A stretch of 64,000 nt of DNA, from contig ONOE01000007.1 in NCBI GenBank assembly GCA_900319365.1, forward strand, positions 1,792 to 65,791, read 5' to 3'. A program made the position numbers and the translations under genes. Source of the stretch: an uncultured bacterium (lineage in GTDB: Bacteria; Cyanobacteriota; Vampirovibrionia; Gastranaerophilales; Gastranaerophilaceae). The number at the start of each line of letters is the position of its first letter. Position 1 is the stretch's first letter. Shown here piece by piece: positions 1 through 64,000 of the stretch. The notes beneath the pieces are model-generated. The model was given only the letters and a program-made list of their open reading frames with translations, had not been told where the DNA came from and searched no databases.

Positions 1-569
1 TCCGCATCTTCAATTGTGTCTATAATTTCCATGCTGTCATCGGATGATCCTCGTTTATCATAAATTGATGTAATAGTAACATCTTCTGACATAATTTGAC
101 TTACTTTAGAGGGTTCCATATCCATATATGATGCAATTTCATTTGTGGTGGGAACTCTGCCTAATTCTTGTTTAAGCGTTTCTATAGCTTTTTTTACTTC
201 TTTAATTTTCTTTCTTACACTTCTTGGCAAAAAGTCTTGAGAACGCACTTTATCAAGTATTGAACCTCTTATTCTTATAAGGGCGTATGTTTCAAATCTG
301 GAATTTCTTTGCGGCGAAAATCTTTCTATCGCATTAATAAGTCCTTCTACCCCGTATCCTGCGATATCTTCAATTGATATTGTTGCGGGAAGTGATACTT
401 TTACACGTCCGACAACATATCTGACAAGATAAATGTACTGAACAATCAATTGATCTCTTGTTTTTTTATCTGTTTTATCAGCAAGATACTTTTCCCAGAG
501 CGCAGTAAGTTCCGCCTCGGATAATCTTTTTATGCTGTTGTATGAGGAAAAATTAAAAGTGCCTTCCAT
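1..569 (-). CDS. fliA: RNA polymerase sigma factor, FliA/WhiG/SigF (sigma-28) family; N-terminal part only, the rest lies beyond the window edge
   Basis: Not in the ORF track because there is no stop in the window. Manual minus-strand translation from the ATG at 567-569 gives MEGTFNFSSYNSIKRLSEAELTALWEKYLADKTDKKTRDQLIVQYIYLVRYVVGRV...GVEGLINAIERFSPQRNSRFETYALIRIRGSILDKVRSQDFLPRSVRKKIKE. These are sigma-70 regions 2-3 with the FliA-type RIRG..D..R..D..PRSVR pattern. Confidence 0.8.
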   Translation of the reverse strand, partial: MEGTFNFSSYNSIKRLSEAELTALWEKYLADKTDKKTRDQLIVQYIYLVRYVVGRVKVSLPATISIEDIAGYGVEGLINAIERFSPQRNSRFETYALIRIRGSILDKVRSQDFLPRSVRKKIKEVKKAIETLKQELGRVPTTNEIASYMDMEPSKVSQIMSEDVTITSIYDKRGSSDDSMEIIDTIEDA

Positions 570-799
570 TAACCTTTATTCCTTTTTACATTATTATTTT
601 ATAATATTGATTTTTTTTAACATCATTTAAAAAGATGAATGTATAAAAATTTATTAAAGCCGTTAATATTAAAAATTTACTAAAGTTCCGTATAAGTTAT
701 CTACAGGCGATATTAAAGGGAATATAAAAATGATTTATAAAAGATTAAATCCTATAAATAACGGATATATAAAATCGTTATTTCTTTTAAAATAATAAT

Positions 800-1126
800 A
801 TGGAATATTACGCATCATTAGAAAACGAGGATAAAGCGCTAAAAGCTGTCGGTTTGGAACTTATGTTTTTAACACCCGAAAAATGTAATTCCGAATACGG
901 AATTACTGCGGTTGAATTGTCCAAACGTGTAAATCTTCCGCTTGATGTAGTAAAAAAGAAACTCGCAATATTAAAAGATAAAAATATTGCTATTGTAAAA
1001 GGTATAAACCCCAAATATTGGAGCTTTGATCAGTATAATTTCCAAAGATTACCCGAAGACGATGATATATTCCTGCTTTTATGCAGTTTTGATGATGTGG
1101 ATTTTGACAAATTCTTTTCTTATTAA
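800..1126 (+). CDS. hypothetical small protein, possible winged-helix DNA-binding fold
   Basis: 108-aa ORF with no competing frame. The segment GITAVELSKRVNLPLDVVKKKLAILKDKNIAIV looks like a wHTH recognition region. No family recognised. Confidence 0.4.
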   Translation: MEYYASLENEDKALKAVGLELMFLTPEKCNSEYGITAVELSKRVNLPLDVVKKKLAILKDKNIAIVKGINPKYWSFDQYNFQRLPEDDDIFLLLCSFDDVDFDKFFSY

Positions 1127-1196
1127 AACTAAAAAAAGCCTGTATTTTTAGATAATAGTATGCTATGATAAATATGTTATCAGAAAAGGAGCCTAT

Positions 1197-2528
1197 ATGC
1201 CGAAGTCCGCAAACCAATTTCTTAAACCTTTGACACAAAAAGTCAATTCTGACGGTAATATTGAAATCGGCGGATGTGATTTGGTTTCTCTTGCCGAAAA
1301 ATTCGGCACCCCTTTGTATGTGTTGGACGAAAAAACAATTCGTGCAATATGTAATGATTATAAAAATGCGTTTGCATCTTATCCGAATACAACTATAATG
1401 TTTGCTTCAAAAGCGCTTTGTACTCAGGCTGTTACCGCTGTTATGGACAGCGAGGATGTCGGCTTTGATACGGTGTCGGGCGGCGAAATTTATACCGTGT
1501 ATAAATCGAGCGTTGATATGAAAAAAGTTCTTTTTAACGGCAATAACAAGTCGTTTGATGAACTTAATCTTGCGCTTGATTTAGGTGTAGGCAGAATTTC
1601 GGTTGATAATTTTTACGAACTTGCTTTGCTTAGCACAATTGCGCAATCCAAAAATAAAACGGTCGATATTCTTTTAAGAATTACTCCGGGGATTGAATGT
1701 CATACGCATGAATACATTCAAACAGGGCATCTTGATTCAAAATTCGGATTTGATTTAACTCAAATTGATGATGCGGTCGATTTGATATTGGGCGAATACA
1801 CGAATTTGAAACTTCACGGGCTGCATGCTCATATAGGTTCTCAAATTTTTGAATCTGCCGTTTATATTGATGAAATTGATATTTTATGCAAAGAAATTGC
1901 AAGGCTTGATGAAAAATTTAATTTAAAACTTGATGAAATTAATATCGGCGGAGGTTTGGGTGTAAAATATACATCTGACGATACACCGTTATCGATTTAT
2001 GATGTCGGGAAAATGATTACAGACAGATTGAATACTTCCGTAAAAAAATACAATATTGCGCCTCCTGCGCTGTTTTTAGAACCGGGGAGAAGTATGATTT
2101 CCATGGCGGGAGTTACTCTTTATACCGTAGGAAGTTCAAAACAGGTTCCGCACGGCAGAAAATATGTTGCAGTTGACGGCGGTATGGCAGATAACCCTAG
2201 ACCGAGTCTTTATCAGGCAAAATATTGCGCCGAGGTTGCAAATAAAAAAGACGAAACACAAAATGAAAAAGTTACGATTTGCGGGAGATACTGCGAATCC
2301 GGTGATGTTTTGATTGAGGAAATCGAATTGCCGTCATTAAATGAAGGTGATATTTTATGCGTTTACAATACGGGGGCTTACAATTATTCTATGGCATCAA
2401 ATTATAACCGTGTAGAAAAGCCCGCAATGGTTTTGCTTAACGATGGCGAGGCTGACGAGATTGTAGTGCGTGAAACTTTAGAAGATTTAATTCGAAACGA
2501 TGTAATTCCGGATAGGTTGAAAAAATAA
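1197..2528 (+). CDS. lysA: diaminopimelate decarboxylase
   Basis: 443-aa ORF with typical PLP-dependent Orn/DAP/Arg decarboxylase fold-III features (GTPLYV, HAHIGSQ, GGGLGV, EPGRS, CESGD). An AGGAG RBS lies upstream. Confidence 0.93.
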   Translation: MPKSANQFLKPLTQKVNSDGNIEIGGCDLVSLAEKFGTPLYVLDEKTIRAICNDYKNAFASYPNTTIMFASKALCTQAVTAVMDSEDVGFDTVSGGEIYTVYKSSVDMKKVLFNGNNKSFDELNLALDLGVGRISVDNFYELALLSTIAQSKNKTVDILLRITPGIECHTHEYIQTGHLDSKFGFDLTQIDDAVDLILGEYTNLKLHGLHAHIGSQIFESAVYIDEIDILCKEIARLDEKFNLKLDEINIGGGLGVKYTSDDTPLSIYDVGKMITDRLNTSVKKYNIAPPALFLEPGRSMISMAGVTLYTVGSSKQVPHGRKYVAVDGGMADNPRPSLYQAKYCAEVANKKDETQNEKVTICGRYCESGDVLIEEIELPSLNEGDILCVYNTGAYNYSMASNYNRVEKPAMVLLNDGEADEIVVRETLEDLIRNDVIPDRLKK

Positions 2529-3433
2529 TGGAAAGTATATTACAAGGATTGCAAAATTTAATAGTTGACTGGCATGCGCTTATTATTGATGCATTTAGCT
2601 GGAAAGATGTATTTGAAGTATTGATTATCGTGTCGATACTTATGTTTCTTTATCAGAAATTTATTAAAAATACTCAATCCGAAAAGTTTGTTAAAGGGGC
2701 GTTTGTTCTTGTATTTATCTGGATTTTGAGTGAAATCTTAATTGCGGTTGATTTAAAAATCCTCGGGGTATTTTTGCGCTCTGTCGTATTGTTTGTATCT
2801 TTGAGTTTAATCGTAATATTCCAGCCAGAATTAAGAAAACTTCTCGGGTATCTCGGGCAGGTAGGATTTATTAATAAATTATTGTCGGGCAACAAAAACA
2901 GTAAAAATAACAAATCTATTGATGTTATTAAAGAGGTTGTCGAGGCTGTTAAATATTTGTCAAAAACTCATACGGGTGCTTTGATTGTATTTCAAAATGA
3001 TTTAAGTAATACCTATAAAGATGTCGGAACTATTTTGAATGCTGATGTTTCGACCGAATTAATTTTGACGATTTTCCATGTTAATACCCCTTTGCATGAC
3101 GGGGCAATAGTTATAAGCGGTTCAAAAATAATTTCGGCAGGGGTGCTTTTACCTTTAACTGAAGATCCTAAATTAAGTTGGAAATACGGAACACGCCACA
3201 GAGCAGCTATCGGAATGAGCGAAAATTCAAATGCCGCATGTCTTGTTGTTTCTGAAGAAACGGGAGATGTTTCGATAACAATGGACGGAACATTGAAAAA
3301 ATATGATGATATTCCGACCCTCAAAGCGGATTTGGAAAATATTTTAGGGTATAAAAATAACGATAATGAAGATAAAAATCATATCTTCAGCTTGGAAAAA
3401 CTTTTATCCAAGAACAAAAAAGATGAGAAATAA
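2528..3433 (+). CDS. cdaA: diadenylate cyclase CdaA (DisA_N domain, N-terminal TM helices)
   Basis: Three N-terminal hydrophobic helices followed by TGALIVFQ, HDGAIVI, RHRAAIGMSE and VVSEETG. Its start overlaps the lysA stop (TAATG). Confidence 0.9.
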   Translation: MESILQGLQNLIVDWHALIIDAFSWKDVFEVLIIVSILMFLYQKFIKNTQSEKFVKGAFVLVFIWILSEILIAVDLKILGVFLRSVVLFVSLSLIVIFQPELRKLLGYLGQVGFINKLLSGNKNSKNNKSIDVIKEVVEAVKYLSKTHTGALIVFQNDLSNTYKDVGTILNADVSTELILTIFHVNTPLHDGAIVISGSKIISAGVLLPLTEDPKLSWKYGTRHRAAIGMSENSNAACLVVSEETGDVSITMDGTLKKYDDIPTLKADLENILGYKNNDNEDKNHIFSLEKLLSKNKKDEK

Positions 3434-3530
3434 TATAAACGGGAACCCCCTGATAAAAGTGTGGAAGATGTCGTATTTCTTCGGTTTTTAAAAGAGGGTT
3501 CAAACTTGTTTATATTAAATTTTTTATATC

Positions 3531-5162
3531 TTATTTCTTATCTTGAGTGTAATCCGTGCCTCCGACTATTCTCAATCTGAGGTGTCTGTTTTCACCTTCT
3601 CCTACGGAAGTTGAGTCAAGATTATGCTGCTGTGCAAGTTCGTGCTGCAATTTTCTGATCTGTTGGCTTTGAGGTTTTAATTCGATATCTCTTTTTGTAC
3701 CTGCAAGAATTTGATCAATTGCGGCTTTTGTTTCATCAAGCGCTTTTTCCGTTACGTCATAGAATGTTTGTTTTTCGTTCAATTCCGTAATATCAAGAGC
3801 CTGCTTGATTACTTTTTGAATTTGCGCCATTGAATTTGTTTTTACATAGAATATTTGCAATCTGTCTTTTTCTGCCGTACTGAGAACTTTAGCTCCGCCT
3901 TTGACGAAGTTTTTATGAGCAATTACGATATCAGCATCATCAATGTTTCTTGTAATTTCCGCATTCAAATCAAGTCTTTCAATGACTTTTTCTGCGATGC
4001 TTCTTGATACCGCATAAAGATAGATTTTTTTGTAAGGTTTTACATCTTCAACATATTTTTGCCTTGAGAATGAGAATTTAAGGCTTTCGGGGTGCTCAAT
4101 GGTATCGTCGAGTTTGTTTATTTTATCGATAACATTCGGAACTCTCTGCGGAACCGGTGTGGCAGACGGAATGTTGAAATCATAAACCTTGTCGATTTTT
4201 CTAATTTCGGGTTTAATCGGCCATCCTCTTAAGATATAATCGACTGCTTCTGCCGTATCTTTGTATATTGCCAGAGTGTTTCTGTCTAAGATTTCTATAA
4301 CGATGTCAAAAGTCGGTTGTTTTTCTCTTTCAAGAACGGTTTTTTGAGAAGCCCTTCTTTTTGCTTCATCATCACCTAAAGTTACAGATTGAATGCCGCC
4401 GACCAAATCCGATAATGTCGGGTTTTTGATAAGGTTTTCAAGAGTGTTGCCGTGAGCCGTTGCAATAAGCATTACGCCTCGTTCTGCAATTGTACGTGCT
4501 GCCTGTGCTTCTTCTTCCGTTCCGATTTCATCAACTATGATGACTTCGGGGGTGTGGTTTTCTACAGCTTCAATCATTACATCTTTTTGAAATTCGGGTT
4601 GGCGAACCTGCATTCTTCTGGCATGTCCTACGGCAGGATGCGGAATGTCGCCATCTCCTGCGATCTCGTTTGATGTATCAACTATAACAACACGTTTATG
4701 AAGTTCGTCTGCAACAAGCCGTGAAATTTCTCTTAATTTTGTGGTCTTACCTACTCCCGGTCTGCCAAGAAATAAAATACTTTTATTTTGCATACATAAA
4801 TCTTTGATGCAAGCTATTGTTCCCGTCACTACTCTGCCGATACGGCATGTCAATCCTACAATTTTACCCTGTCTGTTTCTGATGGCGCTTATTCTATGTA
4901 ATGTACCCGCTATGCCTGATCTGTTGTCTGATGTAAATTCGGGGATTCTTGATGTGATATGCTCAATATCTTCATCTGTTACGGGCGGAGTATCAAGGTA
5001 GTCAATATGCCCGTCAGAATACCTTATTTCAGGAACTCTGCCTAAATCCAGTACAAATTCAATAGCATCGTCAAGCATTTGAGGAGAAACTTTTTGATTT
5101 ACCTTTGCGGGTAAAATCTCCAACAATTTTTCAATATCATTTTCGGATTTCAGGTTGCTCAT
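3531..5162 (-). CDS. ycf45: R3H-domain AAA+ ATPase, Ycf45 / SpoIIIAA-like
   Basis: Walker A GRPGVGKTT, Walker B VIIVDEIG and a C-terminal R3H-like region ending in HLRLRIVGG. The architecture matches cyanobacterial/plastid Ycf45. Confidence 0.8.
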   Translation of the reverse strand: MSNLKSENDIEKLLEILPAKVNQKVSPQMLDDAIEFVLDLGRVPEIRYSDGHIDYLDTPPVTDEDIEHITSRIPEFTSDNRSGIAGTLHRISAIRNRQGKIVGLTCRIGRVVTGTIACIKDLCMQNKSILFLGRPGVGKTTKLREISRLVADELHKRVVIVDTSNEIAGDGDIPHPAVGHARRMQVRQPEFQKDVMIEAVENHTPEVIIVDEIGTEEEAQAARTIAERGVMLIATAHGNTLENLIKNPTLSDLVGGIQSVTLGDDEAKRRASQKTVLEREKQPTFDIVIEILDRNTLAIYKDTAEAVDYILRGWPIKPEIRKIDKVYDFNIPSATPVPQRVPNVIDKINKLDDTIEHPESLKFSFSRQKYVEDVKPYKKIYLYAVSRSIAEKVIERLDLNAEITRNIDDADIVIAHKNFVKGGAKVLSTAEKDRLQIFYVKTNSMAQIQKVIKQALDITELNEKQTFYDVTEKALDETKAAIDQILAGTKRDIELKPQSQQIRKLQHELAQQHNLDSTSVGEGENRHLRLRIVGGTDYTQDKK

Positions 5163-5479
5163 AATTTCGCCACCTCTCTTTGTAAGATTATATCAAATTA
5201 TTTTATGGGGATCTTTAAGCAGTTTAAAAATTGATATATCTTCTATATATATTATACCATGTATTACGGCAAATTTTTAGTCTGAATTGAGAAAAATTAA
5301 TAAAAACTTAATAAAACTTAATAATCAAAAACAGCCTCAAAACGTGTAAAATCAACACTTTTAATTTTCAAAAATAGAAAAATTATAATTCGTTGGTTCA
5401 AAATTTATATTCAAAAAATAATCAAAATTTTGCGTGTTACATTTAGAAATACAAAGAATTTTTTGTAAAGATATATTAA

Positions 5480-6436
5480 TTAAACCAACTCTTCATCTGT
5501 TATATAACGAGGACGTCCTTTTACTTCGTTGTAAATTTGACCGACGTATTCGCCTATTACCCCGAGGCAAAATATCTGAATCCCGCCGACAAAACCGACA
5601 AGCGAAATCATTGTGGTAACGCCGTGCAACACATTGTGAAAAATGATTTTTTTAAGGATTGCTTCCAATGCTACGCAAAATGCAAATAATGCCATTATAA
5701 GCCCGACGCATGAAACTATTCGCAAAGGTACAATACTGAATGATGTTATACCGTTTAGGGCAAGTCCCATAAGAGAAAAGAAGTTAAATTTTGATTTTCC
5801 CGCAAATCTCGGTTTAACATCAAATGCTACAGTCGTGGTTTTTAACCCTGTTTCGTGGAAAAATCCTCTTAAAAACAGCGCTTTTTCGGGGTACATTTCC
5901 ATTATGTCGAGCGCTTTTTTATCGACAAGTCTGAAATCGGAATGGTTCAGAGGAATTTTTACTCCGAAAATATTCATTGTTTTATAAAATAAATATGCGG
6001 AAGTCTTTTTTAAAAACGAATCTGTTTTTCTGTTTTTTCTTACCCCTAAAACAACCTCATACCCTTGGTTGTATTTATCTAAGAAAGCTTCTATCGCATT
6101 GATATCCTGCTGCAAATCGGCATCAATTGATACAACGCAATCGCAGCCGAGTCTTCTTACGCTTTCAAGTCCTGCAATCAATGCTTTCTGGTTTCCGTAA
6201 TTTTTAATGAATTTCTGCCCTTTAATTTCTTGCGGGTTTTTAGAGTGGTAGGCTTCGATGATATTCCAGCTTTTGTCTTTTGAACCGTCATCAACAAAAT
6301 ATAAGTAACTGTCTTTTGAAATCTTATTTTTATTCGTCAATTTTTTCAGATAATCAGATAAGGTTTCTATGGTCGATTTAAGACAGGATTCTTCATTGAA
6401 ACACGGTATGATTATGGCAAGTTTAGGAATTTGCAT
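5480..6436 (-). CDS. family 2 glycosyltransferase, polyprenyl-phosphate sugar transferase type (ArnC/GtrB-like) with C-terminal TM helices
   Basis: IIIPCFNEE, YFVDDGSKD and SIDADLQ (DXD) motifs, plus two C-terminal TM segments typical of GtrB/ArnC. Confidence 0.8.
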   Translation of the reverse strand: MQIPKLAIIIPCFNEESCLKSTIETLSDYLKKLTNKNKISKDSYLYFVDDGSKDKSWNIIEAYHSKNPQEIKGQKFIKNYGNQKALIAGLESVRRLGCDCVVSIDADLQQDINAIEAFLDKYNQGYEVVLGVRKNRKTDSFLKKTSAYLFYKTMNIFGVKIPLNHSDFRLVDKKALDIMEMYPEKALFLRGFFHETGLKTTTVAFDVKPRFAGKSKFNFFSLMGLALNGITSFSIVPLRIVSCVGLIMALFAFCVALEAILKKIIFHNVLHGVTTMISLVGFVGGIQIFCLGVIGEYVGQIYNEVKGRPRYITDEELV

Positions 6437-6503
6437 TAGCCCTCTCTTTCTATTATTATTATCATTATAGGATTCAAAAAAACAATATGCAAGGAAATGG
6501 GTT

Positions 6504-7346
6504 ATGATTGATAAGAAATTTATATTAAATGCTGATGATTTCGGGCTGGGGTTTGCGCAAAATCAAGCAGTATTGGAAGGGTATGTAAACGGCTTTTTAT
6601 CAAGCGCAAGTTTATGTGCAAACGGTGATGCTTTTGATAATGCGGTAAATGATGTATTGCCTGATTGTCCTAATTTAAGTGTTGGTGTTCATTTAAATAT
6701 AATGGAAGGAAAATCCTTAACGGGTGCGAAATCTCTTACCGATAGCGACGGGAATTTTAACAAAAGTTATTTGTATTACCTTTGGAAAAGAAACGATGTT
6801 GAAGTATTAGACGATATAAAAGAAGAATTTATCGCACAGGTAGAGAGGATTTTGGAGCATACAAAGGTTTCTCATATAGATTCACATGTGCATGTTCATG
6901 CTATCCCTTCAATTTTTGAAATCGTTTGCAAGATTGCGCATAAATACGAAATCCCTTATATAAGAACGCAGCATGAAGAATTGTATTTTGTCCCGAAATT
7001 TGAAAAGCATTTAAATCTCCAATTCCCGATGAATTTACTAAAAGTTGCGCTCTTAAATTACTTTACAAAGTCTAACAAAGAAACGGCTGATGTTTACGAT
7101 TTAAAAACCAATGATTTTCTGTTAGGGGTCGGATATTCGGGGCTGATGGATTCTCAAACCGTTGAATACGGCTTGAGAGCTATTGAAGAAGAATCATTAA
7201 CCGAAGCTTTAATTCACCCCAGAAAATACGATTCGAATTTAAAAGATTCTCATACCAAAGAGTTTTCAATTACTCAAAATATGAAACTGAAAGAATGTAT
7301 TGAAAAACTTGGTTTTGAACTTACAAATTTTAACGATTTAAAATGA
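6504..7346 (+). CDS. YdjC/ChbG-family carbohydrate deacetylase-like protein
   Basis: The N-terminal LNADDFGL and the later VGVHLN / HIDSHVHVH metal-ligand pattern are characteristic of the YdjC family. Confidence 0.75.
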   Translation: MIDKKFILNADDFGLGFAQNQAVLEGYVNGFLSSASLCANGDAFDNAVNDVLPDCPNLSVGVHLNIMEGKSLTGAKSLTDSDGNFNKSYLYYLWKRNDVEVLDDIKEEFIAQVERILEHTKVSHIDSHVHVHAIPSIFEIVCKIAHKYEIPYIRTQHEELYFVPKFEKHLNLQFPMNLLKVALLNYFTKSNKETADVYDLKTNDFLLGVGYSGLMDSQTVEYGLRAIEEESLTEALIHPRKYDSNLKDSHTKEFSITQNMKLKECIEKLGFELTNFNDLK

Positions 7347-9160
7347 AGAAAAAGATATTTACAATCATATTTTTAATAATTGTTACGGGGGTATTTGCCT
7401 TATGGGTAACAAATTTCAACAACGGTCATAATGTTTTGGAAGTTATTGAGGCCGATAAAGTCAAAATAGATTTAAATAATAACGGCACGGCTGATAACGA
7501 TGAAACAGTATGTATTGCGGGGCTTGAAAGTTTTAAACTTAATTCTGACGATAAGTTTTTAAATAAATATGCCAAAGAATTTAAACTTTCTAAAATTGAT
7601 ATGATTGATATGGGTTATCTTGCAAGGGAATTTGCAATAAAAACTCTTTTGTATAAAAAAGTTCATGTTGATTTAACGGGGAAAGAAAATATAAATTGCC
7701 GTTTTGCATCAATTAGTATTGACGGTATGCCGTATGCGGATTTACTTCTTAAAAGCGGATTCGGGATAAAAAACGGTAAAATCGGAAACCCGTCAAAATA
7801 TAAACAGCAGTTGAAGTATTCCAAAAAATTAAACCTTGTGATACTCAATCACCATTCAAATATTTACCATAAACTTGATTGCAAATACGGAAATCTTGCC
7901 CATGACAAAATTATTATTCCTTTAAAACAGCTGCCGCAGAATGTAAGACCTTGCAGGTATTGCCATAATTTATTAAAGAAATTCAAAAAACATAAACGTA
8001 AATCAAAAAACAATTTTGACTATGTCCTTAACGTTGCACCGCCTGTGCTTGTGGTGTCGGAGGGAAATATTGCTTTATATAAATTTGATTACGCTAAAAA
8101 TCTCAAACCGAATTCGTATTGCGCAAATAATGTTTGCAGACTGATTGTAAACGAAATAAACAAGGCCGAAAAGTCAATCGATATTGCTATATACGGGTAT
8201 GAAGATATTCCTTTGTTTACCCAAAGTTTAAGAAAAGCAAAAGCAAGAGGGGTAAAAATAAGATTTATTTATGACGGCGGGGCAAATACTTTTTATCAGG
8301 GAAATCATATAATTTCGGTTTTGTCTGATGAGGTTTCAAGTGATGAGAAATCTTCCCAATCGTCTAAACTTATGCATAACAAATTTATAATTATAGATGA
8401 TCAAAAAGTCATCACAGGTTCAATGAATTACTCAAGAACAGGCATGAGCGGATATGATGCAAATGATGTTGTAATTATTAATTCAAAAGATGTTGCAAAT
8501 TTGTACACATCTGAATTTGAACAAATGCTTAGCGGCAAATACCATAACGCCAAAGAAAAACATTCGGGCTCAAACAGATTTCTAATCGGCAACAGCATTT
8601 TGGAAGTTTATTTTTCTCCGCAGGACAATGCGGCATCAAGGGTTGTCGAACTTATAAACGGCGCTAAAAAATATGTTTATGTCCCAACATTTTTAATTAC
8701 TCATAAATATATTGCTCAAGCTTTAATCAATGCGCACAGACATGGGGTTGACGTAAAAGTGATAATTGATGCAAACAGCGTTAATACAAGAAATTCAAAA
8801 CATAAACTCCTGCGCTCAAACGGTATTCCTTTAAAAGCGGAAAATTATGCGGGTAAATTGCATTCAAAAAGTATTGTAATTGATGATAAATATTTGATAA
8901 TCGGTTCAATGAATTTTTCAAACAGCGGGGAAAATAAGAATGATGAAAATATGCTGGTTTTGACAAATCCTGATTTTGCAAGGAATTATCGCAATTTCTT
9001 TTTATACCTTTGGAAAATTATTCCTGACAGATATTTAAAATCCGCTCCGAGAGCAGAAAGTATTTATTCTATCGGGTCATGCTCTGATGGAGTCGATAAT
9101 AATTTTGACGGCAAAATTGATTCTCAAGATGCAGGTTGCAAACCAAAATCCCGCAGATAG
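7343..9160 (+). CDS. membrane-anchored multidomain phospholipase-D-superfamily protein (SNase-like + Ada-type Zn finger + 2x HKD + Cys/Asp-rich tail)
   Basis: N-terminal TM anchor. Two HKD motifs: LMHNKFIIIDDQKVITGSMNYS and KLHSKSIVIDDKYLIIGSMNFSNSGENKNDEN. Also IYHKLDC...RPCRYCH (Ada-like Zn site) and a C-terminal CSDGVDNNFDGKIDSQDAGC motif. ATGA overlap with the ydjC-like gene. Confidence 0.8.
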   Translation: MKKKIFTIIFLIIVTGVFALWVTNFNNGHNVLEVIEADKVKIDLNNNGTADNDETVCIAGLESFKLNSDDKFLNKYAKEFKLSKIDMIDMGYLAREFAIKTLLYKKVHVDLTGKENINCRFASISIDGMPYADLLLKSGFGIKNGKIGNPSKYKQQLKYSKKLNLVILNHHSNIYHKLDCKYGNLAHDKIIIPLKQLPQNVRPCRYCHNLLKKFKKHKRKSKNNFDYVLNVAPPVLVVSEGNIALYKFDYAKNLKPNSYCANNVCRLIVNEINKAEKSIDIAIYGYEDIPLFTQSLRKAKARGVKIRFIYDGGANTFYQGNHIISVLSDEVSSDEKSSQSSKLMHNKFIIIDDQKVITGSMNYSRTGMSGYDANDVVIINSKDVANLYTSEFEQMLSGKYHNAKEKHSGSNRFLIGNSILEVYFSPQDNAASRVVELINGAKKYVYVPTFLITHKYIAQALINAHRHGVDVKVIIDANSVNTRNSKHKLLRSNGIPLKAENYAGKLHSKSIVIDDKYLIIGSMNFSNSGENKNDENMLVLTNPDFARNYRNFFLYLWKIIPDRYLKSAPRAESIYSIGSCSDGVDNNFDGKIDSQDAGCKPKSRR

Positions 9161-9199
9161 GTTTTTGAAATACCCTTGGGTGCTGTGCCGACTGAAATC

Positions 9200-10429
9200 T
9201 TATTCGTATCTCAATGCTTCAATCGGATTGAGACGTGATGCCTTGTATGCGGGGTAATACCCGAAACCTATTCCGATTGCTGCCGAAAATCCGAGCGATA
9301 ACAATACTGACGAAAGCGTTATGGCAATATTCATCCCCGCAAAGTGATGCATCAGGTACGCTCCGAGTATTCCGACAAATACCCCGATAAGTCCGCCTGC
9401 CATTGAAAGAATAAATGATTCAATTAAAAATTGTATTCTTATATCTGATGCTTTAGCTCCGATTGCCATTCTGATACCGATTTCTTTTGTACGTTCGGTA
9501 ACTGATACCAACATAATATTCATAATTCCTATACCGCCGACAATCAAGGATACCCCTGCGATTGCGCCTAATAATAATGACATTGTTTTTGTTGTAGATT
9601 TTATTGATTCCTGCATTTCAGCAAGGTTTCTTATCTCAAAATCATCGTCCTGCTTTGTGCCGATATGGTGGCGTTTTCTGAGAATTTCCGTTATATCTTC
9701 CTGCGTAAGCGAAATAACTTCATCATTTTGAGCTTTAACGGTTATCATATTGACTGTTCCGGGGAAGTCCGTTCCGAAAACTTTTCTCTGGGCGGTCGTA
9801 ATCGGGATAAATACAAGGTCGTCTTGATCCTGCCCCATTCCGCTTGAACCTTTGCTTTTCAAAAGCCCGACAACTTTAAACGGAATGTTGCCGATACGAA
9901 TGGTTTTGCCTATCGGGTCAACATCGCCGAATAGTTCTGTTGAAACGGTCTGCCCGATTATGGCAACTTTTGTTCCGTTTTTTGTATCTTCGGGCAAAAA
10001 TCCTCGTCCTTCGTCAATGTCATAATTTCTTATCATAAAATAAGACATTGAAGTTCCCGCAATTGAGGTTGACCAGTTTTGGTTGCCGTAAGTTACCTGT
10101 TGGGTTTCAGATGAATAAGGAGCAACGGCAAGCACCCCTCTTGCTTTTTGGTCTATTGCAACAGCATCTTTTAATGTCAGAGTCGGTTTTGTACCCATAC
10201 CCATACGTACTCCGCCAGATTTCGCAGAGGCAGAATGTATCATTAACAGGTTGCTGCCCATTGCTTCCATTTCGGCGGCAATTTTTTTACTTGCGCCGTT
10301 TCCGACCGCAAGCATTATAATAACGGCGCTGACACCGATAATTATGCCAAGGCTTGTGAGCATTGAGCGCATCTTGTTTATTTTTAATGATGTTATTGAC
10401 ATTTTTAAGAGTGATTTATAATCAAGCAT
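9200..10429 (-). CDS. ABC transporter permease, MacB/FtsX family
   Basis: 409 aa. N-terminal TM, large periplasmic MacB_PCD-like region and a C-terminal FtsX 3-TM bundle ending in YYPAYKASRLNPIEALRYE. Confidence 0.88.
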   Translation of the reverse strand: MLDYKSLLKMSITSLKINKMRSMLTSLGIIIGVSAVIIMLAVGNGASKKIAAEMEAMGSNLLMIHSASAKSGGVRMGMGTKPTLTLKDAVAIDQKARGVLAVAPYSSETQQVTYGNQNWSTSIAGTSMSYFMIRNYDIDEGRGFLPEDTKNGTKVAIIGQTVSTELFGDVDPIGKTIRIGNIPFKVVGLLKSKGSSGMGQDQDDLVFIPITTAQRKVFGTDFPGTVNMITVKAQNDEVISLTQEDITEILRKRHHIGTKQDDDFEIRNLAEMQESIKSTTKTMSLLLGAIAGVSLIVGGIGIMNIMLVSVTERTKEIGIRMAIGAKASDIRIQFLIESFILSMAGGLIGVFVGILGAYLMHHFAGMNIAITLSSVLLSLGFSAAIGIGFGYYPAYKASRLNPIEALRYE

Positions 10430-10502
10430 TTTTGTTTTTCCTTTTTATCTCGGGATAGCAATCCCGATTTACTGATATTTTAGGTTTATAAATTTATAAA
10501 CT

Positions 10503-11219
10503 TTAAGTTTCTCTTGTTCTGTGTTTGAGCCATTCATTTTTTGGCATATCGGAAACTATCTTTCCGTCTTTGAATTTTACAACCCTTTGAGTGTATTCGG
10601 CAATATCAGGTTCATGCGTTACAAGAACAATCGTTTTGCCTAATTTTTCATTGAGTTTTACAAAAAATTGCATAACTTCAATACTCGTTTTTGTGTCAAG
10701 GTTTCCTGTCGGTTCATCGGCTAAGATTAACGGTGCATCGTTTACCAGAGCTCTTGCGATTGCAACTCTTTGCTGCTGACCTCCCGACATTTGGTTTGGC
10801 ATGTGATCTTCTCTGTATTTCAAACCGACAATTTCCAATGCTTTTTTTGCACGCTTAATTCGTTCTTCTTCGGGAACTCCTTTATAAATCATCGGCAGAC
10901 AGACATTATCCAATGCAGAGGTTCTTGAAATCAGGTTAAATCCCTGAAAAACAAACCCCATCTTTTCGCACCTGATTTTTGCAAGGCTGTCGGGGTCAAG
11001 ATGAAGCATATCCTGTCCGTCAAGGTAATATTTGCCCGAATTTGGTTTATCAAGAGTGCCGAGCATATTCATAAATGTTGATTTCCCCGAACCTGATGTT
11101 CCCATAATTGCGACAAACTCCCCTTTTTTAACGTTTAACGATACATCGTCAAGCGCATTAAAAGATTCTTCGCCTGTTGAATATGTTTTTATCGCATGTT
11201 TTACTACTATTAAATCCAT
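10503..11219 (-). CDS. ABC transporter ATP-binding protein, MacB/LolD type
   Basis: Walker A GTSGSGKST, signature MSGGQQQRVAIARAL, Walker B LILADEPTGNLD and H-loop VTHE. Confidence 0.92.
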   Translation of the reverse strand: MDLIVVKHAIKTYSTGEESFNALDDVSLNVKKGEFVAIMGTSGSGKSTFMNMLGTLDKPNSGKYYLDGQDMLHLDPDSLAKIRCEKMGFVFQGFNLISRTSALDNVCLPMIYKGVPEEERIKRAKKALEIVGLKYREDHMPNQMSGGQQQRVAIARALVNDAPLILADEPTGNLDTKTSIEVMQFFVKLNEKLGKTIVLVTHEPDIAEYTQRVVKFKDGKIVSDMPKNEWLKHRTRET

Positions 11220-11254
11220 TTTTTGTTGTCCTGTTAAGTCTTTTTGTCAGATAC

Positions 11255-11283
11255 TTGAATTTTGTATCAACATCGTTTATAAT
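11255..11283 (+). promoter_or_regulatory. near-consensus sigma-70 promoter TTGAAT-N17-TATAAT on the + strand
   Basis: TTGAAT at 11255-11260, a 17-nt spacer and TATAAT at 11278-11283. The predicted TSS at about 11289-11291 coincides with the first base of a long-range helix. Confidence 0.5.
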
Positions 11284-11288
11284 ATAAA

Positions 11289-11540
11289 CACAGAGTGACA
11301 GTTTCCTAAGCTGTCGGAATCTCTTTAGAGTTCTGAGCGGTTTTTACCTTTTATGGTGAGGACCGCTCTTTAATATGTATAAAATCAAGAAGATTATAAT
11401 TAAAGTCAAATTGAGATTATCCATATTGCCCCCTTTCTAGTCGGGCATACGCCGAGTTCTGAATGTAAATGTGACGATGTCCTTTTTTGAAAGAAGATTC
11501 TTTTACTCTGTGTTGTAGCCTGTTTTAGGCTGCCATATTA
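11289..11540 (+). ncRNA. candidate structured RNA (about 250 nt) of unknown class; possibly the mRNA of a 19-codon ORF
   Basis: A 5'-3' closing helix pairs 11289-11297 (CACAGAGTG) with 11504-11512 (TACTCTGTG). A second helix pairs 11316-11322 with 11495-11501. There is a 14-bp hairpin (11335-11348 / 11355-11368) and a terminal hairpin at 11515-11533. Several G-U pairs are allowed only in the + strand transcript. No protein ORF of 60 aa or more is present. The region looks GC-richer than neighbouring spacers by eye. Confidence 0.4.
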
Positions 11541-11591
11541 TCAATGTTCTTTATTGTTGGTTTTATTTTATCACGGATTTATGATACTTGT

Positions 11592-12791
11592 TTATATTCC
11601 TGTCTTTTCGTCCAGTTTGAAATATTCAATCATTTCATAAATTGAAGAAATTTCATTGAAAAATTCTTTGACCTTTTTACCATCGGTTAGTGAGGTGAAA
11701 AATGAACCAATTTCAAATACATCCTTGTTTGTGCTGATTGCAAATAAAATCCTTTTGTCAAAGAATGCACATTTGATTTTATTTGTTCCGAATGCTGTTT
11801 TGAGGTTATACAATCTGTCCATAAATGTTGGAGTTACAAGGTATCTTGCTTCAATTTGGTCTTGAGAAAAAACGGAGAACCTTTTATCGAATTTCAAATC
11901 TTCAAGATTTACCTTTTCAATTTTGCTTCGATCTGATAATATTTTAATTGCAGCGATAATAGCGGTTATTGCCAGACAAATACATCCCCCTAAAATTTCT
12001 CCTTTTGAAAACGGGTCGATACAATATAAAAGCAGTCCGGCAATAATAGCAAGCGGAGTTTTGTTCCGGATATTATAATCGCCTTTTGTCGTAATTATTG
12101 TATGAGCTTTAATTTCCTTATTTGACGGTACAAGAACTATTATTCCTTTAAATACTGTTACAAGTGTTTTTCTGCCTTTGTAATATGTTTCATAAAGCAT
12201 TTCTGTTTCAAATACGTTAAACTTTACTCCGTTATATGTTCCTTGGAATGTATCATCAAATTTTAGTTTGTCAAAGTCTGCAAAAAGTTTGCTTTCGCTA
12301 AATATGTATGATGCGGTTCCTTTTTCTTTTCCGTAAACGTAGTCATTAATATCTTCAGATAAAAAAATGCCGTTAGAAACATCAAATTGAGAGTCTTCTC
12401 CCCAAACTATTCCGTTGTAGAGTTTTTTAAGTCGTCGCATACATTTTTCTTTAATTTTTGTTTTGAATTTTTTAGCAAAATTAATCGGCAGCCAAATCAT
12501 TATAGCTATAATTAAAAATATAATTATAGGGAACAACATGCTAAAACCAAATAAAACAGATGATGAGCTCGTTGAAAATTTATACGTCAAATACGCAAGA
12601 ATTATGCAGCTCAAAGCCATTATAATTTCGCAGAAAAATAATTTTTTCATGTTACTTAATCTGACTTTTTCCAGTTTTAATAAAACAGGATATATGTCTT
12701 TTAAATATAAGTCGTAAAATTCTTTTCTCAGATTGCGCATTGCAGTATTTTTTCGGTTTTCTTTGTTTTGCATTATATATAAATATCCCAT
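11592..12791 (-). CDS. membrane protein of unknown function (possibly DUF3137-like)
   Basis: 399-aa ORF with two N-terminal and two central TM segments. The C-terminal ARYLVTPTFMDRLYNL stretch resembles DUF3137 proteins from memory (unverified). The start is ambiguous (12791 or 12773). Confidence 0.55.
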   Translation of the reverse strand: MGYLYIMQNKENRKNTAMRNLRKEFYDLYLKDIYPVLLKLEKVRLSNMKKLFFCEIIMALSCIILAYLTYKFSTSSSSVLFGFSMLFPIIIFLIIAIMIWLPINFAKKFKTKIKEKCMRRLKKLYNGIVWGEDSQFDVSNGIFLSEDINDYVYGKEKGTASYIFSESKLFADFDKLKFDDTFQGTYNGVKFNVFETEMLYETYYKGRKTLVTVFKGIIVLVPSNKEIKAHTIITTKGDYNIRNKTPLAIIAGLLLYCIDPFSKGEILGGCICLAITAIIAAIKILSDRSKIEKVNLEDLKFDKRFSVFSQDQIEARYLVTPTFMDRLYNLKTAFGTNKIKCAFFDKRILFAISTNKDVFEIGSFFTSLTDGKKVKEFFNEISSIYEMIEYFKLDEKTGI

Positions 12792-12815
12792 TACTTTTGA
12801 GTTTAAACTTTATTT

Positions 12816-14018
12816 TTAAAACATTCCGGGAGGTCCGCCACGTCTTTTATTTGAATTTGTTGATGCGGCTTTTGACCCTTTGCCGCCTGTTGAACCGACA
12901 ATAACTTTATCTCCGACACGAACTTTGTTTGATATGATTTCAACATGCGAATCATCGCTTGCGCCCTCTGTTACGGGGATTCTTACGGGCTGGTTGCCCT
13001 CAAGCAGCCAGATACCCTGCTGTTTATATTTTTTGCCGTTAGATTCGGGACTGTATTTTAGAGCAATAGAAGTCGTGCAAAGAACATTCTTTCTTCTGTT
13101 TGTAATGATTGAAACATTTGCCGTCATTCCGGGTTTCAGTTTTAAGTCTTTATTGTCAACGCTCACGATTACGGTATATGTAACGACATTTGATGTGGTG
13201 GTAGAATCAAGTCTTACCTGCGTTACTTTGCCGTAGAATGTTTGGTCGGGGTATCCGTCAAGACTGTATTCAACGTCTTGTCCTGTTTTTACGTTTCCTA
13301 TGTCGGCTTCCGATACGTTCACTTCAATCTGCATCTTTGTTAAATCCTGTGCGATTGTGAATAGTTCGGGAGCTTGGAAACTTGCTGCAACGGGCTGTCC
13401 GACATCTATATCTCTTGAAATTATCGTTCCGTTTACGGGGGCTATGATTTTTGTATACCCTAAGTTTGCTTTTGCTGTTTTATAATTTGCTCTTGCCTGC
13501 GCAATTGATGCCTGCTGAGCTCCTATTGCGGCTTTTTTTGCAAGATAATCACTTTCTGCCTGATCAAGTTCGCTTCTTGCTATAAAATTTTTGCTGTACA
13601 AATTTTTGTACCTGTTATATGTTTTTTGAGCATAAACCATTTCAGCGTTGAGCTTTGCTAAAGTTGCCTCTGCATTAATAATTTGAGCTTCATTCTGCTC
13701 TAATTGGGATTGAAAAGTCGTTGGATCCATTTGAGCTAAAAGCTGCCCTTTTTTTACTTCGGAGTTGTAGTCTACATAAATTTCTTTCATCAATCCTGAT
13801 ACGGTTGAACCTACACTTACCGTGTTAACGGGATTGATTGTGCCTGATGCTTCAACAACCTGCGTAATGGTGCACCTTGTAAGAGGCTGGGTTTCATAAC
13901 GGACACTCGTTTCATTTTTTATGGAAAATCCTATAACGCAAACAGCAACAACCGCAAGCGGTATTACTATTTTCTTTTTCTCGGTTAAAAATTTCAGTAT
14001 TTTATTTTTTCTTTCCAT
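12816..14018 (-). CDS. efflux periplasmic adaptor, HlyD/MacA (membrane fusion protein) family
   Basis: N-terminal anchor, a lipoyl-like/coiled-coil hairpin (long A/Q-rich heptads) and beta-barrel segments. It overlaps the upstream TolC-like gene by 17 nt. Confidence 0.88.
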   Translation of the reverse strand: MERKNKILKFLTEKKKIVIPLAVVAVCVIGFSIKNETSVRYETQPLTRCTITQVVEASGTINPVNTVSVGSTVSGLMKEIYVDYNSEVKKGQLLAQMDPTTFQSQLEQNEAQIINAEATLAKLNAEMVYAQKTYNRYKNLYSKNFIARSELDQAESDYLAKKAAIGAQQASIAQARANYKTAKANLGYTKIIAPVNGTIISRDIDVGQPVAASFQAPELFTIAQDLTKMQIEVNVSEADIGNVKTGQDVEYSLDGYPDQTFYGKVTQVRLDSTTTSNVVTYTVIVSVDNKDLKLKPGMTANVSIITNRRKNVLCTTSIALKYSPESNGKKYKQQGIWLLEGNQPVRIPVTEGASDDSHVEIISNKVRVGDKVIVGSTGGKGSKAASTNSNKRRGGPPGMF

Positions 14019-15525
14019 TTGTTTTACCCTCTAATGTTTTGGTAACTCTTTGCGGCAGAGCAATCACGCTTTCTAAAGCTGCACGTGCAACATTATAATT
14101 ATAAATAGTATTTATGTAAGATTGTTGAGCGTTGTTGTAATTAACTTTTGCGTCCTGCAATTCTATGTAGTCGCCAAGTCCTACATAGTATCTTCCTTCT
14201 GCAAGTTCGTAATTCTCCTTTGTCTGGCGAACTTTTACCCCTTGCAAAGGAATTTGTTTCTCTAATTGTATCATATTAATATATGCATTTTGAACCTGAA
14301 AGAATATATCTTTATCAAGTTGGTCATAAGCGGTTTGTGCGATGTCTATTTGATATTTGCCTGCATCAATCTGATTTTTTTGCGCCATTATGTTTAATGA
14401 ACTTGAAAGATTTACACCTGCTATGATGGTGTTAGCCGTCGGATTGTGGCTCGTATCTCTCAGAGTATAGCCTGCATTTGCCGATACTGAGGGGTAGTAA
14501 TTTCTTTTAATGTAGAGTAAATTTTCTTTTAGAGCATCAACTGTTAATCCGTAAGCTTTTAAGTCGGCACGGTGTTTTTTTGCTATTTTTAAACATTCGT
14601 CAAACGAATACGGGAATTTTTCGGTTTTATAATTTGTTAAAACTTCGGTTTGAGAAACGGTCGTTGTGAATTTCGCATCAGATACCTGTTTAGGTAATTC
14701 GTTTGTTTCTTTGCTTGAAGTTTTGCCGAAATGCGATAAATCCATCGGGGCAACGCTATCGCTAATCATAAAGCCTTCGGGGGCTTTGATTTCATAATTC
14801 GGAGCATCTATAAGATACATTGCGTTGTTTAAATTGACAAGAGATTTTTGGTATGTATTTTCGGATTGTACAAGCCCGATTTTAGAATCGCTAAGGGTTA
14901 CTTCCGCATTGACCAGATCGATTTTGGATTTTAACCCTTCGTCATAGTAGGCCTTAGTTCTTAAATAGTTGCGCTCGTTTATGTCAACGTAGGACTGATT
15001 TATCAAAACGCTTGCTCGGGCAGCCAGAACCTGATAATATTTTTGTTTAACGTCAAAAGTTACCTCACGAACAGCATTGTAAAAATTATATTCGTCTGCT
15101 ATTTGGTAGAATTTTTCCATTTTAATTCTTGCGTATGTTTTGCCGAAATCAAATAACAGCATGTTTAGTGTAGCGTTCAGGTTGTAGGCATTTGTATCGG
15201 CGCTGAATCTGCTTTGGTGGTTGTTTGTAAAGTTATATCCCGCACCTACGCCGATTGTGGGGAAAAACTCGGATCTTGCCAAATTTACGCTTGTTTTTGA
15301 AACTAAGTAATTATATTGCGCAGTTTTAATTGAGGGGCTGTTATTCAGGGCAAGCGCAATACAGTCGTTCAACTCCAGAACGGAACCTTTTTTAACCCTT
15401 ATAACGGGAGCTTCCGTTTGTTGAATTTTTTCTGTTCCGTCGCCTGCTTCAATCGCATTAGCGGGCAGGACAAGCAATGATGATATTAAAATTACGGTTA
15501 ATACTAACCTTTTTCTTATTTCCAA
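14002..15525 (-). CDS. TolC-family outer-membrane efflux protein
   Basis: Signal peptide followed by two internally repeated OEP halves with typical Y/N/Q-rich coiled coils. First gene of the efflux operon. Confidence 0.85.
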   Translation of the reverse strand: MEIRKRLVLTVILISSLLVLPANAIEAGDGTEKIQQTEAPVIRVKKGSVLELNDCIALALNNSPSIKTAQYNYLVSKTSVNLARSEFFPTIGVGAGYNFTNNHQSRFSADTNAYNLNATLNMLLFDFGKTYARIKMEKFYQIADEYNFYNAVREVTFDVKQKYYQVLAARASVLINQSYVDINERNYLRTKAYYDEGLKSKIDLVNAEVTLSDSKIGLVQSENTYQKSLVNLNNAMYLIDAPNYEIKAPEGFMISDSVAPMDLSHFGKTSSKETNELPKQVSDAKFTTTVSQTEVLTNYKTEKFPYSFDECLKIAKKHRADLKAYGLTVDALKENLLYIKRNYYPSVSANAGYTLRDTSHNPTANTIIAGVNLSSSLNIMAQKNQIDAGKYQIDIAQTAYDQLDKDIFFQVQNAYINMIQLEKQIPLQGVKVRQTKENYELAEGRYYVGLGDYIELQDAKVNYNNAQQSYINTIYNYNVARAALESVIALPQRVTKTLEGKTNGKKK

Positions 15526-15647
15526 TTGAGTCTTTTAACCTATACCGGCTATTACATATATATAACGATTAAAACATTATTTTGTTCATTTGTCGTCCTA
15601 CAAAGAATGTAAAAAACAAAAAGGAGTAAAAAAATAAGAATAAACTC

Positions 15648-15676
15648 TTGAAATATTTTTTTTTGCATGTATTATA
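15648..15676 (+). promoter_or_regulatory. sigma-70-like promoter for tRNA-Gly (TTGAAA-N17-ATTATA)
   Basis: TTGAAA at 15648-15653 and ATTATA at 15671-15676, about 19 nt upstream of the tRNA 5' end. Confidence 0.4.
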
Positions 15677-15694
15677 GAATAGTACCAGCCTCAT

Positions 15695-15769
15695 GCGGGG
15701 GTAATTCAGTGGTAGAATGCTTCCTTGCCAAGGAAGATGTCGCGAGTTCGAGTCTCGTCTCCCGCTCCA
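15695..15769 (+). tRNA. tRNA-Gly (anticodon GCC), CCA encoded
   Basis: Cloverleaf folded by hand. Acceptor GCGGGGG/CTCCCGC, D-arm with AGTGGTAGA, anticodon stem-loop CTTCC-TTGCCAA-GGAAG, T-arm GCGAGTTCGAGTCTCGT, then discriminator T plus CCA. Confidence 0.95.
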
Positions 15770-15770
15770 T

Positions 15771-15808
15771 AAAAGACAGATAGATTTTTCTATCTGTCTT
15801 TTATTTTT
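15771..15808 (+). terminator. intrinsic terminator after tRNA-Gly
   Basis: 12-bp stem AAAAGACAGATA/TATCTGTCTTTT with an 8-nt loop, followed by a T-rich tract. Confidence 0.6.
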
Positions 15809-15966
15809 ATGGGGATATTGACGAGAACTCGATTTTCGAGTTTGAGCGGGGTGCGAGCAGAGGGCGGTATATTTTTATGCCCGTTTTGGGGTTGGAAGTT
15901 TTTTAAAAGTTGTTAATACCTATCTGGGACTTTTGAATGGGAAATAAATAAAAAATTTCAAACACA

Positions 15967-15988
15967 CAGCCTAACAGAGGCTGTTTTT
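15967..15988 (+). terminator. hairpin plus T5 (CAGCCT-AACAG-AGGCTG-TTTTT)
   Basis: 6-bp GC-rich stem followed by TTTTT. It closes a GC-richer 180-nt segment between the tRNA and the transposase-associated repeat array. No ORF is present. Confidence 0.4.
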
Positions 15989-16012
15989 GTATATAGAGAT
16001 TTACGTCCGAAT

Positions 16013-16142
16013 TCTTGCACTTTTGTCCCTTTTTTTGCACAAAATTGCACTAAATTCTAAAAAGACACTATTGCAATTCGGTAAAAGCCCAACACAATTT
16101 ATATTTACCCCCGGTGCAAAAATGTGCAATTTAGTGCAATTT
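16013..16142. repeat. array of TTGCAC / GTGCAA sites, including a perfect 15-bp inverted repeat; putative transposase/repressor binding sites of a decayed Mu/Tn7-like element end
   Basis: TTGCAC occurs 3 times (16015, 16035, 16045) and TTGCAA once (16071). The reverse complement GTGCAA occurs 3 times (16114, 16124, 16134). AAATTGCACTAAATT (16042-16056) is the exact inverted repeat of AATTTAGTGCAATTT (16128-16142). Confidence 0.55.
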
Positions 16143-16250
16143 AATTTTCTCTCACAAACTGATATGTGTCGAATTATCTCTGAGACTGCGATACAGGACT
16201 TGACTTTCCCTGAGACAAGAGTGATGAATGTGTCAGTAAGGATTTTTAAT

Positions 16251-17663
16251 ATGACTGAAACACTTGATACAATTAAATTCACACCGGAAAAGTCAAAGCA
16301 AATCGCACTTGCTAGGCTTGATTTAATCCACAAATGGCTTGAGTTTAGGCGAAAGACAAACAACAAACTCCAAGCTGATTATGATTTTGTGAATTTACAA
16401 AACGCATCAAACTCGCATCTATTCCAAGTTATAGGTAAAATTTCTCGTGGCTCTTTACATCGCTGGCACGCCATGCTTGGCGGAACTGACGATTATCAAA
16501 AGCTACTACCACAGTATAAATACGCTAGCGTCAATGACTATCGCACTTGTCTTACTGACGAAGAAATTAAAATATTTATGGGGTTGCTTTTACACCCAAA
16601 CCGAATTTCAATAGGAAAAGCGACTGCGCTTACTAAATACAAACTGCGTGAGCAAGGACAAAGCTTTATCCCTGCAGATATCACGTTTCGGCGTTACGCA
16701 ATGTGGTTCAAGAACAACAATTACGACCAATGGTCTCAAATTTATTTTTTAGATAATGGAGATAGTTTAGGCACTATTTTTGAAGATTTTAAGAGGAATA
16801 CAAATTTATCAAATGACCTGTATAAAAATAAAGAAAAACAAAAGCTATTTGAAGAAAACATAAATTCTGTATACGATAAAATTAATAATTTTACAGTAAG
16901 AGAAACAAAAAATAGTAATATAATAAATTTACCATCTAAAAAATATATTAATGAATTAGTTAATTTTGAAAAACATCAAGAATTATTATATGAAAAGGTT
17001 CGAAATGAATTAACAATATTAGTTGAAAAAAACTCCGAAATTGTTGTAGATGATTCAACTCAAATATTGAAAAGATTATTAAGACTAATTCAAATAGCAT
17101 CCAATCCTAAATTGGTAGATGAATCATATACAAATATAACCAATAAAGAAAAAAAATTAAATGAATTAGTTGGAACAATTATCAATAATCAAGAAAAATG
17201 TATTATATGGTCGAATTTTATTGAAAATGTCGATTATTTTACAAAAAAATATGCTGAATACAAAGCAGTTAAAATTCATGGGAAAATGACAATAGAAGAT
17301 AGGAATCGTTCAGTTGAAAAATTTAAAAAAGATGATTATAAAATCTTAATAGCTACACCTCAAGCAGCAAAAGAGGGATTAACATTAACAATGGCAAATC
17401 ATGTCATTTTTTATGACAGAGGCTTTAGTTTAGATGATTATTTGCAAGCACAAGACCGTATTCATAGAATTTCACAGAAAAAAACTTGTTATGTCTATAA
17501 TATAATGATAGAAAATAGTATTGACACTTGGGTTGATACATTATTAGATGCTAAAAAAGCATCTGCGGCATTAGCCCAAGGAGATATTACTATTGAAGAG
17601 TACCAAAATATATCCAATTATAGTTTTGGTAAGATTATAAAAAGTATTTTAAAAATGGAATAG
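16251..17663 (+). pseudogene. chimeric ORF: N-terminal DNA-binding region of a Mu/TnsB-like transposase (to about 16735) fused in frame to the C-terminal lobe of a SNF2 helicase (about 16740-17663)
   Basis: The N-terminal part (ARLDLIHKWLEF..ISRGSLHRWHAMLGG..LTDEEIKIFMGLLLHPNRISIGKA) stops just where a DDE core should begin. The C-terminal part carries SNF2 motifs IV-VI only (KILIATPQAAKEGLTLTMANHVIFYD, QAQDRIHRISQKK). Motifs I-III are absent. There is a sharp drop in GC by eye at about 16735. Confidence 0.6.
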
Positions 17664-17677
17664 AAAGGGGTAAATAC

Positions 17678-18661
17678 ATGGAAAATTCTATAGTGATTGG
17701 TAAACAAGAATATCCTATTAAAGAAAAATACATTAACCAAAAGGATTTAAAATTTTATGCTGAAAATCCCCGTATTTACTCCATCTTAAATAATGTATCT
17801 GCAAATCCTTCACAAGAAGAGATTGAAGATACTTTAACAGAAATGGAACATGTTAAACAATTGGTAGTTGCAATCAAAGCTAATGATGGTTTAATTGATC
17901 CATTAATTGTTAAAGATAATGACATGACGGTACTAGAGGGGAATAGTCGTTTAGCAGCATATAGAATATTGGCAAAATCTAATCCTGTTAAATGGGCAAA
18001 TGTAAAATGTAGAGTCCTTCCTCATGAAATTTCAGATAAAGCAATATTCACTCTGTTAGGTCAATATCACATAATTGGGAGAAAAGACTGGAACCCTTAT
18101 GAACAAGCTGGATATTTATATCGAAGAGTTAAATCTACAAATGTAGATATTGATATTATTGCTAAAGAACTTGGGTTAAGCTTACCTACAGCAAAATCAT
18201 ACTATAGAAATTATGAATTTATGCTAAGTAAAAATGATTTAAAATCGAGTCATTGGAGTCATTATGATGAGTATTTAAAAAATCAAAACATAAAAAAATA
18301 TAGGGATACAAATGCTGATTTGGATGAAACAATTTCAGAGGCAATAAAAAATGACAAAATAGCAAAAGCCGTTGATATTAGAGATATTCTTGGGGGTATA
18401 GCTAAAGTAAATAGCAAAACTTCTAAAAAAATAATGGCTAAAGTTGCTGCGGGAGAAATAAGTATTTATGAAGGTTTTGAAAGAGTTGAAGATACTGGCA
18501 AAACTGGTCATGCATATCAAGCGCTCAAAAAATTTAGAGATAAGATATCAGAAAAAAGTTTTGAGAAAGATTTAGAAAAATCTGATATTGGAACGGTTAG
18601 ATTTGAACTAAAGCGAATTCACCAAAAAATAGAAACTTTGCTAAAAAAATATGAAAATTAA
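17678..18661 (+). CDS. ParB/Srx N-terminal-domain protein (ParB-like nuclease/NTPase family)
   Basis: DPLIVKDNDMTVLEGNSRLAAYRIL matches the ParB-N GxxR box region. An RBS AAGGGG lies upstream. Reads as an operon with the SNF2 fragment. Confidence 0.7.
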   Translation: MENSIVIGKQEYPIKEKYINQKDLKFYAENPRIYSILNNVSANPSQEEIEDTLTEMEHVKQLVVAIKANDGLIDPLIVKDNDMTVLEGNSRLAAYRILAKSNPVKWANVKCRVLPHEISDKAIFTLLGQYHIIGRKDWNPYEQAGYLYRRVKSTNVDIDIIAKELGLSLPTAKSYYRNYEFMLSKNDLKSSHWSHYDEYLKNQNIKKYRDTNADLDETISEAIKNDKIAKAVDIRDILGGIAKVNSKTSKKIMAKVAAGEISIYEGFERVEDTGKTGHAYQALKKFRDKISEKSFEKDLEKSDIGTVRFELKRIHQKIETLLKKYEN

Positions 18662-18813
18662 ACAATTTGGAGATTTAAATGATTTTGCAAGGGATTTAGC
18701 CATGACCAAAAATGGCAATGTTAAATACGAATTAGAAAAATTATTACATAGAGTCCAAAGTTTGTTAAAGAAGTATAAATAATCATTACAAATAAAAATT
18801 CATATAACTTTCA

Positions 18814-19580
18814 TCAATAATATCCTGTTCGATGGCGATGTAGTAGAGGGTGATAGCGGAATATTAATGATTGAAAAATTTTTGCTATAACTTTTTCGTG
18901 ATACTGTCTTACTCTTTTTATTTCTTCTGTTGAGTATTCTTTTTTTAATAATCTATCAAATGTCTTATCACATGGAAAATTTGCAGTTTTTATTTTATCT
19001 TTTTGCTTTGCGTAATTTAGTGTTTGCACCCAACAATCAATAATAGAAGGTGCGGAAGGTTTCATATAAAGAACTTTATAACACTCATAATATTCTGGTT
19101 TTACGCGATATTCCTCTTTTTTAAACCCTTTTTTTTAGATAAAAGTGCATCTTCACCGAATTGTTCATATTTAATCCTAGCTTTGCATACAGCAGAGTAG
19201 CTTGATTTTTTATCAGGATGTTTTTCGTTCCAATCCTGCAAAAACTCAATAATGGCAGAGTGTTTCATATATTTTGTTAGGTTTATCAATTCAAGATATT
19301 TATCTGCTTGTTTTCGAGCTGTAATTGAGGCTTTTGCGTATAATTCTGCATTGTTTTCAAGAACTGCAACGTCGTTAAAATCAGGATTGAGTTTGTTCAA
19401 GTAGTTTTCTTGAACAACTTCTGGGAGTGAATTTAACTGCACAAAATAAAGCTTTCTTTTGCCTTCAATTTTGTGTTTTGAAACGTATTCTCCACGTTTG
19501 CATTTACGGCGAACTGTCTCTTTAACCTCCTGCGTGAGTTCGCTTACTTCTTCAATTGTTAGCCAAATTTCATTGCTCAT
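18814..19580 (-). pseudogene. frameshifted and truncated Mu/TnsB-like transposase N-terminus (HTH domains only, no DDE core)
   Basis: ORFs 19101-19580 (MSNEIWLTIEEVSELTQ...SYSAVCKARIKYEQFGEDALLSKKKG) and 18814-19065 are consecutive parts in different frames, with the shift in a homopolymer run near 19120-19140. The reading frame decays into unrelated sequence at about 18850. Confidence 0.55.
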
Positions 19581-19810
19581 AAAATTAATTATATTTCTTC
19601 GAAAGAATATTCAAATAGGGCTAAAATTCAAGGTTGAAAAATTATTCCAAGATTTTAAATGCGTTTTTAAGTTATACAAAGAATACGGATAAAATACTTT
19701 GGAATAATCTTTCCAAAACAAAACTTAACAACTAAATCAAACTCAATTATGACAAGAGATTTTAAAAGAATTGTTCGTGCTAAAATTGATTTATAAAAAG
19801 AGGTGTTTAT

Positions 19811-20347
19811 ATGAAAAAAGTTTTGATATTATCAGGTAGCCCTAGAAAAGGCGGAAATTCAGATACACTTTGCGACGAGTTTATGAAAGGCGCTATTGAA
19901 GCCGGAAACGAGGTTGAAAAAATATTCGTTGCAGGGAAGAATATCGGCTATTGCAAAGGTTGCTATGCTTGCAAAGATACAGGAGTTTGCGTGATTAAAG
20001 ACGATATGGCAGAAGTTTTGCAAAAAATGCTTGATGCTGATGTGATTGTGCTTTCAAGTCCTGTTTATTTTTATTCGATTTCTGCACAATTAAAAGCTGT
20101 TATCGATAGAACTGTTGCTCGTTGATTGGAGTTTAGGGATAAAGAATTTTATTATATTATGACTGCAGCAGAGGACGAAAAACATACAATGGATTGCACT
20201 TTAGAGTGTTTCAGGGGGCTCGCTGCATGCCTTGAAGGTTCAAAAGAAATGGGTGTAATCTACGCAAAAGGCGTTTACGAACGAGGCGAAATTAACGGCA
20301 CTCCGTTCATTCAGCAAGCCTACGAAATGGGCAAAAGCATTTCATAA
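19811..20347 (+). pseudogene. NADPH-dependent FMN reductase / iron-sulfur flavoprotein-like gene interrupted by one in-frame TGA (20123-20125)
   Basis: ORFs 19811-20125 and 20126-20347 are contiguous in the same frame (...AVIDRTVAR*LEFRDKEFYYIMTAA...). The N-terminal ILSGSPRKGGNS and the CKGCYAC cluster are typical of the family. Confidence 0.7.
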
Positions 20348-20364
20348 TTGTTAAAAGATAAATT

Positions 20365-20874
20365 ATGGCAGTTATAGAAGTTTTACAAGGTGATATTACA
20401 ACACTAGAAGTTGATGCGATTGTTAATGCAGCAAATAGAAGTTTGCTTGGTGGTGGCGGAGTTGATGGTGCAATTCATCGAACAGCAGGACGAAGCTTAC
20501 TAGATGAATGCAGGACCTTAAATGGTTGTGAAACAGGGCAGTCTAAAATCACAAAAGGTTATAATCTCCCTGCAAAGTATGTAATCCAAACTGTTGGACC
20601 AGTCTGGAGTGGTGGCAACAAACAAGAAAGAGAATTGTTGAAATCTTGCTACTATACAGCACTAGAGCTTGCAAGAGAAAATAATATCAAAACAATAGCT
20701 TTCCCTTCTATTTCTTGTGGTGTGTATCGATTTCCAATAGAAGAAGCCTGCCAAATCGCTATTAGTACAGTTAAAGAATATTTAAATAATTATGACGGCT
20801 TTGAAAAAGTGATTTTCATAAATCCGAGCAAAGATATTGTTGAGATTTACGAGAAAATTCTTACAAGTTATTAA
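20365..20874 (+). CDS. macro-domain protein (MacroD/YmdB-type ADP-ribose / O-acetyl-ADP-ribose hydrolase)
   Basis: [34 protein letters not shown] and [12 protein letters not shown] are canonical MacroD motifs. Confidence 0.9.
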
Positions 20875-21002
20875 AATATCCAGTTTAATTTCAAGCATTT
20901 TTTATCAGTTAGTTTTGAAATTCTTCCGACTTAATTTTATACAGTTTGAGAATTTCTCATTTTGCTGTCCCACTTTTCTCAAACTAACTGTCTATTTATA
21001 GT

Positions 21003-21077
21003 TGTCATGCTGAACTTGTTTCAGCATCTATCAACTGTATAAAATTCACGATGGTCGGATCCTGAAACGAGATGACA
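21003..21077. repeat. REP/MITE-like palindromic element
   Basis: Hairpin ATGCTGAA-CTTGT-TTCAGCAT (21007-21027), the related half-site CCTGAAAC at 21061-21068, and TGTCAT/ATGACA flanks. It lies in a 284-bp non-coding gap between convergent genes. Confidence 0.35.
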
Positions 21078-21158
21078 CATTTGTTTGATTATTACGTTTT
21101 ATCTGGTGCGAAACATCGTACCATACTTTTGTTATTGCTTGGTTTCACCCAACCTCAT

Positions 21159-22565
21159 TTATACATTCTGTATGGTTGATTTAATTTCAAAATTATCAGC
21201 TTTAGGATTATATACTACATCCTGAAAAGTTATTTCCTTTGGAGTATTGTTTAAAATGACTTCATACTGTGAATTTGCTGATATTGCATCAAATCCGCCC
21301 TGAGTGCCTTTTTTTACTGTTACATTTTGAATGATTGGGGTACTGCTGTCTCCTGCCCTGCGACTAGCCCAGCTTGATGCCATTCCTCCGTCAAAAGATA
21401 ATGACTTAAACCGTTTATCAATTATTTTAGCAGATTTTATTCTTTTTATTAATTCATTTATAAATTTCTCATCCCCGAATTTTGCCATCTGCATAGCATC
21501 AGCCAGTGTCAATGTCTTGCGAGAAGTTAAAAAATCATATAAATTTGTTTTAGGTTCAGAATCAAATTTTCCGTTATATGTTTTTACTTTCATATTTTTT
21601 GCTTTTTCTTTATTTTTTTCAAGCATAGCTCTGATTTGAGATTCAAAGTCTTTATCAATAGCAACAGAATCAAACATTCCGACAGTTTTTTCACCTCTAT
21701 ACAGTTTAACATCCGTACTTAAATGATGTTTTGACAAATCTTCACTCAGTTTTTTTACAGCCTGTTTATCCTGAATGAAAGAATCGCTATTTCTGACATA
21801 CTCGCCCACACGGACACGGCTACCAATTTTATCATTCATCATTACCTGAATCTGTTCAGGTGTAATATTACTTAGCATTGAAGATGAAGGCATCATTCTG
21901 GAATCACATCCCCAGTTATATAATATTTCAACAACCCTATTATTGGTTGTTGTCATAAAATAATTATACAATTTAGGATTATTCTTTTTTAAAATAAGCA
22001 TTTGGATATAATGATTAAAGCTCGGCTTTTCCCCGTCAAAGAGTTCGGTATGCTTTTTGAAAAATTTGTCAGTTTCTGCAAAAATCTTTTTAATTTCTTC
22101 TATTGGCATATTTTTTGCAATTTTAAAAGGAACATTTCCATAATGAGCCTTTAATAATCGTAAATTTACAACATTCCCTTTTTCTGTTCCTAACAATACA
22201 AAAGCTTCAGGAGCTTTCTTTCGGAAATCTTCAAAGAACTTATATGCCTCATATTCCGTGTCCACACCAGTTTTGACATTGCCCTTTGCGACATTTACTA
22301 CAACATCGGGGCAATATTTTTCAACATAATCAGCATGCGTCATTTTTCTTATTTCCATTAATAAATCGTCTGCTTTTTTGTTAATTTCTTGCGAAACCTC
22401 TTTTGTAACTTTAACAAAAGTATCCCCGATCGTTTTCGGTGCGGCTTCTAATATAGGCTCTGAGACATGTGCTGATTTTGCAGTTCTTTGAATGACGGAT
22501 TCAGCCCCTTTTACTCCGCCTGATAAACATTTTACGACAGATTTTACAGTATTTAATGAAATCAT
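21159..22565 (-). CDS. R-S-E class ADP-ribosyltransferase (C3/Vip2-like ADPrib_exo_Tox domain at the C-terminus) with an uncharacterised 280-aa N-terminal region
   Basis: C-terminal third: VKLYRGEK (Arg motif), FKSLSFDGG (S-x-S) and GGFDAISANSQYEVILNN (ARTT loop plus Q-x-E). This region aligns by eye with the C3 exoenzyme stretch ...STS...PII..F.V.KGS.AGYI..IS...GQ.E.LL. No signal peptide. Confidence 0.75.
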   Translation of the reverse strand: MISLNTVKSVVKCLSGGVKGAESVIQRTAKSAHVSEPILEAAPKTIGDTFVKVTKEVSQEINKKADDLLMEIRKMTHADYVEKYCPDVVVNVAKGNVKTGVDTEYEAYKFFEDFRKKAPEAFVLLGTEKGNVVNLRLLKAHYGNVPFKIAKNMPIEEIKKIFAETDKFFKKHTELFDGEKPSFNHYIQMLILKKNNPKLYNYFMTTTNNRVVEILYNWGCDSRMMPSSSMLSNITPEQIQVMMNDKIGSRVRVGEYVRNSDSFIQDKQAVKKLSEDLSKHHLSTDVKLYRGEKTVGMFDSVAIDKDFESQIRAMLEKNKEKAKNMKVKTYNGKFDSEPKTNLYDFLTSRKTLTLADAMQMAKFGDEKFINELIKRIKSAKIIDKRFKSLSFDGGMASSWASRRAGDSSTPIIQNVTVKKGTQGGFDAISANSQYEVILNNTPKEITFQDVVYNPKADNFEIKSTIQNV

Positions 22566-22592
22566 TTGTATTTTCCCCTTTTTAATTCCCCG

Positions 22593-22627
22593 TATATATA
22601 TAAAGTATTTTTCAGACCCGAAATTGC
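22593..22627 (-). promoter_or_regulatory. GCAATT-N15-ACTTTATATATATA element, copy 1 (upstream of the ART-like gene)
   Basis: Exact 14-mer and exact GCAATT with a 15-nt spacer. 27 nt separate the element from the ATG at 22565. Confidence 0.6.
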
Positions 22628-22864
22628 CTTTTTGTTACTAATATTAACAAATTTAAAAATAAATTTTTTAGTGCTTAATATTATGTAAATCCTTACAATG
22701 AATGACTTTAAACGACTTCCCCAGATGTAAATTTTAAAATTAAATGTGAATTAATGTAACAAGTGATTCTATTTTGTGAAATTTTTATTATGAAAAAATT
22801 TTTTTATATTTGAGAGTATCTACATCCCAATATAAATTAATGCAACAAAACCTTATTTTCGCTC

Positions 22865-23119
22865 ATGATTGAATTAACAAACAGAGAAAAAGAAGTTATG
22901 CATCTAATGTGCCGGGGATATTCAAATCCCGAAATTGCACAGATACTATGTATCACCATGTTTACGGCAAAAGCTCATGTATGTTCGATTTTAAAGAAGC
23001 TGAATGCAAAAAACAGAATCCTTGCCGTTGTAAAATACATTTGTTTAAAATACGGCATCGATACTTTGCTTGAAGAACTTCAACTAAATCCGCAATACGA
23101 AAATCGCAGCGAATTTTAG
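22865..23119 (+). CDS. stand-alone LuxR/GerE-type helix-turn-helix regulator (84 aa)
   Basis: LTNREKEVMHLMCRGYSNPEIAQILCITMFTAKAHVCSILKKLNAKNR is a complete GerE HTH with no receiver or ligand domain. Confidence 0.8.
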   Translation: MIELTNREKEVMHLMCRGYSNPEIAQILCITMFTAKAHVCSILKKLNAKNRILAVVKYICLKYGIDTLLEELQLNPQYENRSEF

Positions 23120-23254
23120 TAAATTTTAATCTGAATTTTTTGGAACTTTTTTGTGCGGCAAATGGCGCCAAACATTTGCCAAGCTTATTTTTGCCTAATC
23201 GTGTTAATTTCCGTATAAATAATATTAACAAATGTTAAAAGAAAATAGGTTTCT

Positions 23255-23289
23255 GAAATTTTGCAAAATTTTTAACCTTTATATATATG
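23255..23289 (+). promoter_or_regulatory. GAAATT-N15-CCTTTATATATATG element, copy 2
   Basis: Variant of the 35-bp element with the same 15-nt spacing. 26 nt separate it from the ATG at 23316. Confidence 0.5.
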
Positions 23290-23315
23290 AAGATACATAC
23301 CAAGGAGAGATTGTG

Positions 23316-23693
23316 ATGGATGAAAGTATTACATCAATTGACGAATTAAAAAAAGCTCAGGCTGCCGCACAAGCGCAGGGAACTTCTATTACCAATTACA
23401 ACGATTGGGAAAACATATTAGAGGATTTTGATGTTGCAGGGATTCAGTCAACAGGAACTTATGCAGGCGATGTAAAATTGCACAGTCAGATAATTAATCA
23501 GGTTCAAGATATGATTGAACAGGCGCAGGAAGAACAACAGGTTCAACAATTGCAGCCGAACAATGATGATTTGTCTAAGCTGGATAATAAAACTTCTCAA
23601 GACAGCGAACAAACCATAAAAGCCAACGTAGTAAATGCTACGAGCTCAACTATTATGGCGGATTATATGAAATATTATCATTTGTTGAGCTAA
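23316..23693 (+). CDS. hypothetical acidic Gln-rich protein (125 aa)
   Basis: ORF 23232-23693. I prefer the internal ATG at 23316, which is preceded by AAGGAGAG. No family recognised. Confidence 0.5.
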   Translation: MDESITSIDELKKAQAAAQAQGTSITNYNDWENILEDFDVAGIQSTGTYAGDVKLHSQIINQVQDMIEQAQEEQQVQQLQPNNDDLSKLDNKTSQDSEQTIKANVVNATSSTIMADYMKYYHLLS

Positions 23694-23698
23694 AAAGT

Positions 23699-24403
23699 TT
23701 ATATCGTATTTTTTAATCTGTGCAAAACTCTTACACGATCAAACGGGTAGAATAAAAATACCGCACGCCCGACAAAACGATCTCTTTTCAGAGTTCCCCA
23801 GTAACGGCTGTCTTGCGAATTGCCACGGTTGTCGCCCATCATAAAGTATTCGTCTTTACCTAATTTAAACGGTCCGCATTTCATTACTCTATCGTCATAT
23901 TTGAAGAATGATTCCATTTTTTTATCAGGGCAAAGCGGGTATTCATAGGCGCTTTGAATATATTTTTCTTTATATTTTTTGCCGTTTATATAAACATAAG
24001 CCGCACCGTCATCATCAAACTTAATTTCTATTGTTTCACCGGGAAGTCCGACAACACGTTTAATGTATGCAATATCTTTGCACATAATGCCTGTTAAGCG
24101 CTCAAGCAATGGTATAGGAGCTCTTGACAATTGTGTAGACGGCGGATACAAAACCATAATATCCCCTCTTTTAGGACCCGAGAAAAATCTTGAAAATCTT
24201 TCAACAACAATTCTGTCGCCTTCAACTAATGTCGGATGCATTGAGCCTGACGGTATCCAGCGAATTTCTGCTATAAAAAATCTTATTATAATTACCATAA
24301 CGAGAACAAAAACAATTGTACTTATTGTTTCGCCCCAGCCCGTCTTTTCCCATTTATCATACTTCTGTTTGTATTCTTTAATTTTATCTAAAACTCTACT
24401 CAT
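23699..24403 (-). CDS. lepB: signal peptidase I
   Basis: One TM helix, PSGSMHPTL (catalytic Ser box), GDRIVV, YIKRVVGLPGE (Lys box) and MMGDNRGNSQDSRYWG. Confidence 0.9.
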   Translation of the reverse strand: MSRVLDKIKEYKQKYDKWEKTGWGETISTIVFVLVMVIIIRFFIAEIRWIPSGSMHPTLVEGDRIVVERFSRFFSGPKRGDIMVLYPPSTQLSRAPIPLLERLTGIMCKDIAYIKRVVGLPGETIEIKFDDDGAAYVYINGKKYKEKYIQSAYEYPLCPDKKMESFFKYDDRVMKCGPFKLGKDEYFMMGDNRGNSQDSRYWGTLKRDRFVGRAVFLFYPFDRVRVLHRLKNTI

Positions 24404-25283
24404 CTTTTAAAAGCTCCAAGAATTTGTTTAATGCGCTTTTATAATCGTTATCGGGCAAAATATCCAGATAACTCTGCGCTTTATCTATATAATTATTCAA
24501 CAAATTCTCTGTTTTTTCAATACCGTCGGAATAATTCTCAACGCTTTGCGCAAAAATCACGGGCGCATTATAAATCCCGTCGTTAAGGTCGTTTCGTGTC
24601 GGTTTGTCGGTTTCATTTTCTTTTAAATTGTTCAAATCATCTCGTATTTGAAAAGCGATTCCCGTATTCAGGGCGAAACTCTTTGCGTTGTCTTTGGTGT
24701 TTTCATCAATGGTTTTGTCAAACACAATCGGCGCAAGTACGGCTGTTTCAAAAAGGTATGCCGTTTTATCTTTTGTCTTTTCGATATATTGCTCTATTGT
24801 GCCGATTTTAAAGCGGTTAAAGTTTTGAGTGATTTCGCCCGTGCACATTTTGCTTAAAGTTTTTGAAAAACTTTCCAGTAGTTCATTGTTATTTAATTTC
24901 ACAAGAATGTTCATCGCAAGCGATAAAAGGTAATCCCCCGCAATTACGCCGATTTTATTCCCGAAAGTTTCGGAAACAGTTTCCAGTCCCCGTCGTGTTT
25001 TGCTTTCATCAATAATATCGTCATGAATTAACGAGGCGTTATGAACTATCTCTACTGCGCTTAATGCCGAAACTTGTTTTTCGGTTAAATCTTTCCCTAG
25101 TGCTTTAATAAATAAAACAGGCAAAACAAGCCTTATTCTTTTGGCGTGCGAATTTAAAAACAACAAAATTTTACCATTCAACGGTTCTGAAAGGTTTATC
25201 ATTTTTGAAATATGTTTTTCGATAATGCCGATTTCAGGCGATACCAAATTCTTTATATCGGAATATTTTTTAGCAAAAGTCAT
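24396..25283 (-). CDS. trans-polyprenyl diphosphate synthase (IspB/HepT-like)
   Basis: First Asp-rich motif LIHDDIIDES. The second motif is FQIRDDLNN (DDxxN rather than DDxxD). Confidence 0.8.
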   Translation of the reverse strand: MTFAKKYSDIKNLVSPEIGIIEKHISKMINLSEPLNGKILLFLNSHAKRIRLVLPVLFIKALGKDLTEKQVSALSAVEIVHNASLIHDDIIDESKTRRGLETVSETFGNKIGVIAGDYLLSLAMNILVKLNNNELLESFSKTLSKMCTGEITQNFNRFKIGTIEQYIEKTKDKTAYLFETAVLAPIVFDKTIDENTKDNAKSFALNTGIAFQIRDDLNNLKENETDKPTRNDLNDGIYNAPVIFAQSVENYSDGIEKTENLLNNYIDKAQSYLDILPDNDYKSALNKFLELLKDE

Positions 25284-25290
25284 TGTTGTT

Positions 25291-26232
25291 TTAATCTTTC
25301 TTCGGTGCGGGAGCAGGTTTTTTGTTATTATCTTTTTGTTGTAATTTTAAATAATTTACATTATCCCAGCTCAAATCAATGTATTTGATTTTTTCGTGAA
25401 CTTCATGGATTTGCGGCAAAATTGTATAAATTCTCTTTATTCTGTCAAATACCGAGCTGTCCAAAACCCCGAGCCTTACGCTTGTTGTTTTAATTTTTAC
25501 GTAAACGTCAAGAGGATTTCTCATATCAACGTAGCTGACTTTTTCTTTTGAATATGTTTCAACAGCTTTGGCTATCTTTTCTATAAATAAAACCCTGTCA
25601 ACATTCCAATCTTTTTTGATATCGGAACTTTTTACAAGTATACACAAGGTCGAATTTGTATCAGCCAGATGCATATAATCCTTGCTTGTTACCATTATTT
25701 TATCCGTTGTAATAAAGGCTGCCGGTCGTTGTTTCAGGTCGGTTTTAATTATAGCCATAGGTATTCTTTCCCGCACGATTATTTTAATTCTCGGAGGAAA
25801 ACCGAATCTTCTTACATAAAGCGTTTTTATAACCGGAATTTTGTATAATTCTTTTTTTATCGGTCGAACTGACATCATAAAAATCGGAATATGCTGAACT
25901 TTTATCTCCTTTAAGCTGTTATAAATAACGGAAGTCGGAACAATTTTGTTATTTATTATTTCAACCGTTTGAATGTCGGGAGATGTAAATGCATCTGATC
26001 TTAAATACCAGCCTTTGAGATTAACAAAGCAGTATATCGAAAAAATGAGCACAAAAAACAACACCATTCGCAAAAATGCTTTGAAGCGATTTAATCTTTT
26101 TGCCTGTTTTCGGATTTGTCTTTCTTTCTGCCTGATATAAACAGAATGCCGACCTTCTTCCTTGGCTTTTTTCATTTCCTGCGAATAAGATAAATTCTCA
26201 TTATTCGGTTTTTCGTTTTCGTTTTCGGTCAT
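25291..26232 (-). CDS. ftsQ: cell division protein FtsQ/DivIB (POTRA domain)
   Basis: Basic N-terminal tail, a single TM, then a POTRA-like segment. Positioned directly after ddl, as in dcw clusters. Confidence 0.72.
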   Translation of the reverse strand: MTENENEKPNNENLSYSQEMKKAKEEGRHSVYIRQKERQIRKQAKRLNRFKAFLRMVLFFVLIFSIYCFVNLKGWYLRSDAFTSPDIQTVEIINNKIVPTSVIYNSLKEIKVQHIPIFMMSVRPIKKELYKIPVIKTLYVRRFGFPPRIKIIVRERIPMAIIKTDLKQRPAAFITTDKIMVTSKDYMHLADTNSTLCILVKSSDIKKDWNVDRVLFIEKIAKAVETYSKEKVSYVDMRNPLDVYVKIKTTSVRLGVLDSSVFDRIKRIYTILPQIHEVHEKIKYIDLSWDNVNYLKLQQKDNNKKPAPAPKKD

Positions 26233-27185
26233 TATTTATTTAATCCCGCACCGTTTAAAATAATTTGAACAAGTTCATCGTAGCTTATATCCATAACTTT
26301 GCATTGAGCAGGCAAATCACTTGTATCTGTCATCCCCGGAGATGTGTTAATCTCGATAACATAAGGGATTCCGTCATTGCCTATCATAAGGTCTACTCTT
26401 GAAACGCCTCTGCATCCTGCCGTTTCGTGAGCTTTAACAGAAATTTCTTTAACTTTTTGCGTTAATTCTTTGCTTAATCTTGCGGGTACGATAAATTCCG
26501 ACATTCCTGCCGTATATTTTGCTTCGTAGTCGTACCATTCGTTTTTCGGACGAATTTCAAGAATTTCAGTTGCAAAGTTTTTGCCGTCTTTTTCAAGTAC
26601 GCCGACTGTTACAAAAAATCCGTCGATAAATTCTTCTATCAAAACATCGTCATTATATTTGACGGCTTCTTCGTAAGCGGCTTTTAAATCTTCTCTTTTG
26701 TTTACTTTTGTCATTCCGAAACTTGAACCTTCGCAAACAGGCTTTGTAATTACGGGGAACTTCAGGTGTTTGGTTTTTTCTTCAAGGTTTTCGCCTTTTC
26801 TTACAAAAGCCGATTTTGCCATCGGAATATCAGGGCATGTTGAAAGAATCCTTTTTGTATATTCTTTGTTCATACAAATAGCGGAACTCATAACCCCGCA
26901 GCCTGTGTAAGGGATTTGAAGAATCTCAAGTATCCCCTGAATGCAGCCGTCCTCTCCGTATTTGCCGTGAAGTGCATTGTATGCATAATCGTATTTGCCC
27001 TCTTGTAATTTTTGAGCGATATTTTTATCAACTTCGACAAGTTCGGAATTTTTATACCCGAGTCTTTGCAAAGCGCCTAAACAATTTTTGCCTGAGCGTC
27101 TTGATACTGCCGCTTCAGATGACATTCCTCCGCAAAGGACTGCTATTTTTGCATTTAAATCTATTTTTTGGTCAATTTTTGCCAT
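26232..27185 (-). CDS. ddl: D-alanine--D-alanine ligase
   Basis: VLCGGMSSEAAVSRRSG, ALHGKYGEDGCIQGILE and an ATP-grasp C-terminus with EINTSPGMT. Confidence 0.93.
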   Translation of the reverse strand: MAKIDQKIDLNAKIAVLCGGMSSEAAVSRRSGKNCLGALQRLGYKNSELVEVDKNIAQKLQEGKYDYAYNALHGKYGEDGCIQGILEILQIPYTGCGVMSSAICMNKEYTKRILSTCPDIPMAKSAFVRKGENLEEKTKHLKFPVITKPVCEGSSFGMTKVNKREDLKAAYEEAVKYNDDVLIEEFIDGFFVTVGVLEKDGKNFATEILEIRPKNEWYDYEAKYTAGMSEFIVPARLSKELTQKVKEISVKAHETAGCRGVSRVDLMIGNDGIPYVIEINTSPGMTDTSDLPAQCKVMDISYDELVQIILNGAGLNK

Positions 27186-28063
27186 AATTTCATTTCCTCT
27201 CTACTTTTATTCCCGAGATATTTTATTTCGGGCTCAAGATTTATATTATACATTTCTCTTACTCTTAATTGCATTTCAGACATCAGTCTTAAAACGTCTG
27301 TTGAAGTTGCGCCGCCGACATTGACTATAAAGTTTGAATGATTGCGCCAAACTCTTGCGCCGCCTTCTAAAATTTCTTTTGCTCCTACGCTTTCTAAAAG
27401 TTTCCCTGCAGGGTTGCATGGAGGATTTTTAAATATGCTCCCGCAATTAGGCAGGGCAAGCGAGGGTTGGTGCTTTTTGCGGAACTCTAAATTCTGTTCC
27501 ATTTGTGATTTGATGTCGTCAACATTTTTCTTTGTCAGTTCAAAATCAGCTTTTAATACTATCAAATTATCTTTTTCGCATCTTGAACTTCTGTATTCAA
27601 AACCCATTTGTTCTTTTTTTAATGTGATAAGCCCCATTTCCCTTGAATAACATTGAACCGAAATCAAATTGTCGCTTATACATTGACCGTTTGCCGAGGC
27701 GTTCATATAAACTTCCCCGCCGATACTTCCGGGAAAACCTATCATAAATTCTAAACCCGACAATCCTGATTTGCATACTTCTTGTGCTAATTTTGGACCT
27801 TTGACTCCGCATTCTGCGCTGACATTTGTCCCGTCAATGGTGATATTATTCATTTTTGAGGTTAAAATTACTGCTCCGCCATATCCGAAAGTCGAAACCA
27901 GAGTATCTGACAAATTGCCCAATACCGGGATATTCGGGTATTTTTGCAGCAAATGCACAAATTCATCAACGGTTGATGGGAAAAATACCTCGTCAATTTT
28001 TCCTCCGATTTTAAAAGTTGTATAATTCTTTATCTCAAAATCTTTTTCAATATTTTCTGTCAT
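27161..28063 (-). CDS. murB: UDP-N-acetylenolpyruvoylglucosamine reductase
   Basis: YTTFKIGG, FPGSIGG, NCGSIFKNP and GGARVWRNHSNFIVN motifs. Confidence 0.92.
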   Translation of the reverse strand: MTENIEKDFEIKNYTTFKIGGKIDEVFFPSTVDEFVHLLQKYPNIPVLGNLSDTLVSTFGYGGAVILTSKMNNITIDGTNVSAECGVKGPKLAQEVCKSGLSGLEFMIGFPGSIGGEVYMNASANGQCISDNLISVQCYSREMGLITLKKEQMGFEYRSSRCEKDNLIVLKADFELTKKNVDDIKSQMEQNLEFRKKHQPSLALPNCGSIFKNPPCNPAGKLLESVGAKEILEGGARVWRNHSNFIVNVGGATSTDVLRLMSEMQLRVREMYNINLEPEIKYLGNKSREEMKLWQKLTKK

Positions 28064-28109
28064 ACTTCACATAATTATATTACAATTATGCAAAAGGGGC
28101 AATTTATCT

Positions 28110-28472
28110 TTATTCTTTAACACAAAAAACATTTGCCGTTGCATAGTCAGAACAATGTGAAATGCTTATTTTAATTTTTATATTCGGATATTTTTTTATT
28201 TTGCAAACAGGTTTGCCGTCAGGTTCATTTAAAGTTTCAATGTCGCTATAATAAATATCTTTTATCCCAAGTTCGCTCAATGCTTTTACAACAGCCTCTT
28301 TTGCACAATACCTGCCGCATAAATTGAGATAATATTTAGATTTTGAAAAGCAATATTCCAATTCTTTCGGAGTGAAAATTTTATCAAGCATATCCGAATC
28401 TTTGCTTGAATATCGTTTAAATCTTTCCGTTTTTTCTATGTCTGTTCCTATAGCAATATTTGCAAATTCCAT
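28110..28472 (-). CDS. acpS: holo-[acyl-carrier-protein] synthase
   Basis: IGTDIEKTERF...RYCAKEAVVKAL...ISISHCSDYA. The start is taken at the internal ATG (MEFANIAIG), since the upstream extension is hydrophobic junk. Confidence 0.85.
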   Translation of the reverse strand: MEFANIAIGTDIEKTERFKRYSSKDSDMLDKIFTPKELEYCFSKSKYYLNLCGRYCAKEAVVKALSELGIKDIYYSDIETLNEPDGKPVCKIKKYPNIKIKISISHCSDYATANVFCVKE

Positions 28473-28603
28473 AATTGCAATTATAAATAAAAAATAACAA
28501 AAAAGATACACATGAAAAAAGGACTTGATATTGTATCAAGTCCCTTTTGTAGGGTTAGTTTTTATATTTATAGGGTAAAGTTAAATAATTTGCTTTAAAA
28601 TCT

Positions 28604-29131
28604 TTAAGCTTGCGCCGTATATTTAGGAGCCATATCTTTTATATCCTGATCTCTGGCTTCCCTTGCAGCTTTCAATTCCTGAGCGATTTCCTCTTGAAGT
28701 GTTGTTAATTTTTCTTTTTCATCTTCAAGTTTTTCTTCTTCGACTTTCAGGTTCTTTGTTTCCTGTTGAGCTGCCATTTCTCTGCCTTGAATATAAAGCT
28801 GGCGCATAATATAATTTTGCATCATTTGAGCTTGTTGAGGATTTTGAACCCCGCCCATTTGCTGTTGATACATCATCTGCATAGCAGGAGCATTAGCCTG
28901 CATATATTGCATTGCCGTGTTATGAGCATAACCCATATATGCCATTGACCTGCTCATTGTTGATCCCGGAGATGCCAGTAAATCTCCGATAGAGATTTGT
29001 CCGTTTCCGACCATTGAGGCATATTGTTGCAAATCTCTAAGTTTTTTTGAAATCTTTAAGAGTTTGTACTGTACATCAGATTTCTGACGTATCAGGTCAT
29101 GAACTCTTGCGGTACACATTAGAAAACCCAT
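28604..29131 (-). CDS. MG[FL]L-type coiled-coil protein with a Met/Gln-rich centre (paralog of 37985-38317)
   Basis: 175-aa ORF. The N-terminal MGFLMCTARVHDLIRQKSDVQYKLLKISKK parallels MGLLIATIQRRQLRMERSNLQFQLLLITKA of the other copy. The C-terminus is an E/K-rich coiled coil. Confidence 0.5.
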   Translation of the reverse strand: MGFLMCTARVHDLIRQKSDVQYKLLKISKKLRDLQQYASMVGNGQISIGDLLASPGSTMSRSMAYMGYAHNTAMQYMQANAPAMQMMYQQQMGGVQNPQQAQMMQNYIMRQLYIQGREMAAQQETKNLKVEEEKLEDEKEKLTTLQEEIAQELKAAREARDQDIKDMAPKYTAQA

Positions 29132-29184
29132 TGTCCTACCCTACCTTTTTTAAATTTTTAAACTAACCTAAATTTTTTAACCTA

Positions 29185-29219
29185 CATATATATAAAAACA
29201 TGCAATATCAAGTAATTGC
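29185..29219 (-). promoter_or_regulatory. GCAATT-N15-TTTTTATATATATG element, copy 3
   Basis: Exact GCAATT, a 15-nt spacer and an 11/14 match to the 14-mer. 53 nt separate it from the ATG at 29131. Confidence 0.5.
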
Positions 29220-29263
29220 ATGTTTTTAGCCTTTTATTAAGTTATGTTAAGTTTAATATTTTT

Positions 29264-29881
29264 TTATTTGTTATGAGATTTTTCTATAACCTTATCGATA
29301 AGTCCGTATTCTTTAGCTTCAAATGCGGACAGGTAGTGATCTCTTTCACAATCTTCTTTAACTTTTTCAATATCTTGTCCTGAATTTTGGGCAATTATAT
29401 TAATTAACATTTCTTTCATTCTTAAAATTTCTTTAGCTTCAAGTTCGATATCGGTTGCCTGACCTTTAGCGCCGCCTAACGGTTGGTGAATCATTATTCT
29501 TGAACTCGGTAAAGACATTCTTTTGCCTTTAGCGCCCGAACATAATAAAAATGCTCCCATTGATGCTGCTTCCCCTAAACAAATAGTTGCTACATCGGCT
29601 TTTATAAGGTTCATTGTATCATATATTGCCATACCTGAAGTTATTACACCTCCGGGGCTATTAATATATAACATGATATCTTTATCGGGATTTTCGCTAT
29701 CTAAGAGTAAAAGTTGAGCAATTATAGAATTTGCAACGTCATCATCAATTTCCGTTCCAAGGAATATAATTCTTTCTCTTAACAATCTTGAAAAGATATC
29801 AAAAGAGCGTTCGCCTCTTGAAGATGCTTCAATTACCGTAGGGACATATCCCATTATTTTCATATATGTTTCTTGATCCAT
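29264..29881 (-). CDS. clpP: ATP-dependent Clp protease proteolytic subunit
   Basis: [18 protein letters not shown], the catalytic [11 protein letters not shown] (Ser) and IMIHQPLGG (His). Confidence 0.95.
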
Positions 29882-30015
29882 TTTGCTCTCCTTTTTAAGA
29901 AATTTTACAATAAATATCGGGTTTTAGCAAGTAATAAAAATATAAATTCCATTGATAATCATAGCACACTATGATAAAATTGCTTTGTATTATGTTGAAA
30001 GTGGGGTATTAATAA

Positions 30016-31164
30016 ATGAGAGATAAATCGTTTTTAATGATTCCGGGACCTACTCCGGTTCCGGAAAGTGTATTGTTAGAAATTGCAAAACATCCTATAG
30101 GGCACAGAAGCAGCGAATTTTCTAAGATTTTGGAAAATGTTTATGCAAATTTAAAATATGTATTCCAAACGAAAAATGATGTATTTGTATATACGGCATC
30201 AGGTACGGGCGCAATGTGCGCAGCATTGGAAAACCTCATAAATGAGGGCGACCATGTTTTATGCTTGGTTTTAGGCAACTTTGGCAATCGTTGGGCAAAG
30301 ATTGCATCTTCATGCGGTGCTGTAGTTGAAAAAATTGAAGTAGATACAGGGGAAGTTATTGATCCTGAAGTTTTAAGAGCCCGCCTTGCGCAAGATGTTA
30401 ATAAAGAGATTAAAATCGTAACGTTAACACACAGCGAAACTTCAACGGGCGCAGCAAATGATGTTAAAACATTATGTAAAATAATCAGAGAGCACGGCGC
30501 AATTTCCGTTGTTGACGGTGTAACTTCAGTCTGTGCAATGGAATGTAAGCCTGATGCATGGGGAATAGATGTTTTGGTTTCGGGTTCTCAAAAAGGGTTC
30601 ATGATTCCGCCGGGATTGTCTTTTCTTGTTGCAAATGACAGAGCATGGGAGCTTCATGAAAAATGTAAACACCCGTCATTCTATTTTGATTGGGACGCAT
30701 ACAGAAAGTCTACAAGAGCAAATTCAACGCCTTATACCCCCGCAGTCAACCTCTTTGCAGGACTGAATGTTGCGCTTGAGATGATTAAACAAGACGGCAT
30801 TGAAAATATGAATGCAAGACATAAAAAACACGCAATGGCTTTGCGCCATGCTTTGCAATCTATCGGGTTGGAACTTGTCGTAAAAGATGATAATAAAGCA
30901 AGCCATTCAATCACCTCAGTTCTTCCGCCCGATGGAATTTCCGTTCCCGATATCCGAAAAATCATGAAAGAAGATTTTGACATAGTTATTGCAAACGGTC
31001 AAAACAAACTCAAAGACAAAATTTTCAGAATGGGAACTTTGGGTTTTGTCTGCGACAGAGATATAATAACGGCAGTCGGTGCATTAGAAGCAACTTTGTA
31101 CAAACTCGGATATAAATTCGAATTAGGCAAAGGCGTTTCAACTGCAATTAAAGAATTGGCATAA
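30016..31164 (+). CDS. class-V (AGXT-family) aminotransferase, probable phosphoserine aminotransferase of the cyanobacterial type
   Basis: MIPGPTP start and SGSQKGFMIPPGL (PLP-Lys). The gene lies directly upstream of serA/serB on the same strand. Confidence 0.8.
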   Translation: MRDKSFLMIPGPTPVPESVLLEIAKHPIGHRSSEFSKILENVYANLKYVFQTKNDVFVYTASGTGAMCAALENLINEGDHVLCLVLGNFGNRWAKIASSCGAVVEKIEVDTGEVIDPEVLRARLAQDVNKEIKIVTLTHSETSTGAANDVKTLCKIIREHGAISVVDGVTSVCAMECKPDAWGIDVLVSGSQKGFMIPPGLSFLVANDRAWELHEKCKHPSFYFDWDAYRKSTRANSTPYTPAVNLFAGLNVALEMIKQDGIENMNARHKKHAMALRHALQSIGLELVVKDDNKASHSITSVLPPDGISVPDIRKIMKEDFDIVIANGQNKLKDKIFRMGTLGFVCDRDIITAVGALEATLYKLGYKFELGKGVSTAIKELA

Positions 31165-31187
31165 GCTGATCAACAAGAGAGGAAGAT

Positions 31188-31796
31188 ATGGTTTTAGAAA
31201 ACAAGCTCGGTATTACTGAATCTGCTGAACTTGCAAGGGTCGAAGAAAAAATCAGCAAGAAAAAAGCAAAAGAGATGTTTGAAAACGGCTTTTTGGATAG
31301 TTTGAACGCCGGAGGTTTTGACTCGCTTTCTAAAATTCACCATTATCTTTTTGATGAAATATATTCTTTTGCAGGACAAATTCGAACGGTAAATATTGCT
31401 AAAGGGAATTTTCGTTTTGCTCCGGTGATGTATTTAAAATCCGCTCTAAAATCTATAGATCAGATGCCTCAGTCAAATTTCGATGAAATCATAGAAAAAT
31501 ATGTTGAAATGAATGTTGCGCACCCTTTTAGAGAAGGAAACGGAAGATGTACACGTATCTGGCTTGATTTAATACTAAAAAAAGAGTTAGGCAAAGTTGT
31601 TGATTGGAGCAAGGTCGATAAAAATGATTATCTTCTTGCAATGGAGCGGAGTCCGATAAAAGACGTTGAAATAAAAGTTTTGTTAAAAAACGCATTGACT
31701 CCTGACATTAATGACAGAGAAGTTTATATGAAAGGAATTGACTCAAGCTATCATTATGAAGGGTACAATCTTTTTAGAACAAAAGATTTGAATTAA
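31188..31796 (+). CDS. fic: Fic-family AMPylase, class III (C-terminal inhibitory helix)
   Basis: Complete FIC motif HPFREGNGRCTR and a C-terminal SYHYEG that matches the (S/T)xxxE(G/N) inhibitory motif. About 200 aa, like E. coli/Neisseria Fic. Confidence 0.88.
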   Translation: MVLENKLGITESAELARVEEKISKKKAKEMFENGFLDSLNAGGFDSLSKIHHYLFDEIYSFAGQIRTVNIAKGNFRFAPVMYLKSALKSIDQMPQSNFDEIIEKYVEMNVAHPFREGNGRCTRIWLDLILKKELGKVVDWSKVDKNDYLLAMERSPIKDVEIKVLLKNALTPDINDREVYMKGIDSSYHYEGYNLFRTKDLN

Positions 31797-31818
31797 ATAA
31801 ATATAAAAAGGAGTAAAT

Positions 31819-33411
31819 ATGAAAGTATTAATTACGGACAAGATTAACGAGGCGGCGGGGAAAATTATTGAACCTGTTGCAGATGTAGATGTTCTTCCCA
31901 CGATGAGCGAGGAGGAACTTATAAAAATTATCCCTCAATATGATGCTTTGATGGTCAGAAGTCAGACGAAAGTTACTTCTAAAATTATTGAAGCGGGGAA
32001 GAATTTAAAAATTATCGGCAGAGCAGGTGTCGGGGTTGATAATATTGATCTTAACGCAGCTACTCAAAGAGGGATAATTGTTGTAAATTCCCCTGACGGT
32101 AACACTATGGCAGCATCAGAACATACAATTGCCCTGATGCTTGCAATGGCAAGAAACATTGTTCCTGCCGCATTATCCGTCCGTGAGGGCAAATGGGAAA
32201 GAAGTAAATTTACGGGTGTTGAATTATTCAAAAAGACTTTGGGTATAATCGGATTCGGTAAAATCGGGCATCATGTCGGAGAAGTCGCAAAAGCTTTGGG
32301 TATGAAAATTCTTATTTATGATCCGTTTACTTCACGTGAAGTTGTTGAAAAATTCGGCGGCGAATATATTGATAACCTTGATAATTTCTGGGGCAGATGT
32401 GATTTTATTACGGTTCATGTCCCCAAAACAAAAGACACTATTAATATGATAAATAAAGATAATATCGTTAAAATGAAAAAAGGCGTAAGACTTATAAACT
32501 GCGCAAGAGGCGGGATTATCAATGAAAATGATTTAAAAGATGCGATTAATTCAGAATATGTTGCGGGAGCTGCGGTTGATGTTTACGAAAACGAAAAAGA
32601 CGTCGCAAATTGTCCGCTGTTGCAATGCTCGGGCAATATTGTTTTGACTCCGCATCTTGGTGCAAGTACAACTGAAGCGCAGATGAATGTTGCAATTGAT
32701 GTTGCAGAACAGATAAAATCCGTACTGTCGGGCGGTTCGGCATCATCTGCCGTTAATATACCATCATTAAGACCCGATAAGTTAGAACCCGTAAAAGACT
32801 ATATGCAAATTGCCGAAAATACGGGCGAACTTGTGGTTCAAATTTCAAACGGCGTAATTAAAACTATAGAAATTACGGCTGATGGTGATTTGGCGGATTT
32901 GGATATACAACCTCTTGAAGTTGCTGTTTTGAAAGGTGTTTTATCATCAATGCTTGAGGGTGTAAATTATGTCAATGCTCCGGTTATTGCAAAGAATCGG
33001 GGAATTGATATTGTTTCTACCCGCTCTAAAACAAACGGTAATTTTGCGGGTAAAATAACGGTTAAACTGGTAACAGACAAAGGCGATACGGTTGTAGGCG
33101 GGGCATTGATTACAAAAGATATCCCCAGAATCGTTAAAATCAATGAATACGAAACAAGTATAAGGCCCGAAAAACATTTACTATTTGTTCCACATACCAA
33201 CAAACCGTCTATGATTGCACAGGTTGCAAAAGTTATAGGCGAAAATAACATCAATATCGGATCAATGAACGTTGTTCAAAAAAATGACAGACATGAAACA
33301 GAATCAATAATGCTTATAAATATTGATTCTTCGGTTGATGAAAAGACTTTGAATGCTATTTCAAAAATAGACGGCGTTCACAATCCGAAATACATAAATT
33401 TGACGGTATAG
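31819..33411 (+). CDS. serA: D-3-phosphoglycerate dehydrogenase (long form with ASB and ACT domains)
   Basis: GRAGVGVDNIDL, GIIGFGKIGHHVG (NAD site), LINCARGG, TPHLGAST and a C-terminal ACT domain. Confidence 0.93.
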   Translation: MKVLITDKINEAAGKIIEPVADVDVLPTMSEEELIKIIPQYDALMVRSQTKVTSKIIEAGKNLKIIGRAGVGVDNIDLNAATQRGIIVVNSPDGNTMAASEHTIALMLAMARNIVPAALSVREGKWERSKFTGVELFKKTLGIIGFGKIGHHVGEVAKALGMKILIYDPFTSREVVEKFGGEYIDNLDNFWGRCDFITVHVPKTKDTINMINKDNIVKMKKGVRLINCARGGIINENDLKDAINSEYVAGAAVDVYENEKDVANCPLLQCSGNIVLTPHLGASTTEAQMNVAIDVAEQIKSVLSGGSASSAVNIPSLRPDKLEPVKDYMQIAENTGELVVQISNGVIKTIEITADGDLADLDIQPLEVAVLKGVLSSMLEGVNYVNAPVIAKNRGIDIVSTRSKTNGNFAGKITVKLVTDKGDTVVGGALITKDIPRIVKINEYETSIRPEKHLLFVPHTNKPSMIAQVAKVIGENNINIGSMNVVQKNDRHETESIMLINIDSSVDEKTLNAISKIDGVHNPKYINLTV

Positions 33412-33420
33412 TGATAAAGA

Positions 33421-33486
33421 TACCAGGATACTAAGACACTAGGGCACTAAGAATATACGTAGGGTGTGCGTTTGCTAACGCACCTT
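33421..33486. repeat. four 8-bp units (TACCAGGA TACTAAGA CACTAGGG CACTAAGA) plus an adjacent hairpin; same family as 47866-47929
   Basis: The reverse complement of the unit is TCTTAGTA/TCTTAGTG, which is the tandem unit at 47898-47929. A GTGCG-N8-CGCAC hairpin lies at 33466-33483. Confidence 0.55.
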
Positions 33487-33504
33487 AGAAAATAAGGGTA
33501 CAAA

Positions 33505-34131
33505 ATGACAAACAAACTTGCGGTATTTGATTTTGATTCGACACTTATGGACGGGGAAACTCTGGAGTTTTTTGCCCGAACAACAGGAATTGAACAAAAG
33601 GTCAAAGAGATAACTGATAGAGCTATGGGGGGCGAACTGGATTTTTTTGAAAGTCTGACGTATAGAGTTTCGCTTTTAAAGGGCTTGAGTGTGGATATGG
33701 TAAACAAAATCTGTGCGCAGCTTCCTGTTATGAACGGTGCAAAAGAAGTTGTAGCAGGCTTAAAAGACCGAGGCTATAAGGTCGTTTGTTTCTCTGGCGG
33801 ATTTAGGAATGCTACAAAATTATTTGCGCAAAAGTTAGGGCTGGATTCCGAATTTGCCAATATCCTGCATTCAAAAGACGGTGTTTTAACAGGTGAAGTC
33901 GGCGGGGAGATGATGTTTAACGATAGCAAAGGCGAAATGCTTATAAGACTCCAAAAGCTACTTGATGTTACTCCTGAAAACACGCTTGCGGTCGGCGACG
34001 GCGCAAATGATTTGAGTATGTTTAAATATTCAAATAAACGTGTTGCGTTTTGCGCAAAGCCTGTTTTAAAAGAACATGCTAATATAATAATAAATGAGAA
34101 AGATTTGAGTAAAATCTTAGATGTACTGTAA
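33505..34131 (+). CDS. serB: phosphoserine phosphatase (HAD family)
   Basis: FDFDSTL (DxDxT), SGGF and GDGANDL motifs. Confidence 0.85.
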   Translation: MTNKLAVFDFDSTLMDGETLEFFARTTGIEQKVKEITDRAMGGELDFFESLTYRVSLLKGLSVDMVNKICAQLPVMNGAKEVVAGLKDRGYKVVCFSGGFRNATKLFAQKLGLDSEFANILHSKDGVLTGEVGGEMMFNDSKGEMLIRLQKLLDVTPENTLAVGDGANDLSMFKYSNKRVAFCAKPVLKEHANIIINEKDLSKILDVL

Positions 34132-34300
34132 ATAAGGAAAAATTAGTAAATAAAGTATTATTTTGAATTTTGAAATAATACCTATTGCGTTTTTTAATTT
34201 TATTCGTATAATAATATCAGAGGGTGAAGATATTATGGATTGTTAATCCGTATAGAGCAGTTGCAACCCCTTGGCAGGAAAGTGGTAATACTCTAAATAG

Positions 34301-37300
34301 ATGAGTACAACGAATTTTAATTTCAAATATATAAAAGATAATTCTACTCCGGGTAGTTGGCGTAGAGGTTATGAATACCATATAAAAGATATGGTATTTG
34401 ATAATTATCCCGAAAAAAACTTCTATATGGCGAAAGTCAAAGGAAATTTTCAGGATCATTACAACACGGATTTAATTTTTAAAAAGAACAAAGTTGAAGC
34501 TCGTTGTAATTGCCCGTTAAAAGAAGAATGGTGTAAACATGCCGTTGCTGTCGGTTTGAGAGCGATTGAAGAACATGCTTATGAAAATTGGCTGCATACA
34601 AAATTCGGAACGGAATTTGAATTTCCCGATGAAGATACCGAATTGACTCACGAACCTCAAGGAAATTATATTTTTCATTTTAATTCCAAAAGAAAAGCGA
34701 ATTTCTTTTCGGTTCTTGTTCGTTCAAGAGATACTGGAAAAATCATAAGACAGATTGAACCGTTATTCAGAGCTGTTTTTGAGGCTCAAAAGCAGGATAA
34801 GAATTTTGAATTAAACGATTCTCAAAAAGTCGAATTTATGATTTTCAAAGAATTACTCCAGATTTCAAGACAGGATAAAAAAGCGGGTTGGTATGATATT
34901 CCTATAACAAAGTTCGGGCCGGTGTTCCCGCTCCTTGCAAAGGCTGATGAGGTTCTTGATGAAAGAACAAAAGAAAGATTAAAATTCACAGACGAAGAAT
35001 GGAAACTGGTTTTATATGTAAACGCATCTCAAACTCCCGGGACATTGCTTTTGTCTTTAGAATGGCACAGACCCGATTCGGATGATGTATATCCGTTTGA
35101 AGAAGTAAGATATTTTTCAAGACATTTGAAATGGGGAAGATATAAAAACGTAATATTCCCGACAAATGTTGCAATTCAGGCGCTCCCGCAGGCTATTACA
35201 AAAGAATCTTTCACGGATTTGAAAGATGCCGAATGCGGCAAATTTATATATGAAGATTTACCAAAGCTCCGCAAGGTTATGGATGTTGTGGTGGAAGATA
35301 AGATATCCAAATTGATGCTTGAAGAAAGACCGCCGCTAAACGTTGTAACATTAGGAATTGATTATGACCAGAGTTTGAAAGCGGAATTGAATTTTGAATA
35401 TGACGGGGTAAGAGTTCCTTATTCAAAGCTCGCAGCAGAAAAGCAGCCTTATATCACGGTTAAAAAGCCTGATGAAGATGTCATTTACTGGGTAAAAAGA
35501 AATATCAAGCATGAAAATGAAGCTTATGCGATGCTTTTAGCCTGCAAATTCGTACCTATGCAGACAAACAACCTTGCATTGGAAAAAGAAAATGCCATAG
35601 ACTTTTATAATTATTATATTAAGCAGGCAGGCGATGGTTGGAAATTTGAAGAAAAAGACGATATGTCATTTTTCAAAATTCTTGATGATCCGTTCAGATT
35701 GTGTGCAAAGATTGATTTCTCAGATGAGCAGCCTGACAGTTTTGATGTTGATATTTACGGTCAGGTTGGGGAAGAAGTTATTGATTTTAATGAGATTTAC
35801 GATACCGCTCAAAAGGATGAAAAGTATTCAAGAATAAGAAGTCTGGGGTTTGTTGAATTCCCGGTTCAAAATATTTACGCAATGATGAGAACTTTTAATT
35901 CATTTGATGTATACAGAAACGATAACAATACTTTCACCGTAAAAACATTCAGGGCGGGTTTAATCAACGAATTGAAAAACCTTGGAATTGAATTACATTT
36001 GAGCGAAAGGTTTGAAGCATTTTGGGATCAGATGTCGACATTCTCTACAGCCGAAAGTACATCTTTACCGCTTGGTATCAAGGCAGAATTTCGTGAGTAT
36101 CAGCTCAAAGGTTTCGGATGGTTATGGTTTATGTATAAATACGGCTTGAATGGAATTTTGGCTGATGATATGGGCTTAGGTAAAACCTTGCAGGCTTTGA
36201 CGGCAATTCAAAAGGCAAAAGAGGTTGACGGACCTTGCCCGACATTAGTTATAGCGCCGACGACCGTTGTATTTAACTGGGAAAACGAAATTCAAAAGTT
36301 TGCACCGACGTTAACATGTTTAAAATTGCAGGGCGGTGAAAGAAAACAGTTTTTCAAAAAAATTCCCGATTATGATGTTGTGATTACAAGTTATGCTCTT
36401 GTGCGCCGTGATATAGAAAAATTGAAAGATATAAATTTCCGCTATATCATTCTTGATGAATCACAGAATATTAAAAATGCCACATCTCAAACGGCACAAG
36501 CGGTTAAAAAGCTCCACGGAATGCACAAACTTGCGCTTTCGGGTACTCCGATTGAAAATAAACTTGAAGAATTGTGGTCTGTATTTGACTTTTTGATGCC
36601 CGGATTTTTGTTCTCGATGGGCGAATTTAATACTCATTACGTAGATCCGATTATGGACAGGCATGATAAGGTTGTTGAAAAGAGATTAAAGTTGCAGATT
36701 TATCCGTTCATTTTAAGACGTATGAAACGTGATGTTGCAAAAGATTTGCCCGACAAGGTTGAAAACGTAGCATACTGCGAAATGACAGATGAACAAAAAG
36801 ACTTCTATTTGCAGGTACTTGATTCTACAAAAGAAGAATTGTTCAAATCTATCGAGCAAAACGGACTTGAAAAAAGCAGAATGTCTATCTTCTCGGCACT
36901 TCTTAGAATGCGTCAGATATGCTGCCACCCGAGATTGTATGACAAAGATAACGTTAAACATGTTAATACTTCCGGCAAGTTTGAAAAACTTAAAACAATG
37001 CTTGAAGAAATCACGTCTGAAGGGCACAGAATACTTTTGTTCAGCCAGTTTGTAAATATGCTTGATATTATTAAGCTTTGGTTAGACAAAACAGGAATGA
37101 AGTATGAATACCTGACAGGTAAAACCAAAAACAGAAAAGAAGCAGTCGACAGATTCAATAACGATCCTACGATTCCGATATTCTTAATCAGTTTAAAAGC
37201 GGGCGGAACGGGCTTGAACTTAACGGGTGCGGATTATGTAATCCACTATGACCCTTGGTGGAACCCTGCGGTTGAAGATCAGGCAACAGACAGAGCTTAC

Positions 37301-37483
37301 CGTATCGGTCAAACCAAAAAAGTATTTGTATACAGATTGATTACAAAAAATACGGTTGAAGAAAAAATCCAAAAGCTTAAAGGTGTAAAAAGAGATCTTG
37401 TAGACAGCGTAATATCCGTTGACAGAAATATTACGAAATCTCTTACAATGGATGACATCAGAGAAATCTTCTCGGTTGATTAA
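34301..37483 (+). CDS. SNF2-family helicase with an N-terminal SWIM zinc finger (complete, 1060 aa)
   Basis: SWIM [16 protein letters not shown]. Helicase motifs I [61 protein letters not shown] and VI [11 protein letters not shown]. Confidence 0.9.
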   Translation: [1060 protein letters not shown]

Positions 37484-37646
37484 ATTTGATTTCTTTTATT
37501 TTCTCCGTTTAAAAATGTTACAAAATTTATACCGAATATATTAATTTTTAAAGATTTATTTAATATAATCCGTATACTATCAGGTAATAAACAGTAACCC
37601 ATGGATTCTACATGTTAAGAAATATTAATAAAGAATTTATAAAATA

Positions 37647-37681
37647 GCAATAATTCAATAAAAGATGTTTTTTAATACATG
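37647..37681 (+). promoter_or_regulatory. GCAATA-N15-TTTTTTAATACATG element, copy 4 (degenerate; paralogous to copy 3)
   Basis: Same 15-nt spacing. As in copy 3, the 14-mer ends in ATG and is followed by TAGGT. It lies 24 nt before the ATG at 37706. Confidence 0.4.
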
Positions 37682-37705
37682 TAGGTCTAAAGTGCAAGGA
37701 ATAAC

Positions 37706-37978
37706 ATGATTCAAGAATCTTTAGAACTATATTTCAGAAGACTTTTAGACTTTCTGTTATACACAAAAAACTACATAATAAGGACAAATCCCATAAAGAC
37801 TTTATCCGAATCGGTAGTTGAAAGTATAAAAGATTTTCTGACAGTAAAAAAGAAATTGAAAATGGCTCAATACAGGCTAAATTATCACAGACACCAGCTT
37901 CAAAAGATGGAGCAGTTGATAGCCGAAAACAGCGATCACAGTTTCTTAAAAGGTTCCAACTTAGATCAAAGAAGGTAG
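37706..37978 (+). CDS. hypothetical protein (90 aa)
   Basis: ORF only. First reading frame after element copy 4, and 6 nt upstream of the next gene. Confidence 0.3.
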   Translation: MIQESLELYFRRLLDFLLYTKNYIIRTNPIKTLSESVVESIKDFLTVKKKLKMAQYRLNYHRHQLQKMEQLIAENSDHSFLKGSNLDQRR

Positions 37979-37984
37979 TTCAAA

Positions 37985-38317
37985 ATGGGTTTACTGATTG
38001 CAACAATTCAAAGACGTCAGCTCCGAATGGAGAGGTCTAATTTGCAATTCCAATTGCTTCTTATCACAAAAGCAATTGCGACTGCAGGTAAATCTACCAA
38101 CGAATTAATGCAAGTCGGTACCGATTATGAATCGGATTCTATCATTGCAAAACGTTTGCAAGAAAGACAATACAAGTTAAAATTAATGGAAGAATCATTG
38201 AGCTTGCAGAAAGAAGAAATTCAAACAAGACTGCAAGAAATTGATACCGAATTGAAATCCGTAGATGAAATGATTAGAGGAGAAATTCAGGATTTATTCT
38301 CTTATGGTAATCACTAA
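37985..38317 (+). CDS. MG[FL]L-type coiled-coil protein (paralog of 28604-29131)
   Basis: 110 aa. The N-terminal and coiled-coil similarity to 28604-29131 is described there. Confidence 0.5.
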   Translation: MGLLIATIQRRQLRMERSNLQFQLLLITKAIATAGKSTNELMQVGTDYESDSIIAKRLQERQYKLKLMEESLSLQKEEIQTRLQEIDTELKSVDEMIRGEIQDLFSYGNH

Positions 38318-38944
38318 TTAAAATCCAGTGCTGAGGAATAAATTTATGGTATCGTTCATAACAACAGATTGTCTTTGATACTGTTGTGATTTTGTTTCGA
38401 GTTCGGCGATTTGTTTTTTATAATCAAGAATATTTCTTTGGCATTCTTTTGCTTTATTTGAAAGCACTTCCTGAACCTGTCTTGCTTCTTGCAATACGGA
38501 TTTCATCGGAATGCCGAGAGCTTCCATTGTTTGTCTTATAATAACGGCGCCTGTTTGTTTGGTTACGCCTGCGGGAAGCTTTGAAATAAGATGGTTCAAA
38601 ATTACAACATTGTGCGGATATTCAACATCTGTTTGAACCGTCATAAAATTATCCGCCGATAAATTATTATTTAAGCTGTTTTGAAAAGCGGTATCAATGT
38701 CTGAAGTGCTAAATGACGGTATGTCCCGTACAGGAGCCTGTACCTCGGGTTCAACGGTTTTTTGTTCCGTTTCAAGAGAGTCATTAATATCTTCTGGGGT
38801 TGAAACTTCATCTTCTTTTACGTTTGAAATTTTAATATCATTGCTTTGTGTCGATTTTACGGGACTTGATACGTTCCCTGCACTTTGCATTTTCAAAGCT
38901 TCAACTATCTTTTTCCCCACATTATCGCTAATTTTGTCAGTCAT
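38318..38944 (-). CDS. hypothetical protein (208 aa)
   Basis: ORF with a strong promoter upstream. An acidic, disordered-looking N-terminal half is followed by a helical C-terminal half. No family recognised. Confidence 0.5.
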   Translation of the reverse strand: MTDKISDNVGKKIVEALKMQSAGNVSSPVKSTQSNDIKISNVKEDEVSTPEDINDSLETEQKTVEPEVQAPVRDIPSFSTSDIDTAFQNSLNNNLSADNFMTVQTDVEYPHNVVILNHLISKLPAGVTKQTGAVIIRQTMEALGIPMKSVLQEARQVQEVLSNKAKECQRNILDYKKQIAELETKSQQYQRQSVVMNDTINLFLSTGF

Positions 38945-38976
38945 TTTAACCTCTTTAACCCTTTCAATCCAAAATA

Positions 38977-39005
38977 ATTATATAAAAGACATGTTATTTT
39001 TGCAA
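38977..39005 (-). promoter_or_regulatory. consensus-like sigma-70 promoter TTGCAA-N17-TATAAT for 38318-38944
   Basis: On the minus strand, TTGCAA is at 39005-39000, followed by a 17-nt spacer and TATAAT at 38982-38977. Useful as the local housekeeping-promoter reference. Confidence 0.5.
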
Positions 39006-39080
39006 GAATTTTAAAAATCATGCCCCTTGTTGAACGCTAAAAATATTCGTGCTAGTATCTTAAAAGATAGTGAGGGATGT

Positions 39081-40013
39081 ATGGATATTTCGGAAATCAG
39101 TGAAGTTAAGGAATTGTTATACGGTGCAAACGAACACCAGAAAGCAGGTATCGCTAAAATCGAAAGCGGTATCGAATATGAAATTTTAAGCAGAAATAAA
39201 GATTTAGGCTACATTGATTATATAAATTTGTCAGAAAATATCAGAGTTCTGGGTGAATTTTTTGATGTAAATGCGGCTGTTTTAACTCTTGAGGGAAGTA
39301 TATGCGCCGTTGCGCTTGCGGATAATCCGGAAAACGCATTTGAAAAAGTAATAGAAAGTAATCCGATTGCCGTTATGGGTGCAACATTAGGCTTTTCAAA
39401 AACTGTTTCATTGGAAGCCGCAAAAAAATGCGTATCTTTGAGAATAAAAAATATCATTTCGTGCGAGTTTTCAAAAGAAGCTTTCTCGTACTTGCTTGAT
39501 ACCGATATAAATATGGTCCTTGTAAAAAGTCCGCTGCATGAATTGCAGGGTTTTGAGGAAAAAGATATTAAAGTAACGCCGTTCGGGATTTTGGTTCAGG
39601 AACAGGATAAAAGCAAACTTACAAAAGAAAATTTCAAAATCGTTACTCAGGCAAAACCATCTCAAGAACAGCTTGAAGACGGGATTTTTGCTTGGAAAAT
39701 TTCTAAATATTTAAAAAGCTGCTGCGCCGTAGTTGCAAAGGATTTATGCGCAAGGGCAATAGTTTCGGGCAAATCAAATATGGTTGAAGCGGTTGAAGAT
39801 GCCGTTGATTTTGCGTGCGAAAATTCAAAAGACGGAGTTCTTGTTCTTGACAGCGCAATAGAAACAAAAGAAGTTATAAATGCCGCAATTCAAGGCAGAA
39901 TAGGACTTATCATCGAATCAGGAGATGGCAAAAAATCTTCTTCTCTTTTGAAATATGCCGACAAATACGGTATTGCAATGATATTTACCAAAATCAGAAA
40001 TAAAAGATATTAA
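39081..40013 (+). CDS. PurH-like AICARFT-domain protein lacking the IMP cyclohydrolase/MGS domain, with substituted catalytic motifs (probable pseudoenzyme or neofunctionalised paralog)
   Basis: Collinear with the AICAR formyltransferase half of PurH: LLYGANEHQ vs LRYGENPHQ, PSQEQLEDGIFAWKISKYLKS vs PS..EL.D..FAWKV.K.VKS, and YGIAMIFTKIRNKRY vs HGIAM.FT..RHFRH. However, KHANPCG becomes LEGSICA, GAGQ becomes SGKS, SDAFFPF becomes LDSAIET and PGGS becomes SGDG. Confidence 0.7.
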   Translation: MDISEISEVKELLYGANEHQKAGIAKIESGIEYEILSRNKDLGYIDYINLSENIRVLGEFFDVNAAVLTLEGSICAVALADNPENAFEKVIESNPIAVMGATLGFSKTVSLEAAKKCVSLRIKNIISCEFSKEAFSYLLDTDINMVLVKSPLHELQGFEEKDIKVTPFGILVQEQDKSKLTKENFKIVTQAKPSQEQLEDGIFAWKISKYLKSCCAVVAKDLCARAIVSGKSNMVEAVEDAVDFACENSKDGVLVLDSAIETKEVINAAIQGRIGLIIESGDGKKSSSLLKYADKYGIAMIFTKIRNKRY

Positions 40014-40028
40014 TAAAAGGATATAAAA

Positions 40029-40481
40029 ATGAGGCAAATAAAACCGTGGGATGAATATTTTCTTGATATGGCAAAAACTTGTGCAACCCGCTCAAATTGC
40101 ATAAGAGCGCAGGTTGGTGCGGTAATTGTCGGAGAAGATAAAAAAATCAAAGCAACGGGCTACAACGGAACGCCATCAAAGGTTGAGTCTTGTGCAGAGC
40201 GTGGCACCTGCTACCGAATTGAACATAATATCCCATCAGGCACAAAATACGAAACCTGTAGAGCAATTCATGCGGAGCAAAACGCTATCATTCAAGCAGG
40301 ACAAGACAGATGCAAAGATGCCACCATTTATATCTGGGGACATAATATAATTTGTATCCTTTGCAAAAGATTTATCGTTCAATCGGGCATAAAACATTGT
40401 GTCTTACAAAAAGATGAAAATTCCCCCATTGTAAGAGTTTCTGTTGACGATATCAGAAAAGAGCTTGAAGAAACCGTATAA
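40029..40481 (+). CDS. deoxycytidylate (dCMP) deaminase, ComEB-type
   Basis: Zinc motifs HAEQNAI and ICILCKRF (CxxC). The size and N-terminal WDEYFLDMA are typical. Confidence 0.9.
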   Translation: MRQIKPWDEYFLDMAKTCATRSNCIRAQVGAVIVGEDKKIKATGYNGTPSKVESCAERGTCYRIEHNIPSGTKYETCRAIHAEQNAIIQAGQDRCKDATIYIWGHNIICILCKRFIVQSGIKHCVLQKDENSPIVRVSVDDIRKELEETV

Positions 40482-40482
40482 T

Positions 40483-40911
40483 TTATGAGGGGATTTTTTT
40501 AGTATGGTGCGGGTTCCCGAATCTGAAATGTTTTGCAAGCCATCCGCCTGCGGCAGAGAAAATCCCGCCTGAAAGTATCGGATATTCTTCTGCTGATTGA
40601 GCAGCGGACGGGGATGTTGTTGCAAGAACTTTTTCGGCTGCAAACGGAGCAATTCCGAATGAATCAGCTCCGATGGCGTGTGCACTGAGCCCTGCGCCGG
40701 CCACAGATGAACCGAGTGCGGCTGTATTTGCAAGCGGTACGGCTGTTCCCGTGCTCATAGATAAAGTCAGGTTAGTAGAGCCTGAAACAACCTTTGCTTC
40801 GGGCGGTAAATTTTGATAAGCCTCATTAAATTGTTTGGCAAACTTTTCAGGGTCTTTTATAATTCTGATTCTTCCCTCAAATGCGGGTGAGCTGATTTTT
40901 TGTACTTGCAT
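40483..40911 (-). CDS. hypothetical Ala/Gly/Ser-rich protein (142 aa)
   Basis: ORF preceded by AAGGAG and a TTGCAT-N18-TATTAT promoter. No family recognised. Confidence 0.45.
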   Translation of the reverse strand: MQVQKISSPAFEGRIRIIKDPEKFAKQFNEAYQNLPPEAKVVSGSTNLTLSMSTGTAVPLANTAALGSSVAGAGLSAHAIGADSFGIAPFAAEKVLATTSPSAAQSAEEYPILSGGIFSAAGGWLAKHFRFGNPHHTKKIPS

Positions 40912-41117
40912 AATTTTTTACTCCTTAGAGATTTCATAATAGAACATTTTTAATGTTTAATGCAAGAGAATTTCTTTAATTGTTGCTTTTTGTAAATAAA
41001 TCATTAAGAAAAACATGCCATAAACAAAGAATTATCCTCCGTATGGTTGATTTTTAAAATAAAAGTTGAACTATCGGGGTAAAATAAAGTATTATAGAGT
41101 AGAAAGGCAGTAGAATT

Positions 41118-41453
41118 ATGACAGGTTATTTCCCGAATTATGATTTAGCAGGAAGAATACAACATACAAAGTTTGCATCAGGCTTTAATATGCCCAGCAT
41201 TCGTATGGACAGAGTTGAAAAGCCCGAAACGCAAGATTTTAAACAGGTATTTTCCGGACTTGTGGAAAATTTTAATCAGGATTTGAATGCTCCTGATGAT
41301 TTATTAAAAGATGTTATGCAGGGAAATAAAAATGTTGATATTCACGACGTTATGGTTGCGATGTCAAAAACAGAAATTAGTGTCAATATTGCAACTCAAA
41401 TGGTAGGTAAAGTTATAAATGCCTACGATAGAGTAATGCAAATCAACATATAA
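41118..41453 (+). CDS. fliE: flagellar hook-basal body complex protein FliE
   Basis: Size (111 aa) and the C-terminal DIHDVMVAMSKTEISVNIATQMVGKVINAYDRVMQINI match the FliE C-terminal signature (..V..KA....Q.R.K...AY.EIM.MQ.). Positioned directly before fliF. Confidence 0.75.
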   Translation: MTGYFPNYDLAGRIQHTKFASGFNMPSIRMDRVEKPETQDFKQVFSGLVENFNQDLNAPDDLLKDVMQGNKNVDIHDVMVAMSKTEISVNIATQMVGKVINAYDRVMQINI

Positions 41454-41502
41454 TTCGATTGCAATATTATAGTAAAAATAAAAATCAGACTGTGGGACAA
41501 AG

Positions 41503-43236
41503 ATGGATTTTAGCAAAATTACGGAAAACAAGCCTTTATTTTACGGCATAATCGGCGGGGCTATACTGATTGTAGCCATAATAATAATGACAATAATTAT
41601 TGCGGTCAGCTCGGCAGGCAGTAAGGGAGAAGTTAAAAGCGTAGGTTCTGAACCTTTAAAATCAAATGTTGAACTTTTAACAACGGATAATATCGGTAAA
41701 GCTCTGGAAATTCAGGCAATGCTTGCAAAACAAGGGATTGTTGCAGAAAGATCTTTAGACGGTACAAAATCCAAATTGTTCTTGAATGCTAAAAATTGTT
41801 CGAATTTAACGGCAAAATGTACGGTTAACGATAGAGATAAAGCAATTATTGCAATTGTTCAAAGCGGTCTTGTCGACCAAAACGTAGGGTTGGAAATTTT
41901 TGATAAGGGTGATTTTACTTCAACCAAAGAAGATAAAAGAATTCGTCTTGCAAGAGCTATGAACGGTGAATTATCAAGACTTATCAAACAAATTCCGCCC
42001 ATTCAAAGTGCTACGGTATTTATTTCAATCCCCGAAAACAATTCAATGTTTGATGAGCAAAAACCTCAAACGGCTACAGTTCAACTTGTTATGCCTGTCG
42101 GGGAAAAGCTTGATCAATCAAAAGTTAAAGCGATTTCCAACTTGTTACTCGGCAGCGTTACGGGTTTGAAAGCTGAAAACATAGCAATAACCGATACAAA
42201 CGGTAATACTTATCATAGCATAATGGACGCTGAAGATGAAATGCTTGAAAGACTTGAAGAAAATGATAAGTATATGCAGCAAAAAGTTTCAAAACAGTTA
42301 GACAGGTTGGTCGGACCGGGAAATTATGTCGCAACCGTAAGTACATTCTTGCGTCAATCTCCCGTTGAAAAATTTACGATTGATTATGACCCGCAAAGAA
42401 AAACCGCTGTTTCTCAACAGTCTTTTTCTGAAGGGTTAGGCGATAAAACAGCGGACCAAAGCCGTGGTATAAATGCGGTAAGTACATATCTTCCCAACGG
42501 ACTTCCGACGGGCGGAACCGATTCAAGTCAGGACAGAAGTTATTCAAGAACCGCAACAGAAACTCAATACGGGGTTACAAAAACCCAAACAAACGAATAT
42601 ATGAAGCCCGGCGTGGTTGAAGATATTTCAATTGCCGTAACTTTAGACAGAAACAGCATTCCTGCCGATACGACAATGGAAGAAATGAAAGATTTGATTG
42701 CTCGTGCAGCAAGCCCGAAAGTTACTGCTGCAAATGTTTCTATCGCATTTTCAAATTCAAACGATCCTTATTTATCACCCGATAAACAGCAGAACTTACC
42801 TAAAGTCGATGAGTCGGGCAACCCTTGGTGGCTTGCACTCCTTATAACCGCAATAGGTATCATTATTACGTTCAAAGCTGTTACGGCAAAAGTTAAACAG
42901 ATTAAAGAAGAAAATCAGGTTGAAGTTGATGCATTACGTCAAAAAGCCTTAGAACAGGAACAGCAGTTGAATGATATCAATTCCCGTGCGAGCCAGTTAA
43001 CTCAAAGACAATCAGAACTTGCACAAGATTTGATGAACAAAATTCAAAATCAAGGTGCAATTCCTCAACGTGCACCGTTTGATGAGAGCCTGCTTGATAA
43101 TTCGTTAGATGTTATATCAAATGAATTGAGCGAAGATGCGGCAGATAAGATTAAGAGCTGGATAGAAGACGGCTCGGGTAAAACAGGTGCGGGCGCATCG
43201 GGTAATAATCAACCTCCGAAAGGTCAGGGTCAATAA
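41503..43236 (+). CDS. fliF: flagellar M/S-ring protein FliF
   Basis: N-terminal TM, a YscJ/FliF secretin-ring domain (ARAMNGELSRLI, ATVFISIPE, TATVQLVM, VTGLKAENIAITDTNG), a second TM near residue 440 and a cytoplasmic C-tail. Confidence 0.88.
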   Translation: MDFSKITENKPLFYGIIGGAILIVAIIIMTIIIAVSSAGSKGEVKSVGSEPLKSNVELLTTDNIGKALEIQAMLAKQGIVAERSLDGTKSKLFLNAKNCSNLTAKCTVNDRDKAIIAIVQSGLVDQNVGLEIFDKGDFTSTKEDKRIRLARAMNGELSRLIKQIPPIQSATVFISIPENNSMFDEQKPQTATVQLVMPVGEKLDQSKVKAISNLLLGSVTGLKAENIAITDTNGNTYHSIMDAEDEMLERLEENDKYMQQKVSKQLDRLVGPGNYVATVSTFLRQSPVEKFTIDYDPQRKTAVSQQSFSEGLGDKTADQSRGINAVSTYLPNGLPTGGTDSSQDRSYSRTATETQYGVTKTQTNEYMKPGVVEDISIAVTLDRNSIPADTTMEEMKDLIARAASPKVTAANVSIAFSNSNDPYLSPDKQQNLPKVDESGNPWWLALLITAIGIIITFKAVTAKVKQIKEENQVEVDALRQKALEQEQQLNDINSRASQLTQRQSELAQDLMNKIQNQGAIPQRAPFDESLLDNSLDVISNELSEDAADKIKSWIEDGSGKTGAGASGNNQPPKGQGQ

Positions 43237-44267
43237 TGGCTGTTAAAGGATTTGATTATGAGGGCTTTGCGCAAAACCTTGCGGGGCAGGCGCAGGATTT
43301 AGTTCCCAATGAGTTTTCGCCCGATGAAAAACAATATGTCATAAATACGCTCGGCAATTTTGCAATGATGGCGGGAAAAGCCCTTGCAGAAGATAAAAGC
43401 TTAAATTTTGATGCAGATACCTGTACTTATATCACCCAAATTATTGCGGAATGGTCGTTCCATAAATCCGTTGATACTATAAGAGCTGGAATCCCAAGAC
43501 AACATTGGGATTCTGTAATGCAAAGAATTGCGTATACCATTTTTGAAGTCGCAAAACAGGCATTTACTCAGAAATTACCAAACGATCAAATTATTGAATT
43601 AATCGAACATCATGTAAATAAAGCATACAATGATGCCCTTGAAGATTTGAAAAATAAAGGTATTATTGATGAAAGTTTGGAAAAATTTGCGGCATCTCAA
43701 AATAACATGAATAAAATGGCGCAAGAAATGCAGCAACAAGCAGCCCAACAGGCAGCAGCGCAAGTTGCGGGTGCTGATCCAAACTCCGTTCCTCAAGCTG
43801 CGCAAAATCTTCCGCAGGCTGTTCCCGCATCTGGTGCTCTTGCACAAACCGAGCCCGAACCTAAAGCCCTAAAACTTGCAACGGTTGCAATGCTCTTTAA
43901 GAGAATGAATCAAGACAGAGTTCAAACTATGCTTGATAAATTTGAAGATCAGGATGCGCAGGACGTTATAAGATATATGAGGCTGCCTGATTTAACTCAA
44001 AGAGTCGGAGTAGAAAATGCCTTGAGGTGTTTGCAGGAAATTAAACTTCAACTTCCGAAAGCTTCAGATCTTGCACCTATGTTAGTTGTTAAAAAGATTA
44101 AGAATTTTGCATCAAAATATACGGAAAATGAACTTGAAACTATTCTCATAAAAGAGCGTATCGGGGTTAAAAGACTTGTATTTACGGCATTAGAGGATAA
44201 ATATTATGAAAAAATCCCTCCCAAAGTTGCAAGTATTGTTGCCACGCACCTGCAAAATAGTGTATAA
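43236..44267 (+). CDS. atypical FliG-like protein: unknown 210-aa N-terminal region plus a FliG_N-like domain; no recognisable torque-generating C-domain
   Basis: KALKLATVAMLFKRMNQDRVQTMLDKFEDQDAQDVIRYM resembles the FliG N-domain (KAA.LL..LG...A..V...L...E...L). It occupies the fliG position between fliF and fliH, with a TAATG overlap with fliF. Confidence 0.55.
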   Translation: MAVKGFDYEGFAQNLAGQAQDLVPNEFSPDEKQYVINTLGNFAMMAGKALAEDKSLNFDADTCTYITQIIAEWSFHKSVDTIRAGIPRQHWDSVMQRIAYTIFEVAKQAFTQKLPNDQIIELIEHHVNKAYNDALEDLKNKGIIDESLEKFAASQNNMNKMAQEMQQQAAQQAAAQVAGADPNSVPQAAQNLPQAVPASGALAQTEPEPKALKLATVAMLFKRMNQDRVQTMLDKFEDQDAQDVIRYMRLPDLTQRVGVENALRCLQEIKLQLPKASDLAPMLVVKKIKNFASKYTENELETILIKERIGVKRLVFTALEDKYYEKIPPKVASIVATHLQNSV

Positions 44268-44279
44268 TATTGTCATATT

Positions 44280-44981
44280 ATGATAATTAAGAAAAATAAA
44301 AATCACAATCAGGGGATAGAAAATCAAAATACTGCGGTTCAAAATAAACAAGTCAAAGAGGAGCAAAATGAAGAGCAAATCGACTTGTTTGATTTGGATC
44401 ATATTGACTTTAAACAAAGAAACGAGCGCCGCAAGGGCGACCGCCGCAGAGGGTTTCGCCGAATTGATGACCGAAATTTGATTTCCAGAGCAAGAGAAGA
44501 AGCCGATTCGATTAGAGAAAACGCCTCAAAAGACGGTTATCAGGCGGGACTTGATATGGCAAAAGAGGATCTTGAACTTTTCAAGCAGGGACTTGATGTT
44601 TTTTACGGTGCAAAACAGGAAGTTTATGATGCTATCGCTCCTGATATTTTGGATATAAGCCTTGATATTGCAAAAAAAATTATTAAAAGAGAGGTAAAAG
44701 AAAACCCTGACATAATTTTAGAAAATATCAAGGAGGTATTAAAAAATCTTTCAAAAGAAGAAACTAAAATTATCATAAAGGTTAATCCCGCACAGGCAGC
44801 AATGCTGAAGCAAGCAGTACCCGAACAGATTTCTGTTGCGGGCTTGGATGCAAAAGTTGTTATTATTCCCGATGAAAATACCATGGAGGGCGGATGCCTT
44901 GTTACCACGACAAACGGGGTAATTGATGCAACTCTTGAATCTCAAATAGATATCATATCGGCAGCTTTGAAGGAAGTATAG
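44280..44981 (+). CDS. fliH: flagellar assembly protein FliH
   Basis: Basic N-terminus, then a FliH/NtpE-type region (REEADSIRENASKDGYQAGL...) and a C-terminal GGCLVTTTNGVIDATLESQIDII typical of FliH. Confidence 0.75.
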   Translation: MIIKKNKNHNQGIENQNTAVQNKQVKEEQNEEQIDLFDLDHIDFKQRNERRKGDRRRGFRRIDDRNLISRAREEADSIRENASKDGYQAGLDMAKEDLELFKQGLDVFYGAKQEVYDAIAPDILDISLDIAKKIIKREVKENPDIILENIKEVLKNLSKEETKIIIKVNPAQAAMLKQAVPEQISVAGLDAKVVIIPDENTMEGGCLVTTTNGVIDATLESQIDIISAALKEV

Positions 44982-44990
44982 TGAAGTAGT

Positions 44991-47111
44991 ATGGCTCAAC
45001 CGGAAGGACAACAACAATCTAATCCGTTAAGTGAAGTTTTTATGGCAGTATTCGTGCTGTTCTTAATTGTCATATTGTTGTGCGAACTTCCGAACTGGGT
45101 TATAAATATTTGTATTTGTTTAAATATCTCTTTAGGTATTGTCCTTTTGATGTTTGCATTGTATGTACAAAAGACTTTGGAATTATCATCATTCCCGTCA
45201 ATCATTCTTATCGGTACGATGTTTCGATTGTGTCTTTCAATTGCCTCTACAAGGTTAATTCTTTCTAAAGGGGAGGCTGGAGAAGTAATTCACGCATTCG
45301 GAACGTTCGTAACAGGCGGAAACATGATTGTCGGCGGTGTAATTTTCTTAATTATCACGATTGTACAGTTTATGGTTATCACAAAAGGTGCCGAGCGTAT
45401 CGCCGAAGTATCCGCAAGGTTTGCGTTAGATGCTATGCCCGGTAAACAGATGACAATCGATGCGAACTTTAACGCAGGTATTATTTCCCCCGAAGAAGCT
45501 ACAAGACAGCGTGATGATTTATCCAGAGAATCAAACTTAATGGGTTCTATGGATGGTGCTATGAAGTTCGTAAAAGGGGATACAATCGCAGGTATTATCA
45601 TCGTTTTAATTAACATTATCGGCGGGTTGTGTGTCGGATGTTTGATGAACCAGATGCCTATAGCAGATGCGGTCAGTAAATATACCATCTTAACCATCGG
45701 TGATGGTTTGGCATCTCAGGTCCCGTCCCTTTTGATGTCAATATCAGCAGGTGTATTTATGACAAGAGCTTCTGCAAAGAGCGCATCATTGGGTGCTGAT
45801 GTTACAAGTCAGATTACAAGTAAACCGCACGCTTTGTTCTTTGCATCAATATTCTTGATATTCCTTGGTATAACAGGTCATACTCCGTTCTGGCAAGGAA
45901 CGGGACTTCCTTGTCTGCCGTTCTTTATATTTGGCGGCATGATATTTATTGCAGGTTTTCAGGTCCTTATCAATGCCGATGTTCAATCTCAGTTGGGGCA
46001 ATTGGAAAATGTTAAACAAAACATGCAGGATCTTGTTAACCCGAACAGAATGTATGAAAGATTGGGTGTTGATATTTTAAGCTTGCAGGTAGGTTCAAAT
46101 CTGCTTGTTATTGCCGATCCCGATCAAGAGGGTCAATTGCTTGCTAAAATTGCCGCATTAAGACAAAGGGTTACTGATGAACTCGGGTATATTTTGCCTA
46201 ACATTCGTATTATGGACTCATCAGCGCTTGATGCCAATGAATATATGATTTTAATCAGAGGTAACACGGTAGCTACAGGTTATGTATACCCGGGGAAATA
46301 TATGGTTATTGCCGATCAATGGGATTCTATGAAAAAAGAAGTACCGGATGATGCCATAATCGGTATTGACCCGACTTATCAAACTCAGGCGTACTGGATT
46401 AGTGCAGATGATGCAAAATCTGCCCGTCTTGTTACGGCTGTTGATGCAACTGATGTTATCGTTACACACTTGCAAGAATGCGTAAGAAAACACGTTGATG
46501 AAGTCATGACAAAAACCGATGTTCTTAAACTTATGGAACTTGTCAGATCTCAAGATCCCACTTTGGTTAATGACCTTGTCCCGACAATTATTTCTACGAG
46601 TGATTTGAGAAAGATTTTTGTAAACTTAATCAGAGAAAAAGTTTCAATAAAAGATATTATATTTGTGTTTGAAAGATTGTGCGATTATGCAAGATTTTCA
46701 AAAGAGCCCGATATTTTGTCAGAGCGTTTAAGAGCGGCATTAGGCAGGCAGATTTGTTTGGCTAACGTTCAGGAAGATAGAGTAATGTATGCCCTGACCT
46801 TATCACCCGAATGGGAGAAAATCCTTGATGATTCCTGCCAGAGAACAGAGCTTGGCACAATGTTTCTGTTAAACCCCGTTCAGGTTCAGGAACTTATTGA
46901 AACCACAGCGACAACGTTGATGAGGGCGCACCAAACTTGCGGCAGGCAGCCTGTTGTTCTTTGTTCTCCAAGAATCAGACTTCCTCTGTATCAGTTACTT
47001 GAACGCCATATTCCTACAATCGTTGTCATTTCATACTCTGAACTTATTACAGATATTAAAGTAGAAGCTATTGATACAATCGGGGATGCTTATCCTCAAG
47101 AACAGCAATAA
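44991..47111 (+). CDS. flhA: flagellar type III export apparatus protein FlhA
   Basis: 706 aa. Eight TM segments with the conserved FHIPEP-family loop (ARFALDAMPGKQMTIDA...MGSMDGAMKFVKGD) and a large cytoplasmic C-domain. Confidence 0.95.
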   Translation: MAQPEGQQQSNPLSEVFMAVFVLFLIVILLCELPNWVINICICLNISLGIVLLMFALYVQKTLELSSFPSIILIGTMFRLCLSIASTRLILSKGEAGEVIHAFGTFVTGGNMIVGGVIFLIITIVQFMVITKGAERIAEVSARFALDAMPGKQMTIDANFNAGIISPEEATRQRDDLSRESNLMGSMDGAMKFVKGDTIAGIIIVLINIIGGLCVGCLMNQMPIADAVSKYTILTIGDGLASQVPSLLMSISAGVFMTRASAKSASLGADVTSQITSKPHALFFASIFLIFLGITGHTPFWQGTGLPCLPFFIFGGMIFIAGFQVLINADVQSQLGQLENVKQNMQDLVNPNRMYERLGVDILSLQVGSNLLVIADPDQEGQLLAKIAALRQRVTDELGYILPNIRIMDSSALDANEYMILIRGNTVATGYVYPGKYMVIADQWDSMKKEVPDDAIIGIDPTYQTQAYWISADDAKSARLVTAVDATDVIVTHLQECVRKHVDEVMTKTDVLKLMELVRSQDPTLVNDLVPTIISTSDLRKIFVNLIREKVSIKDIIFVFERLCDYARFSKEPDILSERLRAALGRQICLANVQEDRVMYALTLSPEWEKILDDSCQRTELGTMFLLNPVQVQELIETTATTLMRAHQTCGRQPVVLCSPRIRLPLYQLLERHIPTIVVISYSELITDIKVEAIDTIGDAYPQEQQ

Positions 47112-47147
47112 TTGTTACGAATTGTTAAATCTAATGTTCTTAAAAAG

Positions 47148-47182
47148 GCAATTAATCTGCTTATATATACTTTATATATATA
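47148..47182 (+). promoter_or_regulatory. GCAATT-N15-ACTTTATATATATA element, copy 5
   Basis: Exact copy. 27 nt separate it from the ATG at 47210. Confidence 0.6.
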
Positions 47183-47209
47183 AGAGCAGAGTTTATAAGG
47201 ATTATTATT

Positions 47210-47539
47210 ATGGCACAGAGCAGAGCAATAGATGCAATCAATCGTACAAATGCAACTTCGGGTGAAGCTTATGTTCCTACTAAACTTGATATAGAAAATG
47301 GAGCATTAGGAGCAACATTCGGAACTATTAAACGTAATATCATTGAAACGGCTATGCGGGCTATAGGGTTGGATTATAATGTAAGTAACAGTTATGCGGA
47401 CATTATGTCTAATCCGAATAACGAAATCAGGGTAAAAGACAGAGTTTATTATCCGCATTCGGGGGTCGGAAATTTAAGACCCTACAATGAATCGGGTAAT
47501 CCCTCAGGCGGATGTTTTTCACTTTATACGGTCGGTTAA
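47210..47539 (+). CDS. hypothetical small protein (109 aa)
   Basis: ORF immediately downstream of element copy 5. No family recognised. Confidence 0.5.
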   Translation: MAQSRAIDAINRTNATSGEAYVPTKLDIENGALGATFGTIKRNIIETAMRAIGLDYNVSNSYADIMSNPNNEIRVKDRVYYPHSGVGNLRPYNESGNPSGGCFSLYTVG

Positions 47540-47555
47540 GGAGTTTACTACAAAA

Positions 47556-47822
47556 ATGGCAGGCGAAAACGCAATACAATTTAATCCAAGAGTCGGTGCA
47601 GATTTATCAAATATTTACGGTACAAATCCCGCATTTGATATCGGTGCTGATGCTATGCCCGTTAACAAAACCGATGTAAGTATGGGACAAGTAATGGTAA
47701 CTTTTCAGGATACGAAAAGCGAAAGCGTTCCGCAGCAAATGCAAAATATAACATCCGATAACAAAATCGGCAAATCATTAGATGCATTGGCTTTGATGAA
47801 CAGAACTTTTTTCAATAAATAA
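47556..47822 (+). CDS. hypothetical small protein (88 aa)
   Basis: ORF 47487-47822. I prefer the ATG at 47556, which is preceded by AAGGAG. Followed by a terminator hairpin. Confidence 0.45.
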   Translation: MAGENAIQFNPRVGADLSNIYGTNPAFDIGADAMPVNKTDVSMGQVMVTFQDTKSESVPQQMQNITSDNKIGKSLDALALMNRTFFNK

Positions 47823-47860
47823 ACCCTCCTTTAATTTAAGAAGGGTTTACTTTTAAATTT
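47821..47860 (+). terminator. intrinsic terminator (AAACCCT...AGGGTTT plus a T-rich tail)
   Basis: Stem 47821-47827 / 47842-47848, followed by ACTTTTAAATTTT. Confidence 0.5.
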
Positions 47861-47865
47861 TGTAT

Positions 47866-47929
47866 TGTCGGCAAATACCGACCTACTTAGTGTCCCAGTA
47901 TCTTAGTATCTTAGTATCTTAGTATCTTT
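47866..47929. repeat. hairpin (GTCGG-CAAATA-CCGAC) followed by four tandem copies of the 8-bp unit GTATCTTA
   Basis: 47898-47929 reads GTATCTTA GTATCTTA GTATCTTA GTATCTTT. The preceding CCTACTTAGTGTCCCA is a degenerate continuation. Related to 33421-33486 in inverted orientation. Confidence 0.7.
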
Positions 47930-47934
47930 ATTAA

Positions 47935-49059
47935 TTAAACACCGACTTTTGATTTTGATTTGTTAATGCAATCAATCAAAGTCTTGGCAACGGTTTCTTG
48001 TTCTTCTTTTGTAATTTCAGGGAACATAGGAAGTGAAATTACGCATTCCGTGTCGGCTTCAGTATGAGGCAATGAACCTTTGCCCATTCCAAGCCATGCA
48101 TTAACTTTTTGGAAATGCAAAGGAATAGGATAATAAAGCATTGCGCCGATTCCTGCTTCGCCTAACATTTTGTGTACTTCATCTCTGTTAGGAATTTTAA
48201 CCGTGTATTGGTGGTAAACACAGTATGTATTATCTGCTTCAACAGGAGTTTGAACGTCAGGGCAATTTGCAAACAATTTGTTGTAATATGCTGCGTGTTC
48301 TCTTCTTTGTCTGTCCCATTCATCAACATATTTTGCTTTTACTCTCAAAATAGCTGCCTGAATTTCATCAAGTCTTGAATTTAAACCCAATTCATCGTTG
48401 TGATAACGAACGTGAGAACCATGGTTTCTTAAAGCGATGATGTGTTCTTTTAATTCTTCGGAATTTGTTGTGCAAAGTCCGCCGTCGCCCATTGTACCGA
48501 GGTTCTTTGTCGGATAGAAACTGTAGCATCCGATATCACCGAATGTACCTACTTTTTTGCCTTTATAAGATGAACCGATAGCTTGAGCACAATCTTCAAC
48601 AACTCTCAAATTGTGTTTTTGGGCAATAGCCATGATTTTATCCATTTCGCAAGGCTGACCGTATAAGTGAACGGGGATTATAGCCTTTGTGTCAGGAGTG
48701 ATTGCAGCTTCGATTTTATCGGGGTCAATATTGAATGTGTCGGGGTTAATATCAACAAATACGGGCTTTGCACCGACCATGCCGATAGCTTCTGCTGTTG
48801 CAACAAACGTAAATGCTGTTGTGATTACTTCGTCGCCTTTACCGATATTTAAAGCTCTCAATGCGATATGAAGTGCATCGGTACCAGAATTTACACCGAC
48901 GGTATATTTGCAGCCGAGATATTCAGCTAATTCTTTTTCTAAAGCTTGAACGTTCTTCCCTAAAATATAAGAACCGCTTCTCATTACTTCGCAAACTGCC
49001 TTTTCGGCTTCTTCCCCAATTAATTTGTATTGACGCTTTGAATCAAAAATAGGTATCAT
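47935..49059 (-). CDS. DegT/DnrJ/EryC1/StrS-family PLP-dependent sugar aminotransferase
   Basis: Family-typical layout including [15 protein letters not shown] and the [12 protein letters not shown]-Lys box. Confidence 0.9.
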
Positions 49060-49206
49060 AATCTTTTCTCCTTATAATTTACACCTCTTAACTATATTAT
49101 TATAGCATAGCTTTTTGTGTATTAATATAAATTTTATATGTTAAATTATTATATAAATTTTCATTTTCATGGTAATATTTTACTTATTAAATATGAAAGC
49201 GGGTAA

Positions 49207-50490
49207 ATGAGCAGACTAATCGGATTAATCGGGATTTTAGTGATTTTTGGATTGGCATTTTTAATGTCCAACAATCGTAAGGCAATCAATTATAAAACAA
49301 TAGGGGTCGGATTTATATTACAAATATTTTTTGCGATATTTATTTTCAAAGTGCCTATAGGTCAAAAGATATTTATGGATTTAGGTGAATTTGTCGCAAA
49401 GATTCTTGATTTCGCAACGGATGGCGGAGTTTTTGTTTTCGGACCTTTGATGGAAAAAGCAAAACTTACTTTGGTATGGGGAAGTGATGCAAATATTTTT
49501 GCCTTGCAGCTTGTAGCATCAATGATTTTCATGATGATACTCGTAAATATTCTATACTACTACGGTGTTATCCAACGAATTATTCCGATTTTGGGCAGAG
49601 CTATGAACAAATTGATGAAAGTATCGGGCGCAGAGTCTCTGTCTAACGTTGCAAGTGCTTTTGTCGGAAATGTTTCCGCTCAAATTATGATAAGACCTTA
49701 TTTGGAAAAACTCTCACGCTCCGAACTTTTAGCCTCGATGGCAGGGAGTTTGGCTTGTGTGTCTGGAGCGATGATGCCTATTTATATTTCAATGGGCGTA
49801 CCTGCAACTTATGTTCTGGCATCTTCCATTATGGCGGTTCCTGGGGCATTTGTAATTTCTAAAATTGTATACCCCGAAACAAAAATACCAGAAACGGGCG
49901 AAAATTTTACCATTCAATATAATAAAAGAAAGAAACCTTATATCAACGTTTTTGATGCCATTTCTCAAGGTGCTGCAGAGGGTATGAAAGTTGCATTAAA
50001 TATTGTTGCAATGATTTTAGCTTTGATAGCCCTTGTTGCAATGATAGATTGGTTCTTGGGATTGTTTGGCGCATTCTGTTTGAAAATAATTCCTTTGCAT
50101 AAAGGCGTTATCGGATATTATGCATTAAATCATTTGTCATTACACTATATTTTGGGCAAGCTTTTTGCAATTTTTGCGATAATTCTCGGGGTCCCGCTTA
50201 AAGAAGCAACGGCTGTCGGCGGTGTAATGGGAACAAAACTTGTATTAAACGAAATGGTCGGATTCTTTGATTTGATTCATATTCAAGGCTTGTCGCCTAA
50301 AGCATTCTTAATCGGATGTTTCACGCTATGTAACTTCTCAAATTTCGGTTCCGTAGCCATTCAGTTGGGCGGTATCGGTGAGCTTGCTCCAAACCAGAGA
50401 AAGAACCTCGCAAGACTCGGCGTAAGAGCATTGATATGCGGAACATTGACAGGCTATATGTCCGCAGCAATCGTCGGGGTGTTGTTTTAA
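49207..50490 (+). CDS. nupC: NupC/CNT-family nucleoside transporter
   Basis: 427 aa, polytopic. Conserved CNT segments (GSDANIFALQ, VSGAESLSNVASAFVG, NEMVGF). Confidence 0.85.
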   Translation: MSRLIGLIGILVIFGLAFLMSNNRKAINYKTIGVGFILQIFFAIFIFKVPIGQKIFMDLGEFVAKILDFATDGGVFVFGPLMEKAKLTLVWGSDANIFALQLVASMIFMMILVNILYYYGVIQRIIPILGRAMNKLMKVSGAESLSNVASAFVGNVSAQIMIRPYLEKLSRSELLASMAGSLACVSGAMMPIYISMGVPATYVLASSIMAVPGAFVISKIVYPETKIPETGENFTIQYNKRKKPYINVFDAISQGAAEGMKVALNIVAMILALIALVAMIDWFLGLFGAFCLKIIPLHKGVIGYYALNHLSLHYILGKLFAIFAIILGVPLKEATAVGGVMGTKLVLNEMVGFFDLIHIQGLSPKAFLIGCFTLCNFSNFGSVAIQLGGIGELAPNQRKNLARLGVRALICGTLTGYMSAAIVGVLF

Positions 50491-50533
50491 AAATTTTATA
50501 TAAAATAATGCAAAAGTAAGATATATTTTGGGG

Positions 50534-50562
50534 TTGAAAAATGTATAAAAATAATTTAAAAT
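50534..50562 (+). promoter_or_regulatory. sigma-70-like promoter TTGAAA-N17-TAAAAT
   Basis: TTGAAA at 50534-50539 and TAAAAT at 50557-50562. The predicted TSS is at about 50569. Confidence 0.4.
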
Positions 50563-50568
50563 AATAGT

Positions 50569-50817
50569 ATAGGGAAAAGACTCTAAGAGTCGTTACCTCT
50601 TAAAGTCTTTCTTAACTTCCTATTTAGTGGAAATAAAGTGCTATGGTTATTGCTGGTATAAGCCTTAGCGCTTTTTCTGTAATACAGAATATCACTTTTC
50701 ATCACTACCTTTCCGCTTTACATCCACTTAACTTGTCTGTGACGGTGGTGACAAACAGGATTTATATTTTAGCATAAATTCTATTTACTGTTTTGGGTTC
50801 TTTGTGTTAGTAATATA
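50569..50817 (+). ncRNA. structured 5' leader / candidate cis-regulatory RNA upstream of ribF (class unknown)
   Basis: A 13-bp hairpin (50576-50589 / 50597-50610) is enclosed by AGGGA/TTCCT (50571-75 / 50617-21). A long-range two-part helix pairs 50626-30 with 50702-06 and 50635-40 with 50693-98, enclosing a TTCTG/CAGAA hairpin at 50675-89. G-U pairs favour the + strand. No ORF of 60 aa or more is present. Confidence 0.3.
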
Positions 50818-51735
50818 ATGTTATTTATAAATATCATGGAAATTTTAAGAGAAATAAAACAAATTCCAAATTTATCAATCGCATCGGGCTTTTTTGACGG
50901 GGTGCACATTGCGCATCAAAAAGTTATAAAAGGTGCTGTTGATTATGCAAAAAATAACAACACAAAAAGCGCCGTTATCACTTTCCAAAATCAACCGCTA
51001 TGCAGTTTAAAACATATTGAACCGTCTTATATTTCAACCCGTGCAGACAGTTATGATTTGATTGAAAAGCTTGGAGTCGATTATTTGATTGAACTTGATT
51101 TTGACAAAGTTTATGATTTAGCGCCGCTTGATTATTTAAAATACATCGTAAAGAATTTTTCGCCCTGTGCGATTTTTACGGGATTTAATCATCATTTCGG
51201 CTACAAAAGACAGGGTAATCCCGAATTTTTAAAACAGTATCAAAACTCTTTTAACTACAAATACTTTGATATCCCCGCCCAAAAATTGAACGGTAAAATC
51301 GTTTCAAGTACTACAATAAGGAATTTTATCAAAAACGGTGATATTGAAAGTGCTAATTCAATGCTTGGCAGAGAATTTTTTGTAAAAGGCACGGTAGTGA
51401 GCGGAAATCAAATCGGCAGAACGATAAATTTTCAGACCGCCAACATAAGTTATCCTAAAAATCTTGTGTTCCCTTTAAACGGAGCGTATCAAGTTATAGC
51501 ACAATTGCAGGACGGACGAGAATTTAAAGCCATAGCAAATTTCGGCACAAAACCGACGGTATCCGATAAAAATATTAAAACGCTTGAAACTCATATTTTG
51601 CAAGGCTTTAATCAAGATATTTACGCAGAAGAATTAGAAATAAAATTTTTAAAATTTCTGCGCCCCGAGCAAAAATTTAACAGTTTGGACGAATTAAAAA
51701 ATCAAATAAAAAAAGATATTGCATCAATAAATTAA
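50818..51735 (+). CDS. ribF: bifunctional riboflavin kinase / FMN adenylyltransferase
   Basis: GFFDGVHIAHQ, an N-terminal nucleotidyltransferase domain and a C-terminal riboflavin kinase domain (GRTINFQTANI, ETHIL). The start could instead be the ATG at 50836. Confidence 0.9.
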   Translation: MLFINIMEILREIKQIPNLSIASGFFDGVHIAHQKVIKGAVDYAKNNNTKSAVITFQNQPLCSLKHIEPSYISTRADSYDLIEKLGVDYLIELDFDKVYDLAPLDYLKYIVKNFSPCAIFTGFNHHFGYKRQGNPEFLKQYQNSFNYKYFDIPAQKLNGKIVSSTTIRNFIKNGDIESANSMLGREFFVKGTVVSGNQIGRTINFQTANISYPKNLVFPLNGAYQVIAQLQDGREFKAIANFGTKPTVSDKNIKTLETHILQGFNQDIYAEELEIKFLKFLRPEQKFNSLDELKNQIKKDIASIN

Positions 51736-52328
51736 ATTTCGTGTCTGCCTTCAATGGCTTTAGCAATGGTTATTTCGTCCGCATATTCCAAATCCGCACC
51801 GACAGGCAGTCCGAAAGCGATTCTTGAAACTTTTATGCCGAATGGTTTAATGAGTTTTGTTAAATACAAGCTTGTTGCTTCCCCCTCAACAGACGGATTC
51901 AGAGCAAGAATTACTTCTTTTATACTTTCATCTGTCAATCTGTTTAAAAGTTCTTTAATTCTGATATCTTCAGCGCCGATTCCGTCAAGAGGCGAAATTA
52001 AACCTTGCAAAACATGGTATAAACCCTTATATTCATTTGTTTTTTCTATTGCGATAAGATCTTTCGATTCAGATACAACACAAATCGTTGACCTGTCTCG
52101 AGAATTTGACGAACATATTTCGCAAGGACTTGTATTTGAAATATTAAAGCAAATTTCACAGGTCTTAGTGTTAGCTTTAGCCTCAATTATGGTTTTTGCA
52201 AAATTCTCAACATCGTTTTTTGACATTCTTAATAAGAAAAATGCCATACGCTGTGCTGATTTTGGTCCGACAGAGGGAAATTTTTGAAATTGCTCTATCA
52301 GGGCTGCAATTGACTTAGGGTAAATCAT
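51732..52328 (-). CDS. recR: recombination protein RecR
   Basis: HhH (FPSVGPKSAQRMAF), a C4 zinc finger (CEICFNIS...CEIC) and a Toprim domain. Confidence 0.93.
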   Translation of the reverse strand: MIYPKSIAALIEQFQKFPSVGPKSAQRMAFFLLRMSKNDVENFAKTIIEAKANTKTCEICFNISNTSPCEICSSNSRDRSTICVVSESKDLIAIEKTNEYKGLYHVLQGLISPLDGIGAEDIRIKELLNRLTDESIKEVILALNPSVEGEATSLYLTKLIKPFGIKVSRIAFGLPVGADLEYADEITIAKAIEGRHEI

Positions 52329-52332
52329 TTTA

Positions 52333-52674
52333 TTATATATTCAACCCCGGAATTTTTACTCCGCCTGTTACGGCTTTCATTTTATTTTTCATAACTTCTT
52401 CCGCATTGTTTGTTGCTTCTTTCATAGCCGTAGAAATTACATCTTCAAGCATTTCTACAGAATCGGCATCAACTGCTGAAGGATTGTCGGGATTGATTAC
52501 TTCCGGTGATAATTTTATGGACTTGAATTTTCCCTGACCGTCTAAAGTAACTCTAACTCCGCCATTTGCACTTTCTCCGACGACCTCAAGATTTGATAAT
52601 TCCTGTTGAGCCTGAGCAGCTCTTTTTTGAACATTTTGAACCTGTTTCATCAAATTTCCGAAATTTAAACCCAT
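52333..52674 (-). CDS. ybaB: nucleoid-associated protein YbaB/EbfC
   Basis: 113 aa. MKQVQNVQKRAAQAQQEL... and the conserved ybaB-recR gene order. Confidence 0.9.
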   Translation of the reverse strand: MGLNFGNLMKQVQNVQKRAAQAQQELSNLEVVGESANGGVRVTLDGQGKFKSIKLSPEVINPDNPSAVDADSVEMLEDVISTAMKEATNNAEEVMKNKMKAVTGGVKIPGLNI

Positions 52675-52731
52675 TATTTTCTCTCCTTAGTCTGTTTTAC
52701 TTTTAAGCAATTTTTATTATACTATAAAAGT

Positions 52732-53547
52732 ATGCAAAAGAAAACATATTTACAAGAATCCATAAAAAACGGACGGCTTATCCGTTGGAATAATATGCCT
52801 TTGAAAGTATATATTGCTCCTATGAAATTTTATTCAAAACAGGGGCAAGACAGCCAGTACAGGCACATGGTTATTCAAGCCCTGCAAGAATGGCACAAGG
52901 TTTCTAACGGAAAGGTTTCTTTTGTAATTGTCGATAATTTATTGAGTTCAAACGTTAATGTCGACTGGAAAAGAGTTCAAAGGCAGGCTCTGGGACATTG
53001 TATTTTTCAATACGATAAATATAACAGGCTCTATAGTGCGGAAGTTGAAATCGGTTTAACAGAAGGACTTGTTCACGCAGATTATAATGACAAAAGTGAA
53101 ACTTATCACACGATTTTGCACGAAATCGGGCACGCAATAGGGCTCGGGCACAGTCCGTTTAAAAATGATATTATGTATACCCCTCACCAGAAAGGTATTA
53201 CTCACGTAGGACCGGGCGACAGGTTATCTATAAATTGGCTCTATACTTTTCCTCAAGGAAAAACCGTTGATGAGATTGCTTCAAAATACCATACGGCAGG
53301 CAATGATTTAGATGAAGTTGTTGCAAGAATAATTTCCAAACAGGCAAAAACGGATTTTGAGAAAGTTAAAGACGGAGTTGATACGACGGCGCCGGCCGCT
53401 CAAGGCAAAAGCCTGCTTGATGAAACCCAAAATATCGGCGATTTGAAAAGGTATAATATGACCCTGCAAAATATTCAAATTTCTCCCGATCTTCAAGAGC
53501 AGATAAAAAAGCAGTACAGAGATTCTTCTGCAAATAAAAGATACTAA
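52732..53547 (+). CDS. matrixin-like (M10 family) zinc metalloprotease
   Basis: HEIGHAIGLGH (HExxHxxGxxH) followed by a Met-turn candidate (IMYT). Confidence 0.75.
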   Translation: MQKKTYLQESIKNGRLIRWNNMPLKVYIAPMKFYSKQGQDSQYRHMVIQALQEWHKVSNGKVSFVIVDNLLSSNVNVDWKRVQRQALGHCIFQYDKYNRLYSAEVEIGLTEGLVHADYNDKSETYHTILHEIGHAIGLGHSPFKNDIMYTPHQKGITHVGPGDRLSINWLYTFPQGKTVDEIASKYHTAGNDLDEVVARIISKQAKTDFEKVKDGVDTTAPAAQGKSLLDETQNIGDLKRYNMTLQNIQISPDLQEQIKKQYRDSSANKRY

Positions 53548-53595
53548 AAGCTAAAAAATATAAAGATATCCGCTATAAATATAAATAAAACACTC

Positions 53596-53862
53596 TTACT
53601 TATTTAATTTTTTTAATAATTTGTTGAACCATGAATCGGTATCGGGCATATAATCAGGTTCGCTTTTCGGTAATTTAGAAGATAATTCAAAAGAGTCATG
53701 TTTTTCCATGGTGAACAGACTGCCTTTTTCTTCTTTTTTCTTTTGCCGTCCGCCGCCGCCCATATAACCGAGGTTGCCGCCGCTTCCGCCGTCATTGTTC
53801 ATGTTTGCAGCTGCTTTGATTACCGGTTCGGTTCTTGCAATGTTGTTTACATCGAAACTCAT
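53596..53862 (-). CDS. hypothetical small Gly-rich/basic protein (88 aa)
   Basis: ORF 53596-53946. I prefer the ATG at 53862, which is preceded by AGGAATAAGGAA. Element copy 6 lies 24 nt upstream. Confidence 0.45.
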   Translation of the reverse strand: MSFDVNNIARTEPVIKAAANMNNDGGSGGNLGYMGGGGRQKKKEEKGSLFTMEKHDSFELSSKLPKSEPDYMPDTDSWFNKLLKKLNK

Positions 53863-53886
53863 TTCCTTATTCCTGTATTGTTCCCT

Positions 53887-53921
53887 TATATATATAAAGT
53901 ATATTTTTCTTAAAATTTTGT
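53887..53921 (-). promoter_or_regulatory. N6-N15-ACTTTATATATATA element, copy 6 (upstream hexamer degenerate and overlapped by a palindrome)
   Basis: The 14-mer is exact. The hexamer position reads ACAAAA and is part of the palindrome TTGTTACA-N13-TGTAACAA (53918-53946). Confidence 0.5.
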
Positions 53922-54031
53922 TACATAATCGGTGCAATTGTAACAAAATTTTACAATTATTTTTGCCTAAAATCGGCTCCCCACAATTATATACTAAATG
54001 TAAAATTATGTAACGATAAATTGATTATTAT

Positions 54032-54059
54032 TAAATTTTATTTCCCATGCTGCCGATAT
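54032..54059 (+). promoter_or_regulatory. sigma-28 (FliA)-type promoter TAAA-N16-GCCGATAT
   Basis: TAAA at 54032-54035 and GCCGATAT at 54052-54059, 30 nt upstream of the ATG at 54090. Matches the canonical TAAA-N15/16-GCCGATAA consensus. Confidence 0.55.
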
Positions 54060-54089
54060 AAACAATAAGTATACTTATGAGGCTTTTAA

Positions 54090-54998
54090 ATGTCATTATC
54101 AATTGATTCAACATTAGAATATCTTCAATCGCGGCTCTGCATCAGTGCCGCACGAATGGTTGATTACAAAGACAAAAGCGTCAAAGAAATTATTGAAGCT
54201 GAAGCCGCTCAAGGTAATCAGGCTGCAATTCAACTTGCTGCGGATATGTTTACCGATCCGACTTCGCTTATTGAATTGTTTCAACTTTCCGATCCTAATA
54301 ATAAATTGATAATAATGCGCCAGATGACATCTTCTCAGTTGGAAAAACTTCTTCCTATGCTTGAGCAGGATGATTTGGTTCAGGGGCTAAGATATTTCAC
54401 GATGGATTCATTAATGGATATGCTTGAAAAAATCCCCAAAGAAGAACTTGTTAAAACCGTATTCCAACTGTTTTCGGAAAGACAGGTTATTGAAATGCTG
54501 CCCGAACAACAGTTAGACAAAGTCCTGACAGGTGTTGATATGGATAAAGATTTGGTATTGAAAAATTTAAAATCAATCCCCGAAACTTATCTTCAACAAA
54601 TGATTGAAAGCGTAACGGGTCAGGAAGCACAAAGTTCAAATTCTCAAGATCTTATAAATACAATTTCGCAGTTTGGCGATTTGGATTATAAAAACGCTTT
54701 GAAAAATCTTGATGTTACTCAAAAAAGACGTTTAACCTTAATGATTACAAACACTGATAACAAATATTATTTGAATTTTGATTCTGATGCTTATACGCAT
54801 TTGATGGCTCGGGACAGAGAAAAAGAAGATGTCGTAAAAGCAATGGGTGTAATTAAACCCGAATATCTGCAAAAAATGCTTACCAACTTGCCGCCTGATT
54901 TGCTGCAAGTTGTTACAACACAAATTGATACGGAAAAATTTGCGCATTCATTAATCTTTAAGTTCCCCGAATTGTTGGCACAACTTGTTGCGCAATAA
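54090..54998 (+). CDS. all-helical FliG/MgtE_N-like repeat protein (302 aa)
   Basis: LIELFQLSDPNNKLIIMRQMTSSQLEKLLPMLEQDDLVQGL parallels the FliG middle-domain / MgtE-N pattern (L..FLQ.EHPQTIA..L..L....A..IL..L). The gene has a sigma-28-type promoter. Confidence 0.45.
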   Translation: MSLSIDSTLEYLQSRLCISAARMVDYKDKSVKEIIEAEAAQGNQAAIQLAADMFTDPTSLIELFQLSDPNNKLIIMRQMTSSQLEKLLPMLEQDDLVQGLRYFTMDSLMDMLEKIPKEELVKTVFQLFSERQVIEMLPEQQLDKVLTGVDMDKDLVLKNLKSIPETYLQQMIESVTGQEAQSSNSQDLINTISQFGDLDYKNALKNLDVTQKRRLTLMITNTDNKYYLNFDSDAYTHLMARDREKEDVVKAMGVIKPEYLQKMLTNLPPDLLQVVTTQIDTEKFAHSLIFKFPELLAQLVAQ

Positions 54999-55009
54999 TG
55001 TTTTTAATA

Positions 55010-55498
55010 TCAGGCTATTTTGTTATCGGATAATACGGATATTACAAGTTCAAGAGCTTTGTCTGCAAATTGTTGTTTCATCTCAATTCTCGGGATATCA
55101 GGCGAAAGTTTAATTTCTTTTACCGTTACGATTCCTTTGTATTTAACCGAGGTATACATAAGTCCGACGGGTTTTTCTTTTGTTCCGCCCGTAGGACCTG
55201 CGATTCCCGTTGTGCATAAAGCAATGTCGCAGCCTGTTGCTTTGTTTAAACCGTCAGCCATTGCGTGTGCACATTCTTCACTAACGGCGCCCTGATTATT
55301 CAAAATATCCCAATTTACGCCTAAAATTTTATGCTTTGCCTCATTTGCATAAGTAACAAAGTTTAATTTAACATAATCCGAACTTCCCGAAATGTCGGTC
55401 AGTCTTGAACTTACAAGCCCGCCCGTGCAGGATTCGGCTGTTGCTATGGTTAAATTTTTGTCTTTTAATATTTTTCCCAATTGTTCTTCAAGTGTCAT
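55010..55498 (-). CDS. pncC: nicotinamide-nucleotide amidohydrolase (CinA C-terminal domain / PncC)
   Basis: ATAESCTGGLVSSRLTDISGSS...GIAGPTGG is the CinA_C signature. Confidence 0.88.
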   Translation of the reverse strand: MTLEEQLGKILKDKNLTIATAESCTGGLVSSRLTDISGSSDYVKLNFVTYANEAKHKILGVNWDILNNQGAVSEECAHAMADGLNKATGCDIALCTTGIAGPTGGTKEKPVGLMYTSVKYKGIVTVKEIKLSPDIPRIEMKQQFADKALELVISVLSDNKIA

Positions 55499-55522
55499 AT
55501 TTTTACCTCTTTATCAATAAAT

Positions 55523-56893
55523 TTATCCTGCCGAAACACATGCACTTATTGCATCAATAAGGCGTTTTACGGGAACGGTTTTAATTTTAGTATTTTTTAT
55601 ATCTTTGTTTGCATAAGGAATAATCGCTTTTTTAAACCCTGTTGCGGCGGCTTCATTAAGCATTTTTTCTATATTATTAACGGGGTGAATTTCTCCCGAT
55701 AAACCGATTTCTCCAATAATTACGGTTTGAGGGTCAACAACAACATCTCTTGCGCAGGTTGCAATTGCAAGCGCAATCCCAAGGTCTGAACTCGGGCCGC
55801 TTACATCGACTCCGCCTGTTACATTTACATAAACGTCCTGTTTAGACAAATTTAAACCGACCCTTTTTTCAAGAACGGCAAGGATTTGTAGCAATCTGCT
55901 AAATTCTACCCCGTTTGCAACTCTCCTCGGGGAGGAATAAGGTGTTGCCCCGACTAATGCTTGAATTTCCGCTAACAGAGGTCTTGTTCCGCTGTCTGTT
56001 ACTATTATTGCGGTTCCGGGGATATTTTCAAGCGATCTTTCGTTTAAAAATAATTGATTGGGGTTTTTAACTTCTTTCAATCCGTCCGACTTCATCTCAA
56101 AAATTGCAACTTCCGAGGTGTCGCCAAAACGGTTTTTCATAGATCGCAAAATCCTGAACGATTTGTATCTGTCCCCCTCAAAAGAAATTACGGTATCAAC
56201 CATATGCTCTAAAACCTTTGGACCTGCAATGTTTCCGTCTTTGGTAACGTGCCCGATTATTAAAATGGTTATGCCTTTTGTTTTTGCAATTTGAGTTAAA
56301 CGATTGCAGCATTCTCTTATTTGTGAAATGCTGCCTGACGAGCTCGAAACTGTATTTGTATAAACGGCTTGAATACTATCTATAACAACAAATTGAGGCT
56401 CAATTTCATCAATTTGATTAATGATATTTTCAAGATTTGTTTGAGGGTATATGTATAAACTACCGTCTTTTACTCCAAGTCTTTCGGCTCTTAATTTCAA
56501 TTGCTTTGCGGATTCTTCTGCCGAAACATACAAAATCTTTTTGCTTTGTTTGGCAAGTTCACCGCTTGTTTGAAGCAAAATGGTAGATTTTCCTATCCCG
56601 GGATCTCCCGCAATCAAAACAACAGAACCTTGGACAAGTCCTCCGCCCAAAATTCTGTCAAATTCGGAAATATTTGTGCTTATACGTATTTCTTTCCCCG
56701 GTTGAATATCTGAAATTAATTCGGCTTTTGTTCCGTCAGGTATAAATGCCGAATTTTGCGCAGAAGTTTTTGAATCAGTTTGGACTTCTTCCACAAAACT
56801 TCCCCACGAAGAACATTCGGGACATTTCCCCAGATATCCTGCGCTTTCATATCCGCAATTTTGACATACCCATTTTGATTTGACTTTTGCCAT
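55523..56893 (-). CDS. radA: DNA repair protein RadA/Sms
   Basis: N-terminal C4 zinc finger (WVCQNCGY...CPEC), Walker A GDPGIGKST, a KNRFG motif and a Lon-like C-domain. Confidence 0.95.
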   Translation of the reverse strand: MAKVKSKWVCQNCGYESAGYLGKCPECSSWGSFVEEVQTDSKTSAQNSAFIPDGTKAELISDIQPGKEIRISTNISEFDRILGGGLVQGSVVLIAGDPGIGKSTILLQTSGELAKQSKKILYVSAEESAKQLKLRAERLGVKDGSLYIYPQTNLENIINQIDEIEPQFVVIDSIQAVYTNTVSSSSGSISQIRECCNRLTQIAKTKGITILIIGHVTKDGNIAGPKVLEHMVDTVISFEGDRYKSFRILRSMKNRFGDTSEVAIFEMKSDGLKEVKNPNQLFLNERSLENIPGTAIIVTDSGTRPLLAEIQALVGATPYSSPRRVANGVEFSRLLQILAVLEKRVGLNLSKQDVYVNVTGGVDVSGPSSDLGIALAIATCARDVVVDPQTVIIGEIGLSGEIHPVNNIEKMLNEAAATGFKKAIIPYANKDIKNTKIKTVPVKRLIDAISACVSAG

Positions 56894-56895
56894 AG

Positions 56896-57120
56896 TTACT
56901 TGATAATGTTAAAACCTATTAAAAATGAACAAATAATGAATATTGCGCAAAACAGACCCGTAACTTTATTCAATCCTTTTTCTGCGCTTTTTTGAGATGC
57001 AAAAATATGAGAAGCTCCGCCGATTCCTCCAATGCCGTCGCCTTTAGGCGAGTGCATTAAAATCAATATTATTAAAAATGTTGCGGTTATAGTTGATACT
57101 ATCCATAAAAAATTTGCCAT
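56896..57120 (-). CDS. secG: preprotein translocase subunit SecG
   Basis: 74 aa with two TM helices separated by a Gly-rich loop (SPKGDGIGGIGGAS). Confidence 0.85.
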   Translation of the reverse strand: MANFLWIVSTITATFLIILILMHSPKGDGIGGIGGASHIFASQKSAEKGLNKVTGLFCAIFIICSFLIGFNIIK

Positions 57121-57801
57121 TTATTCTTTTTCTCCTTTTTTTATAAAATGAGCTCTTTTGGAGTCAAGTTTAATTCTTTCGAAAGTGTATAATCTTGCGG
57201 GTCTTTTTGAAGATGATTTTGTATATTCATCTAATTCTACCAACCCTTCTGTTGCGAGTGCTTTTTTTCTGAAGTTTCTTTTATCCAGTTTCTTTTGCAT
57301 AATAAGTTCATAAGCCTTTTGCATTTCGGTTAAAGTGAATTTTTCAGGTAACAACTGGTATGCAACAGGGCATATTTCGAGTCTTTCTCTTGTTCTTTTG
57401 AGCGAATATTGAATAATTTCTTTGTGGTCGAATGCCAGAGGCGGCAAATTGCTGACCTTGTGCCACCCCAGTTCGGGTGTTGAAACGATTTGAATATCTT
57501 TGGCACGAACAAGTGCAAAGTATGCACAGGTTATAACCCTTGCATTCGGGTGTCTTAACGGATCGCCGAATGTATACAACTGCTCAAGATAAATGTTATC
57601 AACGGCAGTTTTCTCTTTTAAAATTCTTAAAGCTGCCTCGTCAAGGTTTTCCGATAATCTTATATAACCTCCGGGGATGGCCCATCTGTCTTTAAACGGT
57701 TCGTTTGTTCTTTTTACAAGCAAAACCTGCAATGCGTTATTTTTAATGGTAAGTATAACGACATCGACAGTAATTTCATGAGTTTTAGTTTCGTTTAACA
57801 T
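57121..57801 (-). CDS. Nudix hydrolase fused to a C-terminal winged-helix domain (NrtR-like)
   Basis: Nudix fold (WAIPGGYIRLSENLDEAALRILKEKT). The C-terminal roughly 90 aa (FTLTEMQKAYELIMQKKLDKRNFRKK) match the NrtR wHTH region. Start taken at the ATG at 57801, after GAGGA. Confidence 0.72.
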   Translation of the reverse strand: MLNETKTHEITVDVVILTIKNNALQVLLVKRTNEPFKDRWAIPGGYIRLSENLDEAALRILKEKTAVDNIYLEQLYTFGDPLRHPNARVITCAYFALVRAKDIQIVSTPELGWHKVSNLPPLAFDHKEIIQYSLKRTRERLEICPVAYQLLPEKFTLTEMQKAYELIMQKKLDKRNFRKKALATEGLVELDEYTKSSSKRPARLYTFERIKLDSKRAHFIKKGEKE

Positions 57802-57911
57802 TATTCCTCGCACAAAAATTATCTATACAAATATTATTATAAACATGCCGTAGAGAAAATACCCGATTTGTTAAGCTGCTTAACATAATTTAATATTTTT
57901 GTAAAAATCAT

Positions 57912-57946
57912 GCAATTATTTATGAGAAATATACTTTATATATATA
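57912..57946 (+). promoter_or_regulatory. GCAATT-N15-ACTTTATATATATA element, copy 7
   Basis: Exact copy. 19 nt separate it from the ATG at 57966. Confidence 0.6.
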
Positions 57947-57965
57947 CAAGGGGATTTAAGGGATT

Positions 57966-58655
57966 ATGTTAAACACGGTATTTCAATCAAATATAACTAT
58001 AAGCGGCTATCCTTGCATGCCGTGTGCTAATCCGTTTATGGCTGCAGCACCTGTAGTAAATCCTTTTATGGGAGGTTCAATATTTAATTTCGGAACTCCG
58101 TTTGTTCCGTTTATGCCGGCAATGCCCGCTATGCCGATTTTCAACTTCCCTATGTTTAACTTTCCGATGTTAAACTTCCCGTTCTTCGGGTTCAGAAGCA
58201 ACGGTGCCGAAACTCAACAAAACATTCCGTCATCAACTTCTTCAAAAATCAAAACAGGTTTGTTAAAAGGCAACTTGAAAGGTAAAGAAGCTTATATCAC
58301 TTCATTATGTGAAAAATACGGGGTAGATGTCGGAGTTGTTCTTTCTATCATCGGTCAGGAATCAGGTTTCGGAACAAGCAATCTTGCAAAACACAACAAC
58401 TTCATGGGCTACAGAGCTGCAGGAGATGCAGGTAAAAACGAAAAAGGTTACGGCTACTTCTCAACTCCCGAAAAAGGGCTTGAAGCTGCAATTAAAAACC
58501 TTGCAAATTATCCTGCAAAATACAAAAAACAAGGCGTAACGAAAATCGATTTCAATAACATTGATGCAATCGGCAGAATCTATTGCGAAGGTTCTTCATA
58601 CAGCAACTCTTTAAGAAATATCTACAACAAAACAGTTAAACGCTACCTTGCATAA
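57966..58655 (+). CDS. FlgJ-type N-acetylglucosaminidase domain protein with a Met/Phe/Pro/Asn-rich low-complexity N-terminus
   Basis: The C-terminal IIGQESGFGTSNLAKHNNFMGYR matches the glucosaminidase (FlgJ C-domain) signature QESGWG.S.LA...NN.FG. The N-terminal 80 aa are PFM/NFP repeats (PFMPAMPAMPIFNFPMFNFPMLNFPFFGF). Confidence 0.7.
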   Translation: MLNTVFQSNITISGYPCMPCANPFMAAAPVVNPFMGGSIFNFGTPFVPFMPAMPAMPIFNFPMFNFPMLNFPFFGFRSNGAETQQNIPSSTSSKIKTGLLKGNLKGKEAYITSLCEKYGVDVGVVLSIIGQESGFGTSNLAKHNNFMGYRAAGDAGKNEKGYGYFSTPEKGLEAAIKNLANYPAKYKKQGVTKIDFNNIDAIGRIYCEGSSYSNSLRNIYNKTVKRYLA

Positions 58656-59918
58656 TTATTTAGTTTTGAAATTATCCATCGGAAGTTTGAATTTTTGGTA
58701 ATAATATTTGATTAAATTTTCTACATTCGGCCAACCGACAACATGTGATATATTTACTTTTTTATCATACAAAAAGTCGTGATAGCTTACCTGATAATTG
58801 TCAAAACATGCCAAATCAAGCCACAAATTATCATGTATTCTGCCTTTTTCGTATTCCGGGAGATTTTTTGCATAATACGGGTTTGCATCGGCTATAATAT
58901 CTATAAAATTCTTTCTGCCGTAGTGCGCTACATAATTTTTTCTCGGCGAATAATCCTGCGGGTGAGTAATAACCTTGTGAATAGTATCCGCAAGAGATTC
59001 GGGAGTAAATTTAGGAACATATTCTCCGCTGTTGCCAAAAAATATCGGGAATTTCCCTCTTGCGTATTTATTAAAATCTTTAAAAACAACTATGGGTGTG
59101 TTGCAGCTTTGAGCTTCGCTGATAAATCTGTTTTTTCCCTCAATAAGCGACCCCAGAACGCAGCATTTTGCAGCCGAATAATATTTTGATAAGTGTTTAT
59201 ATTCAATAAACGGATAAAAATCGATATAATCTTTTGTTCTGTTGTCAAAGATTTGATCTACGTATTGCAGCTGCTTTTTGCCGTAATCCTCCATTTTTGA
59301 ATAATCTAAAGAACCGTCCTCTCTCCTTACGGCAGATCTTCGCCCGATTGCATAAACGCATTTTAATCTCCTGCCGTATTTTCTTTCATATTCTTTTAAA
59401 GCAACCGCAATAATAGGAAGATTTTTTACGGGGAACGGAGTTGAAACGCAAAAAACATCAATTGTTTTGGGCGTATTTGGTACGGGTGCGATATAATATT
59501 CGTTCAAAAAATCCGCATCCTGCAAGGGTAAAAACATTATGTTTTTGGTTTCGGGGTGTTTCTTTTTATAATATTTTTCTCTTGCCTCATTCTTATAACA
59601 TGTGAAAAAGTAATCCGCTCTTGTATTTCTTGGGTATGAGCAAAACATTGAATTAGCAATGACAAAAAATATCTGCTTTAATTCGGGGTATTTGTCTAAA
59701 ATCATTCTCGTTGCCTGTGAATAGAAAACCCCTTTTAATAATTTCCCCTCATAAACTACGGGCGGAAGCGGAACAACCATATTGAGGTTTGCATGCAGTC
59801 TTTCGGTTCCTTCATATCTGTCCTCAAAACTGTATCCGTCTATATCGTCCCAAATACGCTCAATCGGCTTATCAATTTTCGGATTGTGCATATAGATTTC
59901 GGGCCAAATATTTTCCAT
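58656..59918 (-). CDS. probable GT-B fold (GT4-like) glycosyltransferase
   Basis: 420 aa. SLIEGKNRFISEAQSCNTPIVV resembles the GT4 E..G....EA...G.PVV motif. The assignment is weak. Confidence 0.5.
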   Translation of the reverse strand: MENIWPEIYMHNPKIDKPIERIWDDIDGYSFEDRYEGTERLHANLNMVVPLPPVVYEGKLLKGVFYSQATRMILDKYPELKQIFFVIANSMFCSYPRNTRADYFFTCYKNEAREKYYKKKHPETKNIMFLPLQDADFLNEYYIAPVPNTPKTIDVFCVSTPFPVKNLPIIAVALKEYERKYGRRLKCVYAIGRRSAVRREDGSLDYSKMEDYGKKQLQYVDQIFDNRTKDYIDFYPFIEYKHLSKYYSAAKCCVLGSLIEGKNRFISEAQSCNTPIVVFKDFNKYARGKFPIFFGNSGEYVPKFTPESLADTIHKVITHPQDYSPRKNYVAHYGRKNFIDIIADANPYYAKNLPEYEKGRIHDNLWLDLACFDNYQVSYHDFLYDKKVNISHVVGWPNVENLIKYYYQKFKLPMDNFKTK

Positions 59919-60037
59919 TACATTAACCTCCTAAATATAGTTTTCCTATGCTAATCATAAAAGAGCGGACCGAACAAGTCAATATTTCGGTCCGCAAAAT
60001 CCATCATAAATATTATCTTCAATTTTTGAAATTTATT

Positions 60038-60937
60038 TTATTTGTTGTGCCAGTTTGCTTTTCCTGCGCCTGCTTCTCCAGCATACTGGTTAAGTTCGAT
60101 AGCATCGCCGTGCCAACGTAATTGGTAAATCTGTCCGTCGCCGTCTGCTTTATATGATGCAATACCGTTTTTAACTTCAACAAATGTACACTTGTGTCCT
60201 CCGACGGTAATTGTATCATACCAGCCTTCTTTATTTTTCGTGCCGTATTTTGTTTCGCCGGTAATGGATGTATTATTTACGTGGTCTGCGATGATTATGT
60301 TGCCTTTAACGTCATCAGCTTTAACACCTGATTTATCTTCATGTTTTGTCGTTTTGCCGTCGTTGTCCGGCTTATCGGTGTCAGGTTTTTGTACGTCAGT
60401 ATTATTACTTTGTTTTTCATATCTTTTATTCAAAATATCAATCATTTCTTTAGATGTTGATGCTGTCGGGATAGGATCTTTATCAGAGTTATCGTCTGTT
60501 GCAACGAATTGTTTACTTGCTTTATCGTATATTACTTTCAAACCGTGTTTGCCATACAGCGTTTTCATGTTTGCAATTGATGCATCTGTATCATCGCCTT
60601 GAGGTTTAGCCTGTTGAGTTGTAGCGTTATTAAGTACGCCGAAAATATTGCCAAACGGGCTCATCATGCCCATATTGCCCATCATTCCGAAGTTGTTAAA
60701 TGACGGCATTCCCATATTGCTAAATATTGAGCAGCCACCCATATTCCCGCTGCCAAACAAACCTTGAGTTAAGCCGCCCATAAATCCCCAGAATCCCGAG
60801 GGACCGTTTTTAATATTAATGTTCTGCGTAATACTTACGTTTCTGCCTGCGGGCATCGGGGGCATTCCGCCTCCACGAAACCTGAACGGTACGTTCTGGA
60901 ACATATCCTGCGATCTGAAAAAATTATAGTATGCCAT
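60038..60937 (-). CDS. hypothetical protein with a Gly/Met/Phe/Asn-rich low-complexity N-terminus, a D/K/T-rich linker and a globular C-domain
   Basis: ORF 60038-60949. The ATG at 60937 is preceded by GGAGAGAG. The sequence contains GFWGFMGGLTQGLFGSGNMGG...NFGMMGNMGMMSPFGNIFG. Confidence 0.5.
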   Translation of the reverse strand: MAYYNFFRSQDMFQNVPFRFRGGGMPPMPAGRNVSITQNINIKNGPSGFWGFMGGLTQGLFGSGNMGGCSIFSNMGMPSFNNFGMMGNMGMMSPFGNIFGVLNNATTQQAKPQGDDTDASIANMKTLYGKHGLKVIYDKASKQFVATDDNSDKDPIPTASTSKEMIDILNKRYEKQSNNTDVQKPDTDKPDNDGKTTKHEDKSGVKADDVKGNIIIADHVNNTSITGETKYGTKNKEGWYDTITVGGHKCTFVEVKNGIASYKADGDGQIYQLRWHGDAIELNQYAGEAGAGKANWHNK

Positions 60938-60962
60938 AACTCTCTCCAAATTCTTACTTCTT

Positions 60963-60997
60963 TATATATATAAAGTATATACTCATGCAAGAATTGC
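60963..60997 (-). promoter_or_regulatory. GCAATT-N15-ACTTTATATATATA element, copy 8
   Basis: Exact copy. 25 nt separate it from the ATG at 60937. Confidence 0.6.
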
Positions 60998-61025
60998 GCA
61001 TGTTTCGGGGAATCTTAATATTTGT

Positions 61026-61394
61026 TTACAAAATGTTTTGAATCTCTTTTTCAAAAATTTTCATCATTTCGTTGTATCTGGTTTTATCTTTCAAAAACCA
61101 CCAACCGATTAATGTTTCAAATGCGGTAGAGAGTCTGTACTCATGTTGAATGCCTCGTCTGCCGACGGGTATGGGTAAATTTCTTGCTCGTTTTACGATT
61201 TCAAGTTCTTTGGGGGTAAGTAAATTTTCAATATGATTTAGCAGAGCAACCTGAGAAAAAGTGTTGACAAGTTTAGTCGTAAGGTTATGCAATTTTTTGG
61301 AATTGTTTGTCATAAAGACCGTACGTTCTCTTATAAACAGTTCCCAAACCGAATCGCCAAGATATGCATAATTTCTTAAATTCATTTCCTGCAT
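61026..61394 (-). CDS. mrnC: mini-ribonuclease III
   Basis: 122 aa. YLGDSVWELFIRE and NLPIPVGRRGIQHEYRLSTAFETLIGW match the Mini-III family. Confidence 0.82.
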   Translation of the reverse strand: MQEMNLRNYAYLGDSVWELFIRERTVFMTNNSKKLHNLTTKLVNTFSQVALLNHIENLLTPKELEIVKRARNLPIPVGRRGIQHEYRLSTAFETLIGWWFLKDKTRYNEMMKIFEKEIQNIL

Positions 61395-61466
61395 GGAATT
61401 ATTTTACAACAAATATAATCTGTTGAGGGATTTTTAAGAGATTATTTTAGTGATTTTAATAGTAAA

Positions 61467-61997
61467 ATGAGCCGAATTGTAGTTCTGATATTGTATATAA
61501 TTTTTGTTTGCCAAAGTGTTTGCGCAAATCAAATTCTCCCGCACTATTACGAATATTCGCCAAAGATGGCATTAAAAACTCGAGAATTTGTAATGTATAA
61601 ACAAAAGTACTATGCTCTTTATTTTAATGCCCTGTCGCTTGATTATAAGCAAAGCATTGAATTTGAAAAGAATTTGAAAAATTATGACAAAATGTATAAT
61701 GATATTACGGATAAATTGATTAAAGAAACAAAGAAATATGAACTTATGAAAGAAAATCATCTACCGATTTTAGAGATTTCGGAACAAAAGAAGATAATAA
61801 ATTCTTTATACAAAGATTTAAAAAAAATTTCCAAAACTGAAACAAAATCTCTAAAAACAATTTTAAATAAAGAACAGCTGCAAAGATACAAATTGCTCAA
61901 TCATCTGGAATCTCATGATATAAAAAAATCTTTGCACGAAAAAGATTATTATAAATCAAATCCGAAAATGACAAAATTCGGCAATCCCGCTAAATAA
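61467..61997 (+). CDS. hypothetical secreted/periplasmic Lys-rich helical protein
   Basis: N-terminal signal peptide (MSRIVVLILYIIFVCQSVCANQ). The rest is K/E-rich and helical. No family recognised. Confidence 0.45.
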   Translation: MSRIVVLILYIIFVCQSVCANQILPHYYEYSPKMALKTREFVMYKQKYYALYFNALSLDYKQSIEFEKNLKNYDKMYNDITDKLIKETKKYELMKENHLPILEISEQKKIINSLYKDLKKISKTETKSLKTILNKEQLQRYKLLNHLESHDIKKSLHEKDYYKSNPKMTKFGNPAK

Positions 61998-62058
61998 AAC
62001 TTGTTTGTGATAAAATAAATATCAGAAATTAAATATTTTTAAATATAGAGGATGTGTA

Positions 62059-63381
62059 ATGAAAAAGGTTTATATAGAAACAATGGGTTGCCAGATGAAT
62101 AAATCGGATACCGAAAGAATGTTCGGTATGCTTTCGAATTTCGGGTATTCGGAAACAACTGAACCCAAAACGGCAGATTTGTTAATGGTTAACACCTGTT
62201 CAATAAGACAGTTGAGCGAAGATAAAGCGTTCAGTTTAATAGGATTGTGGGGCAAATGGAAAAAACAGAAGCCGAATTTAAAAATCGGTTTTTGCGGTTG
62301 TGTTGCTCAGCAAAAAGCAAATGAAATCTTTAAACGTGCACCTTATGTTGATTTTGTTCTGGGTACGCACAAGATTTATTCTTTGCCTGAAATCATAAAA
62401 AAAGTAAATGCCGGCGAAAAGGTTTGCGAATGCGAAGAAACCAACAAAACGGAAGATAAAAAAGCATCAGAATTCCATATAAATCGTGTAAAATCTGTAA
62501 ATGCCTGGATTCCGATAACAGAAGGGTGTAACAACTTCTGCACTTATTGTATTGTTCCTTATACAAGAGGCAGAGAGCGTTCAAGAGCGCCCGAAACTAT
62601 CTTAAAAGAAGTTAAAGATGCGCTCAATGCGGGATTTAAAGAAGTTACACTTTTGGGGCAAAACGTAGACAGCTACGGCAAAGATTTTAAAGATAAAAAG
62701 TACAGACTTGCGGATTTATTGAAAGATGTCAATGCAATAGAAGGCAAATTCAGAATAAGATTTGTAACTTCATACCCCACAGATATTACTGATGAACTTA
62801 TCCAAACGGTATTAGAGCTTGATAAAGTTTGCGAATATTTCCATATCCCAATGCAATCGGGCGACAGCGACGTATTAAAAGCTATGAACAGAAGATATAA
62901 CAGGGAACAGTATTTTGGAATAGCAAACAAAATCAGAAAAATGATACCTGATGTTACAATTACAAGCGATTTCATTGCGGGTTTCCCCGGGGAAACCGAA
63001 GAACAATTCCAACATACGCTTTCTGCAATGGAAGAATTATGCCTGGACTATTCAAATACGGCTGCATATTCTCCAAGAGAAAAAACCGTTGCCGCACGCT
63101 GGACGGATAAGTTTATTGATGAAAAGACCAAACATGAACGCCTTGCAAGATTAAATGAGCAAAACAGAAAATGCTGCCTTGCATCAAATAAGAAATTTGT
63201 CGGCAAAACCATGGAAGTCTTAATTGAAAACTTTGAAAGCCACAAAGGCAAAAACGTAATAACGGGCAGAACCCGCAACAATAAAATTGTTCATATTCCT
63301 TATGACAAAGATTTAACGGGTGAATTTGTCAACGCCAAAATAACAGGCTGCAAAACGTGGTATTTAAATGGAGAAATTTAA
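62059..63381 (+). CDS. miaB: tRNA-2-methylthio-N6-dimethylallyladenosine synthase
   Basis: UPF0004 N-domain (TMGCQMN, NTCSIR, GCVAQ), a radical-SAM CNNFCTYCIVP motif and a C-terminal TRAM domain. Confidence 0.92.
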   Translation: MKKVYIETMGCQMNKSDTERMFGMLSNFGYSETTEPKTADLLMVNTCSIRQLSEDKAFSLIGLWGKWKKQKPNLKIGFCGCVAQQKANEIFKRAPYVDFVLGTHKIYSLPEIIKKVNAGEKVCECEETNKTEDKKASEFHINRVKSVNAWIPITEGCNNFCTYCIVPYTRGRERSRAPETILKEVKDALNAGFKEVTLLGQNVDSYGKDFKDKKYRLADLLKDVNAIEGKFRIRFVTSYPTDITDELIQTVLELDKVCEYFHIPMQSGDSDVLKAMNRRYNREQYFGIANKIRKMIPDVTITSDFIAGFPGETEEQFQHTLSAMEELCLDYSNTAAYSPREKTVAARWTDKFIDEKTKHERLARLNEQNRKCCLASNKKFVGKTMEVLIENFESHKGKNVITGRTRNNKIVHIPYDKDLTGEFVNAKITGCKTWYLNGEI

Positions 63382-63495
63382 AATAAAAAATCCGCTAAAA
63401 AGACTAAAAATTAACTCTTAATATAATCATGCTATTGAAATCAAAGCGAATATGTAGTTTAATATAAATGATAAGTGTAGCAGGAACTATTAAAT

Positions 63496-64000
63496 ATGTT
63501 AAACATTACTAAAACAGAGGACGACGGGTCTTTAAAAACTCTTAATTTAAATGAAGCTGTATCAGGTTCCTGGTTCAATTTGATAAATCCGACAAGGGAA
63601 GAAATCAGTCAGGTTTCACTTGTTTTGGATTTGGACGAAAGTTTTTTAAACAACTCTTTAGATGCTGACGAGTTATCACGTATGGAATTTGAGGACGGCA
63701 ATTTACTTGTCATCACAAATGTTCCCATTATGGACGATGACGGCAATTTTGACACGATGCCTCTGGGGTTGATTTTTACTCCGGAGAGTATGATTACGGT
63801 TTGTTCAAGAGAAAATAAAATCATAAGTTCGTTTAATGAAGATACGACAAAGTTCTTTGACACACGCAAAAAAGCCAATTTTATGTTAAGCATATTGTTC
63901 AGGGCTGCGAAATTTTATTTAAGATATTTAAACGTAATAAATAAACAAACCGATAATATCGAAGAATCTTTAAGAAAAACAACTCATAACAAAGCGCTTT
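63496..64000 (+). CDS. corA: CorA-family magnesium transporter, N-terminal part (continues beyond the window)
   Basis: Not in the ORF track because there is no stop. Manual translation from the ATG at 63496 gives MLNITKTEDDGSLKTLNLNEAVSGSWFNLINPTREEISQVSLVLDLDESFL...PLGLIFTPESMITVC, typical of the CorA cytoplasmic domain. Confidence 0.75.
   Translation, partial: MLNITKTEDDGSLKTLNLNEAVSGSWFNLINPTREEISQVSLVLDLDESFLNNSLDADELSRMEFEDGNLLVITNVPIMDDDGNFDTMPLGLIFTPESMITVCSRENKIISSFNEDTTKFFDTRKKANFMLSILFRAAKFYLRYLNVINKQTDNIEESLRKTTHNKAL

Follow-up and report, generated by a model that had tools for sequence, protein, structure and literature searches.

The window, a stretch of 64,000 nucleotides from a Gastranaerophilales bacterium (Melainabacteria/Vampirovibrionia), contains eight intergenic copies of a 35-bp two-box element, GCAATT-N15-ACTTTATATATAT, each facing an ATG with a Shine-Dalgarno sequence 19-53 nt downstream (Table 1). 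An earlier note on this DNA had listed these eight sites, and we found every one of them in place and on the strand claimed for it. The start codons downstream match independent gene calls for a public contig of the same organism.

Table 1. Promoters of the GCAATT type and one sigma-28-type promoter in the window; each target lies on the strand of its promoter.
Promoter	Span	Strand	Upstream box	Gap (nt)	Core	Target
1		-	22634-22657, three TGTWAH-like half-sites TTTAAATTTGTTAATATTAGTAAC (11/12; HLR1 14/16)		22593-22627, GCAATT-N15-ACTTTATATATATA	21159-22565, 468 aa, toxin-like ADP-ribosyltransferase
Ninth, weaker	22745-22812	+	22745-22760, TGTGAATTAATGTAAC (HLR1 15/16)	17	22778-22812, GAAATT-N15-TTTTTTATATTTG	22865-23119, 84 aa, LuxR/GerE-type HTH regulator (GerE 1.8e-15)
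2	23223-23289	+	23223-23238, TATTAACAAATGTTAA	16	23255-23289, GAAATT-N15-CCTTTATATATATG	~23316-23693, 125 aa, no family
3	29185-29250	-	29235-29250		29185-29219, GCAATT-N15-TTTTTATATATATG	28604-29131, 175 aa, MGFL coiled-coil protein, Met/Gln-rich
4 (p90)	37613-37681	+	37613-37628, TGTTAAGAAATATTAA	18	37647-37681, GCAATA-N15-TTTTTTAATACATG	37706-37978, 90 aa; 37985-38317, 110 aa, MGLL
5 (directly 3' of flhA)	47113-47182	+	47113-47128, TGTTACGAATTGTTAA (12/12)	19	47148-47182	47210-47539, 109 aa; possibly also 47487-47822
6	53887-53955	-	53940-53955, TGTAAAATTTTGTTAC (12/12)		53887-53921, degenerate -35 ACAAAA	53596-53862, 88 aa
Sigma-28-type	53997-54059	+	53997-54014 (HLR1 16/16)	17	54032-54059, TAAA-N15-GCCGATAT	54090-54998, 302 aa, weak MgtE_N match
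7	57880-57946	+	57880-57895		57912-57946	57966-58655, 229 aa, Met/Phe/Pro-rich head and glucosaminidase domain (PF01832, 6e-09)
8	60963-61030	-	61015-61030, TGTAAACAAATATTAA		60963-60997	60038-60937, 299 aa, Gly/Met-rich protein

The spacer measures 15 nt in all eight copies, and the upstream hexamer reads GCAATT in five of them and GAAATT, GCAATA and ACAAAA in one each. Five sites carry ACTTTATATATATA exactly (22593(-), 47169(+), 53887(-), 57933(+) and 60963(-)). Allowing up to two mismatches, we found 11 matches to this sequence in the window against 1.9 expected, a count that none of 100 shuffles reached. When the window was scanned with a two-box weight matrix permitting spacers of 14-16 nt, the eight sites scored 18.3-29.8 bits and the next-best match 16.3 bits; none of 20 Markov-randomised windows held more than eight matches at 12 bits or above. 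The ninth copy scores 16.0 bits. Conservation extends to AAAAAG 5' of GCAATT, TTT 3' of it and ATATA 5' of CTTT, and the leader of promoter 3 carries AGGTTAG repeats. We read the -35 region as (A)AAAAG-GCAATT-TTT, followed after exactly 15 nt by an unusually long putative -10 region, ATATACTTTATATATAT-R, and then by a purine-rich start region.

The same element precedes unrelated genes in other Gastranaerophilales genomes and is carried by at least 120 gut or rumen metagenome contigs. The core pattern served to pick out the metagenome sites, which makes the conservation of the core among them partly circular; no such selection acted on the upstream box, the flanks or position 35, the last of which is a purine in 127 of 127 sites. 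A Shine-Dalgarno sequence and start codon follow within 13-84 nt at 108 of 138 sites, and most of the remaining sites run into an intrinsic terminator; in other genomes the element appears to drive short terminated non-coding transcripts as well. In 24 other genomes the orthologous p90 promoter has kept its 5' leader and each of the three boxes, while the intervening DNA varies. As judged from its sequence and distribution, the 35-bp element is a genuine promoter type that is common to gut and rumen Gastranaerophilales and not peculiar to the genome of the window. Its architecture, orientation and conservation argue for the earlier suggestion that it marks a co-regulated set of uncharacterised genes.

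The core also differs, as had been proposed, from other promoters readable in the same window, such as that of tRNA-Gly (TTGAAA-N16/17-TATTAT) and the true sigma-28 promoter of Table 1. In an alternating (TA)n run, an A at -11 and a T at -7 are mutually incompatible, as a direct reading of the sequence makes plain. Canonical sigma-70 and sigma-28 promoters coexist in the window with a core that seems to be neither a housekeeping nor a FliA promoter. The sigma-28 promoter has an HLR1-like box of its own, 17 nt from its TAAA; this is the same distance as from box to GCAATT, which supports GCAATT as a true -35 element.

A third, upstream box of this kind, which the earlier note does not mention, is present at every copy in the window. 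Its two TGTWAH half-sites recur with a period of 10 bp and, reverse-complemented, give the cyanobacterial HLR1 motif as defined in PMC6525291, the binding site of the light-response regulator RpaB. Its 3' end falls 15-19 nt short of the -35 box, which would place its centre at about -58 to -65 relative to the predicted +1. Each window promoter has a box matching 11-12 of the 12 half-site positions, and in all of them except promoter 1 the best-scoring copy is the one 15-19 nt from the -35 box. Across the 127 sites, TGTWAH-N4-TGTWAH is perfect in 56 and matches at least 11 of 12 positions in 95 (shuffles, 0.3% and 4%), and half-site gaps of 2, 3, 5, 6 or 7 nt fail. The best match to the HLR1 consensus KTTACAWWNNKTTACAWW is complete (16/16) in 21 of the 127 sites and reaches at least 14/16 in 79, compared with 2% of shuffles. 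The individual window boxes match HLR1 at only 12-15 of 16 positions, and at 13/16 or better this degenerate consensus finds about 100 matches per 64 kb, near expectation for an AT-rich genome; the case for HLR1 rests on the position of the box and on the site set as a whole, not on single boxes. The orientation of the box is ambiguous (53 "top" and 42 "rc") because the half-site TGTWACA is nearly palindromic, an ambiguity seldom seen where OmpR-type proteins bind in tandem.

The genes that the element would drive form many single-gene islets, scattered among housekeeping genes, and appear to encode small, fast-evolving, lineage-specific, low-complexity proteins without a Sec signal. Among them are predicted peptidoglycan hydrolases (glucosaminidase, CHAP, SLT, M15, LysM), the toxin-like ADP-ribosyltransferase and small regulators (LuxR-type, ribbon-helix-helix). 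Homologues of the 299-aa Gly/Met-rich protein lie behind the same promoter at four other loci (L034, L038, L041 and L129). Earlier gene calls were roughly right: Pfam confirms the glucosaminidase, whereas the C3-like ADP-ribosyltransferase is weakly supported, with the 468-aa candidate scoring 23.1 bits on ADPrib_exo_Tox, below the cut-off of 23.4, and an E value of 0.016 for C3larvin.

A candidate for the protein that binds the box is encoded in the order. The genes rpaA, rpaB and nblS have been reported in all Melainabacteria orders, with function unknown (PMC3787301; PMC4040986), and we found that a response regulator from one related locus (L015) scores 361.7 bits on NF045944, the NCBIfam equivalog model of RpaB (cut-off 330), the next-best NCBIfam models being MtrA and YycF. 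Between the -35 and -10 boxes of the rpaB promoter itself (L014, L079) lies an HLR1-like box with a 15/16 match, in a location that by cyanobacterial logic would be repressing.

We propose that this RpaB orthologue, an OmpR-family response regulator whose partner is probably an NblS/Hik33-type kinase, occupies the upstream box as a tandem dimer and, from an "activating" position, would recruit an RNA polymerase whose sigma factor is neither the housekeeping one nor FliA, possibly the second group-3 (SigB/F/G-like) sigma encoded in the order. The promoter of that candidate sigma is not of the GCAATT type. The sampled downstream genes include no sigma factor, so there is no sign of the autoregulation by which alternative sigmas can often be recognised. 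RpaB controls the sRNA PsrR1 in Synechocystis, and an RpaB-type regulon here may include small RNAs. Taken as a whole, a three-part promoter class read by RpaB and by a sigma that is neither housekeeping nor FliA is an interpretation to which we give slightly better than even credence. The earlier proposal of a dedicated sigma factor or activator was the right kind of idea, with an RpaB-type regulator as the candidate activator; the promoter class that it posited is upheld, and the late-flagellar module that it envisaged is not.

A housekeeping sigma could also read the same activator-dependent promoter, which we regard as rather unlikely. The -35 would then be a poor nnGCAA (TTGCAA-like), the -10 would be TACTTT (positions 21-26, 16-nt spacer) or TATACT (positions 19-24), and the invariant TATATAT would be a conserved discriminator or initial transcribed sequence, that is, a shared RNA 5' end that makes no sigma contact. 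In class I and class II activation, weak -35 boxes are indeed common where a promoter depends on an activator; T21, A22 and T26 would supply T-12, A-11 and T-7; and positions 18-22 are conserved even though they lie outside the search pattern. The rpaB promoter, of housekeeping type, reads TTGCAATTTTTT-...-TAATAT and so shares GCAATTTT with the element. However, p90-type promoters (promoters 3 and 4 of the window and the 24 orthologues) lack TAC and TATACT and keep TTT-A-N-ATA-Y-AT-R; what is shared, and therefore functional, is the run at positions 24-35. Moreover, GCAATT with its fixed 15-nt spacer is far more constant than the canonical promoters of the window, and 12-14 invariant positions are atypical of sigma-70 -10 regions. 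It is likewise unlikely, and slightly more so, that the regulator at the box is not RpaB but some other protein, such as an RpaA orthologue, another OmpR-family member or a small LuxR/GerE-type protein. Melainabacteria also encode RpaA, a second OmpR-type regulator occurs in L154, the 84-aa HTH gene between promoters 1 and 2 has a box and weak core of its own, and quasi-palindromic half-sites would suit a symmetric dimer too. Against this, what has been published as the RpaB consensus fits the box, both in its letters and in its 10-bp period, and perfect matches are many; the RpaB orthologue shows high conservation and has the box in its own promoter; and only one of 80 related loci yielded a homologue of the GerE-type protein, whereas the box is order-wide.

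We consider it improbable that the sites form a late-flagellar regulon, or serve flagellar-export substrates, under a FliA-like factor, despite a sigma-28-like architecture (short -35, 15-nt spacer, long -10). One promoter lies 3' of flhA, but flhA downstream synteny is not conserved; in 41 loci the p90/MGLL promoter still precedes the fliE operon; and the products, with disordered heads and no Sec signals, resemble flagellar export substrates, one of them being a glucosaminidase of FlgJ type. The 48 representative downstream proteins nevertheless include no flagellar families (no flagellin, hook-associated or chaperone families), and there is no flagellin in the loci. The sole flagellar link is the 302-aa gene, which is sigma-28-driven here and has a GCAATT-type promoter in L136. 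The element is unrelated in sequence to TAAA-N15-GCCGATAA, which itself occurs unchanged in the window, and a complete flagellum is reported to be missing from many Gastranaerophilales. Many near-identical 14-nt cores beside variable accessory genes might also be expected of a dispersed repeat that is no promoter, such as a mobile-element end, recombination site or REP-like element, yet this is highly improbable. Conservation is confined to discrete boxes and the spacers are unrelated; with spacers and flanks varying from copy to copy, the similarity is position-specific and does not come from duplication. The copies are strictly oriented to start codons at 5'-UTR distances, have no inverted-repeat partners, transposase or target duplications, and are kept at an orthologous locus across species.

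The promoter class combines features of several known systems. It resembles sigma-28 (FliA) promoters in its short -35, fixed 15-nt spacer and long, highly conserved -10, in the 17-nt distance to the HLR1 box that it shares with the sigma-28 promoter of the window, and in a gene family that alternates between both promoter types. It differs from them in the sequence of both boxes, which is wholly dissimilar, in coexisting with a canonical FliA promoter, and in its non-flagellar downstream genes. The tandem TGTWAH half-site recalls WalR (YycF) of Firmicutes and MtrA of Actinobacteria (PMC9210968), to which the Gastranaerophilales RpaB is a close OmpR-family relative, and several peptidoglycan hydrolases belong to the putative regulon, as they "invariably" do in WalR regulons (PMC9210968). 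The hosts differ, the organism here being a diderm, and the spacing is N4 here and N5 for WalR; the WalR geometry was rejected, being perfect in only 3 of the 127 sites, as was a YycF identity of the regulator (226 bits where the cut-off is 340), in favour of the RpaB equivalog.

HLR1 and RpaB activate cyanobacterial promoters such as those of photosystem I genes (Riediger et al. 2019, PMC6525291). In contrast, the present host is non-photosynthetic, no target gene is related to photosynthesis, and the core that goes with the box is highly conserved, non-canonical and undescribed in cyanobacteria. The likeness lies in the box, with two (G/T)TTACA(T/A)(T/A) repeats 2 nt apart and a 10-bp period, in its probable distal position within the published activating range (centre -66 to -45), in the presence of a box within the core promoter of the regulator gene itself, and in an RpaB orthologue above the equivalog cut-off. 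The HLR1-like box thereby offers a first testable idea of what RpaB may target in non-photosynthetic bacteria.

All eight copies of the GCAATT-N15 element that an earlier note had proposed to mark a candidate regulon were recovered at exactly the same positions. The sequence ACTTTATATATATA is present without mismatch in five of them; with up to two mismatches it has 11 matches in the window against 1.9 expected, and none of 100 shuffles gets to 11. When the window was scanned with a two-box weight matrix that allowed spacers of 14-16 nt, the eight sites scored 18-30 bits and the runner-up 16.3 bits. Every site is intergenic and is followed, 19-53 nt away, by a start codon with a Shine-Dalgarno sequence, and these start codons are identical in separate gene calls on a public contig of the same organism. 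Furthermore, one of the runner-up matches (16.0 bits) stands before an 84-aa LuxR/GerE-type helix-turn-helix gene and turned out to be a genuine though weaker ninth member. We are highly confident that the sites form a genuine co-regulated promoter class.

The sites are dispersed among housekeeping genes (lepB-like, polyprenyl synthase, ftsQ, ddl, murB, acpS, clpP, serine biosynthesis, SNF2 helicase, purH, recR, radA, secG and an NrtR-like gene). The window holds one flagellar operon, fliE-fliF-(343-aa ORF)-fliH-flhA, whose FlhA is 85-93% identical to proteins of gut and rumen metagenome-assembled genomes labelled Gastranaerophilales, Melainabacteria or ‘Cyanobacteria bacterium UBA’; this places the window in a non-photosynthetic relative of cyanobacteria. 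The second of two small ORFs after flhA has no homologue in the 80 flhA loci of relatives, and its status as a real gene is uncertain. At the third promoter, the -35 box and spacer sit in a 14-bp inverted repeat (AAAAACATGCAAT...ATTGCATGTTTTT) that the window scan reported as terminator-like on the plus strand; the repeat follows closely downstream of clpP and may also form a hairpin where the clpP transcript ends.

Features of the window and of related loci that bear on the promoter class
Feature	Location	Strand	Detail
fliA	window, left edge	minus	
Macro-domain gene	window 20365-20874	plus	Pfam 3.5e-47
Putative ADP-ribosyltransferase gene	window 21159-22565	minus	468-aa product, marginal C3-type signature
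Ninth promoter	window 22778-22812	plus	LuxR-type regulator
Leader with AGGUUAG repeats	window 29131-29184	minus	
Inverted repeat at third promoter	window 29193-29228		
clpP	window 29264-29881	minus	
Fic-domain gene	window 31188-31796		
Leader of 90-aa gene	window 37681-37705		GTAGGTCTAAAGTGTAAGGA; gene starts at 37706
flhA	window 44991-47111		
First small ORF after flhA	window 47210-47539		
Second small ORF after flhA	window 47487-47822		53-nt overlap with the first, different frame
Perfect HLR1 match	window 53997-54014		16/16
Sigma-28-type promoter	window 54032-54059		
Gene behind sigma-28-type promoter	window 54090-54998		
Other products	window		glucosaminidase with Met/Phe/Pro-rich head; Gly/Met-rich 299-aa protein; two MG[FL]L coiled-coil proteins; five small family-less proteins
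HLR1-like box in rpaB promoter	L014, about 21925-21942; corresponding position in L079	opposite strand	ATTACATTAAGTTACAAA, 15/16
Possible variant promoter	L039 and L073, about 12097-12160		downstream of flhA, another genus
Second group-3 sigma gene	L020 12814-13611; L021 12968-13768; also L023, L026, L059		roughly 0.5-1.4 kb downstream of flhA
Same architecture before unrelated genes	L002, L008, L032, L034, L038, L041, L045, L051, L060, L071		relaxed searches
ORF-less promoters, type A	L087, L089, L095, L102, L109, L123, L168, L170		
ORF-less promoters, type B	L091, L111, L114, L125, L145, L148, L176		
ORF-less promoters, type C	L008, L060, L132		

A motif confined to this species would fit the few matches that an exact search of the 80 flhA loci returned, but with relaxed patterns and with footprinting of orthologues it proved to be order-wide with small -10 variants. 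Of the 80 loci, 41 contain orthologues of the 90-aa gene behind the fourth window promoter and of its MGLL neighbour, and in the 24 with enough upstream sequence the promoter retains three boxes and the 5′ leader, while the intervening DNA varies (TTAAGAAATRTTAM ... nCAAT(T/A) - N15 - TTTTTAAATAYATG - TAGGTCTAAAGTGTAAGGA). This leader is near-invariant across the 24 genomes while the promoter spacers around it change, which suggests a post-transcriptional control site overlapping the Shine-Dalgarno sequence. Relaxed searches found the same architecture before unrelated genes. Synteny downstream of flhA is not kept, so that the promoter there gave no footprint. In two flhA-downstream loci of another genus, an HLR1-like box (TTAACAAAATTTTACAAA) lies 3 nt from a GCAATT that is followed by N15-CATTATGATAAAA; this arrangement, with another geometry and another -10, may be a variant of the class.

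On a larger scale, GCAATT-N15-ACTTTATATATAT was found in at least 120 gut and rumen contigs. Among the matches listed, 108 of 138 distinct sites have a Shine-Dalgarno sequence and start codon 13-84 nt downstream, and most of the remainder reach an intrinsic terminator after 60-170 nt. Conservation extends to positions outside the search pattern, namely AAAAAG before GCAATT, TTT after it, A18, A20 and T21, a purine at position 35 in 127/127 metagenome sites, and R-R-G at positions 37-39. Averaging over all GCAAT[TA] occurrences gave codon periodicity only. The motif occurs at 0.125 per kb in the window, about 7 times its density of 0.018 per kb around flhA in other genomes.

Next we consider the third box. 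Its two half-sites are spaced at a period of 10 bp, and it lies 15-19 nt upstream of GCAATT. The cyanobacterial HLR1 site is described as two imperfect 8-nt direct repeats, (G/T)TTACA(T/A)(T/A), 2 nt apart (PMC6525291). This consensus is matched at 16/16 positions in 21 of the 127 metagenome sites and at 14/16 or better in 79, compared with 2% of shuffles for the latter. Written as TGTWAH-N4-TGTWAH, the box is perfect in 56/127 and scores at least 11/12 in 95/127 (0.3% and 4% in shuffles, respectively), and no half-site gap of 2, 3, 5, 6 or 7 nt yields more than 3 perfect matches. All nine window promoters carry a box scoring 11-12 of 12, and the window boxes have HLR1 scores of 12-16 of 16; the degenerate HLR1 consensus is frequent in AT-rich DNA, where single matches are common. 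The half-site is near-palindromic, which leaves the orientation of the box ambiguous. In Synechocystis, HLR1 sites centred at -66 to -45 activate and those overlapping the core repress (PMC6525291); if transcription starts at motif positions 35-39, a +1 assumed from sequence, the box is centred at -58 to -65 and thus falls within the activating range. By the sequence tests the upstream box is a predicted HLR1 site and would work like one.

A perfect HLR1 match also stands before the sigma-28-type promoter, separated by 17 nt from its TAAA. The gene behind that promoter has a homologue, in L136 from another genome, that is driven by a GCAATT-type promoter. The box therefore appears to serve core promoters of two types, at equal distance from TAAA and from GCAATT, which supports GCAATT as a true -35 element.

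The cyanobacterial regulators rpaA, rpaB and nblS, diagnostic for ‘light and clock’ control, have been noted since 2013 as kept without photosystems and are reported in all Melainabacteria orders, where their role was left open (PMC3787301, PMC4040986). We found an OmpR-family regulator in three loci (L014, L015, L079) that scores 361.7 bits on the RpaB equivalog model NF045944 of NCBIfam (cut-off 330); the next-best models, MtrA (245 bits) and YycF/WalR (226 bits), are both under their own cut-offs. A PDB sequence search with this protein returned MtrA, RegX3 and RpaA relatives only, the rpaB gene was not seen within the 64-kb window, and the literature yielded no usable RpaA consensus. The rpaB promoter itself is canonical (TTGCAA-N17-TAATAT in L014 and L079) and its -35 and -10 enclose an HLR1-like box; such a repressing position suggests negative autoregulation. 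On balance, we lean towards RpaB as the activator of the promoter class.

Other regulators and polymerase partners were weighed against the same sites. WalR recognises the same half-site in the form TGTWAH-N5-TGTWAH, with an 11-bp period (PMC9210968), but the N5 spacing is perfect in 3/127 sites compared with 56/127 for N4, and WalR geometry is thereby excluded. The GerE-type regulator was rejected as a conserved neighbour, since it has a homologue in just one other locus. Regarding the core, the housekeeping sigma-70 consensus (TTGACA-N17(+/-1)-TATAAT) misses all eight copies in a scan. The -10 part common to all family members is TTT-A-W-A-T-A-Y-A-T-R, and in the alternating TTTAWATAYAT run an A at -11 and a T at -7 cannot be placed together; a TACTTT or TATACT register is confined to the ACTTT subtype, which is part of the family. 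The boxes read by the housekeeping sigma are canonical, as the tRNA-Gly and rpaB promoters show.

The -35 of the core is short, its spacer is exactly 15 nt and its -10 is long and invariant, a layout like that of promoters of group-3 sigma factors such as sigma-28. Sigma-28/FliA itself (TAAA-N15-GCCGATAA) matches none of the eight cores, its sole true match in the region being the sigma-28-type promoter in the table, and the sigma-54 pattern (GG-N10-GC; TGGCAC-N5-TTGCA) is absent from the aligned sites. To our knowledge, none of the sigma-E/K, sigma-H, ECF, TcdR-type, Bacteroidetes or sigma-54 consensus sequences fits the core. Five genomes encode, near flhA, a second group-3 sigma of about 267 aa, which is SigB/F/G-like at 140 bits (below the family cut-off). 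Its gene does not have a GCAATT-type promoter, and it is only a candidate reader of this core. Downstream of the sampled sites we found no gene for a sigma factor, and our literature search returned nothing relevant on Gastranaerophilales promoters or sigma factors. We propose a dedicated alternative sigma with less confidence than RpaB as activator. The promoter class would thus join a known type of activator site to a core promoter apparently undescribed before, in Gastranaerophilales.

The earlier note had also suggested a late-flagellar module; no flagellar family was found among the representative regulon products, and of its interpretation the promoter class is supported and the late-flagellar module is not. 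A flagellin search of the flhA loci likewise found none. In other genomes, the same promoter precedes CHAP, SLT, M15 and LysM proteins with low-complexity heads similar to those in the window, as well as recurring small families that include a ribbon-helix-helix protein. Only 11 of 48 representative products match Pfam, each family once except EF-hand (twice). Half of 58 representatives have a G/M/F/N/P/Q/Y/S-rich segment in the first 150 residues compared with 6% of other window genes, and none has a Sec-like N-terminus compared with 15%. PDB searches gave a marginal C3larvin match for the ADP-ribosyltransferase and no match for the glucosaminidase protein. The organism is common, the exact glucosaminidase protein being indexed in 158 blocks of the searched collection. 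The macro-domain gene is convergent with and adjoins that of the ADP-ribosyltransferase; macro domains strip ADP-ribose, and the two proteins could therefore be a toxin-antidote pair.

About 25 promoters of the class drive no ORF; instead, they precede short (about 60-170 nt), G-poor transcripts with clear intrinsic terminators and repeated motifs (ACACACUAACCU, CUUCCUAACCUUCCCUUCCU or CUCUCUCUCUU). Rfam has no family for them, nor for anything at the sites. The transcripts look complementary to AGGUUAG repeats that many mRNAs of the regulon carry in their leaders, one of them in the window, but the duplex energy of -12.3 kcal/mol shows no excess over shuffled sRNAs (-12.8 kcal/mol), and the complementarity has no support beyond base composition.

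The class gives an uncultured lineage of gut and rumen a strong promoter signature that is easy to recognise, and helps to annotate metagenomes for start sites, small proteins and non-coding RNAs. It also offers a concrete, sequence-defined candidate regulon and binding-site prediction for Melainabacteria RpaB, which can be checked with purified protein and synthetic DNA and needs no culturing. The Sec-less hydrolases and the putative ADP-ribosylating toxin may serve envelope remodelling or interbacterial antagonism in the gut.

Taken together, a tentative reading, which we hold as a rather doubtful one, is that NblS-RpaB and a dedicated candidate sigma for GCAATT-N15-ACTTTATATATAT would control not light acclimation but a large, fast-evolving regulon, made up of hydrolases of the cell wall, toxin-like effectors, low-complexity proteins that are secreted or belong to the envelope, and small RNAs. 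If true, this would point to envelope control as the ancestral role of RpaB, which photosynthesis would have recruited later. In this non-photosynthetic sister lineage of cyanobacteria, such a regulon would be a functional analogue of the WalRK and MtrAB cell-wall regulons; it resembles WalR regulons in its half-site and hydrolase-rich gene set and differs from them in the spacing of the half-sites, which is N4 here.
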